Positions 1 to 64,000 of a stretch of DNA of 64,000 bases are shown here, one piece after another; within the stretch, counting starts at the first letter, position 1; the number at the start of each line of letters is the position of its first letter. This DNA is from Sphingomonadales bacterium (GTDB lineage: Bacteria > Pseudomonadota > Alphaproteobacteria > Sphingomonadales > Kordiimonadaceae), in contig JAALKD010000003.1 of the NCBI GenBank assembly GCA_011088215.1, positions 29,763-93,762 of the forward strand, given 5' to 3'. The notes below the pieces were generated by a model. The model saw nothing but the letters and a program-made list of their open reading frames with translations. It searched no databases and had not been told where the DNA came from. The translations under genes and the position numbers were made by a program.

Positions 1-2467
1 CTGTGGTCCAGCGGAGGAAGAAGGTTCGTGGATTATAATCCACCAACGTGCCACCGAAGCTGAAACCATCGGTTCCTGTGAAATATTCAGTGTTCAGCAG
101 GTTCTCGATGTTGAGCGAAAGACCATTGTTTTCCCAGCGCTGATTTAATCGAAGATTGACCAGGCTGAATGATGGAACCTGCGTTGGGAATGTATCAGCC
201 GCTGCCTGAACAATACCCACTGCACCGCGTGACCGGTGGACCCATTCCACTCTTGCTGTTGTCTCGCCGCCAGCAACCTCAAAATCATACTGAAGGTTGG
301 CGGACACTGTCCATTTAGGCGCTTGGCCAATACGTTGACCTGCCAAATCCTGGTCGGAGCCGCGGAGTGAAGTAACAAACTCCACATACTCTGCATCCAG
401 ATACCCCAGTGCTGCACCAAACTGTAGTTGCGGCGTCAGCAAAGCCTGGGTTGATAGTTCAAAGCCTTTGGAGCGTGCCTTTTCCGCATTCACCGTGCGA
501 TCAACAGGCGTGATCAAACAGCCGGTTCCGACGAATTCGTCAATTGGAACAAGAACACCGTCAACATTACAAAACGACTGGCGTACCTCAACCTGCAGGT
601 CTGTCCAATTCATCAGGAACACCGCACCTTGCAAACGCAAGCGTCGATCCATCAGATATCCGTTAGCACCAACTTCGTAATTCCAGAGCTTTTCCTTGTT
701 GAAGAGACTTACGTTATCAAGGCCTGAATCCGGATTGGCTCTTGCGCCAGCGGGCTTGTAGCCCTTCGACACAGATGCATAGACGGAGAAATCATCAGAT
801 GGATTCCAGTTCAACGCAATCCGCGGAGAGAAATCAGTTGAACTGTTCTCGCCGAAAGTTCCGAGGTCCTGGGTCGCCCGTCCGCCAGAAAGGAAGGTGT
901 TGCCGTCTCCGTCCACCTGTGTATTGAGCACTAGCAGCTGCTCGGGTGAAAGGGTACAGCCTTCGCCTAGCGGATCGCCGGCAGCACGGCGCGGACAAGC
1001 CGCAAATACGTTGCTCCAGCTGTTGCTATCATCATCCTCGGAATAGCGCCCCCCGAGGATCAAGCTCAAACTATCGTCGATATGCCATTCAAGGTTACCG
1101 AAAACTGCCCAACCATCACGTTCGACATCTATATTGTTTTCGTTTGCCTTATCTCCGCGCAGCCAAGGGCCTAAGAAATCCTTGATTATGATCGCATTTT
1201 CAGCGTGGAAATCTTCTTTGTAACCAATAACGCCGACGGTCCAATCAATAGCGCCAGCGCCAACCGAACTCAGACGAAGCTCCTGGCTATAGGATTCGGT
1301 ATCGAAATAGCCACTACGATCAACACTGTCCAAACCGGATTTATCCAGATCGATGTACTGGTCCTGGGTCGATTCTGAATAGCCTGTTACAGAAACGAGC
1401 GAGAGTGTATCTGAGAAATCATGCTCGATACGACCCACATAAATACCAGCTTCGTTGTTCGTGAATGCAGGTGTGTTTTGATAGATGAAGTCTCTGTTAT
1501 CCGTCACGCTGGCTGGCGCACCGGGAATATCGCCACTTGTGATCCGGTCGGTTACTTCACCGTCAATGTCATAACAACCAACATTGCCAAGCACATTCGG
1601 ATCAAACGGATTGAAACCGAAACTCGGGTTGATACATGTGGCCAGCTTGGAAATATAATCCTGCTGATCAACGATATAGTTAACAGATAGGTCAATCGTG
1701 GTCGCATCAGAAGGTGTCCAACGCACTTGTCCTCTCACGGCAACAAAATCAGCTCCGGTATCACCGCCCGTTGGGTGGGCATTTTCGAGTTGGCCATCTG
1801 TTGTTGTCGATTGCACTGTAAAGCGGGTAGACAAATTCTCGGTAACTGGAACGTTTGCAACGCCGCTCAATTCAAATGAACTAAAAGAACCCCAGCCTGC
1901 ATCGATACGCGCATACAGCTCGTCACCCGGCTTTTTAGAGCGAATGTTGATCGCGCCGCCTTCTGAGTTTCGTCCAAAGAAAGTACCTTGCGGCCCCCTT
2001 AGAACTTCAACCGATTCCACATCGTAGACAGGAGGGTTCGCCTGCCCACTGGCAAGTGTTCCGACGCTGAATTCATCGAAATAAGTCGCAAAAGCGCTGC
2101 TGGTGCTTACTTTTTCACCGCCTTTAACGTCAGAAATGCCGCGAATGGCAATTACAATTTCTCGCGCGCCGTTACGGCCGGATTGTTGAAAGGTAACGTT
2201 AGGCGTTTGCAGCAAATAGGCTTTTGCGTCTTTAATGTTATGCTTTTCCAGCTGATCCGCACTAAACACGGACGCGCTTACAGGCACATCCAAAATAGTT
2301 TGTTCGCGCCTTTGCGCGTTTACAATAATCTCTTCCAGTTCAAATTCATTATCATCAGCGCTATCTTGCGCCGATGCTGCACCAGACAGCGCCACTGAAG
2401 CACCGAGAATTGTACTGCACAACAATCCCGCGCGTCGTCCTGTTAATGTCTCACTCTGAAACCGCAT
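1..2467 (-). CDS. TonB-dependent outer-membrane receptor (3' end truncated by the window edge)
   Basis: Not in the ORF track because the stop is outside the window. ATG at 2467 follows GGGGAAGAAG. Translation begins MRFQSETLTGRRAGLLCSTILGASVALSGAASA-QDSADDNEFELEEIIVNAQRREQTILDVPVS (signal peptide, TonB box, plug start). The last codons in the window read NPRTFFLRWTT, a typical receptor C-terminal strand. Confidence 0.93.
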   Translation of the reverse strand, partial: MRFQSETLTGRRAGLLCSTILGASVALSGAASAQDSADDNEFELEEIIVNAQRREQTILDVPVSASVFSADQLEKHNIKDAKAYLLQTPNVTFQQSGRNGAREIVIAIRGISDVKGGEKVSTSSAFATYFDEFSVGTLASGQANPPVYDVESVEVLRGPQGTFFGRNSEGGAINIRSKKPGDELYARIDAGWGSFSSFELSGVANVPVTENLSTRFTVQSTTTDGQLENAHPTGGDTGADFVAVRGQVRWTPSDATTIDLSVNYIVDQQDYISKLATCINPSFGFNPFDPNVLGNVGCYDIDGEVTDRITSGDIPGAPASVTDNRDFIYQNTPAFTNNEAGIYVGRIEHDFSDTLSLVSVTGYSESTQDQYIDLDKSGLDSVDRSGYFDTESYSQELRLSSVGAGAIDWTVGVIGYKEDFHAENAIIIKDFLGPWLRGDKANENNIDVERDGWAVFGNLEWHIDDSLSLILGGRYSEDDDSNSWSNVFAACPRRAAGDPLGEGCTLSPEQLLVLNTQVDGDGNTFLSGGRATQDLGTFGENSSTDFSPRIALNWNPSDDFSVYASVSKGYKPAGARANPDSGLDNVSLFNKEKLWNYEVGANGYLMDRRLRLQGAVFLMNWTDLQVEVRQSFCNVDGVLVPIDEFVGTGCLITPVDRTVNAEKARSKGFELSTQALLTPQLQFGAALGYLDAEYVEFVTSLRGSDQDLAGQRIGQAPKWTVSANLQYDFEVAGGETTARVEWVHRSRGAVGIVQAAADTFPTQVPSFSLVNLRLNQRWENNGLSLNIENLLNTEYFTGTDGFSFGGTLVDYNPRTFFLRWTT

Positions 2468-2928
2468 ATTCTTCTTCCCCGTTATATTGGAACGCGCTGC
2501 TTTCGGCATGTGCCGTCAGTCCACCACGACGCCGACAGAACATCATGCCCATGCGCGCGACCTGTTTTGATCAATGCGGTCCGAACGGGAAGGGGGCGCC
2601 CTTCTACTGTTACGCAGAAATAATTAATATCCCACTTCGAACTAGCTCTGAGAGTAAGAGGCGACAATGGCCAGAAACAAATGAGTATAATTTACAAGCC
2701 ATTACTGTTTCTCATGACCAAATTCACACCTGAAAAATATGATCAAAATGATTGATTTCTTGACCTGTTTCGAAGAAAAAAACTAAGAAAAATAACGTCT
2801 ACCTAATTGAAATATTTGACTATTTTATGTGCCTGTGAGCGAAAAAGGAAGGCGACAAAAACCCCACCCAGTCCCCAGATGGTTAGTTGCATTCAATTGA
2901 TACGAAGGTTATAATTTTAAGTATAAAG

Positions 2929-4419
2929 TTAGTGTGCAATGTTGACTAAAACAGATCGCATTTCACAATATTGTAGCAATCCTTCAAGCCCAGCTTCCCG
3001 ACCCCAGCCGGATTGCTTAAATCCACCAAAAGGCATGGCCATGTCTGGCAACCCGTGACAATTCACCCAACTGATTCCAGCCCGAATTTGTCGGATGATT
3101 TGGTGAGCCTTTCCAACATTGCTTGTCCATACACTCGCGGCCAGGCCGTAGTCGCTTGCGTTGGCGCGAGAGATTACATCTTCCAGATCGTCAAAGGCTT
3201 GTACAACGAGAACGGGGCCAAAAACTTCTTCTGTGGCGATGAGCATTTTGTCGTCCACATCAACCAAAACAGTTGGTCTCATAAAGAAACCGTCTCGTTT
3301 TATTCTGGTTCCCCCAGCTGCAACGCAAGCGCCTGATTTTTCCGCCTCTTGGATGAAGCCAAGCACAGATTGCAGGTGAGTTTCCGAAATAAGCGGGCCC
3401 ATTTCGTTTGCTTCGTCGAAGCCCTCACCCACTTGAATGTTATTGGTATGTTGCACTAACTTCTGGACAAATTCGTCATATATTGGCCGCTCCACATACA
3501 GGCGAGAGCCCGCAACACAAACCTGTCCAGCGCCGGAAAAAATGCCCGCCGCTACGCCTTCGACAGTCTTGTCCATATCGCAGTCGGCCAAGACAATTGC
3601 CGGGGATTTGCCGCCCAATTCGAGTGTCAGTTTTTTCAAATTCCCTTTCGCGGCTTCAAGTAACTGTTTGCCCGTCGCAGTAGAGCCAGTGAAAGAAATC
3701 TTATCCACCAGCGGGCTTTCTGATATCGCCGCGCCGACGACACTACCACTGCCGGGAACAATATTCACAACACCCGCAGGCACGCCTGCCAGCATCAATA
3801 ATTCGCCAAGATAGAGTGTAGACAAACAAGTTTGTTCTGCAGGCTTAACGACGCAGCTGCAGCCAGCCGCAAGTGCAGGCGCCAACTTCCAGGCCGCCAT
3901 CACCAACGGACCATTCCATGGTAGAATCATCCCAACAACGCCGACAGGCTCATATTCTGTATAACAATGAAAAGGAGCGTTTCCTGCGCTGGAAATTCTG
4001 CTTGTTTTGCCTTCCAGTTTGGTTGTCCATCCCGCATAATAACGAAAACTCTCTGCTGCCATGGGAACTTCGCCGTTTTTAGCGGCGTCAAACAATTTCC
4101 CACCGTCGAGCACCTCAAGTTCCGCAAGGACATCGGCGTGTTCTTCGATGAGGTCCGCGACCTTCCACAGTATTTTAGCTTTTTCTGCTGGCGTTTTATC
4201 TTGCCACGACCGTTCATCGAATGAACGGCGGGCGGCCTCGATAGCTGCAGTTGCATCATCTCGCGAAGCGCCGCAAACTGTCGCGATATTGTTGCCGGTA
4301 GCTGGATCTATGCAGGGAATAGCCTGACTTACCGGTGTTGAACGCCATTCACCGCAAATCAAAAACGGCCTTGTTTCGGAGGTAAATTTGCGAGTAGCTG
4401 TGCTGTGAACATGTGTCAT
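2929..4419 (-). CDS. NAD(P)-dependent aldehyde dehydrogenase, phenylacetaldehyde-dehydrogenase-like
   Basis: Motifs PWNGP, KPAEQT, SFTGSTATGK, catalytic Glu in LELGGKSP, catalytic Cys in AGQVCVAGSR, EEVFGPV, PFGGFKQSGWGRE. Confidence 0.9.
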   Translation of the reverse strand: MTHVHSTATRKFTSETRPFLICGEWRSTPVSQAIPCIDPATGNNIATVCGASRDDATAAIEAARRSFDERSWQDKTPAEKAKILWKVADLIEEHADVLAELEVLDGGKLFDAAKNGEVPMAAESFRYYAGWTTKLEGKTSRISSAGNAPFHCYTEYEPVGVVGMILPWNGPLVMAAWKLAPALAAGCSCVVKPAEQTCLSTLYLGELLMLAGVPAGVVNIVPGSGSVVGAAISESPLVDKISFTGSTATGKQLLEAAKGNLKKLTLELGGKSPAIVLADCDMDKTVEGVAAGIFSGAGQVCVAGSRLYVERPIYDEFVQKLVQHTNNIQVGEGFDEANEMGPLISETHLQSVLGFIQEAEKSGACVAAGGTRIKRDGFFMRPTVLVDVDDKMLIATEEVFGPVLVVQAFDDLEDVISRANASDYGLAASVWTSNVGKAHQIIRQIRAGISWVNCHGLPDMAMPFGGFKQSGWGREAGLEGLLQYCEMRSVLVNIAH

Positions 4420-4422
4420 TAT

Positions 4423-5511
4423 TTATGTCCGCATATAGCTGGTTATCGATCTAATGAATGCTTCGTTTTCTTCTGCGAGCCCAACAGAAACACGAAGACA
4501 TCGTTCTGGGCCCCCTGAATTAACTGGCCGCGGAATGATCCCGTCCGCGATCAAATGCGTCCATGCGCCTTCCGGAGAATGATGGCTTTCAGGGAATCGC
4601 ATCAGAATAAAATTGGTTACGCTTGGATACACATGCAGCCCGAGACCCGACAAGGCGGTCATCATTTTATCCCGCCAGCTATTATTATAGTCGCGTATTT
4701 TGTCGGCATATTCTCGGTCCGCTATTGCGGCAGCAGCAGCAGCCATTGCAGCAGCGTTTGCATTAAAGGGCGTGCGCAACCGCTGCATTAGCTCGATGAT
4801 ATAGGCGGGGCCATACGACCAACCGATGCGTAGCCCCGCCAAGCCATAGAGCTTTGAAAAAGTTCGAGTTACGATGACATTGCTTGCATCTTTTGCCAGA
4901 CCGAGACCGCAGTCATAATCTGATGCAGTTACATATTCAGCGTAGGCACCATCTACTAACAATAACACATGCTTCGGCAGTGCTGCATGCAGCCGGTGAA
5001 GTTCACTTTTACTCATGTAGGTTCCCGGCGGATTGTTCGGTGTGGAAATAGCGACCAGTTTCGTTTTTTCCGTCACCTCCGCCAGGATATTATCCACACT
5101 CATCATGCAGTCTGGCTCTTTTGCCGTGCGAACAACGGCGCCTTGAGCAAATGCATGCAGTTTGCAAATTCCAAAGCAATATTCACTGATTATTGCTTCG
5201 TCTCCAGCACCCAAAAAGGTGCGGATCATAATCTGCATTAATTCTTCCGAACCGTTACCACAAATGATCCGTGCTGGATCAAGACCGTATACGTCAGCAA
5301 TTGCGCCGCGAAGCTCGGACTGACCGCCGTCAGGGTATCTGAAAAGGTTTGTCGCCTTATGAGAATATGCTTCGATGGCCTTGGGGCTTGGCCCCAACGG
5401 CGATTCATTGGAAGAAAGCTTTATAGGGTTTTCAATACCATCAATTGAACTTTGGCCCTGAACATAAGGAGCCAGCTCTTCAATCTCCGGACGTGCTTTT
5501 ACCAACAACAT
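4423..5511 (-). CDS. hisC: HisC-family PLP aminotransferase (histidinol-phosphate or aromatic amino acid)
   Basis: IKLSSNESP, ICGNGSEE, PNNPPG, DGAYAEY and PLP-lysine motif TRTFSKLYGLAGLRIG. The stop lies 3 bp before the ALDH start. Context suggests a catabolic paralog. Confidence 0.85.
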   Translation of the reverse strand: MLLVKARPEIEELAPYVQGQSSIDGIENPIKLSSNESPLGPSPKAIEAYSHKATNLFRYPDGGQSELRGAIADVYGLDPARIICGNGSEELMQIMIRTFLGAGDEAIISEYCFGICKLHAFAQGAVVRTAKEPDCMMSVDNILAEVTEKTKLVAISTPNNPPGTYMSKSELHRLHAALPKHVLLLVDGAYAEYVTASDYDCGLGLAKDASNVIVTRTFSKLYGLAGLRIGWSYGPAYIIELMQRLRTPFNANAAAMAAAAAAIADREYADKIRDYNNSWRDKMMTALSGLGLHVYPSVTNFILMRFPESHHSPEGAWTHLIADGIIPRPVNSGGPERCLRVSVGLAEENEAFIRSITSYMRT

Positions 5512-5799
5512 AATATTCCCCGACGGATTAACTCTACAGCATCACTAAAGAAGCTATTCGCTTCCGCGGCCAATGCGCTCTTATTACGCCTTAGGGTGAG
5601 GCCTGACGCACACAATACAAATGATTGTTATTAATCTGCTTATTAATAAATTTTACCCATTCGCAGATATCTGCAGAGAAATAAAAAAAGCTAATGACTA
5701 ATTATAAAGCGTCATTTGCTGCGAGCTGTTCCCTCTCGGTAAAAAATGGAAACGCTATGCCCCTTGGTGTCGGCGCTTTCTTTTTGAGTTGGAGTTTTT

Positions 5800-7431
5800 A
5801 TGGCCCGATTATCTGGTGCTGACGCGATATTGCAATCTCTTATCGCCAATGACGTAGACACAATTTTTGGACTGCCTGGCGGGCAGCTCGATCATTTCTT
5901 TGACGCGATGTATAAGTCATCCGACAAAGTAAAATTGATCGGCACGCGCCACGAGCAGGGCGCAGCCTACATGGCTTTCGGCTACGCACGATCAACAGGC
6001 AAAGTTGGAACATACACAGTTGTTCCTGGCCCGGGCGTATTGAATTCGACTGCCGCATTGTGCAGTGCATATGCCACCGATGCGCCGGTTCTATGTGTCA
6101 CGGGGCAAATTCCATCTGGTTCCATTGGCAAAGGTTACGGCGAACTGCACGAGTTGCCCGACCAATTGGCCACGATGAAAAGTCTTACCAAATACGCAGA
6201 ACGTATCGACAGCCCCGACGGCGCGCCAGCTATAATCGACAAGGCATTTGCAGCGCTAAAGTCTGGTAGGCCTCGCCCGGTCTCCCTTGAAATGCCTATG
6301 GATATTATGGCGAATGAGGCCGATGTCGATATCCTGCCCAAATATCAGACCCCAGCAACTGAAGTAGATCCAGATGCCATTGCGAATGCTGCAAAGCATA
6401 TAGCTGCCGCAAAGAGTCCACTGATAATAGTGGGCGGAGGTGCAATCGGCGCGGCCGCAGAAGTTGTTGAGTTGGCTGAAATGTTGCAGGCCCCAGTGTC
6501 TTCTTTCCGAAGTGGTCGCGGTATTGTTAGCGACGAACATTATTTGGGCGTCAACTTGCCCGCAGGATATAAATTATGGGGCGAAGCCGATCTGGTGATC
6601 GGTGTTGGCACGCGGTTACAACTCCAACAGCAATATTGGGGCGTTGACGACAGCATGAAAATTGTCCGCATTGACATTGACCCCGAAGAAATTGACCGAA
6701 TCAATCCCGCCACCGTCGGTATTGTGTCTGATGCTAAGCTAGCGCTAAACGCATTGATAACGAAGTTACAAACATCCCTCGATAGCCGGGCCAGTCGGCA
6801 AGAAGAATTGACTGCTTTGAAAGCGGAAATTCGCTTGCAAACCGAAACTGTTCAGCCGCAGATGTCCTATCTGGATGTTATCCGCGAGGAATTGCCAAGA
6901 GACGGTATTTTCTGTGATGAGATTACCCAGGTTGGCTATACGTCCTGGTATGGTTTCCCAGTATACAAACCTCGACAGCTAATAACATGCGGCTACCAGG
7001 GAACGCTTGGGTATGGTTATGCCACCGCACTTGGTGTGAAAGTAGCGCACCCTGACAAGGCAGTTGTCTCAATTACTGGCGATGGAGGCTTTTTGTTTAC
7101 GGCAACAGAACTTGCAACAGCTGTTCAGTATGGCATTGGATTGGTGACAATCATTTTCAACAACAATAAGTTCCTGAACGTGCAACGGCAGCAAAACGAA
7201 TGGTTTGGCGGAAGAAAAATTGCCTCCGATCTGCATAATCCGGACTTTGTAAAATTTGCTGAAAGTTTCGGCGCAGCCGCTTACCGCACCAATTCGCCTG
7301 AGGGACTACGAGGCCTAATCAGAAAAGGATTGGCGAACACAAGTGGTCCCACAATCATCGAAGTGTCTATAGACAAGGATATGGCTTCACCTTGGAAGCA
7401 TATTATTACGCCGCCCAATCGCGGAGTATAG
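5800..7431 (+). CDS. Thiamine-diphosphate-dependent enzyme (acetolactate-synthase-like / 2-oxoacid decarboxylase family)
   Basis: IFGLPGGQ, RHEQGAAYMA, and TPP motif GDGGFLFT...IFNNN. No ilvH/ilvC nearby. Confidence 0.88.
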   Translation: MARLSGADAILQSLIANDVDTIFGLPGGQLDHFFDAMYKSSDKVKLIGTRHEQGAAYMAFGYARSTGKVGTYTVVPGPGVLNSTAALCSAYATDAPVLCVTGQIPSGSIGKGYGELHELPDQLATMKSLTKYAERIDSPDGAPAIIDKAFAALKSGRPRPVSLEMPMDIMANEADVDILPKYQTPATEVDPDAIANAAKHIAAAKSPLIIVGGGAIGAAAEVVELAEMLQAPVSSFRSGRGIVSDEHYLGVNLPAGYKLWGEADLVIGVGTRLQLQQQYWGVDDSMKIVRIDIDPEEIDRINPATVGIVSDAKLALNALITKLQTSLDSRASRQEELTALKAEIRLQTETVQPQMSYLDVIREELPRDGIFCDEITQVGYTSWYGFPVYKPRQLITCGYQGTLGYGYATALGVKVAHPDKAVVSITGDGGFLFTATELATAVQYGIGLVTIIFNNNKFLNVQRQQNEWFGGRKIASDLHNPDFVKFAESFGAAAYRTNSPEGLRGLIRKGLANTSGPTIIEVSIDKDMASPWKHIITPPNRGV

Positions 7432-7496
7432 AAATCGGTAGCCAGCAAATGACTTAGGTTTAGCTTTGGCGCGCGACATTATAGCGCTAGGGCCAT

Positions 7497-8405
7497 TCAA
7501 GTAAGATTCATCGTATCGCAAAAGTCATTCGCTTCCGAAATGAGCCATTTTTTGAACACGCGAATTTTGTGTTGATCAGATGTGTTTTTAGCCGAAACCA
7601 TATAATAGGAAAACCGGCATGGCAGGCTTTCTTCAAACGGACGGACCAAATCGCCGCGTGCGATAGCATCTGCCACTAACACGTCCCGCCCAAGCGCCAC
7701 GCCTTCCCCGTTTAAGGCAGCTTGCAATACCAATTGAGAATTGCTGAAAGTAGGCCCTTTGGAAGAATCTACGTCTTCGAGGCCAACATGGCTGAGCCAA
7801 TCTGACCAACCAACGTTCATCACATCATGCAAAAGCGAATGTTTGGCGATATCACCTGGTTTCCTTAGAGGTTTTTCCGCAAGTAATTCTGGGCTGCAAA
7901 CCGGGAACAATGTTTCCTTAAGCAGCACATCCGCTTGCATATGCTGCCAGCGGCCCTCGCCGTAGCGGATATCCAAGTCAACGTCTCCGTCCAGCAGAAG
8001 ATCGCTTTCCTGCCGACTGGTTACCAGGTGCACATTCAGGTCCGGATATCGGTCGCGGAATTTTTTCAATCTCGGCAACAGCCAGATGGATGCAAAGGAA
8101 CTAAGAGCAGAAACGCTCAGTGTTTTAACATTGTCCTGGTCCATCAACTTGGCAGTGGCACCGCCCATAAGGTCGAAGGCCTCGGTAAGCGGGCCCAGAT
8201 ATTCTTGTCCTTCTTCAGTTAGCTTCAGGCCTCTGTTCAGGCGCTGAAACAGCATAACACCCAACCACTCCTCCAGGGCTTTAATCTGATGGCTAACAGC
8301 CGCTTGCGTTACATGCAGCTCATCTGCCGCCTTGGTAAAGCTTAGGTGTCGCCCAGCGGCTTCAAAGACCCTCATCGCATTTATTGGCGGCAATCTGCGT
8401 CCCAT
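7497..8405 (-). CDS. gcvA: LysR-family regulator, GcvA-like
   Basis: RRLPPINAMRVFEAAGRHLSFTKAADELHVTQAAVSHQIKALEE helix-turn-helix and WLLPRL. Start trimmed to ATG 8405. The symbol reflects similarity only. Confidence 0.88.
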   Translation of the reverse strand: MGRRLPPINAMRVFEAAGRHLSFTKAADELHVTQAAVSHQIKALEEWLGVMLFQRLNRGLKLTEEGQEYLGPLTEAFDLMGGATAKLMDQDNVKTLSVSALSSFASIWLLPRLKKFRDRYPDLNVHLVTSRQESDLLLDGDVDLDIRYGEGRWQHMQADVLLKETLFPVCSPELLAEKPLRKPGDIAKHSLLHDVMNVGWSDWLSHVGLEDVDSSKGPTFSNSQLVLQAALNGEGVALGRDVLVADAIARGDLVRPFEESLPCRFSYYMVSAKNTSDQHKIRVFKKWLISEANDFCDTMNLT

Positions 8406-8543
8406 AAAACTCTTCCCAAAGTGCGTCAATAACAGCCATGAATAATACTAACAGGCTGATGACGAACGTTCGTTTGAACGACCTTCCTACAAAACATACG
8501 CTTTCTGCCAGCAATATCAACGTAGTTTCAGGAAGTTAGCCGG

Positions 8544-9752
8544 ATGAAAATTACTAAAGCCCAGGTTATTGTCACTTGTCCCGGTCGAAATTTCGTCACT
8601 TTGAAAATCCATACTAACGAAGGTCTCTACGGAATTGGTGATGCAACTCTGAACGGCAGGGAAAAGGCCGTTGTTTCCTATTTGGAAGACTATGTTGCCC
8701 CTTGTCTTATCGGTAAGGACCCTGAGCGCATTGAGGACATATGGCAGTATCTGTACCGCGGATGTTATTGGCGGCGTGGCCCTGTGACAATGAGCGCAAT
8801 CGCCGCAGTAGATACTGCTTTATGGGACATAAAAGCAAAAGCCGCAGATATGCCTCTGTACCAACTACTCGGTGGAGCAAGCCGGGACAGCGTGATGGTG
8901 TACGGCCATGCAAACGGTACAAATATCGAAGAAACTATCGAGGAAGTCGGAAAATATACTGACCTGGGCTACAAAGCCATTCGCGCCCAAACCGGTATTC
9001 CCGGTATTCCGTCCACGTACGGCGTGTCAAAAGATAAGATGTTTTATGAACCCGCAGACGCCGAATTTCCTTCCGAAAATGTTTGGTCTACCGAGAAATA
9101 TCTGGATCATACACCCAAGCTTTTTGAAAAAATTCGTGGCACCTACGGTTTTGACCATCATCTTCTGCATGATGTGCATCATCGCTTAACTCCAATCGAG
9201 GCAGGCCGGCTTGGCAAATCACTGGAACCCTATCGCCTTTTCTGGATGGAAGACTGTGTGGCGGCAGACAATGTGGAAAGCCTTAAACTAGTCAGGCAGC
9301 ACACAGTGACACCTCTTGCCATTGGCGAGATTTTCAACAGCGTGTGGGATTGCAAGGATATGATCACCAACCAGTTGATCGATTATATCCGCACAACGGT
9401 CGTTCATGCTGGCGGCATTACTCACCTGAAGCAAATCGCCTCATTGGCCAGCCTATATCATGTCCGTACTGGCTGTCACGGCGCAACAGACCTGTCGCCC
9501 GTATGTATGGGTGCGTCGCTGAATTTTAACCTGTGGGTACCAAATTTTGGAATTCAGGAATATATGCGTCACACGCCAGAAACCGATGAAGTCTTTCCGC
9601 ACGCATATAGTTTCAACAAGGGCGCGTTGCACCCGGGGAATACGCCCGGCCACGGAGTTGACATTGACGAAAAGCTAGCAGCGAAATATCCTTACAAACG
9701 GGCGTATCTTCCGGTAAACCGGCTTGAAGACGGCACTATGTGCAATTGGTAA
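8544..9752 (+). CDS. manD: D-mannonate dehydratase (RspA/ManD, enolase superfamily)
   Basis: [73 protein letters not shown]. Confidence 0.95.
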
Positions 9753-9760
9753 TCAACGCG

Positions 9761-10792
9761 TTATCGGTTAACCCGGCCCACGCTGTGGCCGCGCATCAGC
9801 TCTTCCACCTCAAATACGGTTGCCCGATTTACATCCCCGGGAATTGTGTGTTTCAAGCACGCAGCAGCGGTGGCAAAATTAATGACTCTCTGGCCTTTGG
9901 CTTGTGTCATCAGGCCGTATATTACACCTGCGGCAAAAGCATCACCACCGCCTATACGGTCGACGATATGGGGCATTTCATACGTTGGACTAATAAAATA
10001 ACCGTCCCGACTTCTTAAACCCGCCGCAAGATTGTTATGGTCTGCCGATACATGCTGCCTGAAAGTGCTAGTCATCACTGAAAGATTGGGAAAAGCATCG
10101 AACATTTGCTCTGTCAGGGCAAAAAAGCCACCGGTAGAATCAAGAGCGGCCTTCTGATTACTAACGCCCAGATATTCTGTACAGTCCCGTTCACTGGCAA
10201 ACAATATGTCCACTTGTCCAACAATTTCCGGAAATATTTCTGATGCTGGCTGTTGATTTTTTTCCCAAAGCTTCTTCCGAAAATTAAAATCAAAAGAAAC
10301 GGGAATGTTGCGTTTCTTTGCTTCTGAAATTGCTGCGAGCGAAAGCTTGGTTAAACGGGCATTCAGCGACGGCGTAATTCCGGATAAATGGAACCAGTTG
10401 CAATTTTCAAAAATCAATGCCCACTCGATATCTTCCAAACGTAGTCGTGAAAAAGCCGAGTCCTCGCGGTCATAGAGAATATTCGTGGGCCGCTGGGCAG
10501 CGCCAGTTTCCATGAAATACAAACCAAACCGACCGCCGCTGATCAACACCTGATCAACGCCTACTCCTTTAGCACGAACCTCCGTAAGACACGCCGCGCC
10601 CAGTTCATTGTCCGGCACGGCACTTACAAAGCTTGTGTCCATGCCAAACTGCGCCAGCGATGCCAATACATTATACTCTGAACCACCAAACCGCACCTCC
10701 ATCAAGGGCGACTGCAGCATCCGTTCGTGACCCTGCGATTTGATGCGCAGCAATATTTCACCAAATCCAACTATTTTAGGAGTTTCATTCAT
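9761..10792 (-). CDS. kdgK: 2-keto-3-deoxygluconate kinase (PfkB family)
   Basis: FGEILLRI, FGGSEYNV, YDREDSAF, WFHLSGITP, DFNFRKKLW, IVDRIGGGDAFAAG. SD GGAGG precedes ATG 10792. Confidence 0.9.
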   Translation of the reverse strand: MNETPKIVGFGEILLRIKSQGHERMLQSPLMEVRFGGSEYNVLASLAQFGMDTSFVSAVPDNELGAACLTEVRAKGVGVDQVLISGGRFGLYFMETGAAQRPTNILYDREDSAFSRLRLEDIEWALIFENCNWFHLSGITPSLNARLTKLSLAAISEAKKRNIPVSFDFNFRKKLWEKNQQPASEIFPEIVGQVDILFASERDCTEYLGVSNQKAALDSTGGFFALTEQMFDAFPNLSVMTSTFRQHVSADHNNLAAGLRSRDGYFISPTYEMPHIVDRIGGGDAFAAGVIYGLMTQAKGQRVINFATAAACLKHTIPGDVNRATVFEVEELMRGHSVGRVNR

Positions 10793-10820
10793 ATTGCCTC
10801 CCAACCTGGACAAGTCGCGG

Positions 10821-11102
10821 TTATTTCCAGGGGTTATTTAGGTCTTTGCCTGCGGACAAGCCGGAAGATGCCTCATCACCATCTGCATCTTTGAAATAGT
10901 GCCAGGGAAGCAGTATCATGAACCCTAAAGCTGAGAGGCTTTTCAGCAAGGCACCGAGGGTTCCAAAAATATCACTTGGCCGCACATATACTTTAGTCGG
11001 CAACCCTTCGCCGCCTTCATTGGTAATGACAAGCCTATTGCCCTCACGGTACATGCGCCGGACGGTTAAATTCATATTGGCGAGTTTGCTGACTACCTTC
11101 AT
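10821..11102 (-). CDS. Small hypothetical protein with one C-terminal hydrophobic segment
   Basis: 93 aa, SD AGAGGA, 2 bp from the nitrilase stop and 28 bp from the kdgK start. Confidence 0.75.
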   Translation of the reverse strand: MKVVSKLANMNLTVRRMYREGNRLVITNEGGEGLPTKVYVRPSDIFGTLGALLKSLSALGFMILLPWHYFKDADGDEASSGLSAGKDLNNPWK

Positions 11103-11104
11103 GT

Positions 11105-12274
11105 TTAGTCCTCTCTCAGAAGGCCAATTTTCTGCGCGGCACGAATGCGCTCTTCGTGAAGGTTAGCCATGTCCTCAACTGTTTTCCCCGCAGGCGGCGT
11201 AAACTGACCGCGCCCATAAACATCAAGAAACACTTCCTTGAGCGGCTTCATCTTATCGGCCAGGTTTCGAGGCGGTTTGCCCGATGGGAACTGATTTGGC
11301 GGGTAAATCGGGTTCTCGTATATCTGTCTGAAGCCCTCGGTGCGCAAGTCGACCCAGGTATTGTGGTTACAGCGTGATCTATGCTCGCGCAGTGCCTCGA
11401 TATCGATCGGGCAACTGATCACCTGTTCTTCGGGATAGTCTGCGCGTCTAAGCACAAGACCGGTATAATCAATAATAAAAGAATGTCCCGGGCAAAAAGC
11501 ACGCGGATAGAATTTATGGTCTACGGTGCCCCAGTTTGATCCGAGCAAATAGCACATATTATCGTGCGCTCGCGTTCGCCGGGTAAAGGTCCAGAAATCC
11601 CAGGGTTCATTTACACCTTCAACCTCCTGAATAGCACCCGGGTGGCAAATGACTTCAGCGCCGTTATAGCCAAGCGCCCTTGATACTTCGGGCGTGCAGC
11701 CATCATGGCAGGTCATGGTACCAAGCTTGCCAATTTCGGTATCCACCACCGGAAACAGGTCTTTGATGTCTCCGCCAAAAGTGGCTGAATATTCTTCAAG
11801 CATATCGTGGGGGCTGGTGCCAAGACCAAGCGAAGCGTTGATATGCCATTTATGATATTTGAGGATAACCTCGCCGGATGGGCCGATGATGAACGCCGAG
11901 TTGAACCAACGATCAGGAAATTCCGGCAACCGCTCAATGATGCCGCCGCCTGAGATATAAATATTATACTCTTTTGCCTTCTCGCACAGGCGGCCAATTT
12001 CAGGGCCGTCGAAGGTTACAGCTTTTTTCATAAAGCCATCGAGGCCGTCTTCGCCTTTGCCCGGCGTGGTTACACCCTGCATAAAATATTCAGGCAGAAC
12101 CACCAATCGGGCTGGCAGTTCCCAGTGATACCCGACGCTGAAATCAATCATGTTACATACGCGGTCCAGGTTCTTTTGAACCGCTGATTGATCATCCGAT
12201 ATTGTCACCGCCGGCTGGATCACAAGCGCGGTGTATTTTTCGATCTTTCTTGATGGTTGGGACTCGGTGTTCAT
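11105..12274 (-). CDS. Nitrilase-superfamily carbon-nitrogen hydrolase (amidase-like)
   Basis: Glu-Lys-Cys triad motifs LPEYFMQG, KYHKWH and MTCHDG; also FNSAFIIGPSG and GHSFIIDYTG. Confidence 0.88.
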   Translation of the reverse strand: MNTESQPSRKIEKYTALVIQPAVTISDDQSAVQKNLDRVCNMIDFSVGYHWELPARLVVLPEYFMQGVTTPGKGEDGLDGFMKKAVTFDGPEIGRLCEKAKEYNIYISGGGIIERLPEFPDRWFNSAFIIGPSGEVILKYHKWHINASLGLGTSPHDMLEEYSATFGGDIKDLFPVVDTEIGKLGTMTCHDGCTPEVSRALGYNGAEVICHPGAIQEVEGVNEPWDFWTFTRRTRAHDNMCYLLGSNWGTVDHKFYPRAFCPGHSFIIDYTGLVLRRADYPEEQVISCPIDIEALREHRSRCNHNTWVDLRTEGFRQIYENPIYPPNQFPSGKPPRNLADKMKPLKEVFLDVYGRGQFTPPAGKTVEDMANLHEERIRAAQKIGLLRED

Positions 12275-12289
12275 AATCAAACCCTTGGT

Positions 12290-13861
12290 CTAAAAATCAT
12301 TTTTCTGCATGCCAAAATCTTCAAGCATAATATTGGCTGTAATGGTGCCCATCGCCGAAATGGCACCACCCGGGTGGCAGTGGGGGCCGGTCATATAGAG
12401 ACTTTTTATCGGTGAGCGATAATGGGCATATCCGGGGAAGGGGCGAAAATATCCCAACTGTGCCTGAATACGTTCGCCGCCGGTTGTAACACCGTCAACA
12501 AAACTGGGGTTAGCCGCTTCAAGGCTTTCACGCGTTTCAATGTAACGACCCAGTATATTCTCTTCCGTAATGTTCGGCGCATACTGCTGTAACTTTGGCA
12601 GCAGAATGTCGTCCACATAGTCTTCGCGGATATCATCCCAGGTTTGGCCGTCCTGCAACCAGTTTGAAACAAAGGTGTCAAAAATCAGGGTATGTTGTCC
12701 TTCGGGCGCGCGCGACGGGTCCACTACGGTCCAACAGGCGCTCCAAAGAAATGGATCGGTAGGCGGAATCCCCTGTGCGATTTCAGCATATTGCTTGAAT
12801 AACTGTGGTTCGGAATCCACAATTCGATGAAACGGGCAACTGCTCATCAATTCGCCGTTGGCAAAACGCGGCGCTTCTTTCAGCGCATAATGCACACGGC
12901 AGATAGTAATCTTACCGAAAGAAAAGCGCTCCACCTGCTGCTTGAATTCTGGCTCAAGGTGTTCCTCGCCAACAAACTTCAGGAAAGTCTGTTTAGGCTC
13001 AAGAGCGGAGACAACACCCAGACGCGCCCGAATATCTTCACCGGATTCCGTGGTCAGGCCAACACAGGCACCGCCCTCAATCAGGAACTTGTTTACTGCC
13101 GTACCGGTTAAGACCGAACCGCCGGAGGCGTTTATATAACGCATCATTGCATTTGGCAGTTCCTGACTGCCACCCTCAGGAATAGATTGGCCAAAAACAT
13201 GGATCGCAGGAATCATAATATAGAAAGACTGTCCCGCACCTTCTTGCTCCGGCAATATCTGCGGTGCCATGGCCCAGTTAAGCATTACGCCGCGTACAAA
13301 TGGATCTTCGAAATTATTGTCGACCCATGTCTTTGCGCTTAGGGAAAACTCCTGCATTCGGCGCAGCCCTTCATGACTATTTTCCATCGCTTGCGCCATG
13401 TAACTTGGCGGCACCGGCGGGGCGAAAAAAGCTTTCAGGAAGCCGTCTTTGATGGCTTCAAATTCGTCATGAACTGCGCGGTAACGCTCAGCGTCTTTTC
13501 GGCTGTATGCGGCAATGCTTTCCACAGTTTTATCGATGCTTCTGTAGATGACAATACCGGGCCCGCCGGTCTGGTCGGGGTGGCCAGTAATCTGATCATC
13601 AGACCAGATATATTTAAGGCCGTGTTTTTCAAGCTCCGGCCTGATTTCCTTAAAGTCTGGATTGCAGTGGATCCATACATGCGACGATCCAAACATGTCA
13701 TGCTTGAAACCAGGTACAGTAACTTCTCGGGTAACAGCACCACCACCAACCCAATCGTTGCGTTCAACTACACATACACTCAGGCCTTTTTTAGCGAGAA
13801 GGCTGGCACAAGCCAAACCGTTAACACCACCACCGGCGATTACGACGTCAAACTCTTTCAT
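12290..13861 (-). CDS. Phytoene-desaturase-like (CrtI/CrtO/PYROXD2-type) FAD oxidoreductase
   Basis: FDVVIAGGGVNGL...VVERNDWVGGGA Rossmann motif, PEGGSQEL, RPFPGYAHYRSPIKSLYMTG..HPGGAIS. Start trimmed to ATG 13861 (SD GAGG). Confidence 0.85.
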   Translation of the reverse strand: MKEFDVVIAGGGVNGLACASLLAKKGLSVCVVERNDWVGGGAVTREVTVPGFKHDMFGSSHVWIHCNPDFKEIRPELEKHGLKYIWSDDQITGHPDQTGGPGIVIYRSIDKTVESIAAYSRKDAERYRAVHDEFEAIKDGFLKAFFAPPVPPSYMAQAMENSHEGLRRMQEFSLSAKTWVDNNFEDPFVRGVMLNWAMAPQILPEQEGAGQSFYIMIPAIHVFGQSIPEGGSQELPNAMMRYINASGGSVLTGTAVNKFLIEGGACVGLTTESGEDIRARLGVVSALEPKQTFLKFVGEEHLEPEFKQQVERFSFGKITICRVHYALKEAPRFANGELMSSCPFHRIVDSEPQLFKQYAEIAQGIPPTDPFLWSACWTVVDPSRAPEGQHTLIFDTFVSNWLQDGQTWDDIREDYVDDILLPKLQQYAPNITEENILGRYIETRESLEAANPSFVDGVTTGGERIQAQLGYFRPFPGYAHYRSPIKSLYMTGPHCHPGGAISAMGTITANIMLEDFGMQKNDF

Positions 13862-13996
13862 CCCGACCTCATACAAGGGTTCACATTCTATTGTGGATAT
13901 CGCGGCCATGCTTAATCAGGCAAATGACTGAATCTCATCAGCTATTAGAAATTCTGATCAGGAGGACCAGGGCAATCAGCCTTCATTCTTTTTGGC

Positions 13997-14785
13997 TCAT
14001 TTTTCTGCGCCGGATACTCGCCGAATGAATTGCTGACGGCCTGATTGCTCACTCAATCCAAGCTGGAGAAAAACGGACCGGGCCTGATCGCCGATTGGGT
14101 TCCGAAGAAGGTGAGCTGGCTGCTCAATCAATTGGATAATTTCTTCGGCTGTTTCTTTGGCTGACGGTAAAGGTGGTTTTTGGTGAGCGCTTTTGTCCGT
14201 TGTTGGGTGTGCATTAGCATCGGCATCGGTCTGTTGGCCGGTAAGGCCAGACTGGAATGCCCCTGGCTCGGCCAGTTGCACGCCAATATTCCATGGGACC
14301 AGCTCAAAAAACAAACTCTCGGCTATCGCTTCTAAGGCATGTTTGCTGGCTGCATATATGCCGTCACCGGGCAAAGAAACTAAACCTGAGAGCGAAGAGA
14401 TCATAATAACGCGTCCCGCTTTTTGCTGCTGAAATAGAGGCAAAAATGCCCGTGTTACAGCAAGCGCACCAAAGAAATTTACATCAAAGGTCCGCCTGAC
14501 ATCGGCGTCTTCCACACTATCTGCTGGCCCACCGGAATATATGCCCGCGTTATTGACAAGCGCGGTGAGGCCGTATCCAGCCTGCTCAACCTTATGCACC
14601 GCCTTAATGATGTGGGTAGGGTTAGTGACATCCAGCTTCAATGGAATAATGTTACTATCACCCTTGAAATCCGCGGCGACTTCCCGCATGCCAGCAAAAA
14701 CTTTGTATCCTGCGTTGCCAAAACCTTGAGAGAGGGCTGTGCCCAACCCTCTGCTTGCGCCAGTAATTAAAACTGTCTTGGTCAT
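13997..14785 (-). CDS. Short-chain dehydrogenase/reductase (SDR)
   Basis: TGASRGLG, LVNNAG, MISS, YAASK. Confidence 0.9.
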   Translation of the reverse strand: MTKTVLITGASRGLGTALSQGFGNAGYKVFAGMREVAADFKGDSNIIPLKLDVTNPTHIIKAVHKVEQAGYGLTALVNNAGIYSGGPADSVEDADVRRTFDVNFFGALAVTRAFLPLFQQQKAGRVIMISSLSGLVSLPGDGIYAASKHALEAIAESLFFELVPWNIGVQLAEPGAFQSGLTGQQTDADANAHPTTDKSAHQKPPLPSAKETAEEIIQLIEQPAHLLRNPIGDQARSVFLQLGLSEQSGRQQFIRRVSGAEK

Positions 14786-15009
14786 ATCAACTCCACCCAT
14801 ACCTTAAGACAAGGCATCATACTCGGTGGCCGCCGGATTTTCAGATGAACATGCCTCACTATACTTAACCAAGACTTATGCTGTTTGCCCGAACGCCATA
14901 AGCCGCGCTGATGACCCCCACAAAAAACCTCACTTGTCAGTACATTGAATGTCGCTAGCATAGCGCTGCATCAAACCGGCCAATGCGCCAGGACAGAGGA
15001 AGCATATCT

Positions 15010-16143
15010 ATGCCGCTTATCACGGATGAAAATATTTTCGCACTGGTAGCTGTTATTTTCGCCTTGTCTTTCCTTGGTTTTTGGGCCGACAAGCATTCAA
15101 TAGCTAGCAAAATACCGGGTGTCGTCTGGGTGTTGGTTGCGGGTATTATTCTTTCAAATACCGGGGTTATCCCGCTATCTGCGCCGTCCTACGATTTCGT
15201 CGGCGGCTATATAATGCCACTGGGCATACCGTTATTGTTATACCGCGCCAATATCCGGCAGGTTTTTCAGGAAAGCGGGATGGTGTTACCCATATTCCTG
15301 TTGGCTGCCTCCACCACCGCGGTGGGCGCCGTTGTCGGGTTTTACCTGTTTGACCTGGGTGAAATCGGGGCGAAAGTTGCGGGCGTGTACGGCGGTGCCT
15401 ACATCGGCGGCATGGTAAATTTTGTTGCGATTGCGGAAGTTGCTGAACTTAACCCCACACAGTTCAGCACGCTCCTGAGCCCTAGCGCTCCGGTAAGCAT
15501 TATCGCGCTAATGACGCTGATCACCATCCCGTCAATTGGTATGATCAGCCGCCACTTCACCCTAAGGGACCACGGCCAATCCAGCCTCAATGATGAAACC
15601 CAAGTGGAAGAAGATACTCGGCCCCAATTTCGCCTGCGCCAAACCACCGCTGCGCTCGGGTTGAGCGCCGCCATATGTGCGGTCGGCAGCTATATTGGCG
15701 CAGAGCTTGGTATTCCAAATTACAGTCTCTTCTTTATCACTCTGATTACTGTCATTCTCGCCAATGTAATGCCAAGTCAACTGTCCCGGTTAACCGGGGA
15801 TTTTGAACTTGGCATGGTCTGCATGTATTTGTTTTTTGCGGTTATTGGCGCCGGGACCAATGCAACCGCTTTTGCCGACAATGCCCTTACCTATTTTGGA
15901 TTTGGCCTTTTCATCGTCAGCTTCCACATTGCCCTGACGCTGTTGTTGGCGCGAATTTTCAAATTTGATCTGGCAGAAACAATTGTCGCCTCAGGTGCCG
16001 CCCTGGTGGGCGCAGCGGCAACCGCTGGGGTGGCGTCTTCGAAAGGGTGGAAAAACCTGATCACCCCCGCAATCACCACCGGCATGTTGGGGTATGTGGT
16101 CGCCAACTTTGTCGGCGTAGCTATCCTCAACTTCCTAAGCTGA
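15010..16143 (+). CDS. DUF819-like multi-pass membrane protein (putative transporter)
   Basis: About 10-11 hydrophobic helices; PLGIPLLLYRAN, GAYIGGMVNF, YLFFAVIGA. SD GAGGA before ATG 15010. Confidence 0.75.
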   Translation: MPLITDENIFALVAVIFALSFLGFWADKHSIASKIPGVVWVLVAGIILSNTGVIPLSAPSYDFVGGYIMPLGIPLLLYRANIRQVFQESGMVLPIFLLAASTTAVGAVVGFYLFDLGEIGAKVAGVYGGAYIGGMVNFVAIAEVAELNPTQFSTLLSPSAPVSIIALMTLITIPSIGMISRHFTLRDHGQSSLNDETQVEEDTRPQFRLRQTTAALGLSAAICAVGSYIGAELGIPNYSLFFITLITVILANVMPSQLSRLTGDFELGMVCMYLFFAVIGAGTNATAFADNALTYFGFGLFIVSFHIALTLLLARIFKFDLAETIVASGAALVGAAATAGVASSKGWKNLITPAITTGMLGYVVANFVGVAILNFLS

Positions 16144-16289
16144 AGTCTTACAAAATCTGCCAACTAAATTCCTGAAACCAGCAAGCCTCTGTGACCGGAG
16201 TCCGTTAAACCCGGGCTGTGCAAGTGGTGCTAATCTGTCGGGCATTCATTGAGCTTTTCCCCGACAATACCGTGATAATTTACACAGTA

Positions 16290-17870
16290 TTATCCCAGGC
16301 CCAGCGAGCCCGGGTTAACTACGCCCTTCTCGTCTACCAAAGCTTTTATACCATCCACGAGTTTGCCAGTCGTGTCAGCGCGTGTAGAGCGGTATGGATA
16401 GGTTCGTCCAATCTGGAAATGTACGCCGTTATATTTCCCGAAAATATCGATCACCTTGTGACGTAACCTACCCACAAATGCTGTTGCACTGGGGTTGGGC
16501 TCGAACTTTTCAGTTTTTGAAAGCACGTGTGCTTCAACTGTACGGCGGTGTATCTCGTTCAATTCCTCGGGCCATAAAAACACCGGCTCAACAAGATATC
16601 CATTGTTAGACAGTGTGGTCAAAAGATAGCCAGTCAAAACCCCGAACCGATCCAGTTCTTGTTTATTCTGTTCGAACAACTCTTCGATATCCGCTATGCA
16701 TTTTGGGCCATCTGACATGGCGACAATACCATGGACCGGAACCCACCTTTCGCCTTTGGGCCCCACGATATTATTAAGTGGTGTGAATGGGTTGGAGCGG
16801 ATGATTTTTGGGATAGAGTTTTCTATTTTCACCCCATTGTGACGGCGCGCAATTTCCTCCAGCGTGGTCATTTTTGCCGCCACCTCAGCTTGGGAATGCC
16901 CTTCGATAACCATGTGGACCGAATAAGCGACCTCCTCCATGTAGCCCCGTCCTGCAATCGCCACTTTGGCGCCCTCCTTAAGGCCTTTCAGGAGATTTTT
17001 CTGCCCCGTGATGACATTCTTGAGTGTCGAAACGTCTGACATCAGGCTCGCGCGTTCCATGCGCACACGTTGCAAGTTTGGATCGAACCCGAATAATTCG
17101 CACGCCAAACCCAGTCTACCGGCCTCCGCCATAAAAGCGGACCAGTCATCAAGCATTTCGAAATTATAGCTTGCCCAATCTTCGGCCTGCGGTGTTTTGA
17201 TAAGTCTGAACGACGCTTCCGCCTTATAGCCAAATGACCCTGCGTCAGAGAGGAACAGGCCAGTGAGATCAGGACCATATTGCCGGAAAAATGGCTTGCC
17301 GCCAACAGCGCCTGCGCTGCCAGTTTTAACTACACTACCATCGGCCAGAACAACCGTAAGGGACGTCACACTGTCGGTTGATGGCCCGTAAGTTCCTGCG
17401 CCAAAAAAGGCATTGTTCTGGGACAGGCCACCGCCAATTGTTGAGCTTATCCCCGAAAGGGGCCCCCAAAAGGGTGTGCGAACTCCAAGTGGTTTGAGTG
17501 CCTCATAAAGCGTTTGCCATGTGCAGCCAGCTTCAACCGTTACATACATATCCTCGGTGTTAACCTCTAGGATCTTATCCATCTTGCTGAGGTCAAGGAT
17601 GGCTGATTTGGACTTGGTTGGGGTGAAGCCACCTGTATAGGACATACCGCCGCCGCGTGGATTGATTGTCAAGCCGGCGTTGGATATCAGTTTAACTGCT
17701 TGCGCCAGTTCGTCAGTGCTTCGAGGTGAAGCCACTACATCTGCTGTCGTGCCTGTGGCCCATATATCTTGGCTAAAAAACGCTATCTCATTTTCATCAA
17801 GGCAAACGTTTTCTGTCCCAAGCAATTGTTGCAATGACTTCAACGCAAGGCCGCTTTCGGTAGTTTGCAT
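16290..17870 (-). CDS. FAD-linked oxidoreductase (VAO/PCMH, GlcD-like family)
   Basis: PRGGGMSYTGG, TVEAGCTW, STIGGGLSQN, GLFLSDAGSFG, VVNPGSLGL. ATG at 17888 is an alternative start. Confidence 0.85.
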   Translation of the reverse strand: MQTTESGLALKSLQQLLGTENVCLDENEIAFFSQDIWATGTTADVVASPRSTDELAQAVKLISNAGLTINPRGGGMSYTGGFTPTKSKSAILDLSKMDKILEVNTEDMYVTVEAGCTWQTLYEALKPLGVRTPFWGPLSGISSTIGGGLSQNNAFFGAGTYGPSTDSVTSLTVVLADGSVVKTGSAGAVGGKPFFRQYGPDLTGLFLSDAGSFGYKAEASFRLIKTPQAEDWASYNFEMLDDWSAFMAEAGRLGLACELFGFDPNLQRVRMERASLMSDVSTLKNVITGQKNLLKGLKEGAKVAIAGRGYMEEVAYSVHMVIEGHSQAEVAAKMTTLEEIARRHNGVKIENSIPKIIRSNPFTPLNNIVGPKGERWVPVHGIVAMSDGPKCIADIEELFEQNKQELDRFGVLTGYLLTTLSNNGYLVEPVFLWPEELNEIHRRTVEAHVLSKTEKFEPNPSATAFVGRLRHKVIDIFGKYNGVHFQIGRTYPYRSTRADTTGKLVDGIKALVDEKGVVNPGSLGLG

Positions 17871-17993
17871 GAAACTCTTCCCACTCATTCCCGTGCACCT
17901 ATTGCGCAGCGTTGGGTCTATTAGATGCCGACCACTGGACAGACGCATTGATGGAGATCAACGGCGCATTTACCTGTTTGGCGGCGCCGTAGT

Positions 17994-19271
17994 CTATTCC
18001 GCAGCCATTGATTTTTGCTGCCTATCGAAGGTCGGTTGCTGGCCAAGGAACAGGAGTATGACAGCGCCAAAAACAAATCCTATACCTGCGATTGTCAAAA
18101 TCAGATCGTACGACCCGGTAGCGATCTGAACTTTGTTATAGACGAAGGGCGATACTCCCGCGCCAACGCCGTATAACGCATAAATGATCGCATATGTGCG
18201 CCCATATGACCGCATACCAAAATAGCGGCTGGTTAAGAACGCCATCATGTCATACTCAACGCCCGCCGCAAGACCAGTGATTGCAAGGGCAAGTGAGTTC
18301 ATAAGCATACTGGACTGCTCCTGCATCAGGAGATAGCAGGCGATCACCGGGACAATCATAAAAACAAATGCCACTCCTGGGGGCCAGAAGCGATCAAGCA
18401 GATACCCCCCGAGCGCGCGGCCAAACAGGACTGAAAGCCCGGTGATGCCTACGCCTGTCAACAACGATGTGGCGGCTTGCGGGGTATAGCCTTTGTCAAG
18501 AAGGATCAAAACACTGTTGGCAAGAATTCCTGAGATCGCCGCACCCAACACAAAGAAGGAGGCCAGAAAAATATAAAACCGGTAGTTTCGAACAATCTCT
18601 GCCATTGTCATCCCATATGTTTCAACAGGCATGGGATCATCAGAGGTCATGATAATTTTTTTCTTATCGACCGATTTGTCGCTGAAAAGGAAAAAGGCAA
18701 TTGGGAAAGCGAAAACTATGGGAAGCGCACCAACACCAATATAGGCCGCTTTCCAACCCCAACCGTCAATAAGCCATTGAACATATGTTGGTGCGAAAAA
18801 GCCGTAAATTCCGGTGCCTGTCAACGCCACTCCAAGCGCGATGCCCCTCGTCTTGTCAAAGCTATTATTAATTGCTTTGGTCCAGGTAATGGGAAGCGTT
18901 CCAACGCTGAGCGTCGCCATCAATGTGAAGATAAGATAGAAAGCCCAAAGACTGCCATCCATGAATATGAATGTCATCATGGTCAGCCCAAGAATAATGG
19001 TAGACGGCAGAACAACCTTGCGAGGCCCATAGCGGTCGGTAAAGTATCCGGCAACCGGCGCACCAATAAAAACACCAATTGTCATACAGAAAAAACCAAA
19101 AGTTACTTCCGCCCGATCCCAGCCAAACTCTTTGATTAATTCGGGTGCCAGAACGCCTAACGAATAATACGGCAAGGGGCTAAGGCAAAAGGCGATCCCG
19201 ACAAGCGAGGATACAACAATTGGCCAACCCTTTGCCCATTCTGTCAGGCCGTTTTCCATTTGATGGCTCAT
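17994..19271 (-). CDS. MFS transporter
   Basis: 12 hydrophobic segments; motif A GYFTDRYGPRKV and second-half GYLLDRFW. Confidence 0.9.
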   Translation of the reverse strand: MSHQMENGLTEWAKGWPIVVSSLVGIAFCLSPLPYYSLGVLAPELIKEFGWDRAEVTFGFFCMTIGVFIGAPVAGYFTDRYGPRKVVLPSTIILGLTMMTFIFMDGSLWAFYLIFTLMATLSVGTLPITWTKAINNSFDKTRGIALGVALTGTGIYGFFAPTYVQWLIDGWGWKAAYIGVGALPIVFAFPIAFFLFSDKSVDKKKIIMTSDDPMPVETYGMTMAEIVRNYRFYIFLASFFVLGAAISGILANSVLILLDKGYTPQAATSLLTGVGITGLSVLFGRALGGYLLDRFWPPGVAFVFMIVPVIACYLLMQEQSSMLMNSLALAITGLAAGVEYDMMAFLTSRYFGMRSYGRTYAIIYALYGVGAGVSPFVYNKVQIATGSYDLILTIAGIGFVFGAVILLFLGQQPTFDRQQKSMAAE

Positions 19272-19314
19272 GCGTAATCCCTGCCCAATAACTTGTTATG
19301 TAACATCGTCAGTA

Positions 19315-19338
19315 GTATTATTCATATAACATTAATAC
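19315..19338. promoter_or_regulatory. 24-bp interrupted palindrome, candidate operator
   Basis: GTATTATTCATATAACATTAATAC; its reverse complement matches 22965-22988 at 22 of 24 positions. It lies between the divergent MFS and yciI genes. Confidence 0.7.
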
Positions 19339-19545
19339 ATTTAAATGCAATTGCGAGGTAAAACTCATGAAATATCCATGCTTGCACAATCAGTTGGCAA
19401 ACTTTCACACCCTTCTGATAGTGGCGGCTTGAATGTGAGCTACCGGGAATAATTGATGTGACGTTGATCCAAGTCAGATAACCAACCTGACATATTGCTA
19501 TAATGAAAGCGAGAATTACCCCTTGAGGTCTATAGGAGATATTTT

Positions 19546-19917
19546 GTGCCAGATACTGCCCCTCGTGTCGCTAAACTGGCTTCACAGACTTTTCTCGTAA
19601 TTTGCAAGGACGGTCCAAAAACGGAACCCCTCAGACGCAAACACCTGGAGGGTCATCTGATCTACATTGAGCACAATAATGATCGATACAGAGTCGCTGG
19701 CCCTATGCGAAATGAACAAGACGGCGCAATTGTTGGAAGCTTCTTTTTGGTCAGAGGCAAAGATGAGAAAGACGCAAGAGACTTCCTATCTGGCGACCCC
19801 TATTTCTCATCCAAAATGTACAACAGTGTTGAATTTTTTAACATCGTTCCTGCATGCGGGTCGTGGATGAAGGGTGTTATATGGGACCGCGAAGAAGCAG
19901 TCCGTCAGCACGGTTAG
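19546..19917 (+). CDS. YciI-family protein (dimeric alpha/beta barrel)
   Basis: LRRKHLEGHLIYI, VAGPM, GSFFLV, ARDFLSGDPYF. GTG start after SD AGGAG. Confidence 0.85.
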   Translation: MPDTAPRVAKLASQTFLVICKDGPKTEPLRRKHLEGHLIYIEHNNDRYRVAGPMRNEQDGAIVGSFFLVRGKDEKDARDFLSGDPYFSSKMYNSVEFFNIVPACGSWMKGVIWDREEAVRQHG

Positions 19918-19927
19918 GAGCTCAGTT

Positions 19928-20386
19928 ATGAATGATGCCGCTGAATTCCGCAAAGCCATGCCAAGCATGTTGAGGCACGAGGGCATTTGGGAAGGTGTGT
20001 ATACTCACGTCGATGAGAAAGCCACTATCATCGACCAGCACAGAGCCCGTGTTGTTTGCGAATTTCCAACCGATGGGCCTTTCGTCTATATCCAGCACAA
20101 CCATTTCATATGGGGCGATGGCCGAGAACATAAGGTTCAGTTGCCCGGGGTATTCCGAGATGGACGGCTTTGGTGGGACACCGAAACCTTTCACGGCTCC
20201 GCGTGGGAAACATCAGATGGCCTGGTCCTTCTCAATCTGGATCGGAAAGACGAGCCAGGAGCCAGTTTTTTTGAGATGATTGCTTTGGGCGATACCGGAA
20301 AACACCGGGCACGGACATGGCATTGGTTCAAAGACGGTAAGCTTTTTAAGCGAACGTTATGTGATGAGACATTGATTGGACGTTAG
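19928..20386 (+). CDS. DUF3598-like all-beta (lipocalin/FABP-like barrel) protein
   Basis: Beta-strand pattern with WEGVYTH near the N-terminus and RARTWHWFKDG...RTLCDE. SD AGGAG before ATG 19928. Family recalled from memory. Confidence 0.65.
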   Translation: MNDAAEFRKAMPSMLRHEGIWEGVYTHVDEKATIIDQHRARVVCEFPTDGPFVYIQHNHFIWGDGREHKVQLPGVFRDGRLWWDTETFHGSAWETSDGLVLLNLDRKDEPGASFFEMIALGDTGKHRARTWHWFKDGKLFKRTLCDETLIGR

Positions 20387-20420
20387 TCTGACAAGTTCGT
20401 AATCAATATTAACTCCAAGT

Positions 20421-20457
20421 AAAAAGCCTGAGAGTTATGCTCTCAGGCTTAGTTTTT
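20421..20457. terminator. Bidirectional intrinsic terminator
   Basis: 11-bp stem AAGCCTGAGAG/CTCTCAGGCTT, 5-nt loop, A-run and T-run flanks, between convergent genes. Confidence 0.85.
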
Positions 20458-20477
20458 ATGCATTCCAGTGAGATGCC

Positions 20478-22658
20478 CTAGAAAGTTACGCCGAGGTCAA
20501 CCCCCCACGTCAATGGAGGCATCGCGTAAATATTGTTGGAACCGGTCGCGGCACGGAAGTACTCGCGGTCGGTCAGGTTTTTGCCCCACAAAGTTATACG
20601 CCAAGCACCACCATCGGGTTCGTAGCTCGCACGTGCATTAAGCGTCAAACCAGGCTCAGAAAGTGACGCGGGCGTGTTGGCAACAAGTGCAAACGAATCG
20701 TCTTCATATGCTGCGTCACCGCCAAAGGTGACTGTGCCACCAGCCATTTCAAAGTCGGACAGGAAACCTACTGTTATTTTAAAGGGTGGAGCCCCTTTCA
20801 ATTCCAGGTCCAGGGCACAATCAACACTTGGGGTGCCACCCGAACAAGCGGCCCCGTTGTTAGTGAGGGTTGCTGCCTGAAGATCTGTCAGCGAGTCATA
20901 TTTAGCATCCAGCCAGCTTGCATTAGCAAAGAACTGCAAGTTTTCCGTCGCATAGATTGTTGTCTCGACTTCTATTCCCTGAATGTCGGCTGAGCCAGCA
21001 TTAGACCGCGTGAAGCCTAAACCAGGAACGCTTGCGCTGATTTGTAAGTTGTCATAGCTGTTATAAAAATATGTCGCATTGAATCTTAAACGCTTGTCTT
21101 CCGAGTCTGACCGGAAACCAACCTCAAATGTTTCAACCTTTTCTTCTTCAACTGGCAAGAAACATGCTGCCGCACCAAAACAATCCGGTGAGAAGCCTGG
21201 GCTTTTGAAGCCGGTCGCGAACGAGCCGTATACCAAGAAATTATCGTTTACCTGATAATCAAGTTTTGTGGTGTAGGTGACGTTATTAGTATCCAAAGAT
21301 TCGTTTCTTGTGCCGCCTGGACCAGTACCTGTGAAATCTCTTGTTTCATTGGTATAACGCAGACCACCTGTGAATGTGAGGTCTTCGGTCACGTCATATG
21401 TACCTTGGCCGAAAACGGCGAACGATTCGGTATCTACACCAACAGTGAATGGGAAGAAAAATGTTGAATCAAGCGCAACATCTTCCTTGTAGTAAAACAT
21501 CCCGGAAACAAAGTTGAACGGGCCGTCAAAATCCGAAGAGAGCGTCACCTCCTGGCTGAACTGATCCTGATCTGTTTCCTGAAAAAACGGGAAGCTTATA
21601 TGTGTTGAAAGATCGTCATTGAGCGTTCGATAACCGGAAATAAGCGCAATATCGAAATCACCGACTCGACCGTCGATGCGCATGGACGCACCGAAAGCCT
21701 CAATCTCGCTTTCATGAGCTGCAAAACAACCAATTGTCCGAAAAATCAATGGCGTAGCTGACGAACATGTCTCGCCCGGATTGGGTTCCACGGTGAAAAT
21801 GCTACCGTCCGTATCGGTTACAACGCTCGGGTCATCACTTTCCGCAATGATGCTGCTTGGAACAGGATCAGAATTATCATTGGTGAAATCAACCGAGAAC
21901 AATGCTGACCAGTCTTCGTTGAAGGTGTGCTTCAACGCTCCCCGGAATGCAAATACCTCTTTGGCACCAGCTTCGCGTGATTCGCCTGATAAGTCACCAT
22001 TTGGATTCAGCTGATGGAAACCATCTCGCTCGCTATACAAACCTGAAACCCGGATCGCTGTTGCATCACCCAGCTCGACATTGGCTATGCCTTTAAAGTT
22101 CAGGCGCGCATCACTTCCGAAACCCGCTTCAGCAGACACGGTGTTCTCCTGTTGCGGTTGCACACTAACGAGTTTAACGGCACCGCCATTCGAGTTCCGT
22201 CCGTAAAGAGTTCCTTGGGGCCCGCGAAGCACCTCGATACGCTCCACATCAACCACATCAAGAAGCGAACCAACCGTCCGGCCTAAATATATGCCATCAA
22301 CATATATACCTACCGCTGGGTCGATAGCGCCCCGAGATTCGTCCTCACCGATGCCGCGGAAGAATATCCGGGCGGAGTTTGAGGTACCAGTGCCGTTTGA
22401 GATCACCACGTTAGGCACTTGGCGCTGTAAATCCAGAACACCGCGTATTTGTTTGGTTTCGATATCTGTCGCACTGAATGCCGACACGGCAACTGGAACA
22501 GACTGAAGCGATTCAGCGCGGCGCTGAGCAGTTACAATTACTTCTTCAATTTCGAACGCGGCATCAGCGTCACTATCTTGAGCAGAAACGGGTGACATCA
22601 AACCGCCGCCTATGATGAGTGCGCTCGCAGCTGTGGTCCTAGCGAGGATATATTTCAT
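20478..22658 (-). CDS. TonB-dependent receptor
   Basis: Signal peptide, IEEVIVTAQRRAESLQSVPVAVS, RIEVLRGPQGTLYGRN, C-terminal PLTWGVDLGVTF. SD AGGGAG. Confidence 0.95.
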   Translation of the reverse strand: MKYILARTTAASALIIGGGLMSPVSAQDSDADAAFEIEEVIVTAQRRAESLQSVPVAVSAFSATDIETKQIRGVLDLQRQVPNVVISNGTGTSNSARIFFRGIGEDESRGAIDPAVGIYVDGIYLGRTVGSLLDVVDVERIEVLRGPQGTLYGRNSNGGAVKLVSVQPQQENTVSAEAGFGSDARLNFKGIANVELGDATAIRVSGLYSERDGFHQLNPNGDLSGESREAGAKEVFAFRGALKHTFNEDWSALFSVDFTNDNSDPVPSSIIAESDDPSVVTDTDGSIFTVEPNPGETCSSATPLIFRTIGCFAAHESEIEAFGASMRIDGRVGDFDIALISGYRTLNDDLSTHISFPFFQETDQDQFSQEVTLSSDFDGPFNFVSGMFYYKEDVALDSTFFFPFTVGVDTESFAVFGQGTYDVTEDLTFTGGLRYTNETRDFTGTGPGGTRNESLDTNNVTYTTKLDYQVNDNFLVYGSFATGFKSPGFSPDCFGAAACFLPVEEEKVETFEVGFRSDSEDKRLRFNATYFYNSYDNLQISASVPGLGFTRSNAGSADIQGIEVETTIYATENLQFFANASWLDAKYDSLTDLQAATLTNNGAACSGGTPSVDCALDLELKGAPPFKITVGFLSDFEMAGGTVTFGGDAAYEDDSFALVANTPASLSEPGLTLNARASYEPDGGAWRITLWGKNLTDREYFRAATGSNNIYAMPPLTWGVDLGVTF

Positions 22659-22964
22659 TGGTTTTCTCCCTATAATTATCACCTCTCAGCGGGTGAAAAG
22701 TTGTCCTAAACAGGGTTTGCGGTTTTTTCATACCAACCATTCCCCCACGCATTAACGGCTGAGCCACAAGTCATTTCCTCGTTCTCCCGCCAGACAGGAT
22801 GCAACGCCCACTGCGTCGGAGAACACAGAAGGCGCTGCGGGAGAGACAAAGAAAACGCTGAAATTCTCGCAACAGCACGAGGCGAAAAACCAAATGTGCA
22901 GGTTAAGCGTTTAATGCCTCATCTCGCTATCATCATAAATCGCAAGAGCCCGCAACACTAATAA

Positions 22965-22988
22965 GTATTAATGTTATTTCAATAATAC
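22965..22988. promoter_or_regulatory. 24-bp interrupted palindrome, candidate operator
   Basis: GTATTAATGTTATTTCAATAATAC, upstream of the TonB receptor; near-identical to the inverted 19315-19338 site. Confidence 0.7.
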
Positions 22989-23067
22989 ATCTTTATGGTT
23001 TTATAAGTAAATTTATAGGTTTAGAGATTTTTTCAATGGCAACGATAACAAGAAACCGTATTCAAAA

Positions 23068-23976
23068 CTATGTTCCGTATAGTTCTTTGCTATGTTTTTT
23101 CACGAGTGAGAGTAGGTTTTTGGCAGAAAGCTTCATCGGACTGCGTTTACGATAGCAAAAATAGGCTTTTCTCACTTCAATGAAATCATCAACCGGTAAA
23201 AAGGCCAGTTCATCACGGTCAACAAAAACTTGCGACATTTCCGTGCCCAGCACCGCAACTGCATCAGAATGGATTAAGGTGTTAACAGCCAGTGTTGCAG
23301 AAGACATATCAACCAACCGTTCCGGCGGCACAACGCCAGCATCCTGAAAGACTTGTCGAAAACGGGTCCACATGCCGACTTTGCGTGACACGAGCCATAC
23401 GTACTTTGCCAAATCTGCTATCTCAATTTTGGGCATCAATGTAAGTGGATGCCCCGAACGAACCGTAAGCCTGTCAACATCAGCAAATAACTCAATCGCA
23501 TTCAAATCATTGCTCAGCTGCATGGAAAGCGGCGGCGCCACTAACATTAGATCTATCTCGCCGTTCAACAACTTAGGGGACAAAGAGGCAGAGTTGCCAC
23601 TTTCACAATGAAGCGAAATGTCAGGCCAGCGTTCAACAAATTCACTCAGCACCTTTGGTGCCAACCGATTGGCAAACCCGGTTCCAATACCGATAGACAA
23701 GCGCCCTTTTTTGGCTCCGCGCATTGACGCCAAATCACTTTTTGCCAGCGCCATCTCTGCCATGATCAAACGCGCGCGATGCTCAAGCGCTTCTGCAAAC
23801 TCCGTTGGAACCGCGCCAAACCTACCTCTTTCAAAAAGGCGGACCATCAACTCTTTTTCAAGTTTGTTCACGGCGTGAGTTACGGCAGGCTGAGACACGT
23901 TCAGGCTTTCTGCCGCACGCGCAAAGTTACGGTGCTCCATAATTGCCAGAAAATATTGCAGGCGCAGAATATCCAT
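23068..23976 (-). CDS. LysR-family regulator
   Basis: MDILRLQYFLAIMEHRNFARAAESLNVSQPAVTHAVNKLE...LFERG; divergent from an oxidoreductase. Confidence 0.92.
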   Translation of the reverse strand: MDILRLQYFLAIMEHRNFARAAESLNVSQPAVTHAVNKLEKELMVRLFERGRFGAVPTEFAEALEHRARLIMAEMALAKSDLASMRGAKKGRLSIGIGTGFANRLAPKVLSEFVERWPDISLHCESGNSASLSPKLLNGEIDLMLVAPPLSMQLSNDLNAIELFADVDRLTVRSGHPLTLMPKIEIADLAKYVWLVSRKVGMWTRFRQVFQDAGVVPPERLVDMSSATLAVNTLIHSDAVAVLGTEMSQVFVDRDELAFLPVDDFIEVRKAYFCYRKRSPMKLSAKNLLSLVKKHSKELYGT

Positions 23977-24255
23977 CTCATACCTACTTACATAAGGGGT
24001 ACTAATGTATTGATCTCATTTTTTTATTAAATTTGCAATTCCACAGTGACAAAATAAGCCATAATTACACGGCCACTCGACGAAGCCTGCTTGTTATGGT
24101 TGCAGTTGTTATTATGGAAAAACGTTTATTTTTCTGAAGAGGGATTTGACTATTTCACCCCACCATTGATCTCCATCAACGAACTATCTCTATAGTTCGC
24201 TATGTACTGTTAACGGTCACCTATTCTGCCTCGACTTCCACAAAGGGAAGAACCC

Positions 24256-25278
24256 ATGGTTCAAACAGACATGAAACAAATTGTTCTCAAGAACGCTCTT
24301 TCAGCCAAACCAAAAGCCAGTGACTTTACGCCTATTCAATCACAGAAGCCCCAGTGCCCAAAGAGCGGCGTAGTTATTCGCGTCATATACATTTCCGTGG
24401 ACCCGTATGTGGGTTCCAGAATTCGCGGAAAACATATGGGCGAGATCCCCCCAGTGCCAATGGAAGGCAAAATTCCCGGCGCTGCGGTGGGCCAAGTGAT
24501 TGAAACAAACAATCGAGAATTCCATATAGGAGACTACGTATATTCCATGGAGGCTGGTTGGCGGGAATTTGCCGGCCTTAAGGAGGGTACCTTTCACAAA
24601 GTAGATCCGGAGGCGGCACCGTTGTCATCATATGTTGGTGCGCTCGGCATGCCCGGCCTAACAGCCTGGGCGGGTGTTACGCAGTTAACGCAAATACGCA
24701 AAGGCGATGTCTTTTTGGTAGATGCTGCTGCTGGTCCTGTTGCCGGAACAGCGGGACAAATTGCGCGCGCAAAAGGTGCTAGCAAAGTTATTGGAGTCGC
24801 CGGGGGTGAAGAAAAATGCCAGATGGTCGTCGACACATACGGATTTGATGCCTGCCTTAACTATAAGCAGGACGGTTGGCAGGAAGAGCTTAAAGAACAC
24901 GCCCCTGACGGCATCTCGGTATATTTCGAGAATGTTGGTGCGGACATGCTCGCTTTTGCGGTCCAAAATATGCAGCTTTATGGTCGCGCCATCTTATGTG
25001 GTCTCGCCGCCCACTATCATGGAGGGCCACCTGCTACTACGCTGATAGGCCCCATAATCGGCAAGCGCGCGACATTTCACGGGCTGGTTGTTTATGATTT
25101 CTATGACCAGTGGCAAAACTTTCTAAACGAAATGGCGCCTCTGGTTAAATCGGGTCAAATTAATATCTGCGAAGACAGAGTGGACGGTTTGGAGCAGGCG
25201 CCAGTTCTTTTAGAGAAGTTGATGGCGGGGGCAAATGTCGGAAAATGCGTTGTCGTGGTAGCACCAGAGACAGTTTAG
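24256..25278 (+). CDS. NADP-dependent alkenal/ene reductase (MDR, prostaglandin-reductase/CurA-like)
   Basis: YISVDPY, VGALGMPGLTAW, VDAAAGPVAG, YFENVG, GANVGKCVV. Confidence 0.9.
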   Translation: MVQTDMKQIVLKNALSAKPKASDFTPIQSQKPQCPKSGVVIRVIYISVDPYVGSRIRGKHMGEIPPVPMEGKIPGAAVGQVIETNNREFHIGDYVYSMEAGWREFAGLKEGTFHKVDPEAAPLSSYVGALGMPGLTAWAGVTQLTQIRKGDVFLVDAAAGPVAGTAGQIARAKGASKVIGVAGGEEKCQMVVDTYGFDACLNYKQDGWQEELKEHAPDGISVYFENVGADMLAFAVQNMQLYGRAILCGLAAHYHGGPPATTLIGPIIGKRATFHGLVVYDFYDQWQNFLNEMAPLVKSGQINICEDRVDGLEQAPVLLEKLMAGANVGKCVVVVAPETV

Positions 25279-25399
25279 CGGTTGTTTGAGCGGAAATATT
25301 TGCCAAAAAAACGACCAAACCATTGTGGCCCTGTCCGGTTAACAACCCCGGCGAATTCAAAAAACATCGACAGTTTATATTGAGCATCTATGTCCAAAC

Positions 25400-25429
25400 A
25401 AAAAAAAGGGGCACCGTTGGGGTGCCCCT
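25400..25429 (-). terminator. Intrinsic terminator of the TonB receptor
   Basis: 9-bp stem AGGGGCACC/GGTGCCCCT followed by a T-run on the minus strand, 20 bp after the stop. Confidence 0.85.
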
Positions 25430-25449
25430 ATTCCTAGATTTGATGCTGT

Positions 25450-28038
25450 TTAGAAGTTGAAAGAAACTTCAACACCGTACCGGCTAAGCGCACCCGGATG
25501 GTTGAATGACCCGCCAAACTCAGGCGCAGGAATTACCTCTTCCAGAAAGCTTTCGTTGGTAATATTTGAACCAAACGCCGTAAGCGCCCAGCCTTCACCG
25601 CGAATACCGACACGTATATCAACTGTATGGTAGGCATCGCGCTGCGCGTTGGAAAAGTCTGCTATACCCAGACCGCCAGCCCCGGCACCAAACCCAAGCT
25701 CAAACAAAGGTTGGAAAATTGTGGCACGCTGGCCTTCCTGTACAGTATGGAACCATGTTGATCCGATAAACTGGGCGTCGACACGACCAAACAAGGTTAG
25801 CGTCTGCGAAATCGGATAGTCAAAATCAGCTCCCACATTTACCGTATAATCCGGCGTATAGGGCGACTTGTTACCAACAGTATCAGGACGCGAGCTATTT
25901 TCCTGAATTTCGCTTTCCGTGAAATTTGCACCGCCGAAAATCCGGAAATGTTCATCCAGATGAACCGTTGCACCAAGTTCACCGCCGTATAGTTCCACTT
26001 CATCAACATTCGAGACAACCCGAAGCAGCCCGAACGTTCCGACGAAGAATTCGAAGAACTGCATGTCCGTTACTTTGGTATAATATGCAGAACCGGAAAG
26101 CTGTAGGCGACCATCAAACAAGTTCGACTTGAAACCAGCTTCAAAAGCACTCGACGTCTCTTCTTCATAGTCATCAGTGATAACCGGCAAATCAACTCCA
26201 AGGTCGTCAGCAAAATTGATTCCAATACCGCCATTAATGAAGCTGTTGTTGAAGATGTTCACTGTTGCGGCACTACCAGAGTTGTTAAAACCGCCGGCTT
26301 TAAAGCCAACTCCCCAACTGGCAAAAACCGTAAGCTCGTCCGACGCGTCCCATGTGAGTGCCACTTTGGGCTCAAACTCAGAGAAAGTGCGTTCCTGGTC
26401 AGGGATCGTCCCGGTTGAATTGATCAGGCTTGAAAGCGCAGGATTGAGCGGGTCATTGAAAACACCGTCAAAATTCAAATCAATAACCGACTGGGTTGCA
26501 CCAAATGGCACAAGGCTCGAAACTTCACGCTTCTCATTATCGTATCGAAGTGCAAGCGATAGTTCGACATCATCGTTTACGTCATATTGGAGCTGGCCAA
26601 ACACGGCAAAAACGGTGCTGTCAAATTGATCGTGGATCAGCGATGCCGTCGCATTTGGCCCACTTGGCTGATATAGGCCGCGAATAGGGTCGGCCCCACC
26701 GTCCCGGTTGAGAGAAACCCCAACCTGACGATCAATATCAAGGAAGTAGGTACCAATCATCCACCGAAGGTCACTGTCATCGTCTGACGCCAACCGCAGT
26801 TCAGCACTGAAGTCTTTCTGGTTGCGCAGCTGTTCCTGGATGCCGTCACACGTACTCGGCGTATATGCGCCAAGGAACGATCCGTTTGGATCAAAGATAA
26901 CACCCGTCGGAGTTTGCCCAATAAATTGCGGTGCCAACAGGGTTTGGCCCGCAGCATTCAGGTCCGCAATTGATTGTTGGCAGGCTGTGTCATTGTTGTA
27001 GAAACCGAAAGCCGCCGACGTACCGTCAGAAATTAAATCATTCTCGATATCGCTGTATAGAACCCAACCAGTTAAGACCATTCCGTCCAGGTCATAATCA
27101 AACTTGGTTGAAAACTCGAACGATTCTTGATCATTGTCCGATGCCACATTCGACTGGAATAAGAAGTCAAAGTCATTCACATCCTGGAATGCCGCTGGTG
27201 TATTGGTCCCTGCGGCAAAAACAGGAAGATTGAAAGTAGAGTTAAATGTGATCGACCCGGCGTCCACTTTGCCGTATCGCATTTTCATATCGACGTTCAG
27301 GTTTTCCGTGCCCTCCCAAACAAGGCGACCATTAATATTGTAGCCTTCGAAACGGTCTACAATTTTGGCGTTATTTTGGAAACTGTTCCGATAGAAACCA
27401 TCGGATTTGCGCCAATCGGCGGCAAGCCGGAAAAACAGCTCATCTTCAACCAAAGGTCCGGAGGCAGACGCCTTAACCAGATAGCTGTTATCCTCCGCAA
27501 AACTTGCGGTCCCGTTAACGGCGACCTCGTTCCCAGGCTTCGTCGTTTTGACGATGATAGCGCCAGCTGCAGCATTGCGACCATAGATCGCCCCTTGCGG
27601 CCCTTTGAAAATTTCGATCTGAGACAGATTAGTATATTCACGGTTAAAGGCTGCTGGGTTCGTATAGAGAACCCCGTCCAGAATATAGGCAAAACTGTTT
27701 TCCGCGTCGCGCGCACCGTTGATACCACGGATGTTAACCTGTGTGTCGCCGACTTCTGCAGCATTCACCATGGTAACACCCGGTGTAAGCGCGATGAAGT
27801 CCTCAGCCCGTTCCACACCCGCATTGCGAATGGTGGAAGCCGAGATCACTGATACAGTGCCCGGCACATCTTTCAGGCTTTCAGACCGTCGTCGTGCAGT
27901 AACGACAATTTCTTCCAGCGAAAACCCTTCATCGTCATCTTGCTGTGCTGTAGTGGGCGCAGAAATAAAGGCCGACGATAAGATGGCGATACTTGATACG
28001 CCCGCAATCGATAGAGCGCTGTGATTCCTTGTGTTCAT
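25450..28038 (-). CDS. TonB-dependent receptor
   Basis: Signal peptide, LEEIVVTARRRSESLKDVPG, IEIFKGPQGAIYGRNAAAGAI, C-terminal RYGVEVSFNF. SD GAGGAGG. Confidence 0.95.
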   Translation of the reverse strand: MNTRNHSALSIAGVSSIAILSSAFISAPTTAQQDDDEGFSLEEIVVTARRRSESLKDVPGTVSVISASTIRNAGVERAEDFIALTPGVTMVNAAEVGDTQVNIRGINGARDAENSFAYILDGVLYTNPAAFNREYTNLSQIEIFKGPQGAIYGRNAAAGAIIVKTTKPGNEVAVNGTASFAEDNSYLVKASASGPLVEDELFFRLAADWRKSDGFYRNSFQNNAKIVDRFEGYNINGRLVWEGTENLNVDMKMRYGKVDAGSITFNSTFNLPVFAAGTNTPAAFQDVNDFDFLFQSNVASDNDQESFEFSTKFDYDLDGMVLTGWVLYSDIENDLISDGTSAAFGFYNNDTACQQSIADLNAAGQTLLAPQFIGQTPTGVIFDPNGSFLGAYTPSTCDGIQEQLRNQKDFSAELRLASDDDSDLRWMIGTYFLDIDRQVGVSLNRDGGADPIRGLYQPSGPNATASLIHDQFDSTVFAVFGQLQYDVNDDVELSLALRYDNEKREVSSLVPFGATQSVIDLNFDGVFNDPLNPALSSLINSTGTIPDQERTFSEFEPKVALTWDASDELTVFASWGVGFKAGGFNNSGSAATVNIFNNSFINGGIGINFADDLGVDLPVITDDYEEETSSAFEAGFKSNLFDGRLQLSGSAYYTKVTDMQFFEFFVGTFGLLRVVSNVDEVELYGGELGATVHLDEHFRIFGGANFTESEIQENSSRPDTVGNKSPYTPDYTVNVGADFDYPISQTLTLFGRVDAQFIGSTWFHTVQEGQRATIFQPLFELGFGAGAGGLGIADFSNAQRDAYHTVDIRVGIRGEGWALTAFGSNITNESFLEEVIPAPEFGGSFNHPGALSRYGVEVSFNF

Positions 28039-28182
28039 AGTCCCCTCCTCATGTTCCCTATTGAGCAATTAATTATGCCCTTCAACTTGCGTTCATTTGT
28101 TACACTCAGGAACTACAAGCCTTGTGAAGTCTATTAATGACTTTATTGTCAGTTAAGGCAGTATATTGCATCTATAGCAATA

Positions 28183-28224
28183 TTGTATACATTTATGATA
28201 ATTATTTTACGACGGAGTATACAA
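28183..28224. promoter_or_regulatory. Two GntR/FadR-type boxes
   Basis: TTGTATACAT at 28183-28192 and GAGTATACAA at 28215-28224; the same motif occurs twice at 30808-30840. Confidence 0.7.
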
Positions 28225-28229
28225 ATCGG

Positions 28230-28883
28230 ATGTCTAAGGCGACAGAAAAAGCATACACCATCATTCGAGAGAACATTCTCAACGGTGGATACCCACCAGG
28301 AACGCACCTGAAAGAAGGTGAGTTAGTGGAAAAATGCGGTGTTAGCAGAACCCCAGTAAGAGACGCCCTGCGTCAATTGGCGACCGACAGATATGTAGTC
28401 ACCCATCGCAATCAAGGTGTATTTGTTAATCAATGGACTGTTGATGACATCAAAGATATCTTTGAATTACGCTCAATTCTGGAATCAATCGTGGTTGAAC
28501 GGGCTGCAATTCACATCTCTAGTGATGACGTTGCCAACCTGAAAGCAATCCACCTGAAAATACAAACTATGCTGGATCAGAACGGCCCTCCGAAGGTTGA
28601 GGTCTTTCTTGTTGAAAACAAAGCGTTTCATCAAATCTTGATCAGCGCGGCAAATAGTAGAACGCTGGCCGACACGTTAGCGCAGATTGTCCAGCCACCT
28701 CTCATTGCCCAAACGGCCCGCCAATACACGCGCCAGGAACTTCAACGCAGCAATGATCATCATCTGGACATTATAAATGCACTTGAAGCAAAGGACGGTG
28801 CGTGGGCAGCATCCGTAATGAAGACACACATCATTTCCGCCCAACGAAAATTTGTGAACACCTATAAAGACGAAGAAACGTAA
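28230..28883 (+). CDS. GntR-family regulator (FadR/FCD subfamily)
   Basis: KAYTIIRENILNG...LKEGELVEKCGVSRTPVRDAL winged helix plus FCD domain (NKAFHQIL, DHHLDII). Start trimmed to ATG 28230. Confidence 0.92.
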   Translation: MSKATEKAYTIIRENILNGGYPPGTHLKEGELVEKCGVSRTPVRDALRQLATDRYVVTHRNQGVFVNQWTVDDIKDIFELRSILESIVVERAAIHISSDDVANLKAIHLKIQTMLDQNGPPKVEVFLVENKAFHQILISAANSRTLADTLAQIVQPPLIAQTARQYTRQELQRSNDHHLDIINALEAKDGAWAASVMKTHIISAQRKFVNTYKDEET

Positions 28884-28888
28884 AGGCT

Positions 28889-29542
28889 TTACGAAGTCCA
28901 GCCGGACCGAGCTCGTGAGACAATATCATCGCTTGTCACGATATCCGCATATTTTGCCCCAAGATCAAAAATATTGGCTTTGTGAACGCCCGCATCGCGG
29001 TCACCGCACGCATCTTCCACCACAAGCGGAATGAAGCCATTTTGAAGCGTGTCAAGCGCGCTTGCACGCACACAACCAGATGTACTAACCCCAGTAATCA
29101 CCACACTGTCACAGCCAAACGCTCTCAGCGTGCTCGCCAATGACGTACCAAAATATGCGCTGGCATATTGCTTTGTAACGACAATTTCGCCGCCTATAGG
29201 CGCAAGGTCTGCAGGCGGTTCTGCGAAGGGGTTGCCTTTGTCAAAACACTTTAGCGCCGCTACCTTCTTGTAAAATAATCCACCATCTGCACCACCGGCA
29301 CCATACTCTACACGAGTATGAATAATCGGTCGGTCGGCAGATCTGAAAGCATCCAGAAGTATTTTAATGTTCCTGTGCTCAGCCTCTATCCCCGCATACA
29401 GGGGCGCAGACGGGTCCAAGTATGCCATACACATATCAATTATCAGCAACGCTGGCGTCTTGCCAAAACCTAATTGGCCACCAAAGCCCGCGGCTTCATA
29501 GTCCTCTTCAAGTGTTGGCTTGGCACCTGTGTCAATCATCAA
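28889..29542 (-). CDS. Isochorismatase-family amidohydrolase (maleamate amidase NicF / N-carbamoylsarcosine amidase-like)
   Basis: Asp-Lys-Cys triad in LIIDM, TKQYASAYFGT and GVSTSGCVRASALD. Confidence 0.88.
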   Translation of the reverse strand: MMIDTGAKPTLEEDYEAAGFGGQLGFGKTPALLIIDMCMAYLDPSAPLYAGIEAEHRNIKILLDAFRSADRPIIHTRVEYGAGGADGGLFYKKVAALKCFDKGNPFAEPPADLAPIGGEIVVTKQYASAYFGTSLASTLRAFGCDSVVITGVSTSGCVRASALDTLQNGFIPLVVEDACGDRDAGVHKANIFDLGAKYADIVTSDDIVSRARSGWTS

Positions 29543-30732
29543 ATAGTTCCAGCGTCTCGCATTTCTTTGAGTTCGGCTTCAGACTTTCCGAGCAGTTCAC
29601 CGTAAACTTCACAGTTATGTTGACCCAGCTCAGTCGGTCCAGCCCAGCGAATTTCCCCCGGTGTCTGTGAAAGTTTGGGAAAAACATTCTGCATGTAAAG
29701 CTTATCATAGGCGGGATGATCAACTTTCACAATCGCATCGCGTGCTTCATATTGAGGGTCGCTTAGCATATCCGGCGCCTTGAATATCTTCCCTGCGGGA
29801 ACACCGTGCTCGTCCATCAACGCCTGCATTTCATCGCTTGTGAACCCTTTGGTCCATTCACTGATCATCGCGTCTAGCTCAACTTGCCGTTCACCCCGTG
29901 CATGGTGGGTCGCATAGTCCGCATCTTCTGCCATTTCTGGCTTCCCCATCGCCGCAGCAAGCCTTTTGAAAACAGTATCCTGATTGGCTGCGATCAATAT
30001 ATCGCCGTCCTTGGTGGGGTATGCGTTTGACGGCGCGACCTTTGGCAAAACAGAGCCCGTGCGCTCACGGACAAAGCCTTGTTCGGTGTATTCCGGAACT
30101 ACCGATTCCATCATCGCCAAAACCGCCTCATAAATCGCAGAGTCGACAACTTGCCCCTCGCCGGTCTGGTCGCGGTGGCGCAAAGCCATCAAAGCACCTA
30201 AACAAGCGTATGTAGCGGCAAGCGAATCGCCAATAGATAGACCAATGCGGCTCGGCGGCGTCGCTGGATCACCTGCCAGATTGCGCATACCACCCATTGC
30301 CTCACCGATCGAGCCGTAGCCTGCCTTTTTTGCATAAGGACCGGTTTGGCCAAACCCGGAAACCCTGATCATAATCAAACGGGGATTTATTTTTTTAAGT
30401 TCTTCATATGAGAGGCCCCATTTTTCCATCGTGCCTGCACGGAAATTTTCCAAGAGGAAGTCGGTTTTCTCAACCATTTCCTTTAAAATATCCTGGCCTT
30501 CTTTTTCCCGCAGATTAAGGGTTACACATTTTTTATTGCGCGAAACAACGGGCCACCAAAGCGGCGCGCTCTGGCCCCATTTTCTCATGGGGTCACCAAT
30601 GCCTGGCGCTTCCACCTTAATCACTTCAACGCCGTGATCTGCCATCAATTGACCGCAAAAGGGACCGGCAATCAATTGGCCCAATTCGATCATCCTAAGG
30701 CCCTTTAAGGCGCCGAAATTAGTGGCACTCAT
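29539..30732 (-). CDS. Class III CoA-transferase (CaiB/BaiF)
   Basis: LIAGPFCG, VIKVE, NKKCVTLNL, ENFRAGTMEKWGL, GFGQTGP, catalytic-Asp motif IGDSLAA. Confidence 0.92.
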   Translation of the reverse strand: MSATNFGALKGLRMIELGQLIAGPFCGQLMADHGVEVIKVEAPGIGDPMRKWGQSAPLWWPVVSRNKKCVTLNLREKEGQDILKEMVEKTDFLLENFRAGTMEKWGLSYEELKKINPRLIMIRVSGFGQTGPYAKKAGYGSIGEAMGGMRNLAGDPATPPSRIGLSIGDSLAATYACLGALMALRHRDQTGEGQVVDSAIYEAVLAMMESVVPEYTEQGFVRERTGSVLPKVAPSNAYPTKDGDILIAANQDTVFKRLAAAMGKPEMAEDADYATHHARGERQVELDAMISEWTKGFTSDEMQALMDEHGVPAGKIFKAPDMLSDPQYEARDAIVKVDHPAYDKLYMQNVFPKLSQTPGEIRWAGPTELGQHNCEVYGELLGKSEAELKEMRDAGTI

Positions 30733-30807
30733 CACTTGTCATCTCCCAATGATGTATCTCAACGATAATGGTGTTTATATTGGCGTATGATTCTTTTAAC
30801 AGATTTT

Positions 30808-30840
30808 TTGTATACAATCGCTTAACTGAATTGTATACAT
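30808..30840. promoter_or_regulatory. Two GntR/FadR-type boxes in a divergent promoter
   Basis: TTGTATACAA (perfect palindrome, 30808-30817) and TTGTATACAT (30831-30840), between the CoA-transferase and lyase genes. Confidence 0.75.
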
Positions 30841-30867
30841 TTTTCATAATTTCAAGTTAGGCAATAG

Positions 30868-31821
30868 ATGACTGTGACAGGTAATTCACAACGAACAACA
30901 AATATTGAAATTCTGGAAGTTGGTCCGCGGGATGGCCTACAGAATGAAAAGGTAGTGTTCTCAACGGCCAACAAGCTTCACATGATCAAGGGCGCTATTG
31001 ATGCGGGTGTCCGGCGCATGGAAGTGGCTAGTTTTGTTCACCCCCAGCGCGTGCCGCAAATGGCAGATGCAGAGGATGTCATCGCTGGCCTCGCCGACCG
31101 AAAAGACATGACCTATATAGGCCTTGTCCTGAATAAACGAGGCTTGTTGCGCGCCTTTGCCACCCGCGAAGGCAACAAACGCGGTGTTGATGAAGTGGGT
31201 TGCGTCGTTGTGGCAACCGATACATTCGCCGAAAAAAACCAGGGCCAAACATCCCTGGAGTCCGTCGATAGTGCCAAAGATATGATCCGCATGGCAAAGG
31301 TCGAGGGCATGTCTGCACAAGCAGCCATTTCAGCTTCTTTCGGATGTCCGTTTGAAGGGCGTGTTGATCAAGACCATGTTGTTGCCATGGCTGAAAGCAT
31401 TGCAGAAGCGGAGCCGCGAGAAATCGCAATTGCAGATACCGTCGGTGTTGCCTCGCCGTTACGTGTCACTGAATTGATTTCAAAAATTAGGGCGCGCCTG
31501 CCCGATATGCCGTTGCGGGCGCATTTCCATAACACCCGCAACACTGGTCTCGCCAATGCTTGGGCCGCTTATGAAGCGGGTGTTGCAACACTTGATGCTT
31601 CAGTCGGCGGTCTTGGTGGTTGTCCATTTGCGCCGAAAGCCACCGGAAATATTGGCACTGAAGACCTGTTGTATCTTCTCGACGAGTCCGATGTGGAAAC
31701 CGGGGTCGAGCTCGAGCAGGTAATTTCGCTAGCAAACTGGGTCGAAGGTCAACTTGGCCGCACACCGCCAGCCATGGTCAGCCAGGCGGGCGGGTTCCCG
31801 AGTAGCAACAAACAATTTTAA
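30868..31821 (+). CDS. HMG-CoA-lyase-family (DRE-TIM) acyl-CoA lyase
   Basis: EVGPRDGLQNE, ADTVG, HFHNTRNTG, GGLGGCPFAPKATGNIGTEDL. Confidence 0.92.
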   Translation: MTVTGNSQRTTNIEILEVGPRDGLQNEKVVFSTANKLHMIKGAIDAGVRRMEVASFVHPQRVPQMADAEDVIAGLADRKDMTYIGLVLNKRGLLRAFATREGNKRGVDEVGCVVVATDTFAEKNQGQTSLESVDSAKDMIRMAKVEGMSAQAAISASFGCPFEGRVDQDHVVAMAESIAEAEPREIAIADTVGVASPLRVTELISKIRARLPDMPLRAHFHNTRNTGLANAWAAYEAGVATLDASVGGLGGCPFAPKATGNIGTEDLLYLLDESDVETGVELEQVISLANWVEGQLGRTPPAMVSQAGGFPSSNKQF

Positions 31822-31865
31822 AGTAAATCATCGGCCGCGAGCCATCGTTAAGGGAGTGGGGTAAA

Positions 31866-33920
31866 ATGTCATATCGATTAGGCGTGGATGTTGGGGGTAC
31901 TTTTACAGACCTTCTATTGATCGACGAGAAAACTGGCGTAACCTGGCGTGACAAAGTGCCAAGTACACCGCATGACCCGTCAGAAGCTGTCATAAGCGGC
32001 ACCAAGGCAATTTGCGATCAGGCCAGCATCAAGCCTTCAGACATTGAACAGTTTCTGCACGGCACCACGGTTGCCACAAACGCGGTTCTGGAAGGTAAAG
32101 GCGCGAAAACTGGCCTGGTTGTCACAGAAGGTTATCGCCAGATTTTGCAAGTTGCCCGGTCATTGGTTCCCGGCGGATTGGCCGCATGGATTACTTGGCC
32201 GAAGCCAGTTCCGCTGGCTGCCCTTGAGTGTACCGTCGAGATCGACGAACGCCTGGACGCAAACGGCGGCGTCGTGAAACCTGTTAACCGCACGCAAGCA
32301 AAGGCCGCACTGGAAAGCCTGAAGTCTGAAGGCATTGAGGCACTGACTATCTGCACCATCAACAGCTACATCAACGGTGTGCACGAAACGGAAATCGCCG
32401 AAATTGCAAAAGAGGTTTTCCCTGACTTGCCAATTACCCTTAGCCATGAAGTACTGCCTGAAATGCAGGAGTATGAGCGTGCACTAACCTCTGTCGCCAA
32501 CTCGCTCGTGCGCCCGATCATGGCAATGTATGTCTCGAACCTACGGGGTGAGCTGCGCAAGCTGGGCATGGAAGGTCGCATTAACCTGCTGCGCTCGGAC
32601 GGTGGCCTTATGGGCTCGGAAAAATCAGAAGGCCATCCCGTAAACCTGCTGATGTCTGGCCCCGCTGGAGGCGTTACAGGCGCACTCTGGTCCGCCCGCA
32701 ACGCCGGTCTCAAAAACATCCTGACACTTGATGTTGGTGGCACGTCCACTGATGTGGCGCTTATCGAAAACGGTGAACCACGTTTAAGGCGTGAAACCAG
32801 CGTTGGCCATTTGACAGTGCGCGCTTCATCACTAGACGTAAAAACAGTCGGTGCTGGCGGCGGCTCGATCGCTCATGTACCGGAACTTACCGGCGCTCTG
32901 CGTGTTGGGCCGGAATCAGCGGGCGCCGTGCCCGGCCCGGCAGCATACGGTAAAGGCGGCGAGGCACCAACCGTGACCGACGCCCATGTCGTACTCGGTA
33001 ACTTGCCCGCTGCTCTGCTGGGCGGTTCCTTCAAGCTGGATGTCGCAGCGGCAACTGCAGCTGTTCAGACAATCGCTGATGCATTGAGCGTAACCATTCA
33101 GGAAGCCGCACAAGGGATCATCGACATTGCCAACGAAAATATGTTTGGTGCATTGCGGCTTGTATCAGTGCAGCAGGGCTATGACCCCCGCGACTTCGCC
33201 TTGATGGGTTTCGGAGGCGCGGGTTCGCTGCACTCCAACGCTGTTGGCAAGCTGATGGGCTCCTACCCTGTTATCGTGCCAGTTAGCCCGGGTGTGCTGT
33301 GTGCAACGGGTGACGCAACCACCCAGATGCGCTACGAGCATGCGCGCTCTTTCAATCGAACTGTCAAACAAACCGACGACGGCGAAGTGGCCAAATGGCT
33401 CGCCAGCATGCGCGAAACGGTTGTTAAAGAACTGGAAGACGAAGGTGTACCACGTGGCAAGCAAATCATCACGTTTGAAGCGGGCGTTCGCTATTCGGGC
33501 CAAGGCTTTGAAGTCGATCTGCCGATCAACATTGAAGACTTCGAAGCCGGCAGCGGCGTGAAAGCTCTGCAAGCCGCTTTCGACGATGAGCACAAGCGCC
33601 TATTCACTTTCAATCTTGATGTTGTTCACGAGATTGTAAACCTGCGCGCTATCGCGCTAGGCAAAGGTGCTGAAATGCCGGCGATCAAAGTTGCACAAGG
33701 TGACGGTGATCCAGCCCAAGCCAAAGTTAGCGACCATACTATGTGGTGTGGCGGCGCTAAACATGATGCGGTGGTCTATGAGCGGTCCAAGCTTGAAAAA
33801 GGCGATCGAATTCCGGGGCCCTGTATTGTCACCGAAATGGACAGCACAGCCGTCATTCTGCCCGACCATGTGGGCGAAGTGGATACCTATGGTAACATTC
33901 TTATCAACCCGACAGCATAA
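31866..33920 (+). CDS. hyuA: Hydantoinase/oxoprolinase subunit A (ATP-dependent cyclic amide hydrolase)
   Basis: GVDVGGTFTD, HGTTVATNA, EYER, SGPAGGV, DVGGTSTD, GAGGGSIA, GPESAGAVPGP, PTVTDA, FGGAG. Confidence 0.93.
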   Translation: MSYRLGVDVGGTFTDLLLIDEKTGVTWRDKVPSTPHDPSEAVISGTKAICDQASIKPSDIEQFLHGTTVATNAVLEGKGAKTGLVVTEGYRQILQVARSLVPGGLAAWITWPKPVPLAALECTVEIDERLDANGGVVKPVNRTQAKAALESLKSEGIEALTICTINSYINGVHETEIAEIAKEVFPDLPITLSHEVLPEMQEYERALTSVANSLVRPIMAMYVSNLRGELRKLGMEGRINLLRSDGGLMGSEKSEGHPVNLLMSGPAGGVTGALWSARNAGLKNILTLDVGGTSTDVALIENGEPRLRRETSVGHLTVRASSLDVKTVGAGGGSIAHVPELTGALRVGPESAGAVPGPAAYGKGGEAPTVTDAHVVLGNLPAALLGGSFKLDVAAATAAVQTIADALSVTIQEAAQGIIDIANENMFGALRLVSVQQGYDPRDFALMGFGGAGSLHSNAVGKLMGSYPVIVPVSPGVLCATGDATTQMRYEHARSFNRTVKQTDDGEVAKWLASMRETVVKELEDEGVPRGKQIITFEAGVRYSGQGFEVDLPINIEDFEAGSGVKALQAAFDDEHKRLFTFNLDVVHEIVNLRAIALGKGAEMPAIKVAQGDGDPAQAKVSDHTMWCGGAKHDAVVYERSKLEKGDRIPGPCIVTEMDSTAVILPDHVGEVDTYGNILINPTA

Positions 33921-33934
33921 GGGGAGGACGACCA

Positions 33935-35794
33935 ATGCCTGCAACAATCATTGAAACAAACACCACCCCATTTGCCAAAACAGCAGTGGATACAATCACC
34001 CTCGACATCATCGAGAATGCGTTGAGAAACGCCCGGGAAGAAATGGACGCAACCCTGTTCCGCACTGCCATGAGCCCGGGCATCCGCGAACAAGGCGATG
34101 CCTTTCCGCTGATCGCAGACCGTGAAGGCCTGATGGTGGTTGGCCAGTTCGGTAGCTTCATCGACGGATTTCTCAACGGTTACGGCGGCGACATTGAAGA
34201 GGGCGACATGATCTGGCTTGCCGACCCCTACAGTTGTGAAGGCGCTGTGTCGCACAATAATGACTGGCTGATAATCCGCCCAATATTTGTCAAAGGCCGA
34301 CTGGTTAGCTGGGCCTGCATGTTCGGCCATATGACTGACATTGGCGGTAAGGTGCCAGGTAGCATGCCCACAGACGCCACCAGTATTTTCGAGGAAGGCG
34401 TACGCATTCCGCCGATAAAATTGTTTAAGAAAGACGTGCTACAGGAAGACATTCTGACACTGGTTCTGCACCAGGTGCGCATGCCGGAATGGTGCCGCGC
34501 AGATTTACTTGCGATTGTCGCCAGCTGCCGAGTGGCGGAAAAGCGCGTGATTGAAATTTGCGAACGCTTCGGCGATGACTTTTTCGCTTCTGCGACCGAC
34601 GAATTATTGGCGCGTAATAAACGAGCGATGGGTCATTTGATCAATACCGCCGTCAGCGAGGACAGGGTTAGTTTCGAAGATTATATCTGTGATGATGGTC
34701 GCGGGTTCGGGCCTTACAAAATCAAATGTACCATGTGGCGTGAGGGTGAAACGGTTGTCCTTGATTTCGATGGAACAGACCCGCAAGCCATTGGTTCAAT
34801 TAACTTTTACCTGAACGAAAACATGCTAAAAATGTTCTTCGGCATTTATATGGTGATGGTTTTCGACCCGCAGGTTATGTTCAACGATGGCTTCTATGAC
34901 CTTGTGGATGTTCGCATCCCGCAGGGCAGCTTGCTCAAACCAAACTTCCCGGCGGCACTATCATGTCGCACCCATGCTTTGGGCCGGATTTTCGACATCC
35001 TCGGCGGCCTGCTTGGCCAGGGACAGCCTGAATTTCTAAATGCAGCTGGCTTCTCATCCAGCCCGCATCTGATGTTCTCGGGATTTGACAAAGACAGCGG
35101 CGAATGGTTCCAACTGTTCCAGATTGGTTTTGGCGGCATCCCCGGCAGACCCTGGGGTGACGGACCAGACGGCCACAGCCTATGGCCCGGCTTTACCAAT
35201 GTGCCCAACGAGTTTCTGGAGCGCTACTTCCCTATGCGCATTACCGATTATACCTCTATCCCGGATAGTGGCGGTGCAGGCCTTAATCGCGGCGGCAACG
35301 GTATCCTGATGACCTATCAGTTCCTCAACAAAGGCACTGTGTCCATCCATGATGATCGCTGGTTCACTTACCCTTGGGGTGTGAATGGCGGTGAGCCGGG
35401 TGCACGGTCTACAAAGATACTACGACGGGCAGACGGCACCGAGGAAGTGTTGGCCTCTAAATGCGACCGAGTTGATGTGTTTGAAGGTGACGAGCTGGAT
35501 TACATCACCTGGGGAGGCGGCGGATGGGGCAACCCGCTAGAGCGCGACGCTGACCTGGTAGCGCTTGAAGTGAAACAAGGCCTGGTGTCAGAAGGCGGCG
35601 CTTTCAACAACTACGGCGTGAAGATAGCGGCGGACGGCAGCGTTGATATTGCAGCTACGGAAGCCAAACGCGCAGAGCTTGCCAAAACACAGGTAACCGG
35701 TGAAATCTTCAACTACGGCCCCGACTTGGCGGCCATTCGCGCCAACTGCAAAGCGGAAACCGGCCTAGATGCACCGATCCAGCCAAGCTGGTAG
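33935..35794 (+). CDS. hyuB: Hydantoinase/oxoprolinase subunit B
   Basis: EEMDATLFRTAMSPGIREQGD, HNND, GHMTDIGG, EEGVRIPP, DFDGTDPQ, PNEFLE, GGGGWGNP. Confidence 0.93.
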   Translation: MPATIIETNTTPFAKTAVDTITLDIIENALRNAREEMDATLFRTAMSPGIREQGDAFPLIADREGLMVVGQFGSFIDGFLNGYGGDIEEGDMIWLADPYSCEGAVSHNNDWLIIRPIFVKGRLVSWACMFGHMTDIGGKVPGSMPTDATSIFEEGVRIPPIKLFKKDVLQEDILTLVLHQVRMPEWCRADLLAIVASCRVAEKRVIEICERFGDDFFASATDELLARNKRAMGHLINTAVSEDRVSFEDYICDDGRGFGPYKIKCTMWREGETVVLDFDGTDPQAIGSINFYLNENMLKMFFGIYMVMVFDPQVMFNDGFYDLVDVRIPQGSLLKPNFPAALSCRTHALGRIFDILGGLLGQGQPEFLNAAGFSSSPHLMFSGFDKDSGEWFQLFQIGFGGIPGRPWGDGPDGHSLWPGFTNVPNEFLERYFPMRITDYTSIPDSGGAGLNRGGNGILMTYQFLNKGTVSIHDDRWFTYPWGVNGGEPGARSTKILRRADGTEEVLASKCDRVDVFEGDELDYITWGGGGWGNPLERDADLVALEVKQGLVSEGGAFNNYGVKIAADGSVDIAATEAKRAELAKTQVTGEIFNYGPDLAAIRANCKAETGLDAPIQPSW

Positions 35795-35814
35795 TATCAC
35801 CCACACAAATCACT

Positions 35815-35844
35815 AAAAAAGGCTGGCATATGCCAGTCTTTTTT
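35815..35844. terminator. Bidirectional intrinsic terminator
   Basis: AAAAAAGGCTGGCA-TA-TGCCAGTCTTTTTT between convergent hyuB and ABM genes. Confidence 0.8.
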
Positions 35845-36259
35845 ATTGCAAAGACACCGGAAGTGGGTGCGTGTAAGTCATGGTTGGCTCTTCGGTAAGA
35901 AGCGTCAAAATATGGGCCCAGTCACCCGATGCAACTATTCGATCATAATGCTCTCGGTGCAGCGTTATACTCTGCCAGCGTTCAACCAGAATAAATTCCC
36001 GGTCATCTTCAGCCCCGCGGTATACCTGCGCAGTTTGAAAACCCGCCTCGCCCGTCATTGCTTTTTCAACTCCTGCCATAATTTTCTTAAATTCCTGCTG
36101 ATGGTCTGAATGCGTTTTGAAATGGATTACTAAATAGACGCTAGTGTCGTTCGCCCCTTCACTTGCAAATGTCGAATTGGAAAATAGCGATAGAAAACCT
36201 GCCACTAACGCCGCCATCAAAGTTACCTTGCTGGGCCTCTTTTTAGAAAAAACTATCAT
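35843..36259 (-). CDS. Antibiotic-biosynthesis-monooxygenase (ABM)-domain protein with probable signal peptide
   Basis: EAGFQTAQVY...FILVERWQSITLHREH pattern; N-terminus KKRPSKVTLMAALVAGFLSLFSNSTFA. Confidence 0.75.
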   Translation of the reverse strand: MIVFSKKRPSKVTLMAALVAGFLSLFSNSTFASEGANDTSVYLVIHFKTHSDHQQEFKKIMAGVEKAMTGEAGFQTAQVYRGAEDDREFILVERWQSITLHREHYDRIVASGDWAHILTLLTEEPTMTYTHPLPVSLQ

Positions 36260-36363
36260 TTATCTTTCCTTTTTAGGGTATTTTAAGACTGTATTTTCAG
36301 TTAGTTGTTTCGATACTGTGTTCTATTGCTCAACTCAAACATCAATTATGAAATGACCCTTTC

Positions 36364-37245
36364 ATGCAAGAAACGTTCAACTGGCAAGACCTAAAATTAT
36401 TCATAGAGGTGGCTGACGCCAAGGGGTTGGCAGGTGCTGCCGCTGCAACTGGCATAAGTGCGCCAACGCTTGGGCGGCGTATGTTATCTTTGGAACAGAT
36501 AGCAGGGCGCGAGCTGTTTATTCGGCACCGCAACGGGTATGATTTAACAATTGCGGGCAAAGACCTGCTCTCACATGCTCGCGCAATGCAAAAGGCCTAT
36601 GCCGGTGTTAAACGATGGCAGGAAGACGCCGACACAACACCTACGGTAAAAATCTCAGCCGGCGTCTGGACAAGCCAGTTCATTGCCAGCAATAGCAGGC
36701 ACCTTTTGTCGAAAACGATGAACATACGCTTGGCTTTAACGCCAGATAACAACTTTGTCGACATCGCCAAACGCGAGGCTCACTTAGCGATCCGAAACCA
36801 ACGGCCTTCTCAAAACGGGTTGGCGATCAAAAAATTGGGAACTGTTGAATTTGCTGTATACGGCGCCCGCAGCCTCCAAGACACTCACCGACCCAAACCT
36901 GAGTTCGCCGATCTGTTTACCGATTTTCCCTGGGTCGCCTTTAAGCCTCGAAACAGTAGCACAGCCTCCGCAACATGGCTCGGCCGTCGATTGAGGAAAC
37001 CGCCCCGATTGAGCTGCAGCTCGCCAACACCGGTTCTGGAAGCAGCGCGCGGCGGAACCGGGCTTTGTGTTTTGCCCTGCTTTATCGGGGACGCTGAGCC
37101 GTTGCTAGCGAGGTGTAGCCAACCGATCAATGAATTGTCGCATACGCAGTGGCTGGTTAGCCACGATGAGGACCGGCACCTCAAGCATGTTAAAACGATA
37201 GCGAAACGGGTAACAGCCATCTTCAAAAATCAATCGCGGCTTTAA
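36364..37245 (+). CDS. LysR-family regulator
   Basis: NWQDLKLFIEVADAKGLAGAAAATGISAPTLGRRMLSLE...LFIR; divergent from the ABM gene. Confidence 0.9.
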   Translation: MQETFNWQDLKLFIEVADAKGLAGAAAATGISAPTLGRRMLSLEQIAGRELFIRHRNGYDLTIAGKDLLSHARAMQKAYAGVKRWQEDADTTPTVKISAGVWTSQFIASNSRHLLSKTMNIRLALTPDNNFVDIAKREAHLAIRNQRPSQNGLAIKKLGTVEFAVYGARSLQDTHRPKPEFADLFTDFPWVAFKPRNSSTASATWLGRRLRKPPRLSCSSPTPVLEAARGGTGLCVLPCFIGDAEPLLARCSQPINELSHTQWLVSHDEDRHLKHVKTIAKRVTAIFKNQSRL

Positions 37246-37425
37246 GTTATATATCGGTCTGTCAAAGGTCCATGATACGGTCAACATCATCCACGGTTTC
37301 TTCAAGGCTACTGAAATAGGGAGCAACAATGAACAGGCTCATTGATATGGATCATTGTTTCGGTGCAGCTGTCTTGGTCTGCTACAAGCTCGTTAATCGT
37401 CTCATACAATCAGCGGGGAAAAGCC

Positions 37426-38118
37426 GTGGCAACAGAAGAAACCACTATGTTGCAATCAAGCAAAACAGCGCGTGAGTTTTTCGAGGACGTTATTGCTAAT
37501 CCCGCACGCGCCAAATTTGGTTTTGGTGATAAATTGGCGATCGTGAATGTGGATCCGCAGAAGGCCTATACCCGGCCTGATCTGTTCAAAACCGCCTACA
37601 TCACCGACCCCAAGCAGATGGCTTATATCAACCAAATCTCAAAGTTGGCGCGGGCCAAAAACCTGCCGGTCGCATGGACCCATGTGGCCTATATGGACGA
37701 TGCATCAGACGCCGGGGTGTGGGGCACGCGCACCGACACACCAGATAGCCTGCAAAATATCAAATATGGCTCGGTGCGGCACGAATTTGACGACCGGCTT
37801 GAAATCGATGAATCCTGCGACGCTGTTTACACCAAACGCATGCCTTCGGCGTTTTTTGAAACCCCGCTGGCGTCCTTCCTCAAGTGGCATGCAGTAGACA
37901 CTGTTGTTGTCACCGGTGGTTCCACTTCGGGCTGCGTGCGCGCCACGGCCGTTGATGCCCTGTCGCACGGTTACCGCACCATCGTGCCTGAAGAATGCGT
38001 TGCCGATAAGCATGAAAGCTATCATTTCGCCAACCTTACTGACCTGCAGCTCAAATATGCAGACGTGGTCAAGGTTCAGGATGTGATCAATTGGCTAGAT
38101 GCATACAGTGCCAAGTAG
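37426..38118 (+). CDS. Second isochorismatase-family amidohydrolase (NicF-like)
   Basis: IVNVDPQKAY, TKRMPSAFFET, GGSTSGCVRATAVD. GTG 37426 follows GGGG; ATG 37447 is an alternative start. Confidence 0.88.
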   Translation: MATEETTMLQSSKTAREFFEDVIANPARAKFGFGDKLAIVNVDPQKAYTRPDLFKTAYITDPKQMAYINQISKLARAKNLPVAWTHVAYMDDASDAGVWGTRTDTPDSLQNIKYGSVRHEFDDRLEIDESCDAVYTKRMPSAFFETPLASFLKWHAVDTVVVTGGSTSGCVRATAVDALSHGYRTIVPEECVADKHESYHFANLTDLQLKYADVVKVQDVINWLDAYSAK

Positions 38119-38127
38119 GAGGCTGTG

Positions 38128-39060
38128 ATGAAATACGATCCCGGCCTCTATGATTATTGGCCTTATGAGAACCGCCCCAAGATCACTTGGCCAGGCGGCA
38201 AAAAAGTCGCCTTTTGGGTCGCGCCCAATATAGAGTTTTACGAGCTAGATCCACCTGCAAACCCCCAGCGAAAAAGCTGGCCTCGGCCGCACCCTGACAT
38301 TGTGCCCTACAGCTACCGCGACCACGGCAACCGCGTTGGTCATTGGCGTCTTATGGAAATGATGGACGAATTCGGCGTGCGCGGCTCCATCTCGCTTTCG
38401 GTTGCCATGTGCCAACATCACCCTGAAATTATTGAAGCCTGCGCTGCCCGCAACTGGGAGTTTTTCAGTCACGGTATTTATAACACGCGCTATATTTACG
38501 GTATGGATCGCGCTCAGGAAGAAAGCATCCTGCTCGATTCCATCAAAACGGTTGAGGCCACCACCGGCCAGCGCATTCGAGGCTACCTTGCTCCAGCGCT
38601 TACCCACACCGAAGACACCATCGACCTGCTGGCGGAAAACGGGTTTTGGTACAGCTGCGACCTGTTCCAGGATGACCAGCCACAACCCTTAAAAACCAAG
38701 AATGGCAACAAGCTGGTTTCCATGCCCTATTCGCTTGAGGTCAATGACCACTATGCCTTCAACGTCTACGGTCAAAGCGCCCGCCAATATGCTGACCTAT
38801 TGAAACGGCAGTTTGATACCCTGCTGGAGGAAGGCGCAGACAGCGGCACCGTAATGTGCATTCCGCTGCATGCCTATTTGATTGGCCGCGCCCACCGCAT
38901 TGGGCCGTTCCGCGACGTGCTGGACTATATCACCAGCCACAAAGACGATGTGTGGGTCACCACAGCATCAGAGATCGCAGAGTTTTACATGAACAACTGC
39001 TATGACGAGGCACTGGCCAATATCGCTGCGGCGCAAACACCTGCGAGGGAGGCCTCATAA
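38128..39060 (+). CDS. Polysaccharide-deacetylase-fold hydrolase, PuuE (allantoinase)-like
   Basis: VAPNIEFY, YRDHGNRVGHWRL, FSHG, GYLAP, MPYSLEVND, CIPLHAYLIGRAHR. SD AGGAGG. Confidence 0.82.
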   Translation: MKYDPGLYDYWPYENRPKITWPGGKKVAFWVAPNIEFYELDPPANPQRKSWPRPHPDIVPYSYRDHGNRVGHWRLMEMMDEFGVRGSISLSVAMCQHHPEIIEACAARNWEFFSHGIYNTRYIYGMDRAQEESILLDSIKTVEATTGQRIRGYLAPALTHTEDTIDLLAENGFWYSCDLFQDDQPQPLKTKNGNKLVSMPYSLEVNDHYAFNVYGQSARQYADLLKRQFDTLLEEGADSGTVMCIPLHAYLIGRAHRIGPFRDVLDYITSHKDDVWVTTASEIAEFYMNNCYDEALANIAAAQTPAREAS

Positions 39061-39983
39061 TGTCGCTTCCTGAAGATTATCTGAAATACCCCCACCGTAG
39101 CCACGGCATGGACCACACGCTGTATCCTTGGTCAAACCTGATGGACCGCAAGCCTGTCAAATGGCCAGACGACAAATCGGTTGCGTTATGGATTACGGTA
39201 GCATTGGAATATTTCCCACTCACCCCCAACGACGGGCCTTTCCGCGCCCCCGGTCATATGGTTACGCCTTACCCTGATTACCGAACCTTCACCACGCGTG
39301 ATTACGGTAACCGTATCGGCGTGTTCCGTATTATGAAAGTGCTACAAAAACTGGATCTAAAGGCATCTGCACCCATGTCCGTAGAAGCGGCCAAACGGTA
39401 TCCGGCACTGCTGGAGGCAGTTCAAAAATGCGACTGGGAAATCATCGGCCACGGCATGGACATGAACCATATTCATTATGGCGGCATGGACGCGGACGTG
39501 GAAGAAAAACAGATTGTGGATTGTTTGGATGACCTTGAAGCACTGACAGGCAGAAAACCACAGGGCTGGCTTTCTCCCGCACGCTCCGAAAGTGAAAACA
39601 CACTCGCGCTATTGGCAAAACACGGCGTCGAATATGTATGTGATTGGGTCAATGATGACATGCCCTATCCTATGACCACCGAAGGTGGGCCGCTGGCCGC
39701 CATGCCGCACACCATGGAACTGGAAGATAGACAACTGATGGTCACACTGGGTCAAAACGAGGAAACCTACGAAGAACAAATTCTGGCTGCTTTTGACCTG
39801 CTCCGGCAAGAAGCAAAAACAACAGGTGGCCGCATCTTGCACTTGTCATTGACACCCTATGTCATCGGGCAACCCTTCCGCATTCATATCCTCAAGTCTG
39901 TATTATCAAAACTTGTAGAAAGCGGCGACATCTGGAGTGCAACCGGTGGCAAAATTCTGGAAGTCTGGAAACAACAGAGCTAA
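39060..39983 (+). CDS. Second PuuE-like polysaccharide-deacetylase-fold hydrolase
   Basis: VALEYF, RDYGNRIGVFRI, IGHG, GWLSP, LSLTPYVIGQPFR. Its start overlaps the paralog's stop. Confidence 0.82.
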   Translation: MSLPEDYLKYPHRSHGMDHTLYPWSNLMDRKPVKWPDDKSVALWITVALEYFPLTPNDGPFRAPGHMVTPYPDYRTFTTRDYGNRIGVFRIMKVLQKLDLKASAPMSVEAAKRYPALLEAVQKCDWEIIGHGMDMNHIHYGGMDADVEEKQIVDCLDDLEALTGRKPQGWLSPARSESENTLALLAKHGVEYVCDWVNDDMPYPMTTEGGPLAAMPHTMELEDRQLMVTLGQNEETYEEQILAAFDLLRQEAKTTGGRILHLSLTPYVIGQPFRIHILKSVLSKLVESGDIWSATGGKILEVWKQQS

Positions 39984-39986
39984 ACG

Positions 39987-41009
39987 TTAATCCGCCATTT
40001 CATACAGATCAATTTTGCTACCACCGGGTGCAATTGCCTCTGCAATATTCACAGAACCTACACCTGACAGAGGCATGTCTACTGCGATGTCGGAAACTTC
40101 AAAGCCCATTGCGCGCAGTTTAACGACCATTGCCTCCAGGCCTTCAACCGGAAACCGCAGGCGCGCAAGGCCTCGATTTGGCATGGATGTTCGGCCGGAG
40201 AAGTCCCGCCCCGTTGCGCCTTCATAAGCAAGAAGCTCAATGCTGCCTTCATTTCTACCCTGCGGGTGTAAAATTGAAACATCACGGATTACTGAGGTGG
40301 CCATATTGTGGGGGATGCCCAACACATTGGGGCCTGCTTCCCTGGACCCGCTTTTATGTTCAAGGTAGGACGTAAACCCGAGGCCCTCACGCCAGAAACG
40401 GCGCGCTTCTGTAATGTCAGCCACAATCATGGTTGCGTTAAAGGCACGTGAAAATTTCTTCAAATTAGGCCAGCCCTCCAGCGTTGGTTTAACCCGTTCA
40501 ATGACGGCGATACGCACACTGTCGGGGCCTCGCGGCAACCACTCTTTCACCACAAACGGACCAAAGGAAAACTGCACCGGATCACTGAAAGAAGACCATC
40601 CGCGTTTCATCAATGCCATGCGCGCAGTGTCCATATCCGCAATGCGCATGTTAAAATCAAAAATACCACCCGTGTCCCACGCCTGATCATTAGGGCGAAT
40701 AAGCGGCGCTGCGGTGCCGTCGAATTCGATCAGACGCACAAACCCACGCTTGGACCCTGGGTTGGCGAGCAACGTGTATTTCGCTGCCGCCCCCACATCC
40801 CACATTTTGAGCCACTTTCTATCCACGTTCCCGGTTCCGATAACCTGCCACGCACCAACCTCTTCGAACATAGTCTGAAGCTGACCACCGTTGGCTGTAA
40901 CAATAACAATCTCATGATAACCGGCTGTAACGGTTTGTGCATTTGCACCGGCAAACGGCGCGACCAAGAGAACAATCGCCACTAATACAGAGGAAAATTT
41001 TTCGATCAT
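39987..41009 (-). CDS. Two-domain VOC (glyoxalase-like) protein with signal peptide
   Basis: MIEKFSSVLVAIVLLVAPFAGANA signal peptide; GPDSVRIAVIE and PGGSKIDLYE VOC ends; ATGA overlap with the upstream gene. Confidence 0.75.
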   Translation of the reverse strand: MIEKFSSVLVAIVLLVAPFAGANAQTVTAGYHEIVIVTANGGQLQTMFEEVGAWQVIGTGNVDRKWLKMWDVGAAAKYTLLANPGSKRGFVRLIEFDGTAAPLIRPNDQAWDTGGIFDFNMRIADMDTARMALMKRGWSSFSDPVQFSFGPFVVKEWLPRGPDSVRIAVIERVKPTLEGWPNLKKFSRAFNATMIVADITEARRFWREGLGFTSYLEHKSGSREAGPNVLGIPHNMATSVIRDVSILHPQGRNEGSIELLAYEGATGRDFSGRTSMPNRGLARLRFPVEGLEAMVVKLRAMGFEVSDIAVDMPLSGVGSVNIAEAIAPGGSKIDLYEMAD

Positions 41010-41803
41010 GCGTCCAACCATTCTCTTATCCTCCCGGCAACAGTTTTTGCATCTACATCAAACAAATCGCCGCTCAGGTCTGGCCATTCCTGAAGCGTGG
41101 CATTTTGAAACAGTGGTGCCGCTTTACGGCTGCTTGCGGCCAGCATTTCATCCGGTATGGGAATAAGAACCGGATGAGACAACGACGGTAAAACCACGTC
41201 CGGATCAAATTTGAACACGGCAGCAAAGCCCCGGTTCATGCCGTCCGCGCCCGGGCGTAAACTTTCCGCAAACAATGCCAAAAATTGGTCGTCTGACTGC
41301 TTTCCCTGCGCTTTCAGACCCATGTCCCAGCGTTTCAGGATATAGCCCTCTTCGGTAAAGTAAGGCCGCGTTTTAGAAAACATCTCTAGTCGAGCTGCTC
41401 GATCTTCTACTGCCACATAAGGAATGCCCGGCAAAACCAGTTTCCGCACCCGTTCAGGGGCAAGGTGTGCGACCGCAGCGGCGACAAACGAGCCAGTGTG
41501 AAAGCCCATCAAATCTACAGTTTCCAGCTCCAGTGCATCCAGCATCTCAACCATAACTGCCGCGTAGCCTTCCATAGTCGAATCGCTGTCTAACGCGTCC
41601 GAGCCACCGTATCCCGGCGTATCCGGGCAAACCACCAATCGATCCGTTGCCATTTCAGGGGCAAAGCTATTGTAGCAAAGCCCAGAGTATGGGCTCATGT
41701 GAAAACAGACCAACGGAGTCGGGCCACACTGTTTATCGCCAGCAACCCTCAGATGAAGCTGGCCTGTCGAGCAATCGATATATTTTCTGGTCATGCTAGT
41801 CAT
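41006..41803 (-). CDS. Alpha/beta-hydrolase-fold protein with GFHTG elbow
   Basis: PLVCFHMSP, PDTPGYGGSD, MGFHTGS; no Ser, Asp or Cys at the nucleophile position. Confidence 0.82.
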   Translation of the reverse strand: MTSMTRKYIDCSTGQLHLRVAGDKQCGPTPLVCFHMSPYSGLCYNSFAPEMATDRLVVCPDTPGYGGSDALDSDSTMEGYAAVMVEMLDALELETVDLMGFHTGSFVAAAVAHLAPERVRKLVLPGIPYVAVEDRAARLEMFSKTRPYFTEEGYILKRWDMGLKAQGKQSDDQFLALFAESLRPGADGMNRGFAAVFKFDPDVVLPSLSHPVLIPIPDEMLAASSRKAAPLFQNATLQEWPDLSGDLFDVDAKTVAGRIREWLDA

Positions 41804-41815
41804 TCGTCACTCCAG

Positions 41816-42349
41816 TTAATCATCAAGTTTGTAAATCACGATCAGGTGGCCGTCATGATCGAGAAAACCTTGCTGACGGCCTTTTCGGCCATCCCTCGTT
41901 TCAAGACGGTTTACAGAAAAAACTTCTAAACCTTCGTCGCGCGCCTGCGCGATTACATCGTCAAAGTCGACTACATCCAGAACGATCGCTGCGCGGTACG
42001 GCAAAGACGCTGGTCGCATCTCCACGCCTTTAACTTCAGTTAAACCCATGACCCGTGGTTGTGTAGCGGAGCTAAGCGTGGCCGCACGAATTTTCGCGCC
42101 GCTATCAACGCCGAAAACTTCATACCCGTAATCTCCCTCTTCAAGTTCGTTGAGGCTGACAACTTTCAGGCCCAAGATACCCTGATAAACCCGTAAAGCA
42201 CGATCCAGGTCGCTAACCACATAATTGGCGCGCTGAAGCCTTACGCCCGGAGCCGCATTTTCTTCCGTCTCTTTTTGAAAAGGCAAAGCTGTTGCCGGAA
42301 ACAGCACAAAGAAGAGCAATAAAATTATCGAACTGCGCAAAGGTTTCAT
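41816..42349 (-). CDS. VOC-family protein with probable signal peptide
   Basis: RANYVVSDLDRALRVYQGILGL and FLDHDGHLIVIY; N-terminus MKPLRSSIILLLFFVLFPATA. Confidence 0.78.
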   Translation of the reverse strand: MKPLRSSIILLLFFVLFPATALPFQKETEENAAPGVRLQRANYVVSDLDRALRVYQGILGLKVVSLNELEEGDYGYEVFGVDSGAKIRAATLSSATQPRVMGLTEVKGVEMRPASLPYRAAIVLDVVDFDDVIAQARDEGLEVFSVNRLETRDGRKGRQQGFLDHDGHLIVIYKLDD

Positions 42350-42404
42350 CACAGACCGTGCTCGTTGAATAAATGCAAAATTGCAGGAGAGGCACAAGTA
42401 AAAA

Positions 42405-42872
42405 TCATTTGGGATGTTCAAGGATTAAATAAATCACGATTAGATTGCCATCATAATCCAAAAACCCTAGCTCCCTTCCTTTGCGGCCGTCTTTTGTCTC
42501 CAGACTGCCCTCTTTAAAAACGGTAAGCCCGGCTTCTTTGGCTCGGTTCATCACGCCGTCAAAATCTGTGCATTCAAGCACAATTGCTGACCGACTTGGG
42601 AGCGGCACATCATCAAGCTCGACACCCTTCAGTTCAGTGAGTGCCATGACATTTGGTTGCTCAGGCGTGCCCAGTACCGCAAAACGCATTTTCGCGGCGC
42701 GGTCAATCTGAAACACCTCATAGGAATAGCTGTCTTCCGCCGATTCTTTGATGAAAACAACATCAAGGCCCAGCACATCACGGTAGACCGGTATCGCCCG
42801 GTCCAGGTCGCGCACAACATAGTTGGATCGCTGGAATCGTACGGGTGGTTTTTCAGAGATTGATTGGGCCAT
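42405..42872 (-). CDS. VOC-family protein (paralog of 41816-42349, no signal peptide)
   Basis: RSNYVVRDLDRAIPVYRDVLGL and FLDYDGNLIVIY. SD AAGGA before ATG 42872. Confidence 0.82.
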   Translation of the reverse strand: MAQSISEKPPVRFQRSNYVVRDLDRAIPVYRDVLGLDVVFIKESAEDSYSYEVFQIDRAAKMRFAVLGTPEQPNVMALTELKGVELDDVPLPSRSAIVLECTDFDGVMNRAKEAGLTVFKEGSLETKDGRKGRELGFLDYDGNLIVIYLILEHPK

Positions 42873-42884
42873 TGCATTTCCTTT

Positions 42885-42910
42885 TGTTATATAGATATAC
42901 TTATATAACA
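42885..42910. promoter_or_regulatory. Inverted repeat in the divergent VOC promoter
   Basis: TGTTATATA-N8-TATATAACA inside a 66-bp divergent spacer; half-sites resemble the TGWTATA motif. Confidence 0.55.
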
Positions 42911-42938
42911 TTTAGGTACGCCGAGTAAAGAAACCGAT

Positions 42939-43430
42939 ATGGAAAAACCTGACCTACATTTGCTAGACAGTCCGCTTTTGAAGCGAACCACAATCCGGGT
43001 GCGCGATATGGACAAAGCCGTCGCTTTTTATGAGCGTGTGATTGGTATGAAGAAATACTATGATAATGAAGTTTTACTGGATCGCCACTTTTTACCCGGC
43101 GAAAAACCCGGCGACAAAATCCATTTGGTCATCATGCAGGGCAGCGACCCCGTGATCGGTATGGTTGGCTTACTCAAGTGGCTTGAACCCCAGCAAACGC
43201 CGCCACCGGTTTCATACGACTTTGAATTTGGCCAGCCGGTATTTGTTGTGCAAACGCCGGATGCTCAAGCCCTATATGCAAAAGCCAAAGAATCGGGCTG
43301 CAAAATAACTTCTGCACTTACGGAAACTGAATATCCAGCCGCAAATGGCGGCACAGTCAAAGTTCGCTCGGTCGGACTTTTTGACCCCGACGGCCATTTT
43401 TTTGAATGTAACCAACGGTTGGCCTGTTAA
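42939..43430 (+). CDS. VOC-family protein
   Basis: KRTTIRVRDMDKAVAFYERVIGM and FDPDGHFFECNQ. Confidence 0.85.
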   Translation: MEKPDLHLLDSPLLKRTTIRVRDMDKAVAFYERVIGMKKYYDNEVLLDRHFLPGEKPGDKIHLVIMQGSDPVIGMVGLLKWLEPQQTPPPVSYDFEFGQPVFVVQTPDAQALYAKAKESGCKITSALTETEYPAANGGTVKVRSVGLFDPDGHFFECNQRLAC

Positions 43431-43460
43431 CACCAACTATAATTTTTTGAAGGATCCCCA

Positions 43461-43925
43461 ATGACCGCAATGATCAAACGCACCACACTTAAAGTGCGCG
43501 ACATGGAAAAATCAATCGCCTTTTATGAAGGCGTTATTGGTATGTCCAAATATTATGACAATGAAATTACCCTGACTGGCAACTTACTGCCCGGCGGCGG
43601 CAAAGGCGATGTTACTCGCCTTGTCATCATGCAGGGCGAAGATCCTGTTATTGGCATGATAGGGTTGTTGGAATGGCTTAGCCCCAAGCCGGATGCGCCG
43701 GAAATTCCCTATGATTTTGATTTTGGCAACCCAGTGTTTGTTGCAGCAGTGGACGACGCCGAAGAGGCCTACGCCAAAGCACAAGCCCTGAACTGTGTTA
43801 TTCGTGCGCCCCTCAGCGAAGGTGAGTATCCGGGAGCCAACGGTGGTATTGTCAAAGTTCGTTCCGTAGGCGTTTTTGACCCCGACGGTCATTTTTTCGA
43901 ACTGAACCAACGACTGGAAGGCTAG
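43461..43925 (+). CDS. VOC-family protein (tandem paralog of 42939-43430)
   Basis: KRTTLKVRDMEKSIAFYEGVIGM and FDPDGHFFELNQ. Confidence 0.85.
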   Translation: MTAMIKRTTLKVRDMEKSIAFYEGVIGMSKYYDNEITLTGNLLPGGGKGDVTRLVIMQGEDPVIGMIGLLEWLSPKPDAPEIPYDFDFGNPVFVAAVDDAEEAYAKAQALNCVIRAPLSEGEYPGANGGIVKVRSVGVFDPDGHFFELNQRLEG

Positions 43926-43930
43926 GTCGA

Positions 43931-45295
43931 CTAGTCGATAAACTTCGCTAGTTCCGAACGGTAAGCCCTGCCAATAAAACCGGAAAACAACAGAATCGTG
44001 CCGCTATATAAAAGCGGCACCAACGACATGGAGTATCGGATTAGGCTTTCGTCACCGAACAGAAAGTCCGTGAAGAGTGGTACAACGGAAGGTCCTATTA
44101 GCAGCCCTGTCATGCTGATGAACATATAGTATAGAGCAACAGCCTGCCCGCGCAGTTCACTGGGTAAAATCGCCAGCAACGCGGTGATGCCCCCAGCGGT
44201 TACCATGGTAAAGCCGACATTGGCGAACTGCGATATGATAAAGGCAGTCCAGACATCCGGCATAAGCGGGAAGATCACACTTGAAACCACGAGCACGCCC
44301 AGCCCGGCCTGTGTAATGACAAACGGCATGTCATGCCGCCCCTTCTGATTGAAATGATCAATCACCCACCCCCAAAACAGGATGGAAGTTGGCGCCAAAA
44401 TTAGAAGGACCGAACCATTATAATTGCTGAAGGTTGACGCGCTCCAACCCCACGTGCGTTCAAACAACGGAGGCAACCACATGCTGGTATAGGCTATTGC
44501 AGTCATACCAGACACCATTACCGTAATACCCAGCAGGGGCAGTTTATGCCCCCAAATATAGCCAAGTGTTTGCCTAAATGTTGCAGCGCCTTTACCGCCG
44601 GTGGCAGAAAGCTTGGTTTGTTTGCGCGGGGGTTCTTTGACTGTTAAAAACACAAGGCCCAAAAGAATACCGGGAAAGCCAACCGCCAGGAACACAACCT
44701 GCCAGGGTTTGTCTACGCCGATAAATGCGAGATACGACAGGTCTGCCGTTTCGGCATAATCGAGGATGGCACCAACAACGAGATAGGCTATCGCCGAACC
44801 GACCCCCAACGCCATGGAATAGAAGGCGATTGCCTTTGCCCGTCGTTCAGGCGCAAACAGATCAGAGATTAGTGACATCGCGCTGGGGCTGAGAGCAGCC
44901 TCTCCGAAACCAACGGCCATGCGCGCCACAAACAGTTGGGCAAATCCGCGAGCAATTCCTGTTGCCATCGTCGCGACAGACCAGAGAATGGCACCCAGTG
45001 CAACAATGAATTTGCGTGGTTTACGGTCCACCAACCAGCCAAGCGGGATACCCATCGTCGCATAAAAAATGGCAAACGCCGCGCCGCCAAGCAACCCCAT
45101 ATTGGTATCAGACAGTCCCAGGTCTGCTTTCATTGGTTCCAAAACCAACCCAAGCACGATCCGGTCAATATAGGAGAAAATATAAGCGACTGTAAGCAAG
45201 ACAACCACATACCAACCGTAGCTTTCGCTAAGGTGCTCCCCTTTATCCGGACCACTAGGCGACTGTGCTTCGTTTGATTTTGGTGCGTCTGTCAT
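43931..45295 (-). CDS. MFS transporter (spinster-like)
   Basis: YIFSYIDRIVLG, GWLVDRKPRK, ARMAVGFGEAALSP. SD GGGGAG before ATG 45295. Confidence 0.9.
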   Translation of the reverse strand: MTDAPKSNEAQSPSGPDKGEHLSESYGWYVVVLLTVAYIFSYIDRIVLGLVLEPMKADLGLSDTNMGLLGGAAFAIFYATMGIPLGWLVDRKPRKFIVALGAILWSVATMATGIARGFAQLFVARMAVGFGEAALSPSAMSLISDLFAPERRAKAIAFYSMALGVGSAIAYLVVGAILDYAETADLSYLAFIGVDKPWQVVFLAVGFPGILLGLVFLTVKEPPRKQTKLSATGGKGAATFRQTLGYIWGHKLPLLGITVMVSGMTAIAYTSMWLPPLFERTWGWSASTFSNYNGSVLLILAPTSILFWGWVIDHFNQKGRHDMPFVITQAGLGVLVVSSVIFPLMPDVWTAFIISQFANVGFTMVTAGGITALLAILPSELRGQAVALYYMFISMTGLLIGPSVVPLFTDFLFGDESLIRYSMSLVPLLYSGTILLFSGFIGRAYRSELAKFID

Positions 45296-45455
45296 GAGCC
45301 ATTCTCCCCGCTGTGACCAGACGGTCACTTACTCGATTCGTCAATTGTTATATCTTTATCACAACTTTTACCAGTTCATTGACGTGTATCAATGCAGGAA
45401 GCGAGTTCATTTCTGACTATGCTGGCGAGAAAAGCTCGTACGCAGGGAGAGAGCA

Positions 45456-46175
45456 ATGGACACCTATTTTAATTTTCTTGGCATGGAGATCCCGCTGCAC
45501 GATGTGCTCCGGTGGGTGCATATTATTCTAGCCGCCTATTGGCTGGGCGGGGAATGGGGTGTGTTTAACGCATCCAAATTTGTCGCGGACCGCACCCTCA
45601 CGCTGGAGGAGAGACGACGCCACATGAAGACAGCTGTGATGATAGATATTTTGCCGCGTTCAGCCATCATTTGGCTGCTGCCAGTTGGTTTTCACATGTC
45701 TGATAACTTGGGGCTCTCACCGGTAAGCGGCATATGGGTAACGGTTGCCTGGGTTGTAACAGCCGCCTGGTGGTGGTTCCTGATTTGGGGGGCTTTCAAA
45801 AATGCAGGAACCGATACATATGTTCGCCTAACCGAAATTGATAATAAGATCAGATGGGTGCTTATTCCGTCACTGATCTTCGCGGGTGCATATACGATGG
45901 TAACAGGTAATGTCCTGTTTACCGGCGAGGAAGCCGGGCAATATTGGTTCAGCTTTAAGCTAACCTTCTTTGGATTCATCCTGATCATTGGCCTGTATCT
46001 GCGCTATGTAATGACCGACTGGGTTGGCGCCTTCAAGACGTTGGAACAAGACGGACCAAATGACGAGGTCGAGGATCATATTTCCGGCACCCTTAGCCAA
46101 GCCAAAAAGATCGCTTATCTATATTGGATCAGCATCGGCACTATGGCGTTTGTTGGAGTGACGAAGGCTTTCTGA
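45456..46175 (+). CDS. Integral membrane protein of unknown function (about 5-6 TM)
   Basis: 239 aa with hydrophobic helices, WVHIILAAYWLGG in the first helix, SD GGGAGAG and its own terminator. Confidence 0.8.
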   Translation: MDTYFNFLGMEIPLHDVLRWVHIILAAYWLGGEWGVFNASKFVADRTLTLEERRRHMKTAVMIDILPRSAIIWLLPVGFHMSDNLGLSPVSGIWVTVAWVVTAAWWWFLIWGAFKNAGTDTYVRLTEIDNKIRWVLIPSLIFAGAYTMVTGNVLFTGEEAGQYWFSFKLTFFGFILIIGLYLRYVMTDWVGAFKTLEQDGPNDEVEDHISGTLSQAKKIAYLYWISIGTMAFVGVTKAF

Positions 46176-46196
46176 TACTCCCCTTTATGTCAGAAC

Positions 46197-46228
46197 AAAA
46201 AAGGCGGGTATCATGTGCCCGCCTTTTT
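46197..46228 (+). terminator. Intrinsic terminator
   Basis: AAAAAAGGCGGGTA-TCATG-TGCCCGCCTTTTT, 21 bp after the stop. Confidence 0.85.
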
Positions 46229-46245
46229 CCTACCATCACTAAATC

Positions 46246-46329
46246 ACGGGTTTTGATTCTGAAAACACCAGGTTTGATTCTGATTTTAGGCGGTTTGTCT
46301 CCGATTTTGGCCAGTTGGGTTTAGATTTT
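46246..46329. repeat. Four imperfect 21-bp tandem repeats
   Basis: ACGGGTTTTGATTCTGAAAAC / ACCAGGTTTGATTCTGATTTT / AGGCGGTTTGTCTCCGATTTT / GGCCAGTTGGGTTTAGATTTT. Confidence 0.7.
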
Positions 46330-46419
46330 TGTGCCTTAATGTCTCAAATTTGGACGAACGCTGCCCGGACATACCCAAAATTCCAACAAATTGACTGCAT
46401 TCAATCAGAAATAATTGAT

Positions 46420-46439
46420 TATATTGATATATCAATATA
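46420..46439. promoter_or_regulatory. Perfect 20-bp palindrome, candidate GntR/HutC-type operator
   Basis: TATATTGATATATCAATATA, 35 bp upstream of the DUF1838-leuCD operon. Confidence 0.8.
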
Positions 46440-46474
46440 TTATTTAAGAGAACTTAGCAGAGAGGAGACATCAG

Positions 46475-47404
46475 ATGATGATGTGTAAAATAAAATCAGG
46501 GCAATCAGTTCTGAAACGCGCGGCAGCGGCCACAATTGGTACGCTCTTGATTAGCGCGACAGCGGGGGCTGCACCAATTGACCTGAATACGCCGGAAGGC
46601 GCAACCATGGCCAACCGCAAAATTCAATGTTCAACCGAAGATAACAAGCCTGTTCTCTATACATGGGAAGGCGCTGTTTTTTCTCGCCGCATGGGCGAGT
46701 CAGACAAACGCATGTTCAAAACTGTCGGCATGAACATTCGCGCCTGCGTAACCGTGGACGGCGGCAAAAAAGGTGTGGGTTACCGTTTGGTAACTCGCGA
46801 AATCCTATTGTATCTGGACCCAAAAACCGGTGAAGCGCTTGAAACCTGGGACAATCCCTGGACCAACACCACCGTCAATGTATTGCATGTTGCAAACGAC
46901 CCAGTTAATCAGCGCGCCAGCTTCCCCTACGATGATGAAGGCAAACCTCGTGCCCGTTGGTTTGGTCGAAACCAGAACGATACCTGGTTCCTAACCGCTC
47001 CGGTGCCCCTATTTTACCACAATGAGTTGGGCGGCGAATACCAGCCCTATGTTGGCGGTGCATACCACGCGACCGAGCTATTTAACTTTATAGGTGACCT
47101 GGACAGTCTGACCAGTGAAGACACCGACACAGCTGAGACTACAGTTGGTTGGGTGCGCATCTCTGACTGGTTGCCTTGGATGGAAATGCAAGGCCGGGAG
47201 GGTATTATATATATCCACGCCGCAGGTCAAAAAGTTGATTCGTTTGACGACATGCCAGATGTCATGAAACGATATATTGCCGAGAAAGAGCCAGACTATG
47301 TTAGACCTCCTCCCGGCGATGATGATCGCCCCAATGAGACCAGCTGGACCTATTTCAAGAAAAAGCTGAAAGGTGGCAAACTGCCACGCGGCGGCCACAA
47401 CTAA
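46475..47404 (+). CDS. DUF1838-like protein with signal peptide
   Basis: KRAAAATIGTLLISATAGA signal peptide; YLDPKTGE..ETWDNPWT..TVNVLHVANDPVN and WVRISDWLPWMEM. Family recalled from memory. Confidence 0.7.
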   Translation: MMMCKIKSGQSVLKRAAAATIGTLLISATAGAAPIDLNTPEGATMANRKIQCSTEDNKPVLYTWEGAVFSRRMGESDKRMFKTVGMNIRACVTVDGGKKGVGYRLVTREILLYLDPKTGEALETWDNPWTNTTVNVLHVANDPVNQRASFPYDDEGKPRARWFGRNQNDTWFLTAPVPLFYHNELGGEYQPYVGGAYHATELFNFIGDLDSLTSEDTDTAETTVGWVRISDWLPWMEMQGREGIIYIHAAGQKVDSFDDMPDVMKRYIAEKEPDYVRPPPGDDDRPNETSWTYFKKKLKGGKLPRGGHN

Positions 47405-47427
47405 CCGTCTGGAGCTACACCAACACT

Positions 47428-48819
47428 ATGCCAAAAACGCTGTTTGATAAGCTATGGGACGCGCATGTTGTTGGCGATCTCGGCGACGGCAATGCACTCC
47501 TGTATATCGACCGGATATTCTTACATGAACGTACCGGCAGCGTTGCTCTAAAAAGCCTGGAGGAAGGCGGACGCAAAGTCCGCTTTCCAGCCCATGTTTT
47601 CGGTGTTATGGACCATATCGTCGACACCCAAATTGGGCGTACCGACACCACTCAAATGCCTAGCGGAAAGCAGTTTATTTCGGCAATGCGTAGTGGCTGC
47701 AATTGGGCGGGCATCCGGCTATTTGATATCAATGACCCTGATCAGGGCATCGTTCACGTAATTTCACCTGAAAAGGGTATCGTCCTGCCTGGCCTTTCGC
47801 TTGTTTGCCCTGACAGCCACACCTGTTCACAAGGCGCTTTCGGCGCACTGGCATGGGGCATCGGCTCCTCTGAGGCGGAACATGCTCTCGCCACAAACAC
47901 GCTCAGAGCCGCCAAGCCAAAGGCCTTGCGCATAACCATCAACGGTGACACCGACAACAATGTCACCGCAAAGGATATTATCCTGGCCGTGATTGCCAAA
48001 ATCGGCACAAACGGTGCTGCGGGATATGCAATAGAATTCACCGGCAGCGCGGTTGATGCCATGGATATGGAAGCGCGCATGACCCTGTGTAACATGGCCG
48101 TTGAGCTGTCTGCCTTCACCGCCATAATCGCCCCCGACGCGACAACAGTGTCCTATTTGAAAAACAAGGAATACGCGCCTAAAGGTGCTATGTGGGAGCA
48201 AGCAAAGGCTGACTGGAAAACACTTAAAAGCGACCCGTCGGCACTCTTTAGCCAGACAATAGAGATTAATGCGTCAGACATCAAAACCATGGTTTCCTGG
48301 GGCACCAGTCCAGAACAGTCTGTGACTGCCACCTCCCGTGTTCCGACGCCGCAGTCCAAAGACGACGAACAAGCTTTGATCTACATGGACCTTGTACCCG
48401 AAATCCGGCTTTCGGACATTAAGATAGATGCCGCCTTCATCGGATCCTGCACTAACGGACGCCTTTCAGACCTCCGCGCGGCAGCCGCTATTTTAAAAAA
48501 CAACCACATCAAAGAGAATATAACAGCCATCTGTGTGCCAGGCTCCATGGCGGTGAAAATGGCGGCGGAGGCTGAGGGGCTCGATAAAATATTTACAGAA
48601 GCCGGTTTTGAGTGGCGATTGCCCGGCTGCTCCATGTGTTTTTATGCGGGCGGAGAAAGCTTCGGCCCAAATGCTCGCGTGATATCGACGACAAACCGAA
48701 ATTTTGAGAACCGGCAAGGACCCGGTACACGCACCCATATCGCAAGCCCGGCAACGGTGGCCGCGTCGGCGATCAATGGTAAAATCTGCGGGCCAAATGA
48801 ACTAGAGACTGGACGATGA
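47428..48819 (+). CDS. leuC: LeuC-like aconitase-family dehydratase/hydratase, large subunit
   Basis: KTLFDKLWDAH, CPDSHT, [4Fe-4S] Cys motifs GSCTNGR and GCSMC, STTNRNFENRQG. HERTGSVAL replaces the canonical HEVTSPQAF. Confidence 0.92.
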   Translation: MPKTLFDKLWDAHVVGDLGDGNALLYIDRIFLHERTGSVALKSLEEGGRKVRFPAHVFGVMDHIVDTQIGRTDTTQMPSGKQFISAMRSGCNWAGIRLFDINDPDQGIVHVISPEKGIVLPGLSLVCPDSHTCSQGAFGALAWGIGSSEAEHALATNTLRAAKPKALRITINGDTDNNVTAKDIILAVIAKIGTNGAAGYAIEFTGSAVDAMDMEARMTLCNMAVELSAFTAIIAPDATTVSYLKNKEYAPKGAMWEQAKADWKTLKSDPSALFSQTIEINASDIKTMVSWGTSPEQSVTATSRVPTPQSKDDEQALIYMDLVPEIRLSDIKIDAAFIGSCTNGRLSDLRAAAAILKNNHIKENITAICVPGSMAVKMAAEAEGLDKIFTEAGFEWRLPGCSMCFYAGGESFGPNARVISTTNRNFENRQGPGTRTHIASPATVAASAINGKICGPNELETGR

Positions 48820-49421
48820 AATCTGTAAATGTCATCCGAGGCGTTGCCGCCCCCATGTTTGAAGCCAACGTCGATACCGATGTGATCATTCCGTCTCGCG
48901 AAATGAAACAAGTGTCGAAAACCGGCCTGTCAAAGGGGCTGTTTGCCGGTCGCCGTTACATGAACTTCGAGACGCGAGAAATCAACCCGTCGTTTGTCTT
49001 AAATCAACCTGAATTTTCTTCCGCCGTCATTTTGCTGACAGATCAGAATTTCGGCTGCGGCTCCTCTCGCGAACATGCGGTATGGGCGTTGTTGGAGTAT
49101 GGCATCCAAGCCATCATTGCGCCCTCATTTGGCTCAATTTTCTACAAAAATTGCATTAATAATGGGCTTCTGCCGGCGACTATGGACCGAAGTACTGTTA
49201 TGAACCTTGTCAAACAATCAGGCAGTGAGTTTGCAATCAGCCTCAGCAACCAGACAATCACAGTCGCAGGGCAATTCTCGGTGACGTTTGACATAAACGA
49301 GAGCGACAAAAAACTCTTGATGGCGGGCCTTGATCCGATAGACCAAGCGCTGACATATAGTAAAGAGATTGAAGCTTTCGAAACAGCCAGGCAAACCAGC
49401 CACCCTTGGCTTGTGCTTTAA
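48816..49421 (+). CDS. leuD: LeuD-like small subunit
   Basis: NVDTDVIIP, NFGCGSSREHAVWAL, SFGSIFYKNCINNGLLP; ATGA overlap with leuC. Confidence 0.92.
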   Translation: MKSVNVIRGVAAPMFEANVDTDVIIPSREMKQVSKTGLSKGLFAGRRYMNFETREINPSFVLNQPEFSSAVILLTDQNFGCGSSREHAVWALLEYGIQAIIAPSFGSIFYKNCINNGLLPATMDRSTVMNLVKQSGSEFAISLSNQTITVAGQFSVTFDINESDKKLLMAGLDPIDQALTYSKEIEAFETARQTSHPWLVL

Positions 49422-49423
49422 GT

Positions 49424-49759
49424 TCAATAGGACTTGCCACCAACTGCGTCGCCGAGCGCACCTCTGAATAATTGAAATTCAATTTTCTCCCAGATACCCG
49501 CGTTAAAATAGGGGTCAGCTTCCAAAATAGCCCGGGCTTCATCTTGGTCGTCTGTCTTATAAATCAGCAGTGAGCCAATCACCGTCTTTTTGTCGTCCCC
49601 AAAAATGGGCCCGGCGATCAAAACTTTGTCGAGAATGGTTTCAACATACTGCAAATGCCCATCCAAAAATTCTGCCCGTGCCTTAACTGCCGCTTCGCCG
49701 GGCGCATCGCTACATTTGGCCATCACAAATAGTTTGCGGTTTTCATTACTGATCGGCAT
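49424..49759 (-). CDS. YciI-family protein
   Basis: RAEFLDGHLQY, LIAGP, GSLLIY, ARAILEADPYF. Confidence 0.88.
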   Translation of the reverse strand: MPISNENRKLFVMAKCSDAPGEAAVKARAEFLDGHLQYVETILDKVLIAGPIFGDDKKTVIGSLLIYKTDDQDEARAILEADPYFNAGIWEKIEFQLFRGALGDAVGGKSY

Positions 49760-49767
49760 AGGGCCTC

Positions 49768-50712
49768 CTATTCTACGTAGCCGTCCGGGTAACCTTTTGG
49801 CAATCCGGCGTCAGGCACAAATCCATAAAGGGGTTCGCCCGGCAAAGCTGCAGATACAATTTTTCGCACATCAAGTAGCTTCTCAAGATTAACTCCGGTT
49901 TCCAGTCCCATACTATCGAGCATATAAACTAGGTCTTCGGTAACAATGTTTCCGCTGGCGCCAGGCGCAAACGGGCACCCGCCAATGCCGCCCAGCGATG
50001 CATCAAATGTCGTAATACCAACTTCAAGACCCGCAAGGACATTTGCCAGACCTACACCCCGTGTGTTGTGTAGGTGCAGACCGTTAAGTTTATCTTCTCC
50101 GACCACATCTTTAACCGCTTTAACCAGACGTTTTACATGTGTTGGTGTCGCGTAACCAGTGGTGTCTGACAGTCCAACTTCATCGCAGCCGGCTTGCATC
50201 AATTGTTCCGCTAGACTCAATATCTCGGCCTCATCAATCGGGCCTTCAAGGGTGCAGCCAAAAGCAGTCGAAAGTCCACCCTCAAAGAATGGTCGCTCGC
50301 CTTCAGGCTGCGCCGCAATCATACCGGCAATAGCCGTTGCTTCATCGATCATTTGTTTGTGAGTGCGCCGTACGTTCTCCAAACTATGAGTCTCACTAAC
50401 CGATAGTGGGATAGTGATTTTGTCAACGCTTGCTCGCACCGCGTTTTCCGCACCTTTCAGGTTAGGAACCAAAACCGCAACTTTCAAACCCGGTAGCGTT
50501 TTAGCAAAAGCCACCAGCTCTGCGGTATCAGCAAGCTGAGGCAAGAGGCTCGCAGGCACAAATGAGCCTACTTCAATTTCAGGCACGCCCGCTTCAAACT
50601 CTGCTTTGATCCATGCTTTTTTGGCCTCAAGCGGCATAATGCGATCGATACTCTGTAATCCGTCGCGCGGCCCGACTTCACTGACTTCAATCACTGATTT
50701 CTTCCTGTTCAT
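49768..50712 (-). CDS. Second HMG-CoA-lyase-family acyl-CoA lyase
   Basis: EVGPRDGLQS, LSDTTG, HLHNTRGVG, GGIGGCPFAPGASGNIVTEDL. Confidence 0.92.
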   Translation of the reverse strand: MNRKKSVIEVSEVGPRDGLQSIDRIMPLEAKKAWIKAEFEAGVPEIEVGSFVPASLLPQLADTAELVAFAKTLPGLKVAVLVPNLKGAENAVRASVDKITIPLSVSETHSLENVRRTHKQMIDEATAIAGMIAAQPEGERPFFEGGLSTAFGCTLEGPIDEAEILSLAEQLMQAGCDEVGLSDTTGYATPTHVKRLVKAVKDVVGEDKLNGLHLHNTRGVGLANVLAGLEVGITTFDASLGGIGGCPFAPGASGNIVTEDLVYMLDSMGLETGVNLEKLLDVRKIVSAALPGEPLYGFVPDAGLPKGYPDGYVE

Positions 50713-50770
50713 CACAAACACCTGACGCCTTAACATCAAATTCGAGTTGTCAAAATTATTTAATTGATCT

Positions 50771-50784
50771 ATTGTTATACCAAT
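50771..50784. promoter_or_regulatory. ATTG-N-TATA-N-CAAT operator copy
   Basis: ATTGTTATACCAAT between the divergent lyase and CoA-transferase genes. Confidence 0.7.
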
Positions 50785-50875
50785 CAATGTTTTCGGTGCA
50801 AGAGTAGAGTTGAATTGCGTCTAAATTTGCAGCGAACAATCCAATACTGCGCACCATAGTAGGGACCGAATATAA

Positions 50876-52069
50876 ATGGCCGGCAAGCTTCAGCGCCCCT
50901 TAAGTGGGATCAAAGTTATCGAATTTACCCATATGGTAATGGGGCCAACGGTTGGACTGATTTTGGCGGACCTTGGTGCTGACGTGATCAAGATTGAACC
51001 AACTAAAGGTGACAATACCCGCCGACTTATCGGGTCGGGCGCAGGTTATTTTCCAATGTACAACCGCAATAAGCGTAGTATTTGCCTCGATATTAAAACC
51101 GAACGCGGCAAAGAAATTGCCAACAAGCTTATCGAAAAGGCAGACGTGTTCGTCGAAAACTTCCGACCGGGCGCCATGGACAAACTGGGTTTCAGCTATG
51201 ACGCCGTGTTTACCAACAACCCCAAACTGGTTTACTGTTCGGAAAAAGGATTTCTATCCGGCCCTTATGAAGACCGTGCCGCATTAGATGAAGTCGCACA
51301 GATGATGGGCGGTCTGGCTTATATGACTGGTCCGCCCGGCCGCCCGCTGCGCGCGGGTGCCAGCGTAACCGATGTTACTGGCGGCATGTTCGGGGCTATT
51401 GCTATTCTTGCTGCACTGGAAGAACGTCATCGCACAGGCAAAGGCCAATATGTCAAAAGCTCACTTTATGAAACAAGCGCCTTCCTGGTTGGGCAGCATA
51501 TGGCTCAATATGCAGTTACAGGTACGGCCGCTCGCCCCATGGCGGCTCGGATTTCTGCCTGGGCTATCTACGATATTTTTGAGACTTCAGATAATGATCA
51601 GGTCTTCGTGGGGGTAGTAAGTGATACCCAGTGGCGTCTATTTTGCGATGCATTCGATCTGTCAGAATTAGCCGAACACCAAGACTATGCACAAAACGCG
51701 GCACGAGTGGCAAAGCGCGATGAACTTATTCCAAAGATCGCCGGGATTTTCAAAAATTATACAAAAGCAGCATTGATGGAAAAGTTGGAATCGGCCGGAT
51801 TACCTTTCGCCCCAATCAACAGACCCGAAGATTTGTTCGATGACCCGCATTTAAGCGCTGGTGACAGTCTTATTGATGTTTCCTTATCCGATGGCGCCAA
51901 GGCGTCACTGCCTGCACTTCCAATCGAAATGGCTGGGAAACGCCCTGACCTCTATCAGGATCTGCCCGGCATCGGTGAACATACAAACAGCGTATTGGAA
52001 GAGATCGGTTATTCGTCCGAGGAAATTGAAATATTGGCGACTGACTTGGTAACAAAACGCTCAGGCTAG
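50876..52069 (+). CDS. Class III CoA-transferase (CaiB/BaiF)
   Basis: MVMGPTVG, VIKIEP, NRNKRSICLD, ENFRPGAMDKLG, SVTDVTGG. Confidence 0.92.
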   Translation: MAGKLQRPLSGIKVIEFTHMVMGPTVGLILADLGADVIKIEPTKGDNTRRLIGSGAGYFPMYNRNKRSICLDIKTERGKEIANKLIEKADVFVENFRPGAMDKLGFSYDAVFTNNPKLVYCSEKGFLSGPYEDRAALDEVAQMMGGLAYMTGPPGRPLRAGASVTDVTGGMFGAIAILAALEERHRTGKGQYVKSSLYETSAFLVGQHMAQYAVTGTAARPMAARISAWAIYDIFETSDNDQVFVGVVSDTQWRLFCDAFDLSELAEHQDYAQNAARVAKRDELIPKIAGIFKNYTKAALMEKLESAGLPFAPINRPEDLFDDPHLSAGDSLIDVSLSDGAKASLPALPIEMAGKRPDLYQDLPGIGEHTNSVLEEIGYSSEEIEILATDLVTKRSG

Positions 52070-53079
52070 CTTACGTGAACGATTTGCTTGCCTACGTTTT
52101 TACCGTCATAAAGCCGGATCAAAGCTGTTGGCATCATCTCTAGCCCCTCCAGTCGGTCTTCCTGATAGGTCAAATCACCACTAGCAATCCATTCCGCCAT
52201 TGTCGCCTCGGCTTCAGCAAACATCGGCGCATAGTCATAAACGAAAAAGCCCTGCATTTTAGCGCACATATGGCCGATTTCGCCCCAGTTCCGCAATCGG
52301 TAAGGCTCATCGTTCAAATATTCTGATATACGCCCACAACAAATGATCCGAGCATATTTGTTAATATGCAACAGCACTTGGTCAAGGATCGAGCCGCCTA
52401 CATTGTCGAAGAAAATATCGACCCCGTCCGGCGTCACTTGAGAAAGCGCTTCGCCAACGTCCTGATCACGGTAATTGATCGTCGCGTGGCACCCCAGTTT
52501 TTCCTCGAGCAAACGACATTTTTCGTTTGAGCCAGCAATGCCGATGACCCTGCAGCCCATGAGGCGTGCCAATTGCACCGCTGTGCTCCCAACACCGCCA
52601 AGCGCGCCTGAGACAACAACGGTTTCACCTTTCTTGGGTTTGCCAATATCCTTCAACGCGCAGTAGGAAGTAAAGCCAGTCATGCCGAGTACACCCAGGC
52701 CTGTGGCAATCGGCGCGACAGTTTGGCGAATGGCAAACATCAGACTACCCGGCGCGCCGTCCGCTACCGCATAATCCTGCCAGCCAAGCTTTCCTTGCAC
52801 GATTGTGCCAACGGGCCATTCGGTATTGCGGCTTTCGACAATTTCACCAACACCGCGGCCGCGCATCACATCACCGATTGCCAGAGGTTCTTCGATACCC
52901 GCACCATCAATCATGTAATTGCGCATAACCGGGGCAACCGAGAGATAGCGTGTGCGAAGTAGAAATTCGCCCTTCTCAATTGAAGGAATGGCTTTTTCCT
53001 GCAGGCTAAAGTCACTCTCTTTAACTGCGCCCACCGGGCGAGCTGCGAGACACCACTGTCGGTTTACTTTTACGGTCAT
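52066..53079 (-). CDS. Second NADP-dependent alkenal/ene reductase (MDR, prostaglandin-reductase-like)
   Basis: YLSVAP, LGVLGMTGFTSY, VSGALGGVGS, FFDNVGG, GKNVGKQIV. SD AAGGA. Confidence 0.9.
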   Translation of the reverse strand: MTVKVNRQWCLAARPVGAVKESDFSLQEKAIPSIEKGEFLLRTRYLSVAPVMRNYMIDGAGIEEPLAIGDVMRGRGVGEIVESRNTEWPVGTIVQGKLGWQDYAVADGAPGSLMFAIRQTVAPIATGLGVLGMTGFTSYCALKDIGKPKKGETVVVSGALGGVGSTAVQLARLMGCRVIGIAGSNEKCRLLEEKLGCHATINYRDQDVGEALSQVTPDGVDIFFDNVGGSILDQVLLHINKYARIICCGRISEYLNDEPYRLRNWGEIGHMCAKMQGFFVYDYAPMFAEAEATMAEWIASGDLTYQEDRLEGLEMMPTALIRLYDGKNVGKQIVHVS

Positions 53080-53189
53080 ACTTGTTTCCTTCACCGGAGT
53101 AAGCATGAAGAGAGAATACACTCGCTATGATGTAGATCATTTCCGCGCCGCATACCGTATAGCAGGCTCCGAAAAAAGGAGATTAACCT

Positions 53190-54002
53190 TTGAGCATCAC
53201 GCAATCTTTTGTGCAGCTACATCACGGACAAATACACTTCCGCCTCAAGGGCGACGGGCCACCGCTGATCCTTTTGCACCAGTCTCCACGTTCATCATCG
53301 GAATATTTGTCGTTGATTGAAAAATGGTCTGAGCAATTTCAGATCATCGCGCCCGACACGCCCGGCAACGGTCTTTCCGATGCGCTCCCTGGTAAGCCAA
53401 CCATGTTCGATTATGCCGATGCGCTGGTTGAATTTATGGATAAACTGGAGCTAAAAACCGTCTATCTATATGGTTTTCACACTGGTGCCAGTATCGCAAC
53501 CGCCGCCGCGTCCCGGTATCCGCATAGGATAGAATTTGCCATTGGTAATGGGCTTGCACTTCTGGAAGAAGATCAGCGCCGAGATTTTCTAGACAATTAT
53601 ATGCCCAAAATCGATTATCAGGCCGATGGGTCACATTTAAGTTGGCTTTGGAGCAGAATTCAGAAACAAGCCAAGTACTTTCCTTGGTACAGCACAAAAG
53701 ACAAAGACCGCCTGAGCATAGGGGCCTACAGCACCGAAAAATGTCAGGAAATATTGATGGATTTTCTGCTTGCCGGAAACAATTACCGCGCACCCTACAG
53801 GGCAGCCTTTGCTTTTGAGCCAGTAACTGCCGGCATTTTACCAGCCAACAATCTCTGTGTTTGCGCTTCAAAAACAGACCCTCTTTATCCGGGTTTGTTG
53901 AAGCTCCCCAAAAAACAAAAGTTCTTCGAAGCAGAAGACCACATTTCATGCGAAAAACAAGCACTGGATATTCTAAAAGAAAAGGCGGCCCAAGCTTATT
54001 AA
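53190..54002 (+). CDS. Second alpha/beta-hydrolase-fold protein with GFHTG elbow
   Basis: PLILLHQSPRSS, PDTPGNGLSD, YGFHTGAS. TTG start after SD AAGGAG. Confidence 0.82.
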   Translation: MSITQSFVQLHHGQIHFRLKGDGPPLILLHQSPRSSSEYLSLIEKWSEQFQIIAPDTPGNGLSDALPGKPTMFDYADALVEFMDKLELKTVYLYGFHTGASIATAAASRYPHRIEFAIGNGLALLEEDQRRDFLDNYMPKIDYQADGSHLSWLWSRIQKQAKYFPWYSTKDKDRLSIGAYSTEKCQEILMDFLLAGNNYRAPYRAAFAFEPVTAGILPANNLCVCASKTDPLYPGLLKLPKKQKFFEAEDHISCEKQALDILKEKAAQAY

Positions 54003-54010
54003 GCCACTTT

Positions 54011-54313
54011 TCATGAGCTGTTTTTTATCACGCTTATTTTTGTGCAGCTTGCCTGTATCCAACGAAGGTTGATGGCAACCCTGTCGCTATCTGGCTCGGC
54101 CCAGGCATTTGACACGGCGCGGTCCTGAATCCGGATCTCGTGTTCCATCAAAATAGACTTGCTCCATATTGTCAAACTCGCCCTCAAGCTAGGAAACCAT
54201 GGTATTAAAATCGCGCTTCAATACATCGGATTTATCAATCACTTCAGCAGGGTGGCCAATCCAATCAAACATGCGGTTGATAAAATCAACATACGTTTCA
54301 ACATCTTACTCAT
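54011..54313 (-). pseudogene. Remnant of a secreted CpcT/CpeT-like (bilin-lyase-family) gene
   Basis: ATG 54313 after GAGAGGA gives MSKMLKRMLILSTACLIGLAT. A frameshift leads into PAEVIDKSDVLKRDFNTMVS*LEGEFDNMEQVYF (TAG at 54191-54189). A second shift leads into DRAVSNAWAEPDSDRVAINLRWIQASCT, ending at TGA 54013-54011. Family assignment is from recalled N- and C-terminal motifs. Confidence 0.6.
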
Positions 54314-54379
54314 TTTAAAATCCTCTCCCTCTCAACACTCTGGCTAAGCCTGTATATTTACAAGTTAATTAATTGACAT

Positions 54380-54393
54380 ACTATTATATCAAT
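54380..54393 (-). promoter_or_regulatory. Degenerate operator copy upstream of the TonB receptor
   Basis: ATTGATATAATAGT on the minus strand, within the near-palindrome TACTATTATATCAATAGTA (54379-54397). Confidence 0.5.
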
Positions 54394-54513
54394 AGTACAA
54401 GTAATTAGCGCTGAGATCCAAACAATTGCGTAATTTTGATATGTCGTGGTTGCCAAAAAGTATCCAGCCGGGGAGTGAACCTAATTCAACGATCCTTATC
54501 GGAGGGGTATCAA

Positions 54514-56922
54514 ATGATTTACAAAAACAGACTGATGGCAACGGCGGCGATGAGCGTCGTGCTAGCTGTTCCCAGTCTTTCATCGTCTGTTTCAGCTCAA
54601 AATGCTGACGCCGACGACTTCGCAATTGAAGAAATTATTATTACATCGCGCAAGCAAGCCGCGAGCCTGCAGGACACGCCGATTGCGATCACAGCATTCA
54701 ACACTGAACAGATGATTCAGGCGGGCTTCAACAATATTATAGATGTCGCCAAAGCAACACCGGGTTTGTTTATCGAAGGCTATAATGATCGCAATGCGCG
54801 AGTTGCCACATCGCCGCGCTTCCGCGGCATCACCGTTGACAACAGCGACCCACTGCTGCGTACAGCTTCTGTCTTCATCGACGGGATATATGTGTCGGGC
54901 GGCATTCAGGGCCTCGGGGTTCAGGAACTGGAACGAATTGAAATTATTAAGGGCCCGCAATCTGCACTATTTGGGCGGAACACCTTTGCCGGTGCCATCA
55001 ACTATATTACCAAAGATCCAGGGGAAGAATTCAAGGTTGATATTTCAGGTCTTGCCGCCACCCGCGATGAATATCGTGGCTCCATCGGCATCGAAGGCGG
55101 CAGCGAAACTGTTACTGCCAGATTGAATGCAAGCTATGATTTTGTCGGCGGCCATTATGATAATGCCAACGACCTCGATCAGGAATTAGGCGAAGAGAGC
55201 ACATGGTCGATCAGTGGTACTTTGCTGTTTAAGCCAAATGAAAACTGGCGCGTAAAAGTACGCGGTCTTTACTATGAAGATGATGATGGCCCTGGAGCAG
55301 TTGCCCGCGTTGGCGGTTTTGCCGAGCATAACTTTGGCGGCTTCCCAGATGGCAACGGCGGCACGACTGAACGCGCTTTCCAGGGAACGCTCAGGATTCC
55401 GGACGATAGCGAAGTAGGCGCTAATACAACGGCAGCAGATTTTGATGCCGCGCTTGCTGCCCTCGCCAATCTGGGCACTGCAACAGACGTTGGTATCACG
55501 CTGGAAGAACTTGGCGGCTACGGCTTGAAACGGGAAGCTTACCGCGGCAGCTTCGATAGTTCGTACGATTTTGATAATGGCATGTCGTTTGATGTGCTGT
55601 TTGGTTACAACAAAGAAACTTATCTGTTCTTTGGTGATTTCGACAGTACTGGAACCTTCGGTTTCAATACATCCGGCACAAGCGATCTGGAAGATATCAG
55701 CATTGAATCCCGCCTCTCAGGAAAAGCTTTTGACGACAAGCTGACCTGGACAGTCGGAGGTAACTATTTAGACATTGATATCCTAACCGCTGGCGGCTTC
55801 TATGACGGCATTCTGGATTTCTGGTTCTCAGGTGTTATCGGGCCGGCGAATGCAACCGGCGCCAAAACAAAAGGTATCTTTACCACGCTGGACTATCAAA
55901 TTAACGAACAGTTTCAGTTGATCTTTGAGGGTCGTTACCAGGACGACGAAATTACCAACGCTGCTGTAACAAACGGTGTTGCGTCTTTTGACAAGTTCCT
56001 ACCGCGCGTGGTGTTAAACTATACGCCAAACGACGACACTCTGCTGTATGCTAACTACAGTGTCGGCAACCTTCCTGGCGGATTTAATGCTGAAGTCGCA
56101 GAGCTGGATGCAGAGCAATTGCGTCAGCTGGAAATTGACAACCCCGGCATCGACAGTTCGTTTAACGAGGAAAAACTCGAAAACTACGAACTGGGTTGGA
56201 AACAATATTTCAACGATCGGCGCGGCGTATTCAATTTGGCGGCCTTCTACATGAAACGAAGTGACCAGATTTTCTCTGGCTTTGCCTTCATTGATGAAAC
56301 CGACCCCAACGCACCCAATCCGGTTCGCACAGTGGCCTTCACTGGTAACGGTGCAACAACCAATATTTACGGGCTCGAATTAGACACCACCGTTAACCTG
56401 TCTGAAGCGCTAACCTTCCAAGGCTCGCTGTCATACATCGATGCCAAGATCGCAAGCTTCCCGGAAGGTGGTGGGTCTGGTGACTTCGGTGATGTGTTCG
56501 GCGACGATGCTGATGTAACAGGCCAGCGGGCACCGCGCTTCCCGAAATGGGCGTGGTCAGCAAACATGACATACGAAAAGCCGCTAGAAGCCAATTTCAT
56601 GGGTATGGAAGACGGTGTTTGGTTCACACGGGCAGACGTGTTCTATACGGGGTCGTTTTTCGACAGCAACACCAATCTGGCTGAAACGCAAACAGCCTAC
56701 GATGTAAACCTACGGACGGGCGTTCGTAACGGCGATATGTCGGTCGAGATTTATGTGTCAAACTTGTTCGGTGAAGATGCGCCGAGTTCTGCGAACAACA
56801 TCGCAGACACCAGTGCTGATGTGAGATTCGGCAGCGGCTTCTTCGACTTCTCGCAAGAAAGTATCCATGTTGCATTGCGCCGCAAACGCCAGTTTGGCAT
56901 GCGCTTCAACTATACATTCTAA
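54514..56922 (+). CDS. TonB-dependent receptor
   Basis: SD GGAGGGG, signal peptide, IEEIIITSRKQAASLQDTPIAI, RIEIIKGPQSALFGRNTFAGAINY, C-terminal RQFGMRFNYTF. Confidence 0.95.
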   Translation: MIYKNRLMATAAMSVVLAVPSLSSSVSAQNADADDFAIEEIIITSRKQAASLQDTPIAITAFNTEQMIQAGFNNIIDVAKATPGLFIEGYNDRNARVATSPRFRGITVDNSDPLLRTASVFIDGIYVSGGIQGLGVQELERIEIIKGPQSALFGRNTFAGAINYITKDPGEEFKVDISGLAATRDEYRGSIGIEGGSETVTARLNASYDFVGGHYDNANDLDQELGEESTWSISGTLLFKPNENWRVKVRGLYYEDDDGPGAVARVGGFAEHNFGGFPDGNGGTTERAFQGTLRIPDDSEVGANTTAADFDAALAALANLGTATDVGITLEELGGYGLKREAYRGSFDSSYDFDNGMSFDVLFGYNKETYLFFGDFDSTGTFGFNTSGTSDLEDISIESRLSGKAFDDKLTWTVGGNYLDIDILTAGGFYDGILDFWFSGVIGPANATGAKTKGIFTTLDYQINEQFQLIFEGRYQDDEITNAAVTNGVASFDKFLPRVVLNYTPNDDTLLYANYSVGNLPGGFNAEVAELDAEQLRQLEIDNPGIDSSFNEEKLENYELGWKQYFNDRRGVFNLAAFYMKRSDQIFSGFAFIDETDPNAPNPVRTVAFTGNGATTNIYGLELDTTVNLSEALTFQGSLSYIDAKIASFPEGGGSGDFGDVFGDDADVTGQRAPRFPKWAWSANMTYEKPLEANFMGMEDGVWFTRADVFYTGSFFDSNTNLAETQTAYDVNLRTGVRNGDMSVEIYVSNLFGEDAPSSANNIADTSADVRFGSGFFDFSQESIHVALRRKRQFGMRFNYTF

Positions 56923-57035
56923 GACAACGACCCCGGATGCAATCTGCAACCGGGGTTAACTAACCCTATTTTGTTTTGAGTATAGTCTCGGCTTCTAAAA
57001 TATATCTATTTTAGAGCCACCCTTCATGAAACTTC

Positions 57036-57064
57036 AAAGCCAGCTATAGTAGCTGGCTTTTTTT
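57036..57064. terminator. Bidirectional intrinsic terminator
   Basis: AAAGCCAGCTA-TAG-TAGCTGGCTTTTTTT. Two further hairpins lie upstream at 56930-56956 and 56990-57018. Confidence 0.85.
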
Positions 57065-57089
57065 CTCAGGTTCGTATCGACGGCATGCC

Positions 57090-57902
57090 CTAAGTTTCGG
57101 CTTTCCAAAAATTCGACTCTTCACCTTCGATACGCGCCAAACTCATATTCAGCTGATACAGATCAGGACGGTAAAGCACCGTAATAAATTCAACTGGTCG
57201 ATCATTACCGTCAAATACCACACGCATCACTTTCAAAAGTGGACTACCAACATTGACCCCAAGCGCTGGCGCGGTCTTACCGTCCGCCAATGTCGCAGTA
57301 ATAGACTGCCGAGCGCGCGAAATGCGCACACCGGCGCGCTCCAGAAGCGCAAGCAATGGCTGATTTTCCATCTCATCACGCTCAAAAGAATGTCCAATAT
57401 CCGCAGGCACGTATGTTTCAACAAATGAAAAGGGCGTATCATCTTTATGCCGAACCCGAATAGCGCGTTGCACCGAAGCCCCAACTTCAATATCAAGTGC
57501 CTCGGCCGCGCGCGGCGGTGCGCCCACATAATCAAATTCCAAGATTACAACATGAGTTTCCTGGGCAATGGTCAACAGGTTTTCGAGCAACCCATCCATT
57601 GTCTCTGCGCTTTTAGAGGGTACTGGTGTGGAAAAGGTTACCACTGTGCCGCGGCCGCGCTGGCGCGCAACCAAACCATCTGCAGCAAGTTCATCCAGCG
57701 CGCGTTTAGCCGTAATCCGTGACACGCCAAAAACTTTTTCAATCTCATGCTCACTCGGGATCAAAGAACCATCAGTATAGTCGCCAGAAACAATTTTCTC
57801 CCTGAGCAAGACATAAATCTGATGATACAGCGGTGTAGGCAAATCCTCACTGACCCGCTCGGTTGCCGAGAAGGATAACATTGACGACGTTTTTTTGTTC
57901 AT
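57090..57902 (-). CDS. GntR-family regulator (HutC subfamily, UTRA domain)
   Basis: PLYHQIYVLLREKI..G...IPSEHEI...FGVSRITAKRAL..L...G.VARQRGRGTVV plus UTRA-type C-terminus. Confidence 0.92.
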   Translation of the reverse strand: MNKKTSSMLSFSATERVSEDLPTPLYHQIYVLLREKIVSGDYTDGSLIPSEHEIEKVFGVSRITAKRALDELAADGLVARQRGRGTVVTFSTPVPSKSAETMDGLLENLLTIAQETHVVILEFDYVGAPPRAAEALDIEVGASVQRAIRVRHKDDTPFSFVETYVPADIGHSFERDEMENQPLLALLERAGVRISRARQSITATLADGKTAPALGVNVGSPLLKVMRVVFDGNDRPVEFITVLYRPDLYQLNMSLARIEGEESNFWKAET

Positions 57903-58021
57903 AGACCCCACCAAAAATTACTCAAGGACAAGAAGGTTGCCAAAAATTTCGCCTGAGCCCCTCACGCGAATTTAAGTGGCTATTGATGTGCATCAACGCC
58001 CGTCCACTTCAATCTACCTAT

Positions 58022-58035
58022 ATTGATATATCATT
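58022..58035. promoter_or_regulatory. ATTG-N-TATA-N-CAAT operator copy
   Basis: ATTGATATATCATT, sharing 15 consecutive bases (TATATTGATATATCA) with the 46420 palindrome; lies in the promoter divergent from the HutC-type regulator. Confidence 0.75.
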
Positions 58036-58120
58036 TGACCACAGTCCGCAATCACCGATACCGGTCAATTATAGTCTTTTACCAGGGCAGAAATTCAAGC
58101 TCAAACAAGGGAGATCGAGC

Positions 58121-58417
58121 GTGGCTGCATATATGGTTATTTTGGCCGAAATCCAAGACAGACAAGGTTTTATGTCTTATGCAAAAGAGGCTGCCCAGTT
58201 GATTGGAAAGTTTGGCGGCACCTACATTATTCACCGCGCCGAACGTTCCGAATGTCTTGAAGGTGATTGGCCGGATGAGACCAAAGTTGTTATATCTCAT
58301 TGGCCTTCATTTGAAGCCGCAAAAAAATTCTGGCAATCGCCAGAGTATGCCGAAATTAAGAAGTTGCGCCTGGGTAATTCGACCGTACGCGTTCGCCTTG
58401 TCGAGGCAGTTGAATGA
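58121..58417 (+). CDS. DUF1330-family protein (dimeric alpha/beta barrel)
   Basis: AAYMVI..I.D...F..Y......I.KFGG.Y, LEG.W, WPSFEAAKKFWQSPEY. GTG start after AAGGGAG. Confidence 0.85.
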   Translation: MAAYMVILAEIQDRQGFMSYAKEAAQLIGKFGGTYIIHRAERSECLEGDWPDETKVVISHWPSFEAAKKFWQSPEYAEIKKLRLGNSTVRVRLVEAVE

Positions 58418-59850
58418 CCGTGAGCACATCCCTAAAAGTGCGAAACCCCCGCACCGGTGAAAATGACTATGAAATTAGCGCCACCGCAAAAGAAGATGTC
58501 ACTTCGATTTGCACTGACCTGCGCTTGGCGCAAAAACACTGGGAGGCGTCCGGGCTGGAAAACCGGCTGTCTGTTTTGCGAGCATTTGCTACTTCAGTCA
58601 AATGGCACCGTGAAGAGATTTTAGCAGCCTTAACCGCCGATACAGGGCGACGCTACATTTCGTCAATGGAAGTGGACGGCATCGGGTCAACCGTTGAACG
58701 CTGGGCAAAAATCGCCAATGACCACGTGCCAGCCACGGGAACGTCATCGGCATTGCCATTCATAAAATACACTGTTGGATTTAAGGTGTATCCACTGGTC
58801 GGTGTCATTAGTCCATGGAACTTCCCATTAACCCTTTCATTGATTGACGCTCTGCCAGCATTGGTTGCAGGTGCGGCTGTCATTATAAAACCCAGCGAAG
58901 TAACACCGAGATTTGCAGCTCCGCTGCGCCGGGCGATAGCAGATGTACCCGAACTGGCTGCTGTATTGAAAGTGGTTGACGGTGCCGGTGAAACCGGCGC
59001 GGCACTGGTCGACAATGTCGATACAATTTGTTTCACTGGCAGTGTTGCCACAGGCCGCAAGGTGGGCGAACAGGCTGCAAGAAATTTCATCCCAAGTTTT
59101 CTTGAATTGGGCGGCAAGGATCCGGCAATTGTGCTCGCTAGCGCTGATGTCGAACGTGCCGCAACATCCTTGCTGCGCGCATCGACCCTCAACACTGGCC
59201 AAGCCTGCCAATCAATTGAACGAATTTATGTTGCTGAAGAAATATATGAAGAATTTTTGAAGCTACTTTGCCAAAAAGCAAAGGGCGTTTCGATCAATGC
59301 TGAGTCAATCGACCAAGGAATGATCGGCCCGGTTATTTTTGACAAACAAGCAACTATTATAGCTGACCAAATTGCCGACGCCAAAAGCAAAGGAGCCACC
59401 ATCCATACAGGTGGTGTTATCGAAAACCACGGCGGCCTCTGGTGCCGCCCAACCGTTATTTCAGGTCTCACCAGTGAAATGAAAATCATGCTGGAGGAAA
59501 CTTTTGGCCCGCTTCTGCCAGTAATCCCTTTTAAAACTGCAGACGAAGCCATCGCGCTTGCAAACAAGTCTGAGTATGGACTGAGTGCCGCCGTTTTTGC
59601 GGGGTCTGAGGAAGAGGCCTACGTAGTAGCAAACCAACTGGAGGCTGGCGGCATCAGCGTTAATGACGCCTCACTCACCGGACTGATGCACGAGGCTGAA
59701 AAAAACAGCTTCAAGCTAAGCGGCATGGGTGCGTCGCGCATGGGCATAAGTGGCTACACCCGCTTTTTCCGCAAACGGTCGATCATGACCAACACAGCGG
59801 ATGTTTTTGACATCAGTCAGTTTGACGAAGCGAATACCCCTAATGGCTAA
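58414..59850 (+). CDS. NAD(P)-dependent aldehyde dehydrogenase
   Basis: SPWNFP, KPSEVTP, FTGSVATG, LELGGKDP, NTGQACQSIER, EETFGP; ATGA overlap with DUF1330. Confidence 0.92.
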   Translation: MTVSTSLKVRNPRTGENDYEISATAKEDVTSICTDLRLAQKHWEASGLENRLSVLRAFATSVKWHREEILAALTADTGRRYISSMEVDGIGSTVERWAKIANDHVPATGTSSALPFIKYTVGFKVYPLVGVISPWNFPLTLSLIDALPALVAGAAVIIKPSEVTPRFAAPLRRAIADVPELAAVLKVVDGAGETGAALVDNVDTICFTGSVATGRKVGEQAARNFIPSFLELGGKDPAIVLASADVERAATSLLRASTLNTGQACQSIERIYVAEEIYEEFLKLLCQKAKGVSINAESIDQGMIGPVIFDKQATIIADQIADAKSKGATIHTGGVIENHGGLWCRPTVISGLTSEMKIMLEETFGPLLPVIPFKTADEAIALANKSEYGLSAAVFAGSEEEAYVVANQLEAGGISVNDASLTGLMHEAEKNSFKLSGMGASRMGISGYTRFFRKRSIMTNTADVFDISQFDEANTPNG

Positions 59851-59914
59851 ACCGTTGATGTAAGTCATAGCTTACCACCGGTACGTCTCAATAGGTTAAT
59901 CCGAGTATAATAAA

Positions 59915-60646
59915 GTGGACCCCTATATGACGCCCGAACTCATTGCTCTTATTACAGCGGCTGGCTCTATTGCGCTTTTGCACACTCTGATGGGCCCGGA
60001 CCATTATTTGCCATTTGTTGCACTGGGCAAATCGCGTGGCTGGAGCACAGAAAAAATGGCAGCTGTCACTGTTGGGTGTGGGCTGGGCCATTCGGTTGGC
60101 TCAATAGTTCTGGGACTCATAGGAATTTGGGCTGGAACCGCGTTGGACAGCCTTACCGGCATTGAGGGATTGCGCGGTGATCTTGCGGCGTGGGCGCTAT
60201 TGTCATTTGGCATTCTTTATATGGTTTGGGGTATTCGCCGGGCTGTGCGAAATAAACCGCACAGTCATTATCATGTCCACGCGGACGGTACGGGACATAC
60301 CCATAGCCATACCCACAAAACCGAGCATTTGCATGTGCATGAAGCGCCGGCAACCTCGCGCCTGAAGTTTGCACCTTGGACAATTTTCATCATCTTCGTG
60401 CTTGGCCCCTGCGAGCCCCTGATCCCCTTAATGATGTACCCAGCGGCTACCGTTTCGGCATTTGCCATGACGGCAGTGGTTGGCACTTTTGTGGTGGTGA
60501 CAGTGGCCACCATGACGGCGGTTGCGTTGGCGGTTTTCAAAGGGCTGCAATTTGTACCCGCAGCCTCTTTACAAAGATACACGCACGCGATCGCGGGTAG
60601 CACGCTTGCTTTCTGCGGTTTCGCAATCGTCGGCCTTGGACTGTAG
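59915..60646 (+). CDS. Nickel/cobalt transporter-like membrane protein (UreH/RcnA/NicO group) with His-rich loop
   Basis: LHTLMGPDHYLP, GLGHSVG, loop HSHYHVHADGTGHTHSHTHKTEHLHVH, LGPCEPLIP. Confidence 0.75.
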   Translation: MDPYMTPELIALITAAGSIALLHTLMGPDHYLPFVALGKSRGWSTEKMAAVTVGCGLGHSVGSIVLGLIGIWAGTALDSLTGIEGLRGDLAAWALLSFGILYMVWGIRRAVRNKPHSHYHVHADGTGHTHSHTHKTEHLHVHEAPATSRLKFAPWTIFIIFVLGPCEPLIPLMMYPAATVSAFAMTAVVGTFVVVTVATMTAVALAVFKGLQFVPAASLQRYTHAIAGSTLAFCGFAIVGLGL

Positions 60647-60656
60647 GGAGAGTTTA

Positions 60657-61565
60657 GTGACTGACTTTGGATACAAAGCAATCGATAGCGTCGTCAATAT
60701 ATGGACGCCGGAAGCCCTTAGTCATCGCCCGGGTTGGACGGATGAATTTTTTGTCGGAAAAATGAAAGGCAAGCACGACGAAGTTGGCATCAGCCTTGAA
60801 AAAATGATCGACGACATGGATGCTGCTGGCATCGAATATGGCTTTCTGGTTGCAGCGAAAGCCGGGCGCCCCGGTCTACCCGGTTGTTATCACATGCCGC
60901 CCGAAGTTGTAGCCGAAGCTGTCAAAAAATACCCGAAACGTTTTCTAGGGCTTATAGGCATCGACCCGTTTCAGGGTATGGACGGCGTGCGTGCCATGGA
61001 GCATGCGGTCAAAGAACTTGGCTTTATCGGCGCGCATCTCTATCCGCATTGGTACAATCTTGAGCCAAACGCAGCGCAGTATTACCCGTTTTATGCCAAA
61101 TGCATTGAACTGGGTATTCCCATCCAGATGCAGGTTGGTCAATCACTGATTTATTCCAAAGAGTATCGCTGTCGGTCTGTAGGCCGGCCCATATATTTGG
61201 ATGATATCGCCTGCGACTTGCCAGAGCTTAAACTGATCGGCACGCATGTTGGTATTCCGTGGCACGACGAAATGATCGCCATGTCGTGGAAACATGAAAA
61301 TGTTTATATCGCCACCGACGCCCACAGCCCCAAATACTGGCCAGAAAGCGTTTGGAAATATATCAACAGCTACGGCCAGGACAAAGTAATTTTCGGCTCG
61401 GATTTTCCGGTTCTCCGGTTCGGCCGAACTGTATCCGAGATCGACGATTACGGCCTGAAACCTGCTGTTCGCAAAAAATTCATGCGTAATAATGTGGTCA
61501 AACTATACGGCTTAGAGAAACTCGGCATCAAGCCCGCGCCTGATCATCAAGCAGGGGGCAACTGA
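60657..61565 (+). CDS. Amidohydrolase-superfamily (Amidohydro_2) metalloenzyme
   Basis: FLGLIGIDP, GAHLYPHW, LKLIGTHVGIPW, KVIFGSDFP. GTG start after AGGGAG. Confidence 0.85.
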   Translation: MTDFGYKAIDSVVNIWTPEALSHRPGWTDEFFVGKMKGKHDEVGISLEKMIDDMDAAGIEYGFLVAAKAGRPGLPGCYHMPPEVVAEAVKKYPKRFLGLIGIDPFQGMDGVRAMEHAVKELGFIGAHLYPHWYNLEPNAAQYYPFYAKCIELGIPIQMQVGQSLIYSKEYRCRSVGRPIYLDDIACDLPELKLIGTHVGIPWHDEMIAMSWKHENVYIATDAHSPKYWPESVWKYINSYGQDKVIFGSDFPVLRFGRTVSEIDDYGLKPAVRKKFMRNNVVKLYGLEKLGIKPAPDHQAGGN

Positions 61566-61566
61566 T

Positions 61567-62778
61567 ATGCCCGGCCCGTTGGTCGGCATCAAGGTTGTTG
61601 AGTTTACCAGTGTGGTCCTGGGGCCGTGGGCATGCCAGATGCTCGGCGACATGGGCGCAGATGTGGTGAAGGTTGAGCCACCAACAGGCGACACCAATCG
61701 CAATCTGGGCCCTTACCGCGAGACCGGCAATATGTGCGCGCTTTATATGACCTGTAACCGTAACAAGCGGTCGGTCGTGCTGGACCTGAAGTCTGATAAA
61801 GGCCGCGAGGCCGCGTTTAAAATGGTCGCTGATGCCGATGTGATGGTGCATAATTTTCGGCCTACCGCGATGGAAAAACTGGGTCTGGACTACGGCGCCG
61901 TTAAGGCCGTAAATCCCAACATTATTTACTGCGCCACCTATGGTTTCAGCCGCAAAGGTCGCTACGGCAACCGCGGCGCGCTTGATGACGGCATTCAGGC
62001 TGTATCTGGCATCTCCATGTTGATGGCACGTGCACTAGGTGATGATCAGCCGCGTTACCTGCCCACCGTTATTGCCGACAAAACAACTGGCTTGAATGTG
62101 GTGAATGCGGTTTGCGCCGCGCTCTTCTCGCGGGAACGCACCGGCAAAGGCCAGTCCATCGAGGTGCCGATGTTTGAAAGTACGGTTTCGTTTCTCATGG
62201 CAGAGCACCAGTGGGGCCAAACCTTCGAGCCAGCTATTGGCGGTGCCGGTTACGCCCGGTTGCTTGCGGACAACCGAAAGCCCTACAAAACCAAAGATGG
62301 TTACATCTCTATGTTGCCCTATTGGGACAACCACTGGAAAACATTCTGCGGTATCATTAACCGACCCGATATGGTCACCGATCCAAAGTTCGATCGCATG
62401 AAAAACCGGTTGGTCAACATTAATGAAATGCACGCGCAAATCAGCGCTGCGCTTCTGGAACGCACGACCGATGAGTGGGTCGCAGCACTGGAGCCAACCA
62501 ATGTGCCCTTTATGGTCGTCAATTCTTTGGATGATCTGATCAATGACCCACATCTGGTTGAAAGCGGATACTGGCAGATATTTGATCACCCGACCGAAGG
62601 CAAGATCCGCATGGGATCATCGCCTTACAACTTCTCTGAAACCCCGGCTTCCATTCGCCGCCTGCCGCCCCATCTGGGAGAGCACAGCCGCGAAATACTG
62701 TCCGAAGCAGGATACAGCGACCAGGAAATTGACACCATGCTGGCGGACGGAGTTACCCGCACGCAGCAACCCCGATAA
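61567..62778 (+). CDS. Third class III CoA-transferase
   Basis: VVLGPWAC, VVKVEPPTGD, NRNKRSVVLDLK, HNFRP, IADKTTG. Confidence 0.92.
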   Translation: MPGPLVGIKVVEFTSVVLGPWACQMLGDMGADVVKVEPPTGDTNRNLGPYRETGNMCALYMTCNRNKRSVVLDLKSDKGREAAFKMVADADVMVHNFRPTAMEKLGLDYGAVKAVNPNIIYCATYGFSRKGRYGNRGALDDGIQAVSGISMLMARALGDDQPRYLPTVIADKTTGLNVVNAVCAALFSRERTGKGQSIEVPMFESTVSFLMAEHQWGQTFEPAIGGAGYARLLADNRKPYKTKDGYISMLPYWDNHWKTFCGIINRPDMVTDPKFDRMKNRLVNINEMHAQISAALLERTTDEWVAALEPTNVPFMVVNSLDDLINDPHLVESGYWQIFDHPTEGKIRMGSSPYNFSETPASIRRLPPHLGEHSREILSEAGYSDQEIDTMLADGVTRTQQPR

Positions 62779-62797
62779 CCGTTAACTGGAGGAAACC

Positions 62798-63070
62798 ATG
62801 AGCAAACATGTTCAGGATGAAAAACCACCGATGACCGCCGAAGCCAAAGAGTGGTTCGATAAGGAAATCGCATCGCAGGAAGATCGTTACAAAGCGATTG
62901 TCGACGAACAGGACGGCCTGATCCCAGAGCGGGAGAAATGGTACACCGATTTTCTGGAAATTGTTCAAACACGAGGCTTCAGCGTGACGGGCGACACCCG
63001 CCGTCCGATCAGCAAAGAAGAAGTTCCGGAAAAGCCCGACCGCCCCGACGCCATGCGCGTTGTTTGGTAA
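62798..63070 (+). CDS. Small acidic hypothetical protein
   Basis: 90 aa, SD GGAGG, sits between the CoA-transferase and cupin genes in one operon. Confidence 0.78.
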   Translation: MSKHVQDEKPPMTAEAKEWFDKEIASQEDRYKAIVDEQDGLIPEREKWYTDFLEIVQTRGFSVTGDTRRPISKEEVPEKPDRPDAMRVVW

Positions 63071-63096
63071 ATTTGACATAAGAAAAGGAATATAAA

Positions 63097-64000
63097 ATGG
63101 CACGTCCTCATATGGAGCCCTATGTCGAGTTTAATGAAGATTACCGGCTGTTTGATTTTGCCGGGTATAAAGACGCACACTATAAAGTGCTGTCACTCGA
63201 CACTGACACAGGCGCAAGTTCACTCAAAGTCCGCTTCGACGGTGGCTACGCCCGCAAGCCCGGCCTTTGCTATTCAGATATGGAAATTTTTGTCCTTAAC
63301 GGCGAGATGAAAGTTGGCACAGAAACCTGGGTTGAAGGCCACTTTGCATTCATTCCCGCAGGTGTTGCCCTAGGCGCGATAGAAGTTGCCCAAGGCGCAG
63401 AGGCAATAGTTTGGTACAACGACAGCGAACCCACATTTGAAGAAACCGACCGCGACCATCCGTTGGCACTAAAAGAAGGTTTCATCTCGGTAAACAGCTA
63501 TCTTGATCGCCCGTGGGCAAGCGGATCAATCGTATCACCAGCCACTGCAACAGGGTGCATGTTGAAGCTGCTGCGCTTTGACCCAATCACAGAAGCCATG
63601 ACCTTCCTTTACTGCATGACACCAGAGTTTATGCAGGACAACATCAGCTATCATGATTGTTCAGAGGAAAGTTATCATATCTGGGGCACCAGCTGGATGA
63701 TGCAGTTCGGCGAACTGCCTACAGGGGGCTATTTCTGGCGCCCGCCATACATTAACCACGGCTCGTTCCGGTCCAAGCTAGGCTGTATTGCGATTGGTCG
63801 CACCGACAGCAAGCTGCATAATTATTTCCACTTTAATCCCTGGACCAACCCTGATGACAATCAGGCACGCGCGGCATCATTCCTATACCGCCAACGCCCG
63901 CAGCTATTTCAGTGGGTTGCCTCAGGCGGCCACAATCACCCACACGGACCACAGGGACAATTGAAGCCACAAAAACCGCCGCATGACTTTGAAACCCCTG
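63097..64000 (+). CDS. Bicupin (DUF4437/ChrR-like) protein, truncated by the window edge
   Basis: Not in the ORF track. ATG 63097 after AAGGA, open to the end: MARPHMEPYVE...EIFVLNG...FIPAGV...YHDCSEESYHIWG...YFWRPPYINHG, i.e. cupin motifs with metal ligands in the second domain. Confidence 0.75.
   Translation, partial: MARPHMEPYVEFNEDYRLFDFAGYKDAHYKVLSLDTDTGASSLKVRFDGGYARKPGLCYSDMEIFVLNGEMKVGTETWVEGHFAFIPAGVALGAIEVAQGAEAIVWYNDSEPTFEETDRDHPLALKEGFISVNSYLDRPWASGSIVSPATATGCMLKLLRFDPITEAMTFLYCMTPEFMQDNISYHDCSEESYHIWGTSWMMQFGELPTGGYFWRPPYINHGSFRSKLGCIAIGRTDSKLHNYFHFNPWTNPDDNQARAASFLYRQRPQLFQWVASGGHNHPHGPQGQLKPQKPPHDFETP

What the first reader, a model, noticed from the sequence alone, without database searches (positions are those of the whole stretch)
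42883..58035. A repeated ATTG-N-TATA-N-CAAT operator marks a regulon across the right half
Seen: ATTGATATATCAAT (46423), ATTGTTATACCAAT (50771), ATTGATATATCATT (58022), ATTGTTATATCTTT (45344), and weaker copies at 54380-54393 and 42899-42912 (both minus strand). All lie in promoter regions, one in the regulator's own divergent promoter. Inference: the HutC-type GntR (57090-57902) co-regulates the VOC, MFS, DUF1838-leuCD, lyase/CoA-transferase, TonB receptor and ALDH operons, so its effector would be the pathway substrate or an intermediate.
Basis: partly seen in the sequence, partly recalled or inferred. Interest (0 to 1): 0.65.

Follow-up and report, generated by a model that had tools for sequence, protein, structure and literature searches.

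The report
Operator of a local GntR repressor
A 14-base palindrome (ATTGwTATAwCAAT) really does mark five to seven promoters of an accessory catabolic gene island in a marine Kordiimonas bacterium. Comparison with related genomes indicates it is the binding site of the island's own HutC-type GntR regulator, which is an ordinary kind of bacterial gene switch controlling a pathway of unknown substrate.

Summary
The exact palindrome ATTGNTATANCAAT occurs twice in the 4.0-Mb genome, both times in this stretch. Three of the nine one-mismatch copies are also here.

Five sites lie in promoter regions:
- MFS|hyp239
- upstream of DUF1838-leuCD
- HMGL-lyase|CoA-transferase
- upstream of the TonB receptor
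- GntR|DUF1330-ALDH

In five other Kordiimonas genomes, and in Luteithermobacter, Emcibacter, a genome encoding the Eilatimonas protein and a TARA scaffold, the same sites sit at the same positions. They form invariant islands in otherwise diverged spacers: 83% of motif columns are invariant against 19% of other columns.

Homologs of the regulator at 42-57% identity, in unrelated gene contexts, carry the same TGwTATAwCA core upstream of their own gene. The motif therefore follows the GntR protein and not its neighbours. It keeps the GT-N4-AC spacing typical of HutC-subfamily operators and overlaps predicted core promoter elements, which points to repression.

- A seventh conserved site on another contig, in front of a second TonB receptor.
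- A separate FNR-type box (TTGAy-N4-rTCAA) at two of these promoters, plus an island-encoded Fnr-like regulator.

The VOC site has a different, composite architecture and remains uncertain. The effector is unknown. This is a new member of a known kind and of modest interest.

The parts
57090..57902 (-). Gene for the GntR-family regulator of the HutC subfamily (winged helix plus UTRA domain); the proposed binder of the palindrome.
   Evidence: Pfam GntR 67.3 bits and UTRA 113.9 bits. It is below the equivalog cut-offs for HutC and PhnF. Orthologs at 81-83% identity are found in 5 of 31 other Kordiimonas genomes.
58022..58035 (.). Operator ATTGATATATCATT in the divergent GntR | DUF1330-ALDH promoter (the autoregulatory site).
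   Evidence: 13 of 14 columns are invariant across 7 genomes in a spacer that otherwise does not align (10% invariant). The sequence is identical in Luteithermobacter.
46423..46436 (.). Operator ATTGATATATCAAT, 45 bp upstream of the DUF1838-leuC-leuD-like operon; the centre of a perfect 20-bp palindrome.
   Evidence: One of only two exact matches in the genome. 13 of 14 columns are invariant in 5 genomes. It lies between the predicted -35 TTGATT and -10 TATTAT.
50771..50784 (.). Operator ATTGTTATACCAAT between the HMGL-like lyase (minus strand, start about 50712) and the family III CoA-transferase (plus strand, 50876).
   Evidence: Exact match. Conserved in 7 genomes, and also in the Emcibacter and TARA clusters. 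It overlaps predicted promoter hexamers on both strands.
45344..45357 (.). Operator ATTGTTATATCTTT between the MFS transporter (minus strand) and hyp239 (plus strand).
   Evidence: An orthologous site is present in every Kordiimonas relative, as ATTGwTATAwCGAT or a near variant. It lies 35 bp from the FNR-type box in all of them.
54380..54393 (.). Operator ACTATTATATCAAT upstream of the TonB-dependent receptor (right half perfect, left half degenerate).
   Evidence: 13 of 14 columns are invariant in 6 genomes, against 20% in the rest of the spacer. It lies next to TTGACA and a predicted -10 TACTAT.
42883..42912 (.). TA-rich composite block between VOC1 (minus strand) and VOC2 (plus strand): two outward-facing good half-sites (TTGTTATA ... 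TATAACA) 16 bp apart. Membership in the regulon is uncertain.
   Evidence: It holds three overlapping 3-mismatch registers. 29 of 30 columns are invariant in 4 genomes, but those genomes are close relatives. The block is unique in the genome.
57983..57998 (.). FNR/FixK-type box ATTGATGTGCATCAAC, 38 bp left of the autoregulatory operator.
   Evidence: Conserved with 38-39 bp spacing in the relatives. If it is centred at -41.5, the GntR operator covers -10 to +4 of the DUF1330-ALDH promoter (inference).
45378..45393 (.). FNR/FixK-type box ATTGACGTGTATCAAT, 35 bp right of the MFS|hyp239 operator.
   Evidence: Conserved in 5 relatives. If it is centred at -41.5, the operator covers -13 to +1 of the MFS promoter, with -10 TATAAC inside it (inference).
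19315..19338 (.). 24-bp site with an AATGTTATATGAAT core (read on the minus strand) upstream of a second MFS gene; possibly an outlying member of the regulon.
   Evidence: It matches the site at 22965-22988 at 22 of 24 positions. It has 1 mismatch to the relaxed consensus, which alone is at background level. GTAT...AATAC flanks recur at the HMGL|CoA-transferase site in Emcibacter, with AATACA alone in the TARA scaffold.
22965..22988 (.). Twin 24-bp site with an AATGTTATTTCAAT core, about 280 bp upstream of another TonB receptor (20478-22682, minus strand).
   Evidence: Only the left half is conserved upstream of the single ortholog, in G012.

Best explanation
The palindrome ATTGwTATAwCAAT (core TGwTATAwCA) is the operator of the island-encoded GntR/UTRA (HutC-subfamily) regulator.

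The regulator most likely binds as a dimer and represses its own gene together with at least five transcription units:
- MFS and hyp239
- DUF1838-leuCD-like
- HMGL-like lyase and CoA-transferase
- the TonB receptor
- DUF1330-ALDH-Amidohydro_2-CoA-transferase-bicupin

A second TonB receptor locus on contig C64 is a likely further target. Repression would work by occupying DNA that overlaps the -35/-10/+1 elements. An unknown small-molecule effector bound by the UTRA domain would release the protein.

At two divergent promoters, an FNR-type box 35-39 bp away provides a second input. That box is probably bound by the Fnr-like regulator encoded just right of the window.

What is shown: the sites exist, they are unique in the genome, they are conserved, and they co-vary with the GntR gene. 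What is inferred: binding itself, the sign of regulation, the promoter geometry and the effector.
For: Genome-wide rarity and clustering:
- 2 of 2 exact matches and 3 of 9 one-mismatch matches lie within 12 kb of a 4.0-Mb genome.

Phylogenetic footprints:
- Motif columns are invariant at 58 of 70 positions, against 205 of 1060 for other intergenic columns, across 5-7 genomes.
- Site positions are retained in clusters whose GntR is 62-69% identical: Luteithermobacter, Emcibacter, the contig encoding the Eilatimonas protein and a TARA scaffold.

Link between the protein and the motif:
- Autoregulatory copies occur upstream of 42-57% identical homologs: <=2 mismatches in 9 of 22 loci against 1 of 110 control windows.
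- The neighbours sampled in five of those loci are unrelated, and there is no Crp gene or FNR box.
- A non-syntenic 61% homolog has a perfect AATGATATATCATT 15 bp from its start.
- The winged-helix domain is nearly invariant between this genome and Luteithermobacter.
- Only this one of the four UTRA proteins in the genome has the motif upstream.

Fit to the family and to repression:
- The G-N6-C spacing equals the HutC-subfamily GT-N4-AC rule, and extra adjacent half-site boxes are a known feature of the family (PMC4494728).
- The sites overlap predicted promoter hexamers.

Seventh site:
- A conserved site lies about 145 bp upstream of the second TonB receptor in all 5 relatives.
Against: - There is no binding, expression or transcription-start data. 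The tool for finding sequencing runs was unavailable.
- The island and the regulator are present or absent together within the genus, so presence/absence cannot separate the regulator from the island.
- The promoter-like hits in this region are no more numerous than in shuffled sequence (18 against 18.0), so the promoter overlap is suggestive only.
- The central tetranucleotide TATA differs from the HutC-subfamily consensus MTAK.
- The relatives are phylogenetically related, so the Fisher statistic overstates independence.
- The VOC block and the sites at 19315 and 22965 do not fit the simple 14-mer.
Confidence: 0.8

Rival explanations
1. The palindrome is bound by a different regulator, not the local GntR. 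Candidates are the island's Fnr-like protein, one of the two LysR or the FCD-type GntR regulators in the window, or another HutC-type paralog acting in trans.
For: The half-site ATTGAT is shared between the 14-mer and the FNR-type box ATTGAy-N4-rTCAAy. The Fnr-like gene is syntenic with the island in all related clusters. The genome encodes three other UTRA proteins.
Against: - A separate box with canonical FNR spacing exists for the Fnr-like protein, whose recognition helix reads ETVSR.
- Loci of distant GntR homologs keep the 14-mer without any Crp gene or FNR box.
- The FCD-type GntR has its own TTGTATACAW boxes.
- The HutC-type paralog on C36 has its own TCTTATATAAGA sites, and no paralog has the motif upstream.
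Confidence: 0.07
2. The GntR protein binds the sites but acts as an activator or dual regulator at some promoters, for example where the site lies upstream of the -35 element as at the C64 TonB receptor.
For: At C64 and its orthologs the site lies immediately upstream of a conserved TTGACT, about 145 bp before the start codon. Promoter assignments are predictions only.
Against: Characterised HutC-subfamily members (HutC, NagR, DasR; abstracts listed) are repressors released by effectors. At four or five sites the operator overlaps the predicted -35/-10/+1 region.
Confidence: 0.09
3. The elements are not regulator sites at all, but conserved AT-rich core promoter or UP-element sequence that happens to look palindromic.
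For: The sites are TA-rich and overlap -10-like hexamers. A relaxed consensus at <=1 mismatch is no more frequent than a reversed control genome-wide (32 against 38).
Against: The conserved positions include the symmetric G4 and C11, while position 5/10 varies freely between A and T. The exact palindrome is unique to the island. The same core recurs upstream of distant GntR homologs in high-GC genomes with unrelated neighbours.
Confidence: 0.04

Closest known systems
HutC, the histidine-utilisation repressor of Pseudomonas and other proteobacteria (GntR family, HutC subfamily)
   Same: Winged-helix GntR domain plus UTRA domain. The operator is a short AT-rich palindrome with G and C 6 nt apart (PMC4494728). 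The general model is also the same, as an inference from the family: a local repressor of a catabolic cluster, relieved by a pathway intermediate.
   Different: Not an ortholog: the TIGR02018 score is 110.7 against a cut-off of 220. The operator centre is TATA where the consensus has MTAK. The regulated genes are unrelated to hut: DUF1838-leuCD-like, HMGL-like lyase, CoA-transferases, TonB receptors and ALDH.
NagR (YvoA) of Bacillus subtilis and DasR of Streptomyces coelicolor, with their dre operators
   Same: These are the nearest named proteins with solved structures (E about 1e-21 to 1e-24). They are dimeric GntR/HutC repressors that bind palindromes and are released by effectors (PMC4333415, PMC4918961; abstracts).
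   Different: The sequence relationship is only remote. They control N-acetylglucosamine metabolism. Their dre consensus, recalled from memory as GGTCTAGACC-like, is not the motif seen here.
HutC-subfamily regulons reconstructed by comparative genomics (Suvorova, Korostelev and Gelfand 2015, PMC4494728; RegPrecise)
   Same: The evidence and the result are of the same kind: an autoregulated local regulator, a palindromic motif in divergent promoters, and weaker extra half-site boxes beside the palindrome.
   Different: No literature hit was found for this motif. All database homologs are named only 'GntR family transcriptional regulator'. RegPrecise itself could not be queried.
FNR/FixK-type class II promoters (box TTGAT-N4-ATCAA centred near -41.5)
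   Same: The second conserved box has this sequence form. The adjacent Fnr-like protein has cNMP-binding and Crp HTH domains, an ETVSR helix and conserved cysteines.
   Different: The -41.5 placement, the oxygen sensing and the C-x2-C-x7-C comparison rest on memory and inference.

Membership tests
GntR family, HutC subfamily | N-terminal GntR-type winged helix-turn-helix domain | tested here: met
   PF00392 scores 67.3 bits against a cut-off of 27, residues 29-92.
GntR family, HutC subfamily | C-terminal UTRA (chorismate-lyase-fold) effector domain | tested here: met
   PF07702 scores 113.9 bits against a cut-off of 23.8, residues 119-253. The best PDB matches are full-length GntR/HutC repressors.
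GntR family, HutC subfamily | Palindromic operator of the form NyGTMTAKACNy, with GT and AC 4 nt apart | tested here: inconclusive
   The spacing is met: G-w-TATA-w-C, which reads GT-TATA-AC when w is T/A. The central tetranucleotide is TATA, not MTAK. Binding itself was not tested.
GntR family, HutC subfamily | DNA binding relieved by a small-molecule effector | not testable with these tools
   Requires EMSA or thermal-shift assays with candidate ligands.
HutC proper (histidine utilisation repressor equivalog) | Score above the TIGR02018 equivalog cut-off, and linkage to hut genes | tested here: not met
   110.7 bits against a cut-off of 220. No hut genes are among the annotated neighbours.
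PhnF (phosphonate regulator equivalog) | Score above the TIGR02325 cut-off | tested here: not met
   104.1 bits against a cut-off of 156.8.
Crp/Fnr family, FNR-like branch (the second regulator, C110:94092-94814, just outside the window) | cNMP-binding-like domain plus Crp-type HTH; E--SR recognition helix; N-terminal and central cysteines; TTGAT-N4-ATCAA target box | tested here: met
   PF00027, PF13545 and PF00325 all match. ETVSR and C-x2-C-x7-C plus a central Cys are conserved in 7 orthologs. The boxes are at 45378 and 57983. Fe-S cluster binding and oxygen sensing were not tested.

The most novel reading that the evidence does not exclude
The regulon may outline an undescribed catabolic route, jointly controlled by a HutC-type repressor and an island-encoded Fnr-like regulator.

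In this reading, an imported compound (taken up by TonB receptors and an MFS transporter) is degraded to a substituted maleate such as citraconate. That product would then be processed by three steps:
1. A LeuCD-like hydratase working with DUF1838.
2. A family III CoA-transferase.
3. An HMGL-like (citramalyl-CoA-type) lyase.

The regulator's effector would be one of these organic-acid intermediates. The conserved linkage of this GntR clade to aconitase-family genes in distant alphaproteobacteria would reflect that.
Probability: 0.25. Interest if true: 0.5.

Novelty: new member of a known kind. Interest (0 to 1): 0.35.

Why it matters
The finding gives a testable operator, regulon and regulator for an uncharacterised clade of HutC-subfamily GntR proteins that is widespread in marine and soil Alphaproteobacteria.

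It also ties several domains of unknown function (DUF1838, DUF1330, DUF4437) and a LeuCD-like enzyme into one co-regulated unit. That narrows the search for their substrate. The regulator and operator could serve as a biosensor once the effector is known.

It does not reveal a new regulatory principle.

Tried and rejected
- **Presence/absence across 32 Kordiimonas genomes.** The exact motif is in 6 of 6 genomes with the regulator and in 1 of 26 without. DUF1838 and the island are missing from the same genomes, so the test cannot separate the regulator from the island.
- **Scoring matrix trained on the five sites.** It is circular for those sites. It was useful only for pointing to C64:3363 and the VOC block.
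- **Relaxed consensus WWTGWTATAWCAWW.** At <=1 mismatch it gives 32 hits against 38 for a reversed control, so single relaxed hits are not evidence.
- **DNA right of the window (20 kb).** No sites above chance.
- **Literature search for the motif strings.** Only irrelevant hits.
- **DUF1838 literature.** Two papers on antibiotic biosynthetic gene clusters, judged irrelevant from their titles and abstracts and not read.
- **Idea that the changed FNR-like box in Luteithermobacter (AATGAC-N4-GTCATT) reflects a change of specificity.** Rejected, because the ETVSR helix is unchanged. It is a tolerated variant, and it is also seen in Emcibacter and the TARA scaffold.
- **Idea that the VOC block is a site of the C36 HutC-type paralog (TCTTATATAAGA).** Rejected, because the sequences differ at the symmetric G/C positions.
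Full report
**Setting**

The window is C110:29763-93762 of a 4.0-Mb, 51% GC genome in 147 contigs. The closest public relatives of the regulator are uncultured Kordiimonas assemblies.

The right half of the window is a dense catabolic island (Pfam):

| Coordinates | Strand | Gene |
|---|---|---|
| 39987-43925 | mixed | VOC genes |
| 43931-45328 | - | MFS transporter |
| 45456 | + | 239-aa protein with no family |
| 46475-49421 | + | DUF1838, LeuC-like, LeuD-like |
| 49768-50787 | - | HMGL-like lyase |
| 50876 | + | family III CoA-transferase |
| 52066-53121 | - | CurA-like reductase |
| 53190 | + | alpha/beta hydrolase |
| 54436 | + | TonB-dependent receptor |
| 57090-57902 | - | GntR/UTRA regulator |
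| 58121-64000 | + | DUF1330, ALDH, 243-aa protein, Amidohydro_2, second CoA-transferase, DUF4437 bicupin |

- In the window, ATTGNTATANCAAT at <=2 mismatches occurs 9 times against 3.25 expected. No shuffle reached 9.
- Genome-wide, the exact palindrome occurs twice, at 46423 and 50771. Nine copies have <=1 mismatch, and three of those lie in this stretch.
- The 161 two-mismatch copies genome-wide show that the weaker copies need other support.

After correcting likely start codons, all sites are intergenic. The corrected starts are VOC1 at ATG 42872, MFS at ATG 45301 and lyase at ATG 50712.

**Conservation**

The regulator has 81-83% identical orthologs in 5 of 31 other Kordiimonas genomes. 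It has a 68% ortholog in Luteithermobacter gelatinilyticus.

In all of them the gene order is retained. A copy of the motif sits at each of the same five spacers wherever the fetched stretch covers that spacer:
- MFS|hyp239
- upstream of DUF1838
- lyase|CoA-transferase
- upstream of the TonB receptor
- GntR|DUF1330

Alignments of these spacers show the motif as an invariant island in DNA that is otherwise poorly alignable or not alignable at all. Pooled, 58 of 70 motif columns are invariant against 205 of 1060 other columns. The genomes are related, so the nominal P of 8e-28 overstates independence.

Position 5/10 flips freely between A and T, while G4, T6, A7 and their symmetric partners are fixed.

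Three further clusters keep relaxed-consensus copies at the orthologous spacers. Their regulators are 62-69% identical:
- Emcibacter sp.
- a TARA Oceans scaffold
- a contig encoding the protein that NCBI names from Eilatimonas milleporae

**Which protein binds it?**

Presence or absence within the genus is uninformative, because island and regulator come and go together. The useful test came from distant homologs.

I examined 22 loci from 21 alphaproteobacterial genomes of other families, with homologs 42-57% identical.
- The 400 bp upstream of the GntR gene holds a <=2-mismatch copy in 9 loci and a <=3-mismatch copy in 16.
- Equal-sized control windows in the same loci give 1 of 110 and 3 of 110.
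- The recurrent form is AATGATATrTCAtT followed by TATAtCA.
- The divergent neighbours sampled in five of these loci differ: a Zn-dehydrogenase, a methyltransferase, an adenylate cyclase, an M24 peptidase and a protein with no family.
- None of the loci has a Crp-family gene, and FNR-type boxes are only sporadic in them.
- A 61% homolog in an unrelated context has a perfect AATGATATATCATT 15 bp before its start.

Other points agree:
- The winged-helix region is almost invariant between this genome and Luteithermobacter, which matches the unchanged autoregulatory site.
- Of the four UTRA proteins in this genome, only this one has the motif upstream.
- The HutC-type paralog on C36 has its own TCTTATATAAGA sites.
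- The FCD-type GntR in the window has its own TTGTATACAW boxes.

**Fit to the family**

The protein has GntR and UTRA domains. It scores below the equivalog cut-offs for HutC and PhnF. It is only remotely similar to NagR and DasR. All database homologs are unnamed.

According to PMC4494728, the HutC-subfamily consensus is NyGTMTAKACNy, with GT and AC 4 nt apart. The present core G-w-TATA-w-C keeps exactly that spacing and reads GT-TATA-AC in many copies. It differs in the central four bases.

The same paper reports weaker extra half-site boxes beside many GntR palindromes. Two features seen here fit that description:
- An extra ATTGA/TTGAyy lies 9-10 bp to the left of the DUF1838, lyase|CoA-transferase and TonB-receptor operators. 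It could equally be the -35 element.
- Several related sites are composites of two 14-mers offset by 8 bp.

**How it probably works**

Predicted sigma-70-like hexamers overlap the operators:
- TTGATT-17-TATTAT around 46423
- TTTACA-16-TACTAT at 54380
- hexamers on both strands at 50771

The scan as a whole finds no more promoter-like hits than in shuffled sequence, so this is only suggestive.

A second conserved palindrome gives an independent handle. ATTGATGTGCATCAAC (57983-57998) and ATTGACGTGTATCAAT (45378-45393) have the FNR/FixK form TTGAy-N4-rTCAA. They keep a fixed distance to the GntR operators in all relatives: 38-39 bp and 35 bp.

The best Crp-family gene in the genome lies just right of the window (C110:94092-94814), after the bicupin gene, and is syntenic in every related cluster. 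Its product has an ETVSR recognition helix and conserved C-x2-C-x7-C plus central cysteines.

Suppose these boxes sit at the usual class II position of -41.5. That position is recalled from memory and was not tested here. The GntR operators would then cover about -13 to +1 of the MFS promoter and -10 to +4 of the DUF1330-ALDH promoter. That is the geometry of a repressor blocking open-complex formation at an activator-dependent promoter.

Repression relieved by a pathway metabolite bound to the UTRA domain is the family norm and remains an inference here.

**Extent of the regulon**

- *Added.* The best hit outside the training sites is C64:3363, between an IorAB-like molybdenum hydroxylase operon and a second TonB receptor-PepSY pair, next to a DUF1838 paralog. 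In all five relatives the orthologous spacer carries ATTGATATATCAT(A/G/T), about 145 bp upstream of that receptor.
- *Uncertain: VOC block.* The block at 42883-42912 is invariant in four close genomes. It consists of two good outer half-sites 16 bp apart with degenerate inner halves.
They are 22 of 24 identical, and each has one mismatch to the relaxed consensus. Their GTAT...AATAC flanks recur at the lyase|CoA-transferase site in Emcibacter, with AATACA alone in the TARA scaffold. Only the left half is kept upstream of the single ortholog, in G012.
- *Not in this genome.* The composite site seen upstream of the CN-hydrolase gene in relatives is absent here.

**Pathway and effector (inference only)**

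A LeuCD-like hydratase, a family III CoA-transferase and an HMGL-like lyase together resemble the route citraconate to citramalate to citramalyl-CoA to acetyl-CoA plus pyruvate. That comparison rests on my own knowledge of citramalyl-CoA lyases of the HMGL family.

Several distant homologs of the regulator are followed by an aconitase-family gene. An organic-acid intermediate of that branch is therefore a reasonable first guess for the effector.

**Verdict**

This is a new, well-delimited member of a known class of local repressors, with a likely second input from an Fnr-like regulator. Interest is modest. The main value is as functional context for several unknown domains.

Noticed in passing
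window 17947-17962, 24165-24180, 45378-45393, 57983-57998; regulator gene at C110:94092-94814 (L028:330-1052): There are four FNR/FixK-type boxes with shared flanks (cATTGAy-N4-rTCAAyG) in the window, out of 34 TTGAY-N4-RTCAA in the genome. An Fnr-like regulator (ETVSR helix, conserved cysteines) is encoded just beyond the window end. This suggests a second, island-wide regulon.
   Followed up: partly
G000 contig C64 (L027) 3521-6058; site at 3363-3382: The second TonB receptor carries an in-frame TAA at codon 507 in this genome only; all five relatives are intact. The operator in front of it has a degraded left half (AATAATATATCAAT against ATTGATATATCAT in relatives). The gene may be decaying, or this may be an assembly error.
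   Followed up: partly
window 19315-19338 and 22965-22988: Two 24-bp sites are identical at 22 of 24 positions (GTATTAATGTTATwTsAATAATAC). They lie upstream of a second MFS gene and another TonB receptor. Their core is one mismatch from the relaxed operator consensus.
   Followed up: partly
G000 contig C36: 52140, 53247, 56979: The palindrome TCTTATATAAGA occurs three times, and these are the only copies in the genome. All lie around another HutC-type (UTRA) regulator gene. It resembles the SdhR-type motif quoted in PMC4494728 and is probably a separate small regulon.
   Followed up: no
window 28183, 30808, 30831: TTGTATACAW boxes give 4 strand-matches against 0.22 expected. They flank the FCD-type GntR (28137, plus strand) and the divergent CoA-transferase | HMGL-like pair, which is a separate GntR module.
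   Followed up: partly
relatives G012 and G004 (about 85 bp upstream of the CN-hydrolase ortholog); G000 L028:2108-2303: These two relatives carry a composite 22-bp site (AATGATATATCGATATAACATT or a near variant) upstream of the CN-hydrolase gene. G010 and G022 have a single 14-mer there. This genome has no such site, so regulon membership varies between strains.
   Followed up: partly
L049, L050, L052, L053, L055 (distant GntR homolog loci): In several alphaproteobacterial families the homologous regulator gene is immediately followed by an aconitase-family (LeuC-like) gene of about 425-446 aa. This is an evolutionarily conserved link between regulator and hydratase.
   Followed up: partly
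relatives, between the CoA-transferase and CurA-like genes (e.g. G012 13654-16549; G022 6842-15982): Relatives carry 3-9 kb of extra DNA between these two genes. In this genome the two genes overlap tail to tail (52066-52069).
   Followed up: no
session: The tool for finding sequencing runs was unavailable, so no expression or transcription-start evidence could be sought.
   Followed up: no

What the first reader, a model, noticed from the sequence alone, without database searches (positions are those of the whole stretch)
46475..49421. DUF1838 is co-transcribed with a LeuCD whose substrate motif has diverged
Seen: a three-gene operon behind the strongest operator; HERTGSVAL replaces HEVTSPQAF while the Fe-S cysteines are intact; no leuA or leuB in the window. 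Inference: a catabolic hydratase/isomerase for a substituted maleate, which gives DUF1838 a functional context.
Basis: partly seen in the sequence, partly recalled or inferred. Interest (0 to 1): 0.55.

Follow-up and report, generated by a model that had tools for sequence, protein, structure and literature searches.

The report
Catabolic LeuCD-like hydratase plus exported DUF1838
This operon does not make leucine: it pairs an exported barrel protein of unknown function (DUF1838) with an extra, specialised copy of the LeuCD iron-sulfur hydratase, which across many bacteria sits beside a CoA-transferase and a lyase and probably breaks down a still unidentified maleate-type acid.

Summary
Genes 46475-49421 form a tight DUF1838-LeuC-LeuD operon behind a perfect 20-bp palindrome. 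The LeuC reads HERTGSVAL where the genome's canonical LeuC, in a leuCDB-asd cluster on another contig, reads HEVTSPQAF. All catalytic and Fe-S residues are kept.

The motif is not a local drift. It marks an old, monophyletic LeuCD subfamily: HERTG in 119 of 120 homologs, and LeuD IIPSREMK in 14 of the 15 orthologs read (IIPSREIK in the other). The subfamily is always an extra copy and was found in about 1% of sampled Pseudomonadota.

Its conserved partners are a family-III CoA-transferase and an HMG-CoA-lyase-family enzyme. With at least 8 kb of flank, 25 of 26 metagenome loci carry one or both, against 0 of 14 other LeuC loci.

Best reading: substituted maleate to 2-substituted malate to CoA ester to acetyl-CoA plus a 2-oxoacid. 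The substrate is unknown. Recurrent ring-opening amidohydrolases and amidases suggest a nitrogen-ring precursor.

DUF1838 is exported (signal peptide, two invariant Cys) and modelled as a calycin-like beta-barrel, so it is not a hydratase subunit. It is adjacent to this LeuCD in few loci, but 10 of 11 DUF1838 genomes carry the subfamily.

The scan has noted this module and DUF1838 islands before on other DNA.

The parts
46198..46228 (+). Intrinsic-terminator-like hairpin ending the upstream membrane-protein gene. It sets the 5' limit of the operon.
   Evidence: 11-nt perfect inverted repeat, AAAAAGGCGGG / CCCGCCTTTTT.
46409..46445 (.). Operator and promoter. A perfect 20-bp palindrome (46420-46439, core ATTGATATATCAAT) overlaps a -35/-10-like pair (46415-46443).
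   Evidence: Related copies at 50771, 58022 and 45344; 10 matches against 3.2 expected.
46475..47404 (+). DUF1838 protein (309 aa), exported. It has an N-terminal Sec-type signal peptide (cleavage probably after AGA, around residue 32) and two invariant Cys. Modelled as a closed antiparallel beta-barrel.
   Evidence: PF08894, E 1e-70. Alignment A3. AlphaFold model, pLDDT 84.7. Fold matches at Z 7-8 to BFA1, Rv2717c, CpeS, DUF3598, nitrobindin and CpeT.
47428..48819 (+). Large subunit of a LeuC-like aconitase-family hydratase, HERTG subfamily.
   Evidence: PF00330. NF009116 scores 669 bits (cut-off 531); TIGR00170 leuC scores 554.9, below its 560.25 cut-off. 46% identical to the canonical LeuC. 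Clade support 100/100.
48816..49421 (+). LeuD-like small subunit with the subfamily loop IIPSREMK (canonical: IIPAQHLK).
   Evidence: PF00694 and TIGR00171. Alignment A2. IIPSREMK in 14 of the 15 orthologs read, IIPSREIK in L101.
49424..49759 (-). YciI-like small protein, co-oriented with and downstream of the lyase gene.
   Evidence: PF03795. Syntenic in the Kordiimonas loci L012-L014.
49768..50787 (-). HMG-CoA-lyase-family (DRE-TIM) lyase, a conserved partner of the LeuCD subfamily. The real start is probably the ATG near 50712 (MNRKK...), which leaves the operator at 50771-50784 intergenic.
   Evidence: PF00682; NF004283 at 277.7 bits, cut-off 246. Orthologs at 57-79% identity beside HERTG LeuCD.
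50876..52069 (+). Family-III (CaiB/BaiF) CoA-transferase, a conserved partner of the LeuCD subfamily.
   Evidence: PF02515, E 2e-115; below every NCBIfam equivalog cut-off. Orthologs at 58-74% identity beside HERTG LeuCD.
43931..45328 (-). MFS transporter, divergent from the membrane-protein gene, with an operator-like site at 45344.
   Evidence: PF07690. Operator match. Syntenic in L012-L014.
45456..46175 (+). Polytopic membrane protein with no Pfam family. It recurs near DUF1838 and near the LeuCD module.
   Evidence: No Pfam or NCBIfam hit. Homologs within 5 kb of DUF1838 in 8 of 62 loci and in 6 of 47 HERTG loci.
52066..53121 (-). NADPH-dependent ene-reductase-like protein (ADH_N_2; curcumin/alkenal reductase-like, below cut-off).
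   Evidence: The same family occurs in 7 of 47 HERTG loci.
57090..57914 (-). GntR/HutC-type regulator (UTRA domain), the likely repressor for the ATTG-N6-CAAT operators.
   Evidence: PF00392 + PF07702. Operator copy at 58022 beside its gene. The same family occurs in 5 of 47 HERTG loci.
37342..39983 (+). Isochorismatase-family hydrolase (37342-38118) plus two CE4/PuuE-like 'polysaccharide deacetylase' genes (38125-39060, 39060-39983). The same triad lies directly beside this LeuCD on two plasmids.
   Evidence: pJE1 and the Acidiphilium plasmid. CE4 in 10 and isochorismatase in 9 of 47 HERTG loci.

Best explanation
The LeuC/LeuD pair is the hydratase (or hydratase/isomerase) of a four-enzyme catabolic module. 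It is cytoplasmic and uses a [4Fe-4S] cluster like aconitase. It adds water to a 2-substituted maleate, or isomerises a 3-substituted malate, to give a 2-substituted (citramalate-type) malate. The neighbouring family-III CoA-transferase then makes the CoA thioester. The HMG-CoA-lyase-family enzyme cleaves it by a retro-Claisen reaction into acetyl-CoA and a 2-oxoacid.

The substituent is not a plain isopropyl group. The residues around the substrate pocket are replaced by subfamily-invariant ones: in LeuC, HE-R-TG-S, with an Arg two residues after the equivalent of aconitase Gln72; in LeuD, S-R-E-M.

The acid probably arises from a nitrogen-containing ring or amide opened by the co-occurring PuuE-like, isochorismatase-type, CN-hydrolase and HyuAB-type enzymes.

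DUF1838 is co-transcribed but exported. It most likely binds or processes the imported compound in the periplasm, between the TonB-dependent receptor and the MFS/SSF importer. The whole set is repressed by the HutC-type GntR through the ATTGATATATCAAT operators.

Shown: gene order, subfamily identity, intact catalytic residues, conserved linkage, export signal, co-occurrence.
Inferred: reaction order, substrate class, role of DUF1838, identity of the repressor.
For: - Extra copy: a canonical leuCDB-asd cluster lies elsewhere in this genome, and the 4 other carriers checked also keep a canonical leuC.
- Distinct clade, 100/100 support on a long branch.
- Fixed signatures: HERTG in 119 of 120 homologs, plus CPDSHTC and GCSMCF[FY]AGGE; IIPSREMK in 14 of the 15 LeuD orthologs read, IIPSREIK in the other.
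- His33 aligns with aconitase Gln72. All Fe-S and catalytic residues are kept.
- Linkage: HMGL and CoA-transferase orthologs are present in 6 of 6 independent genome and plasmid loci. Among metagenome loci with at least 8 kb of flank, 25 of 26 HERTG loci have one or both, against 0 of 14 non-HERTG LeuC loci.
- On plasmids pJE1 and Acidiphilium JZ-6 the genes are contiguous with an isochorismatase and two CE4 genes. The window holds the same triad.
- The operator is shared by the operon, the lyase/transferase promoter and the regulator gene.
- DUF1838: a signal peptide and an invariant Cys pair in all 20 aligned homologs; a beta-barrel model.
- Co-occurrence: in one 401-genome sample both are present in 5 genomes, DUF1838 only in 1, LeuCD only in 1, neither in 394. 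A further 5 of 5 DUF1838 genomes carry a HERTG LeuC.
- Enzymological precedent, from my own knowledge: archaeal LeuCD hydrates maleate and citraconate (also cited in PMC8307300). [quoted passage not shown] 2006, 2007). EC 4.1.3.46 and EC 2.8.3.20 are listed.
Against: - No substrate, activity or expression data exist for any member, and I found no paper on the subfamily or on DUF1838 function.
- The order of the steps is inferred. A route with CoA transfer first and a LeuCD acting on something else is not excluded.
- L019 and L022 (DUF1838-LeuCD) and L162 show no lyase or transferase within 5-7 kb.
- DUF1838 is adjacent in only 2 of 52 metagenome LeuCD loci, and its own neighbourhoods are heterogeneous, so its role may not be specific to this pathway.
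- The fold matches for DUF1838 are only middling (Z 7-8) and include outer-membrane barrels.
- The co-occurrence counts include related genomes (G204, G266 and G293 belong to one family).
Confidence: 0.6

Rival explanations
1. The module handles plain citraconate or maleate. It would be the gene-orphan lower branch of the (alkyl)gentisate pathway: citraconate to (R)-citramalate to (R)-citramalyl-CoA to pyruvate plus acetyl-CoA, with no nitrogen-ring precursor. DUF1838 would be an unrelated neighbour.
For: The enzyme trio is exactly what this classical route needs (Hopper, Chapman and Dagley 1971; the reference was seen, its content is from my own knowledge). EC 4.1.3.46 and EC 2.8.3.20 are listed. 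The known itaconate cluster does not use citraconate or (R)-citramalate, so a separate gene set must exist (PMC9875883). Cupin (DUF4437), VOC and alpha/beta-hydrolase genes lie nearby.
Against: Ordinary LeuCD already hydrates citraconate, so the invariant Arg and Glu changes in the pocket suggest a different, perhaps charged or bulkier, substituent. No gentisate dioxygenase or maleylpyruvate hydrolase was recognised in the window. C-N hydrolases are the commonest accessory genes. TonB-dependent receptors and exported barrel proteins are not needed for a C5 diacid.
Confidence: 0.2
2. The pair is a second, redundant isopropylmalate isomerase for leucine biosynthesis, and its location is fortuitous.
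For: NCBI and JGI annotate the homologs as 3-isopropylmalate dehydratase. LeuD passes TIGR00171, and LeuC misses TIGR00170 by only 5 bits.
Against: A canonical leuCDB is present in every carrier checked. The clade is separate, with fixed pocket changes. Linkage to the lyase and transferase is 25 of 26 against 0 of 14. The distribution is patchy, about 1% of genomes. The genes are plasmid-borne in sphingomonads and Acidiphilium. The operon is under HutC-type operator control.
Confidence: 0.03
3. DUF1838 is a cytoplasmic accessory subunit or chaperone of the hydratase (for example for Fe-S loading or substrate channelling), which would explain the co-transcription.
For: There is a 23-nt gap before LeuC within one operon. 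LeuC is the commonest immediate downstream gene of DUF1838, in 7 of 62 loci. Genome-level co-occurrence is strong.
Against: All 20 aligned homologs have an N-terminal signal peptide and an invariant Cys pair. Most LeuCD loci lack DUF1838 nearby, with only 2 of 52 carrying it. The usual neighbours of DUF1838 are TonB-dependent receptors, exported hydrolases and transporters.
Confidence: 0.04
4. The LeuCD is a 2,3-dimethylmaleate hydratase of the DmdAB type from nicotinate fermentation.
For: DmdAB is also a LeuCD-like pair acting on a dialkylmaleate (my own knowledge). Amidase-type genes occur nearby.
Against: The DmdAB route uses an isocitrate-lyase/PEP-mutase-family 2,3-dimethylmalate lyase and needs no CoA. 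On pJE1 such a lyase sits beside the other, non-HERTG LeuCD pair, while the HERTG pair sits with the CoA-transferase and HMGL.
Confidence: 0.05

Closest known systems
3-Isopropylmalate isomerase LeuCD (bacterial TIGR00170/TIGR00171; archaeal MJ0499, PDB 4KP1/4NQY)
   Same: The same two-subunit aconitase-family architecture, with the three Fe-S cysteines and all catalytic residues. 46% identical to the genome's own LeuC. Best PDB sequence match, E 3.5e-62.
   Different: A separate clade. HERTG[SGA] replaces HEVTSPQ, and IIPSREMK replaces IIPAQHLK. Below the leuC equivalog cut-off. Never next to leuA or leuB; always an extra copy; linked to a CoA-transferase and a lyase.
Maleate hydratase (EC 4.2.1.31) and (R)-2-methylmalate dehydratase (EC 4.2.1.35); 2,3-dimethylmaleate hydratase DmdAB
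   Same: Catabolic use of a LeuCD-type enzyme to hydrate maleate or alkylmaleates. This is the reaction class proposed here (my own knowledge; the maleate-hydratase activity of archaeal LeuCD is cited).
   Different: No sequence of these enzymes was available for comparison here. Their products are not known to be processed by a CoA-transferase plus an HMGL-type lyase encoded alongside. DmdAB pairs with an ICL/PEPM-family lyase.
[quoted passage not shown]
   Same: A family-III CoA-transferase next to an HMG-CoA-lyase-family lyase, acting on a 2-alkylmalate. This is the best precedent for the two partner genes (EC entries; Friedmann et al. 2007, reference seen, content from my own knowledge).
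   Different: There it operates in a carbon-fixation context with no LeuCD-type hydratase. I could not test orthology to the proteins here. The window's transferase and lyase are below all NCBIfam equivalog cut-offs.
Cyclic-imide and maleamate catabolism (imidase/allantoinase PuuE-type ring opening; NicF-type isochorismatase-family maleamate amidohydrolase)
   Same: PuuE-like CE4 proteins, isochorismatase-family hydrolases, CN-hydrolases and HyuAB-type ATP-dependent lactamases recur beside the module and occur in this window.
   Different: All of these score far below the equivalog cut-offs. In the nicotinate pathway maleate is isomerised to fumarate, not hydrated and cleaved as a CoA ester.
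Calycin-like ligand-binding beta-barrels (nitrobindin/Rv2717c, CpeS/CpcT bilin lyases, DUF3598, BFA1)
   Same: The DUF1838 model is a closed antiparallel barrel. The best soluble matches are these folds: Z 6.0-8.3, 114-141 aligned residues.
   Different: Sequence identity is 4-10% and the Z scores lie in the range common for unrelated barrels. DUF1838 is larger (about 270 mature residues), exported, and has many invariant polar residues of its own.

Membership tests
Aconitase superfamily, LeuC/LeuD-type heterodimer (PF00330 + PF00694) | Domain models matched over their full length | tested here: met
   PF00330 at 496.7 bits over profile positions 1-463; PF00694 at 108.4 bits.
Aconitase superfamily, LeuC/LeuD-type heterodimer (PF00330 + PF00694) | Three cysteine ligands of the [4Fe-4S] cluster, the catalytic Asp-His, Asp-Ser-His, Asn/Glu and Asn-Arg residues, and GSSRE in the small subunit | tested here: met
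   C341, C401, C404; D62-H63; D129-S130-H131; N222/E226; N423-R424; R429; S83-S84-R85. All are invariant across the three paralogs and align to aconitase.
Bona fide 3-isopropylmalate dehydratase of leucine biosynthesis (TIGR00170 leuC equivalog) | Score at or above the curated equivalog cut-off | tested here: not met
   554.9 bits against a cut-off of 560.25. The small subunit does pass TIGR00171 (184.6 against 116.25).
Bona fide 3-isopropylmalate dehydratase of leucine biosynthesis (TIGR00170 leuC equivalog) | Conserved HE(V/I)T(S/T)PQAF segment around the equivalent of aconitase Gln72 | tested here: not met
   HERTGSVAL here. HEVTSPQAF, or close variants, in the canonical LeuC of this genome and of four other carriers.
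Bona fide 3-isopropylmalate dehydratase of leucine biosynthesis (TIGR00170 leuC equivalog) | Genomic association with leuB or leuA, and being the copy needed for leucine synthesis | tested here: not met
   leuB lies only beside the C4 copy; there is no leuA or leuB in the window. Whether this copy is dispensable for leucine synthesis cannot be tested with these tools.
NCBIfam NF009116 (PRK12466) LeuC-like subfamily | Score above the subfamily cut-off | tested here: met
   669.1 bits against 531. The model carries no experimentally based function that I know of.
HERTG LeuCD / CoA-transferase / HMGL-lyase module (defined here and in earlier scan notes; not a published family) | HERTG in LeuC and IIPSRE(M/I) in LeuD, with orthologous family-III CoA-transferase and HMGL-family genes within a few kb | tested here: met
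   Both motifs are present. The lyase lies 0.35 kb and the transferase 1.5 kb downstream. The same set occurs in 6 of 6 genome and plasmid loci and in 25 of 26 long metagenome loci.
DUF1838 (PF08894) | Match to the family model above its cut-off | tested here: met
   238.5 bits against 25, over profile positions 2-231 of 232.
Calycin / nitrobindin-like beta-barrel fold (for DUF1838) | Structural superposition clearly above the background of unrelated barrels | tested here: inconclusive
   Best soluble matches at Z 7.4-8.3 (BFA1, Rv2717c, CpeS, DUF3598), but outer-membrane barrels score the same. Foldseek best E is about 1e-3 with TM 0.26-0.33.
HMG-CoA lyase proper (leucine catabolism) | Equivalog-level match and a liu/leucine-degradation context | tested here: inconclusive
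   Only the broad NF004283 subfamily model is passed (277.7 against 246). The genome has two further HMGL-family paralogs at 36-37% identity. The context here is LeuCD plus a CoA-transferase, not liu genes.

The most novel reading that the evidence does not exclude
The module is the cytoplasmic end of an undescribed pathway for consuming pyrrole-ring debris of chlorophyll, haem or phycobilins. TonB-dependent receptors and exported barrel proteins (DUF1838, CpcT-like, DUF3598) would capture the pigment fragments. PuuE-like, HyuAB-type and isochorismatase-type hydrolases would open and deamidate dialkylmaleimide-type rings. The HERTG LeuCD, whose pocket has gained an Arg, would hydrate the resulting dialkyl- or carboxyalkyl-maleate (for example a hematinic-acid-type diacid) for cleavage by the CoA-transferase and lyase. 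DUF1838 would then be a periplasmic binding or processing protein for such fragments.
Probability: 0.12. Interest if true: 0.85.

Novelty: new variant of a known kind. Interest (0 to 1): 0.58.

Why it matters
Public databases label thousands of these genes '3-isopropylmalate dehydratase'. That label is very likely wrong for this subfamily, and it inflates leucine-pathway calls in metabolic reconstructions.

The conserved LeuCD / CoA-transferase / HMGL-lyase module is a concrete candidate for the genes of alkylmaleate and (R)-citramalate-type catabolism. That route has been known enzymologically since the 1970s. I found no paper that assigns genes to it, and the known itaconate cluster does not use citraconate or (R)-citramalate.

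The module also anchors a larger, uncharacterised import-and-breakdown regulon found in marine and soil Proteobacteria and on catabolic plasmids.

DUF1838 has no functional literature. For it, the near-exclusive genome-level co-occurrence with this module, plus the export signal and barrel fold, turn 'unknown' into a testable hypothesis: a periplasmic binder or enzyme for the pathway's substrate.

Tried and rejected
I obtained neighbourhoods from the fetch from genomes, plasmid annotation and a metagenome scan instead.
- A PDB sequence search with DUF1838 found nothing. Foldseek against the PDB gave only weak barrel matches. The protein-atlas search gave no usable hit for DUF1838 and only unnamed clusters for the membrane protein.
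- A PDB search with only the first 91 residues of LeuC found nothing. I took the Gln72 alignment from the full-length search instead.
- Literature searches found no functional work. The terms were DUF1838, maleate hydratase, Sphingomonas sp. JE1, and the combination isopropylmalate / HMG-CoA lyase / CoA-transferase.
- Friedmann et al. 2007 and Hopper et al. 1971 are not held. What I say about their content is from memory.
- The C. necator and P. aeruginosa C5-dicarboxylate papers do not mention a LeuCD-type route.
- I rejected the idea that the 301-aa gene after LeuD on pJE1 is a DUF1838. It is a two-domain VOC protein.
- I rejected a gentisate-dioxygenase reading of the bicupin at 63097. It is DUF4437/ChrR-like.
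- The regex I used to pull LeuC ORFs for the tree missed L098 and L099, so those two rows are absent from the tree.
- No model coordinates were available to me. I therefore could not check whether Arg35 points into the active site or whether Cys52 and Cys91 of DUF1838 are within disulfide distance.

Full report
**1. What is in the sequence**

Three + strand ORFs fill 46475-49421: 309 aa, a 23-nt gap, 463 aa, a 4-nt overlap, then 201 aa. Pfam assigns DUF1838 (PF08894, E 1e-70), Aconitase (E 1e-148) and Aconitase_C (E 4e-31).

The upstream gene ends in a G+C-rich hairpin at 46198-46228. A perfect 20-bp palindrome at 46420-46439 overlaps a sigma-70-like promoter, and a GAGAGGAGA ribosome-binding site precedes the start codon. 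The next gene downstream (YciI-like) is convergent, so the unit is a three-gene operon.

The 14-nt core of the palindrome recurs in three other places:
- 50771, between the divergent lyase and CoA-transferase genes (2 mismatches);
- 58022, beside a HutC-type GntR gene (1 mismatch);
- 45344, between the MFS and membrane-protein genes (3 mismatches).

In all there are 10 matches, against 3.2 expected. This agrees with an earlier first-reader note on this window (e1-5280166), which I saw only after running the search.

**2. The LeuCD is an extra copy**

The assembly is 100% complete by marker genes and holds three LeuC homologues.
- The one on contig C4 is followed by leuD, leuB and asd. It is the canonical biosynthetic copy and reads VHEVTSPQAF.
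- The one on C80 is co-transcribed with an alpha/beta-hydrolase and reads MNEYTSPQAF.
- The one in the window is 46% and 49% identical to these two and reads LHERTGSVAL.

All Fe-S ligands and catalytic residues are intact in both subunits. leuB exists only on C4, and the only LeuA-sized protein is on C95.

The refuting condition it named, that this is the only leuCD in the genome, is not met.

**3. The 'diverged motif' is the signature of an old subfamily**

- Among the 120 best homologues, 119 read HERTG[SGA][VIA][AS][LMI]. They also share CPDSHTC[ST] and GCSMCF[FY]AGGE.
- The LeuD substrate loop reads IIPSREMK in 14 of the 15 orthologs I read and IIPSREIK in the other (L101). These range from Kordiimonas to Sphingomonas, Acidiphilium and a gammaproteobacterium. 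The canonical loop is IIPAQHLK.
- In the alignment to pig aconitase, His33 takes the place of the substrate ligand Gln72. The subfamily's new Arg lies two residues later. The role of Gln72 is from established knowledge of aconitase.
- In a maximum-likelihood tree the HERTG sequences form one clade (100/100), separated by a long branch from a clade that holds the canonical LeuCs, the C80 paralog and a second pJE1 LeuC. Within the HERTG clade the branching does not follow taxonomy, which suggests lateral transfer.
- The protein passes NCBIfam's NF009116 subfamily model but falls just short of the leuC equivalog cut-off.
- In an even sample of 401 Pseudomonadota genomes the subfamily was found in 5.
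- The four other carriers each also have a canonical LeuC, 60-65% identical to the C4 copy.

**4. Its conserved partners are a CoA-transferase and an HMG-CoA-lyase-family enzyme**

In the window these lie immediately downstream: 49768-50787 on the - strand and 50876-52069 on the + strand.

Orthologs at 57-79% and 58-74% identity accompany the LeuCD in:
- three Kordiimonadaceae genomes, two other alphaproteobacterial MAGs and Exilibacterium;
- four further sampled genomes;
- the plasmids pJE1 of Sphingomonas sp. JE1 and an Acidiphilium multivorum plasmid.

A metagenome scan gave a built-in control of 52 HERTG loci and 28 other LeuC loci. With at least 8 kb of flanking DNA, 25 of 26 HERTG loci carry the lyase and/or the transferase (19 carry both), against 0 of 14 controls. 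At 5 kb or more the counts are 32 of 36 against 0 of 19, Fisher p about 3e-11. The loci are not phylogenetically independent.

This linkage, not DUF1838, defines the system.

**5. Likely chemistry (inferred)**

An aconitase-family hydratase makes or interconverts 2- and 3-substituted malates through the cis-enedioate.

An HMGL-family lyase cleaves 3-hydroxy-3-substituted acyl-CoAs. A 2-substituted malate activated at C4 is such a substrate, and it yields acetyl-CoA plus a 2-oxoacid.

[quoted passage not shown] EC 2.8.3.20 and EC 4.1.3.46 are listed. The Friedmann 2007 reference was seen, but the paper is not held, so its content is from my own knowledge. A second precedent is the maleate and citraconate hydratase activity of LeuCD-type enzymes.

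The known itaconate cluster does not use citraconate or (R)-citramalate (PMC9875883). A separate genetic route is therefore expected.

**6. What feeds the module**

I clustered the neighbours of 47 HERTG loci of at least 6 kb. This set includes five loci that were found through DUF1838. Counts of loci per family:

| Family | Loci |
|---|---|
| CE4 'polysaccharide deacetylase' | 10 |
| FAD_binding_4 oxidase | 9 |
| Isochorismatase-family hydrolase | 9 |
| DUF1838 | 9 |
| Two-domain VOC | 8 |
| TonB-dependent receptor | 7 |
| ADH_N_2 ene-reductase | 7 |
| Pfam-less membrane protein | 6 |
| CN-hydrolase | 6 |
| Aldehyde dehydrogenase | 5 |
| HutC-type GntR | 5 |
| SSF transporter | 5 |

On pJE1 and the Acidiphilium plasmid, an isochorismatase and two CE4 genes sit directly between the lyase and a LeuCD pair. 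The window holds the same triad at 37342-39983.

The CE4 proteins are closest to PuuE allantoinase. The window's HyuAB pair (31866-35794) is closest to caprolactamase. All score well below the equivalog cut-offs.

A second GntR / isochorismatase / CoA-transferase / HMGL / HyuAB unit lies at 28137-35794. A similar unit (GntR, HMGL, CoA-transferase, hydantoinase/oxoprolinase) lies within 20 kb of the LeuCD module on the Acidiphilium plasmid.

The recurrence of ring-opening amidohydrolases and amidases points to a nitrogen-containing ring or amide as the source of the maleate-type acid. This is a lead, not a result.

**7. DUF1838**

No solved structure matches by sequence, and no paper addresses its function.

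All 20 aligned homologues begin with a basic, then hydrophobic, then small-residue signal peptide that is not conserved in sequence. They share two invariant cysteines and an unusually large set of invariant polar residues, including the NDPVN and WLPWM.M..R.G motifs.

The AlphaFold model (pLDDT 84.7) is a closed antiparallel barrel spanning residues 41-256. Its best soluble structural neighbours are BFA1, Rv2717c and nitrobindin, CpeS and CpeT, and DUF3598, at Z 6.0-8.3. This range is also reached by unrelated membrane barrels.

An exported barrel cannot be a subunit of a cytoplasmic Fe-S enzyme.

Of 80 DUF1838 loci from reference genomes, only 8 have this LeuCD beside them: seven directly downstream on the same strand, all Kordiimonadales- or Emcibacterales-like, and one divergent in Exilibacterium. 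Within 5 kb, the family's commoner neighbours among 62 analysable loci are:

| Neighbour family | Loci |
|---|---|
| Zn-dependent dehydrogenases | 22 |
| Alpha/beta-hydrolases | 16 |
| TonB-dependent receptors | 16 |
| MFS transporters | 13 |
| VOC proteins | 11 |
| CpcT-like proteins | 9 |

Only 2 of 52 metagenome LeuCD loci include DUF1838. This genome's other two DUF1838 paralogs (40-42% identical) lie elsewhere. One is beside a TonB-dependent receptor and a PepSY protein; the other is beside an amidohydrolase and an unknown protein.

**8. The two families nonetheless travel together at genome level**

In the same 401-genome sample, DUF1838 occurs in 6 genomes and the HERTG LeuC in 6. The latter count includes G204, whose copy is truncated and lies 4.5 kb from its DUF1838.
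- Both present: 5 genomes.
- DUF1838 only: 1 (G135).
- LeuCD only: 1 (G347).
- Neither: 394.

Fisher p is about 4e-10. Three of the five double-positive genomes belong to one family, so only three independent lineages carry both.

I picked five further DUF1838 genomes without regard to LeuCD: two Paraglaciecola, an alphaproteobacterial MAG, Lentisalinibacter and a Woeseiaceae. All five encode a HERTG LeuC (57-63% identity) elsewhere, in addition to a canonical copy.

So 10 of 11 DUF1838 genomes carry the subfamily, against a background near 1%. The context is that of a shared pathway or regulon, with DUF1838 on the periplasmic uptake or processing side.

**9. Relation to earlier notes of this scan**

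After forming the reading above, I found that the same LeuCD/transferase/lyase module and DUF1838 islands had been noted in other genomes. These notes include a 'cyclic-imide-type breakdown' reading (e1-5240304) and a 'pigment-ring breakdown' reading (e1-5247149).

They are AI notes and not independent evidence. My own tests reproduce the linkage and the C-N-hydrolase association. They neither confirm nor exclude the pigment idea, which I keep as the novel case at about 12%.

**10. Verdict**

The hydratase is catabolic and belongs to a conserved, uncharacterised four-gene module. 'Substituted maleate' is the best chemical guess, but no substrate has been tested.

DUF1838 is an exported barrel protein linked to the module by co-occurrence and, in this lineage, by co-transcription. 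It is not linked by physical partnership.

Novelty: a new variant of a known kind (a catabolic LeuCD-type hydratase) tied to a protein family of unknown function. Interest is moderate to good.

Noticed in passing
L009:7433-10331 (G000 contig C80): A third LeuCD pair in this genome is translationally coupled to an upstream alpha/beta-hydrolase. Its LeuC reads NEYTSPQAF, with Asn at the position of the aconitase Gln72 / LeuC His, and sits on a very long branch (1.81). This may be another non-leucine hydratase.
   Followed up: partly
L100:2359-5181 (plasmid pJE1, Sphingomonas sp. JE1): A second, non-HERTG LeuCD pair lies next to an isocitrate-lyase/PEP-mutase-family gene. The arrangement recalls dimethylmaleate hydratase plus dimethylmalate lyase. 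It is only 5 kb from the HERTG LeuCD/transferase/lyase set.
   Followed up: partly
window 28137-35794: A second unit holds GntR(FCD), isochorismatase, a family-III CoA-transferase, an HMGL-family lyase and a HyuAB-type (caprolactamase-like) ATP-dependent hydrolase. A similar unit (GntR, HMGL, CoA-transferase, hydantoinase) lies within 20 kb of the LeuCD module on the Acidiphilium multivorum plasmid (L101:17418-21380).
   Followed up: partly
window 45456-46175: A polytopic membrane protein has no Pfam or NCBIfam family. It recurs near DUF1838 (8 of 62 loci) and near the HERTG module (6 of 47 loci, including pJE1 at 25% identity). It may be an undescribed transporter or membrane enzyme of the system.
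   Followed up: partly
window 49768-50787: The listed TTG start of the lyase ORF would place the operator-like site at 50771-50784 inside the coding region. The ATG near 50712 (MNRKK...) is the more likely start and leaves the site in the divergent promoter.
   Followed up: partly
L011:3521-6058 (G000 contig C64): The TonB-dependent receptor next to the third DUF1838 paralog is split into a Plug ORF (3521-5041) and a barrel ORF (5045-6058). This is either a broken gene or a sequencing error.
   Followed up: no
L195 and L193 (G204:C1:1468187-1469230 and 2655334-2656734): In G204 the HERTG-type LeuC, 4.5 kb from its DUF1838, matches only residues 3-354 in a 350-aa frame and so looks truncated. 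The canonical LeuC match there contains one in-frame TGA.
   Followed up: no
L192:2-3841 (metagenome contig Ga0182030_10050907): A non-HERTG LeuCD (47% identity) is directly preceded by a distant HMGL-family gene (41%) and a CoA-transferase (27%). A LeuCD/lyase/transferase arrangement may therefore have arisen more than once.
   Followed up: no
L061:3730-7810 (Woeseiaceae chromosome OZ245060.1): Three DUF1838 paralogs lie within 4 kb: two in tandem on one strand and the third divergent. They are followed by an MFS gene and a gene like the Pfam-less membrane protein. The family has expanded into local paralog arrays in some genomes.
   Followed up: no
L098:5704-9464 (G266): Two unusual Rieske fusions sit upstream of the LeuCD module: Rieske plus a glutamate-synthase-type FMN domain, and Rieske plus a thiamine-diphosphate enzyme.
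   Followed up: no

What the first reader, a model, noticed from the sequence alone, without database searches (positions are those of the whole stretch)
54011..54313. Hidden pseudogene: the two ends of a secreted CpcT/CpeT-like protein fused across a large deletion
Seen: an unannotated gap holds an SD, a signal-peptide-like start, a frameshift, an in-frame TAG where Trp is expected (MVS*LEGEFDNMEQVYF), and after another shift RAVSNAWAEPDSDRVAINLRWIQASCT. From memory these match the N- and C-termini of proteobacterial CpcT/CpeT-like proteins, so most of the gene looks deleted. A bilin-lyase-family gene in a non-phototroph, divergent from a TonB receptor, is the strongest substrate clue, and its decay shows it is dispensable here.
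Basis: partly seen in the sequence, partly recalled or inferred. Interest (0 to 1): 0.72.

Follow-up and report, generated by a model that had tools for sequence, protein, structure and literature searches.

The report
Decayed CpcT-like gene beside TonB receptor
The unannotated gap holds the wreck of a secreted CpcT/CpeT-family gene that is still intact at the same spot in the closest relatives; this is ordinary gene decay, but it marks an unstudied protein family of non-photosynthetic bacteria.

Summary
On the minus strand, 54313..54011 is the remnant of a roughly 340-aa secreted, two-domain CpcT/CpeT-family gene.

- **Significance.** A family profile built only from other organisms hits the 64-kb window twice, both in this gap (E 1e-7 and 5e-7).
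- **Synteny.** The two closest relatives found (receptor 94% and 86% identical) carry an intact 339/329-aa PF06206 gene at exactly this position: hydrolase, then CpeT on the opposite strand, divergent from the TonB receptor.
- **Lesions.** Alignment to the closest relative shows six features:
  - a 1-nt frameshift in the signal peptide;
  - TGG to TAG at the invariant Trp;
  - a 416-nt deletion between TTTTGA repeats;
  - an in-frame 321-nt deletion;
  - an indel that removes the old stop;
- **Losses.** A sister clade of relatives has lost the gene without trace, so it was lost twice.
- **Age.** dN/dS of 0.15 on the retained codons suggests the decay here is recent.
- **Artefact check.** An independent Logan assembly is identical over 8.4 kb.
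- **Paralog.** The genome keeps an intact distant paralog elsewhere.
- **Substrate.** The bilin inference is untested.

This is an ordinary pseudogene. The scan noted a similar intact CpcT-like gene paired with a receptor in another genome.

The parts
54321..54331 (-). Shine-Dalgarno-like GAGGGAGAGGA, 7 nt upstream of the old start codon
   Evidence: Read directly. The upstream region aligns at about 84% with the intact gene's upstream region in L094.
54254..54313 (-). Codons 1-20 of the former signal peptide (MSKMLKRMLILSTACLIGLA), ATG at 54313-54311
   Evidence: It aligns with the L094 N-terminus MFKMLKNIIILSITCLIGLA. All family members start with a comparable hydrophobic leader. No signal-peptide predictor was run.
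54239..54253 (-). Lesion 1: a 1-nt deletion in codon 21 (between 54253 and 54252) shifts the frame; premature TGA at 54241-54239
   Evidence: Gapped DNA alignment with L094 leaves L094 base 2739 unmatched.
54146..54251 (-). N-terminal segment of the mature protein (PAEVIDKSDVLKRDFNTMVS*LEGEFDNMEQVYFDG), equivalent to L094 residues 22-57. It carries the family signature W-x-G-x-F/Y-D-N-x-E-Q.
   Evidence: tblastn at 55-64% identity to intact relatives. HMM hit E 1e-7. 83% nt identity to L094.
54189..54191 (-). Lesion 2: TAG in place of the invariant Trp (W42 of L094, W36 of alignment A2). One G-to-A change from TGG.
   Evidence: The Trp is invariant in 30/30 sequences and present in L094 and L095.
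54145..54153 (-). Lesion 3: junction of a 416-nt frameshifting deletion (about L094 residues 57-193). It lies on TTTTGA(TGG), which occurs as a direct repeat 416 nt apart in L094.
54116..54151 (-). Retained 12-codon mid-gene island LMEHEIRIQDRA, equivalent to L094 residues 194-205 (LTESEIWIQDRA)
   Evidence: 16/18 nt identity to L094 2210-2193, and the match extends leftwards. My estimate of the chance expectation for such a match in the deleted interval is about 1e-5.
54116..54124 (-). Lesion 4: junction of an in-frame 321-nt (107-codon) deletion. It lies at the short similarity between D-R-A (mid-gene) and G-R-A (C-terminal) codons.
54038..54115 (-). C-terminal segment VSNAWAEPDSDRVAINLRWIQASCTK, equivalent to L094 residues 313-338. 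This is the end of the extra C-terminal beta domain and includes an invariant Cys.
   Evidence: tblastn at 64-74% identity. HMM hit E 5e-7. 80% nt identity to L094.
54011..54043 (-). Lesion 5: length change in an A-run (5 A here, 7 in L094) removes the ancestral stop. The frame runs 9 codons further to TGA 54013-54011.
   Evidence: 3' end comparison.
54369..54404 (.). Conserved 36-nt element in the divergent intergenic region. It contains ATTGA-N12-TCAAT and is kept at 94% identity even in relatives that lack the CpcT-like gene. Probable operator/promoter of the receptor gene.
   Evidence: Homology to genus relatives starts at 54369. L094 2856-2891 aligns to L096 and L097 at 94%. A promoter-like match lies at 54357-54384.
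54514..56922 (+). Intact TonB-dependent receptor (802 aa), divergent from the remnant
   Evidence: Pfam Plug and TonB_dep_Rec_b-barrel. The identical protein is in an independent Logan assembly.
53190..54002 (+). Intact alpha/beta-hydrolase gene, convergent with the remnant (8 nt between the two stops)
   Evidence: Pfam Abhydrolase_1. Same arrangement in L094-L100.

Best explanation
Window 54313..54011 (minus strand) is a dead gene. It is the relic of a roughly 340-aa exported protein with an N-terminal CpcT/CpeT-type beta-barrel domain and a C-terminal all-beta domain of about 105 aa.

**How it decayed.** In the ancestor the gene sat between the alpha/beta-hydrolase gene and the TonB-dependent receptor gene. 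It was transcribed divergently from the receptor across a shared regulatory region, inside a large catabolic gene cluster. In this lineage it lost 737 of 1020 coding bases through two deletions at short direct repeats (416 nt out of frame, 321 nt in frame). It also picked up a 1-nt frameshift in the signal peptide, a TGG-to-TAG stop at the invariant Trp, and an indel that removes the old stop. Nothing foldable can be made from it. The decay is recent relative to the split from the closest relative found, and it is independent of an older, complete deletion in a sister clade.

**Shown:** homology, synteny, the lesions, the two losses, and the fold of the intact orthologs.

**Inferred:**
- The deletions arose by slippage or illegitimate recombination at the repeats.
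- The intact protein is periplasmic and binds a hydrophobic ligand handled by the cluster.
- The function is conditionally dispensable.
For: **Homology**
- The family HMM hits only this gap in the 64 kb, twice and colinear.
- tblastn with intact relatives gives E about 4e-9 for each end.
- Whole-genome search with the N fragment finds 58-67% identical N-termini of 324-348-aa ORFs in the same family and order.

**Family**
- The G070 ortholog hits PF06206 at E 8e-29 over residues 38-221.
- The family profile hits PDB 4O4O (CpcT) at E 1e-11.
- The AF2 model of an ortholog has pLDDT 91. Its N-domain superposes on 4O4S/4O4O (target-normalised TM 0.76-0.77, E 1e-10), on Arabidopsis CRL and on phage CpeT.

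**Synteny**
- L094 (receptor 94% identical) and L095 (86%) have intact 339/329-aa PF06206 genes at the same position.
- G070 and Eilatimonas (G106) have the intact gene next to the same oxidoreductase. In Eilatimonas it is also divergent from a TonB receptor.

**Lesions** are mapped base by base against L094.

**Independent losses**
- In the receptor tree, the window groups with L094 and L095 (support 97/97).
- All seven gene-less loci form the sister clade (99/98).
- No remnant is found in the gene-less loci.

**Recency:** dN/dS is 0.15 over 90 retained codons against L094. Amino-acid identity is 79%, within the range of neighbouring intact genes (74-96%).

**Not an assembler artefact:** the Logan contig from SRR10987118 is identical over window 51514-59922, and no gene is called in the gap there.
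Against: - The Logan contig probably derives from the same run as the genome, so it excludes assembler error but not a library artefact.
- The dN/dS estimate rests on only 90 codons, and dS is near or beyond saturation in the neighbouring genes.
- L094 and L095 are contigs from public runs of unknown purity, so statements about 'the same organism' for them are inference.
- Export was judged by eye, not by a predictor.
- The ligand and role of the intact protein are untested.
Confidence: 0.93

Rival explanations
1. Assembly or sequencing artefact: the real organism has an intact gene, and the deletions, frameshift and stop are errors.
For: The genome is a 147-contig draft. Raw reads could not be inspected.
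Against: - An independent Logan assembly is base-for-base identical over 8409 bp around the site.
- The locus is far from the contig ends.
- Six separate lesions of different kinds, including two deletions at repeats and a substitution, are not what short-read assembly errors look like.
- Relatives show that complete loss of this gene occurs naturally.
Confidence: 0.03
2. The remnant is still used, for example as a small exported peptide (the 24-codon leader ORF), as the 58-codon TTG ORF 54187..54011, or as a regulatory RNA or untranslated region.
For: - The SD-like sequence and ATG are intact.
- The upstream regulatory region is conserved.
- dN/dS on the retained codons is low.
Against: - Low dN/dS is equally expected from recent inactivation.
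- No Rfam family matches.
- Clade II relatives removed the whole stretch, keeping only the 36-nt intergenic element.
- The leader ORF is only a truncated signal peptide.
- 72% of the coding sequence, including most of both domains, is gone.
Confidence: 0.03
3. Chance resemblance of non-coding DNA to CpcT-like termini.
For: The fragments alone give no Pfam hit.
Against: - Two colinear significant profile hits, with nothing else in the window below E=3.
- 80-84% nucleotide identity to an intact syntenic gene across all retained segments.
Confidence: 0.005

Closest known systems
T-type phycobiliprotein lyases CpcT/CpeT (Pfam PF06206, formerly DUF1001; PDB 4O4O/4O4S)
   Same: The intact orthologs match PF06206 and the CpcT chain. 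They share the N-terminal W..(D/E)F.N..Q signature that the remnant still shows. Their modelled N-domain superposes on CpcT (target-normalised TM 0.76-0.77).
   Different: - Exported leader.
- An extra C-terminal beta domain of about 105 aa with no PDB match.
- Four invariant cysteines.
- Found in heterotrophs (Kordiimonadaceae, Acidobacteriota, Methylomirabilota and others).
- Embedded in a catabolic cluster, not next to phycobiliprotein genes.
- Sequence identity to CpcT is only about 20%.
- The copy here is a wreck.
Arabidopsis CRUMPLED LEAF (CRL; PDB 6LIX), a CpcT homolog outside phycobilisome biology
   Same: Same barrel fold (Foldseek E 4e-6). It is a precedent that the fold is used where there are no phycobiliproteins.
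   Different: A plastid outer-envelope protein of plants (per bioRxiv 10.1101/2021.04.25.441383), single-domain, with an unrelated context.
Database-annotated 'CpcT/CpeT family chromophore lyase' proteins of Steroidobacteraceae and other Pseudomonadota (here called Type C), and the Type B proteins of Rhodospirillaceae and Gammaproteobacteria
   Same: Same two-domain, leader-bearing architecture of 290-350 aa. The genome's own intact paralog (G000 contig C102, locus L088:6441-7361) belongs to Type C.
   Different: These are separate, well-supported clades. The pseudogene is Type A (C-terminus NLRW.QA.C). Its C fragment is roughly 40% identical (by-eye alignment, not computed) to the own Type C paralog, against 64-81% to Type A orthologs.
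Ordinary bacterial pseudogenes formed by deletion between short direct repeats plus point lesions
   Same: This is exactly that kind: deletions at a 6-nt and a roughly 3-5-nt repeat, one frameshift and one nonsense change.
   Different: Nothing unusual, except that intact, decayed and erased states of the same locus are all available in close relatives.

Membership tests
CpcT/CpeT family (Pfam PF06206) | Match to the Pfam model above its gathering score | tested here: not met
   The three fragments of the remnant give no PF06206 hit at E<=10, and the genome scan with PF06206 does not pick up the locus. This reflects their length: the syntenic intact genes in L094 and L095 carry PF06206, and the G070 ortholog scores 101 bits against a 21-bit cut-off.
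CpcT/CpeT family (Pfam PF06206) | N-terminal signature W-x3-(D/E)-(F/Y)-x-N-x2-Q at the start of the barrel | tested here: met
   The remnant reads S*LEGEFDNMEQ. The stop sits on the Trp that is invariant in 30/30 family members, and F, D, N and Q are kept. The motif aligns with W13..D17 F18..N20..Q23 of chain 4O4O.
CpcT/CpeT family (Pfam PF06206) | Calyx-like antiparallel beta-barrel fold of CpcT | tested here: met
   This was tested on an intact ortholog (L051), not on the remnant. The AF2 model has pLDDT 91.1 and pTM 0.84. Foldseek to 4O4S_A gives E 9.5e-11 and target-normalised TM 0.76. The remnant itself lacks about 72% of the coding sequence and cannot form the fold.
CpcT/CpeT family (Pfam PF06206) | Bilin binding and thioether ligation to a phycobiliprotein cysteine | not testable with these tools
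   No biochemical data exist. The paper on the CpcT mechanism (PMC4175310) is not held, so the pocket residues could not be checked against a source. No paper on the heterotroph proteins was found.
Type A two-domain exported CpcT-like subfamily (defined here) | C-terminal motif (A/S)W.EP....(I/V).(I/L)NLRW.QA.C(T/S) ending the extra beta domain | tested here: met
   The remnant reads AWAEPDSDRVAINLRWIQASCT. This is 74% identical to Eilatimonas and 81% to L094 over the C segment. Type A forms a clade with 99/97 support.
Type A two-domain exported CpcT-like subfamily (defined here) | Orthologous position in the conserved cluster | tested here: met
   The order hydrolase, CpeT, receptor, GntR, DUF1330, ALDH is identical in L094 and L095. 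The gene lies next to the ADH_N_2 oxidoreductase in G070 and G106.
Pseudogene | Disabling lesions relative to an intact ortholog, with no ORF covering the domains | tested here: met
   One frameshift, one nonsense codon, two deletions (416 and 321 nt) and loss of the ancestral stop. The longest remaining ORFs are 24 and 58 codons.
Pseudogene | Lesions are real in the organism's DNA (supported by reads) | tested here: inconclusive
   An independent Logan assembly is identical over 8409 bp.

The most novel reading that the evidence does not exclude
The intact Type A protein could be the periplasmic carrier, or first processing factor, for a bilin-like or other tetrapyrrole-derived hydrophobic substrate. 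That substrate would be degraded by an uncharacterised catabolic cluster conserved across phyla. The cluster comprises family III CoA-transferases, an HMGL-like lyase, a LeuCD-like hydratase, a two-domain VOC-like protein, DUF1838, an isochorismatase-like amidase and PuuE-like deacetylases. Under this reading, the Kordiimonas series of intact, decayed and erased genes is a ready-made natural knockout set for finding that substrate.
Probability: 0.1. Interest if true: 0.6.

Novelty: new member of a known kind. Interest (0 to 1): 0.3.

Why it matters
By itself this is one more bacterial pseudogene, so its weight is small. Its value lies in what it points to.

- It flags an exported, two-domain branch of the CpcT/CpeT family in heterotrophs. 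No study of this branch was found in the library searched.
- In the Type A clade, the gene is a recurrent member of one catabolic gene cluster in Kordiimonadaceae, Acidobacteriota and Methylomirabilota.
- Close relatives offer all three states of the same locus: intact, freshly decayed and cleanly deleted. The gene was lost twice. This makes it conditionally dispensable and gives a natural comparison for working out its ligand.
- For annotation, the gap should carry a pseudogene feature.
- The genome's Pfam-invisible paralog on contig C102 should be named as a family member.

Tried and rejected
- **Pfam on the fragments.** No hit, because the fragments are too short.
- **PF06206 scan of the own genome.** The only hit (contig C16, E 0.14) lies antisense inside a fatty-acid oxidation gene, so it is chance.
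- **Remnants in same-genus relatives.** DNA search gave the hydrolase-to-receptor synteny with a gap of about 240 bp. I looked for remnants there and found none.
- **Paralog displacement.**
  - The intact Type C paralog co-occurs with the cluster in exactly 6 of 32 genus genomes.
  - That suggested it might have replaced Type A.
  - I rejected this as an explanation of the loss. Type C is an old, separate clade.
  - A Type C gene in the same context also occurs in the sample that holds the intact Type A gene (L103 and L094, both from SRR23272288).
  - Partial redundancy remains possible.
- **TonB-receptor adjacency as a family trait.** A receptor lies within 6 kb in only 4 of 41 family loci, so it is local to Kordiimonadaceae and a few others.
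- **NCBIfam.** No model covers the family.
- **Literature.** Nothing was found on the heterotroph proteins. The CpcT structure paper is not held, so conservation of pocket residues was not assessed.
- **Rfam on the gap.** Nothing.

Full report
**1. What is in the sequence**

The gap lies between the alpha/beta-hydrolase gene (53190..54002, plus strand) and the TonB-dependent receptor gene (54514..56922, plus strand). On its minus strand it carries the following:
- an SD-like GAGGGAGAGGA at 54331-54321;
- an ATG at 54313;
- a leader-like 24-codon ORF that stops at 54241-54239;
- in another frame, AEVIDKSDVLKRDFNTMVS*LEGEFDNMEQVYFDG, with TAG at 54191-54189;
- back in the first frame, QDRAVSNAWAEPDSDRVAINLRWIQASCT, running to TGA 54013-54011.

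**2. Is it more than chance?**

The fragments alone do not reach Pfam PF06206. The only PF06206 signal elsewhere in the genome is a chance antisense hit.

Searching genomes of the same order with the N fragment found 324-348-aa ORFs whose N-termini are 58-67% identical. tblastn with four such proteins gave two colinear hits on the gap:
- residues 18-55 at 55% identity (E 3.5e-9);
- residues 298-325 at 64% identity (E 4.7e-9);
- 74% identity to the Eilatimonas protein for the C-terminal segment.

I built a profile HMM from 30 family members, none from this genome. Run against the six-frame translation of all 64 kb, it gave only these two hits (E 1e-7 and 5e-7). The next best hit was E 3.3.

**3. 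What family?**

The intact relative from G070 matches PF06206 (CpeT/CpcT) at E 8e-29 over residues 38-221, leaving about 105 C-terminal residues outside the model. The family profile finds the solved CpcT lyase 4O4O at E 1e-11.

An AlphaFold2 model of an ortholog has pLDDT 91 and pTM 0.84. Its N-domain superposes on several structures:
- CpcT 4O4S/4O4O, with target-normalised TM 0.76-0.77 and E 1e-10;
- Arabidopsis CRL;
- a phage CpeT.

The all-beta C-domain found no solved counterpart.

All members begin with a hydrophobic leader and have four invariant cysteines. This fits an exported protein, although I ran no signal-peptide predictor.

A tree separates three clades:
- Type A ends in NLRW.QA.C. 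It occurs in Kordiimonadaceae, Acidobacteriota and Methylomirabilota.
- Type B ends in C.REGY.FR. It occurs in Rhodospirillaceae, Gammaproteobacteria and some Kordiimonas.
- Type C is described in section 7.

The remnant is Type A. The window's genus is Kordiimonas by inference: genome G010 of the same genus is the record titled 'uncultured Kordiimonas sp.'.

**4. The decisive test: the syntenic locus in relatives**

Homologs of the neighbouring receptor led to contigs of closer relatives.
- L094 (receptor 94% identical) and L095 (86%) carry an intact 339-aa and 329-aa PF06206 gene at exactly this place. The flanks are the same: oxidoreductase, hydrolase, CpeT, receptor, GntR, DUF1330, ALDH.
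- L096, L097, L098, L099 and L100 have hydrolase followed by receptor, with a gap of 218-288 bp and no gene. Genus genomes G004, G010, G012 and G022 show the same. Neither tblastn nor DNA alignment finds a remnant in any of them.
- Farther out, G070 and Eilatimonas milleporae (G106) have the intact gene beside the same ADH_N_2 oxidoreductase. In Eilatimonas it is divergent from an 820-aa receptor.

**5. Anatomy of the decay**

These lesions come from alignment to L094.
- a. One nucleotide is missing in codon 21, giving a frameshift and TGA at 54241-54239.
- b. TGG has become TAG at the invariant Trp (54191-54189).
- c. A 416-nt deletion has its junction at 54153-54145 on TTTTGA. In L094 this hexamer occurs as a direct repeat exactly 416 nt apart (codons 54-56 and 193-195). 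The deletion shifts the frame.
- d. A 12-codon island is retained at 54151-54116, reading LMEHEIRIQDRA against LTESEIWIQDRA in L094 residues 194-205.
- e. An in-frame 321-nt deletion has its junction at 54124-54116, where D-R-A codons and G-R-A codons resemble each other.
- f. The A-run before the old stop differs in length (5 A against 7), so the frame reads nine codons further.

In all, 737 of 1020 coding bases are gone. Deletion between short direct repeats by slippage or illegitimate recombination is the inferred mechanism.

**6. When, and how often?**

In a receptor tree the window groups with L094, and L095 joins next (support 98/97 and 97/97). All seven gene-less loci form the sister clade (99/98). 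One old complete deletion plus one separate decay in the window's lineage is therefore the minimum.

On the 90 retained codons, dN/dS against L094 is 0.15 and amino-acid identity is 79%. That lies within the 74-96% range of the intact neighbours. Most of the divergence therefore accumulated while the gene was still under selection, which points to recent inactivation. The sample is small and dS is close to saturation, so this is indicative only.

**7. Artefact, and paralogs**

As a substitute, a Logan assembly of run SRR10987118 carries the receptor on a 114-kb contig that is identical to window 51514-59922. No gene is called in the gap there. This excludes an assembler-specific error but not a library artefact.

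Searching the own genome with the family profile revealed an intact 306-aa paralog on contig C102 (L088:6441-7361). It sits next to a DUF1838 gene, and Pfam does not recognise it. It belongs to the third clade, Type C, whose members are named CpcT/CpeT family chromophore lyase in some records. It occurs in the same six genus genomes that carry the cluster.

A Type C gene in the same context also occurs in the sample that holds the intact Type A gene. The paralog is therefore not a replacement that explains the loss, although partial redundancy is possible.

**8. Function of the ancestral gene (inference)**

Type A genes recur with the same neighbours in other phyla:
- a family III CoA-transferase (9 loci);
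- a two-domain VOC-like protein (11 loci);
- a LeuC-like hydratase, an HMGL-like lyase and DUF1838.

In the window these neighbours belong to a larger cluster. It also includes exported ABM and VOC proteins, an isochorismatase-like protein, two polysaccharide-deacetylase-like proteins, an MFS transporter, a HutC-type GntR regulator and an ALDH.

The most likely role is a periplasmic binder or handler of a hydrophobic substrate of that pathway. Nothing tested points specifically to bilins. A TonB receptor lies within 6 kb in only 4 of 41 family loci, and no paper on the heterotroph proteins was found.

**9. Verdict**

This is a real but ordinary pseudogene of a known family, with a well-resolved history. 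The interesting residue is the uncharacterised exported Type A/B/C CpcT-like family and the natural series of intact, decayed and erased loci. I did not test that note.

Noticed in passing
G000 contig C102, locus L088:6441-7361 (+), with a DUF1838 gene at L088:7388-8299: An intact 306-aa, leader-bearing paralog of the same two-domain family (Type C) that Pfam does not detect. It is found in exactly the six genus genomes that carry the catabolic cluster, 35-72 kb from it in the more complete assemblies.
   Followed up: partly
window 54369-54404: A 36-nt element with ATTGA-N12-TCAAT in the divergent intergenic region. It is 94% conserved across species, including those that have erased the CpcT-like gene. 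Likely the operator/promoter of the receptor gene.
   Followed up: partly
window 38000-64000 compared with loci L048-L056 and L065: Much of the cluster recurs around Type A genes in Acidobacteriota and Methylomirabilota MAGs at 30-58% identity: CoA-transferases, HMGL-like lyase, LeuC-like hydratase, DUF1838 and the two-domain VOC-like protein. This is a cross-phylum conserved pathway with an unknown substrate.
   Followed up: partly
It is the most frequent immediate neighbour of Type A genes in other phyla (11 loci).
   Followed up: no
window 53190-54002 (+): The alpha/beta-hydrolase next to the remnant evolves much faster than its neighbours. It is 74% identical to the L094 protein, against 94-96% for the receptor and GntR. 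It is absent from this position in G070 and Eilatimonas.
   Followed up: no
L082 (= G010 contig 1, about 1-14 kb), L015, L018: Some Kordiimonas species carry Type B CpcT-like genes elsewhere. In G010 one lies within about 3 kb of a receptor that is 40% identical to the window's.
   Followed up: no
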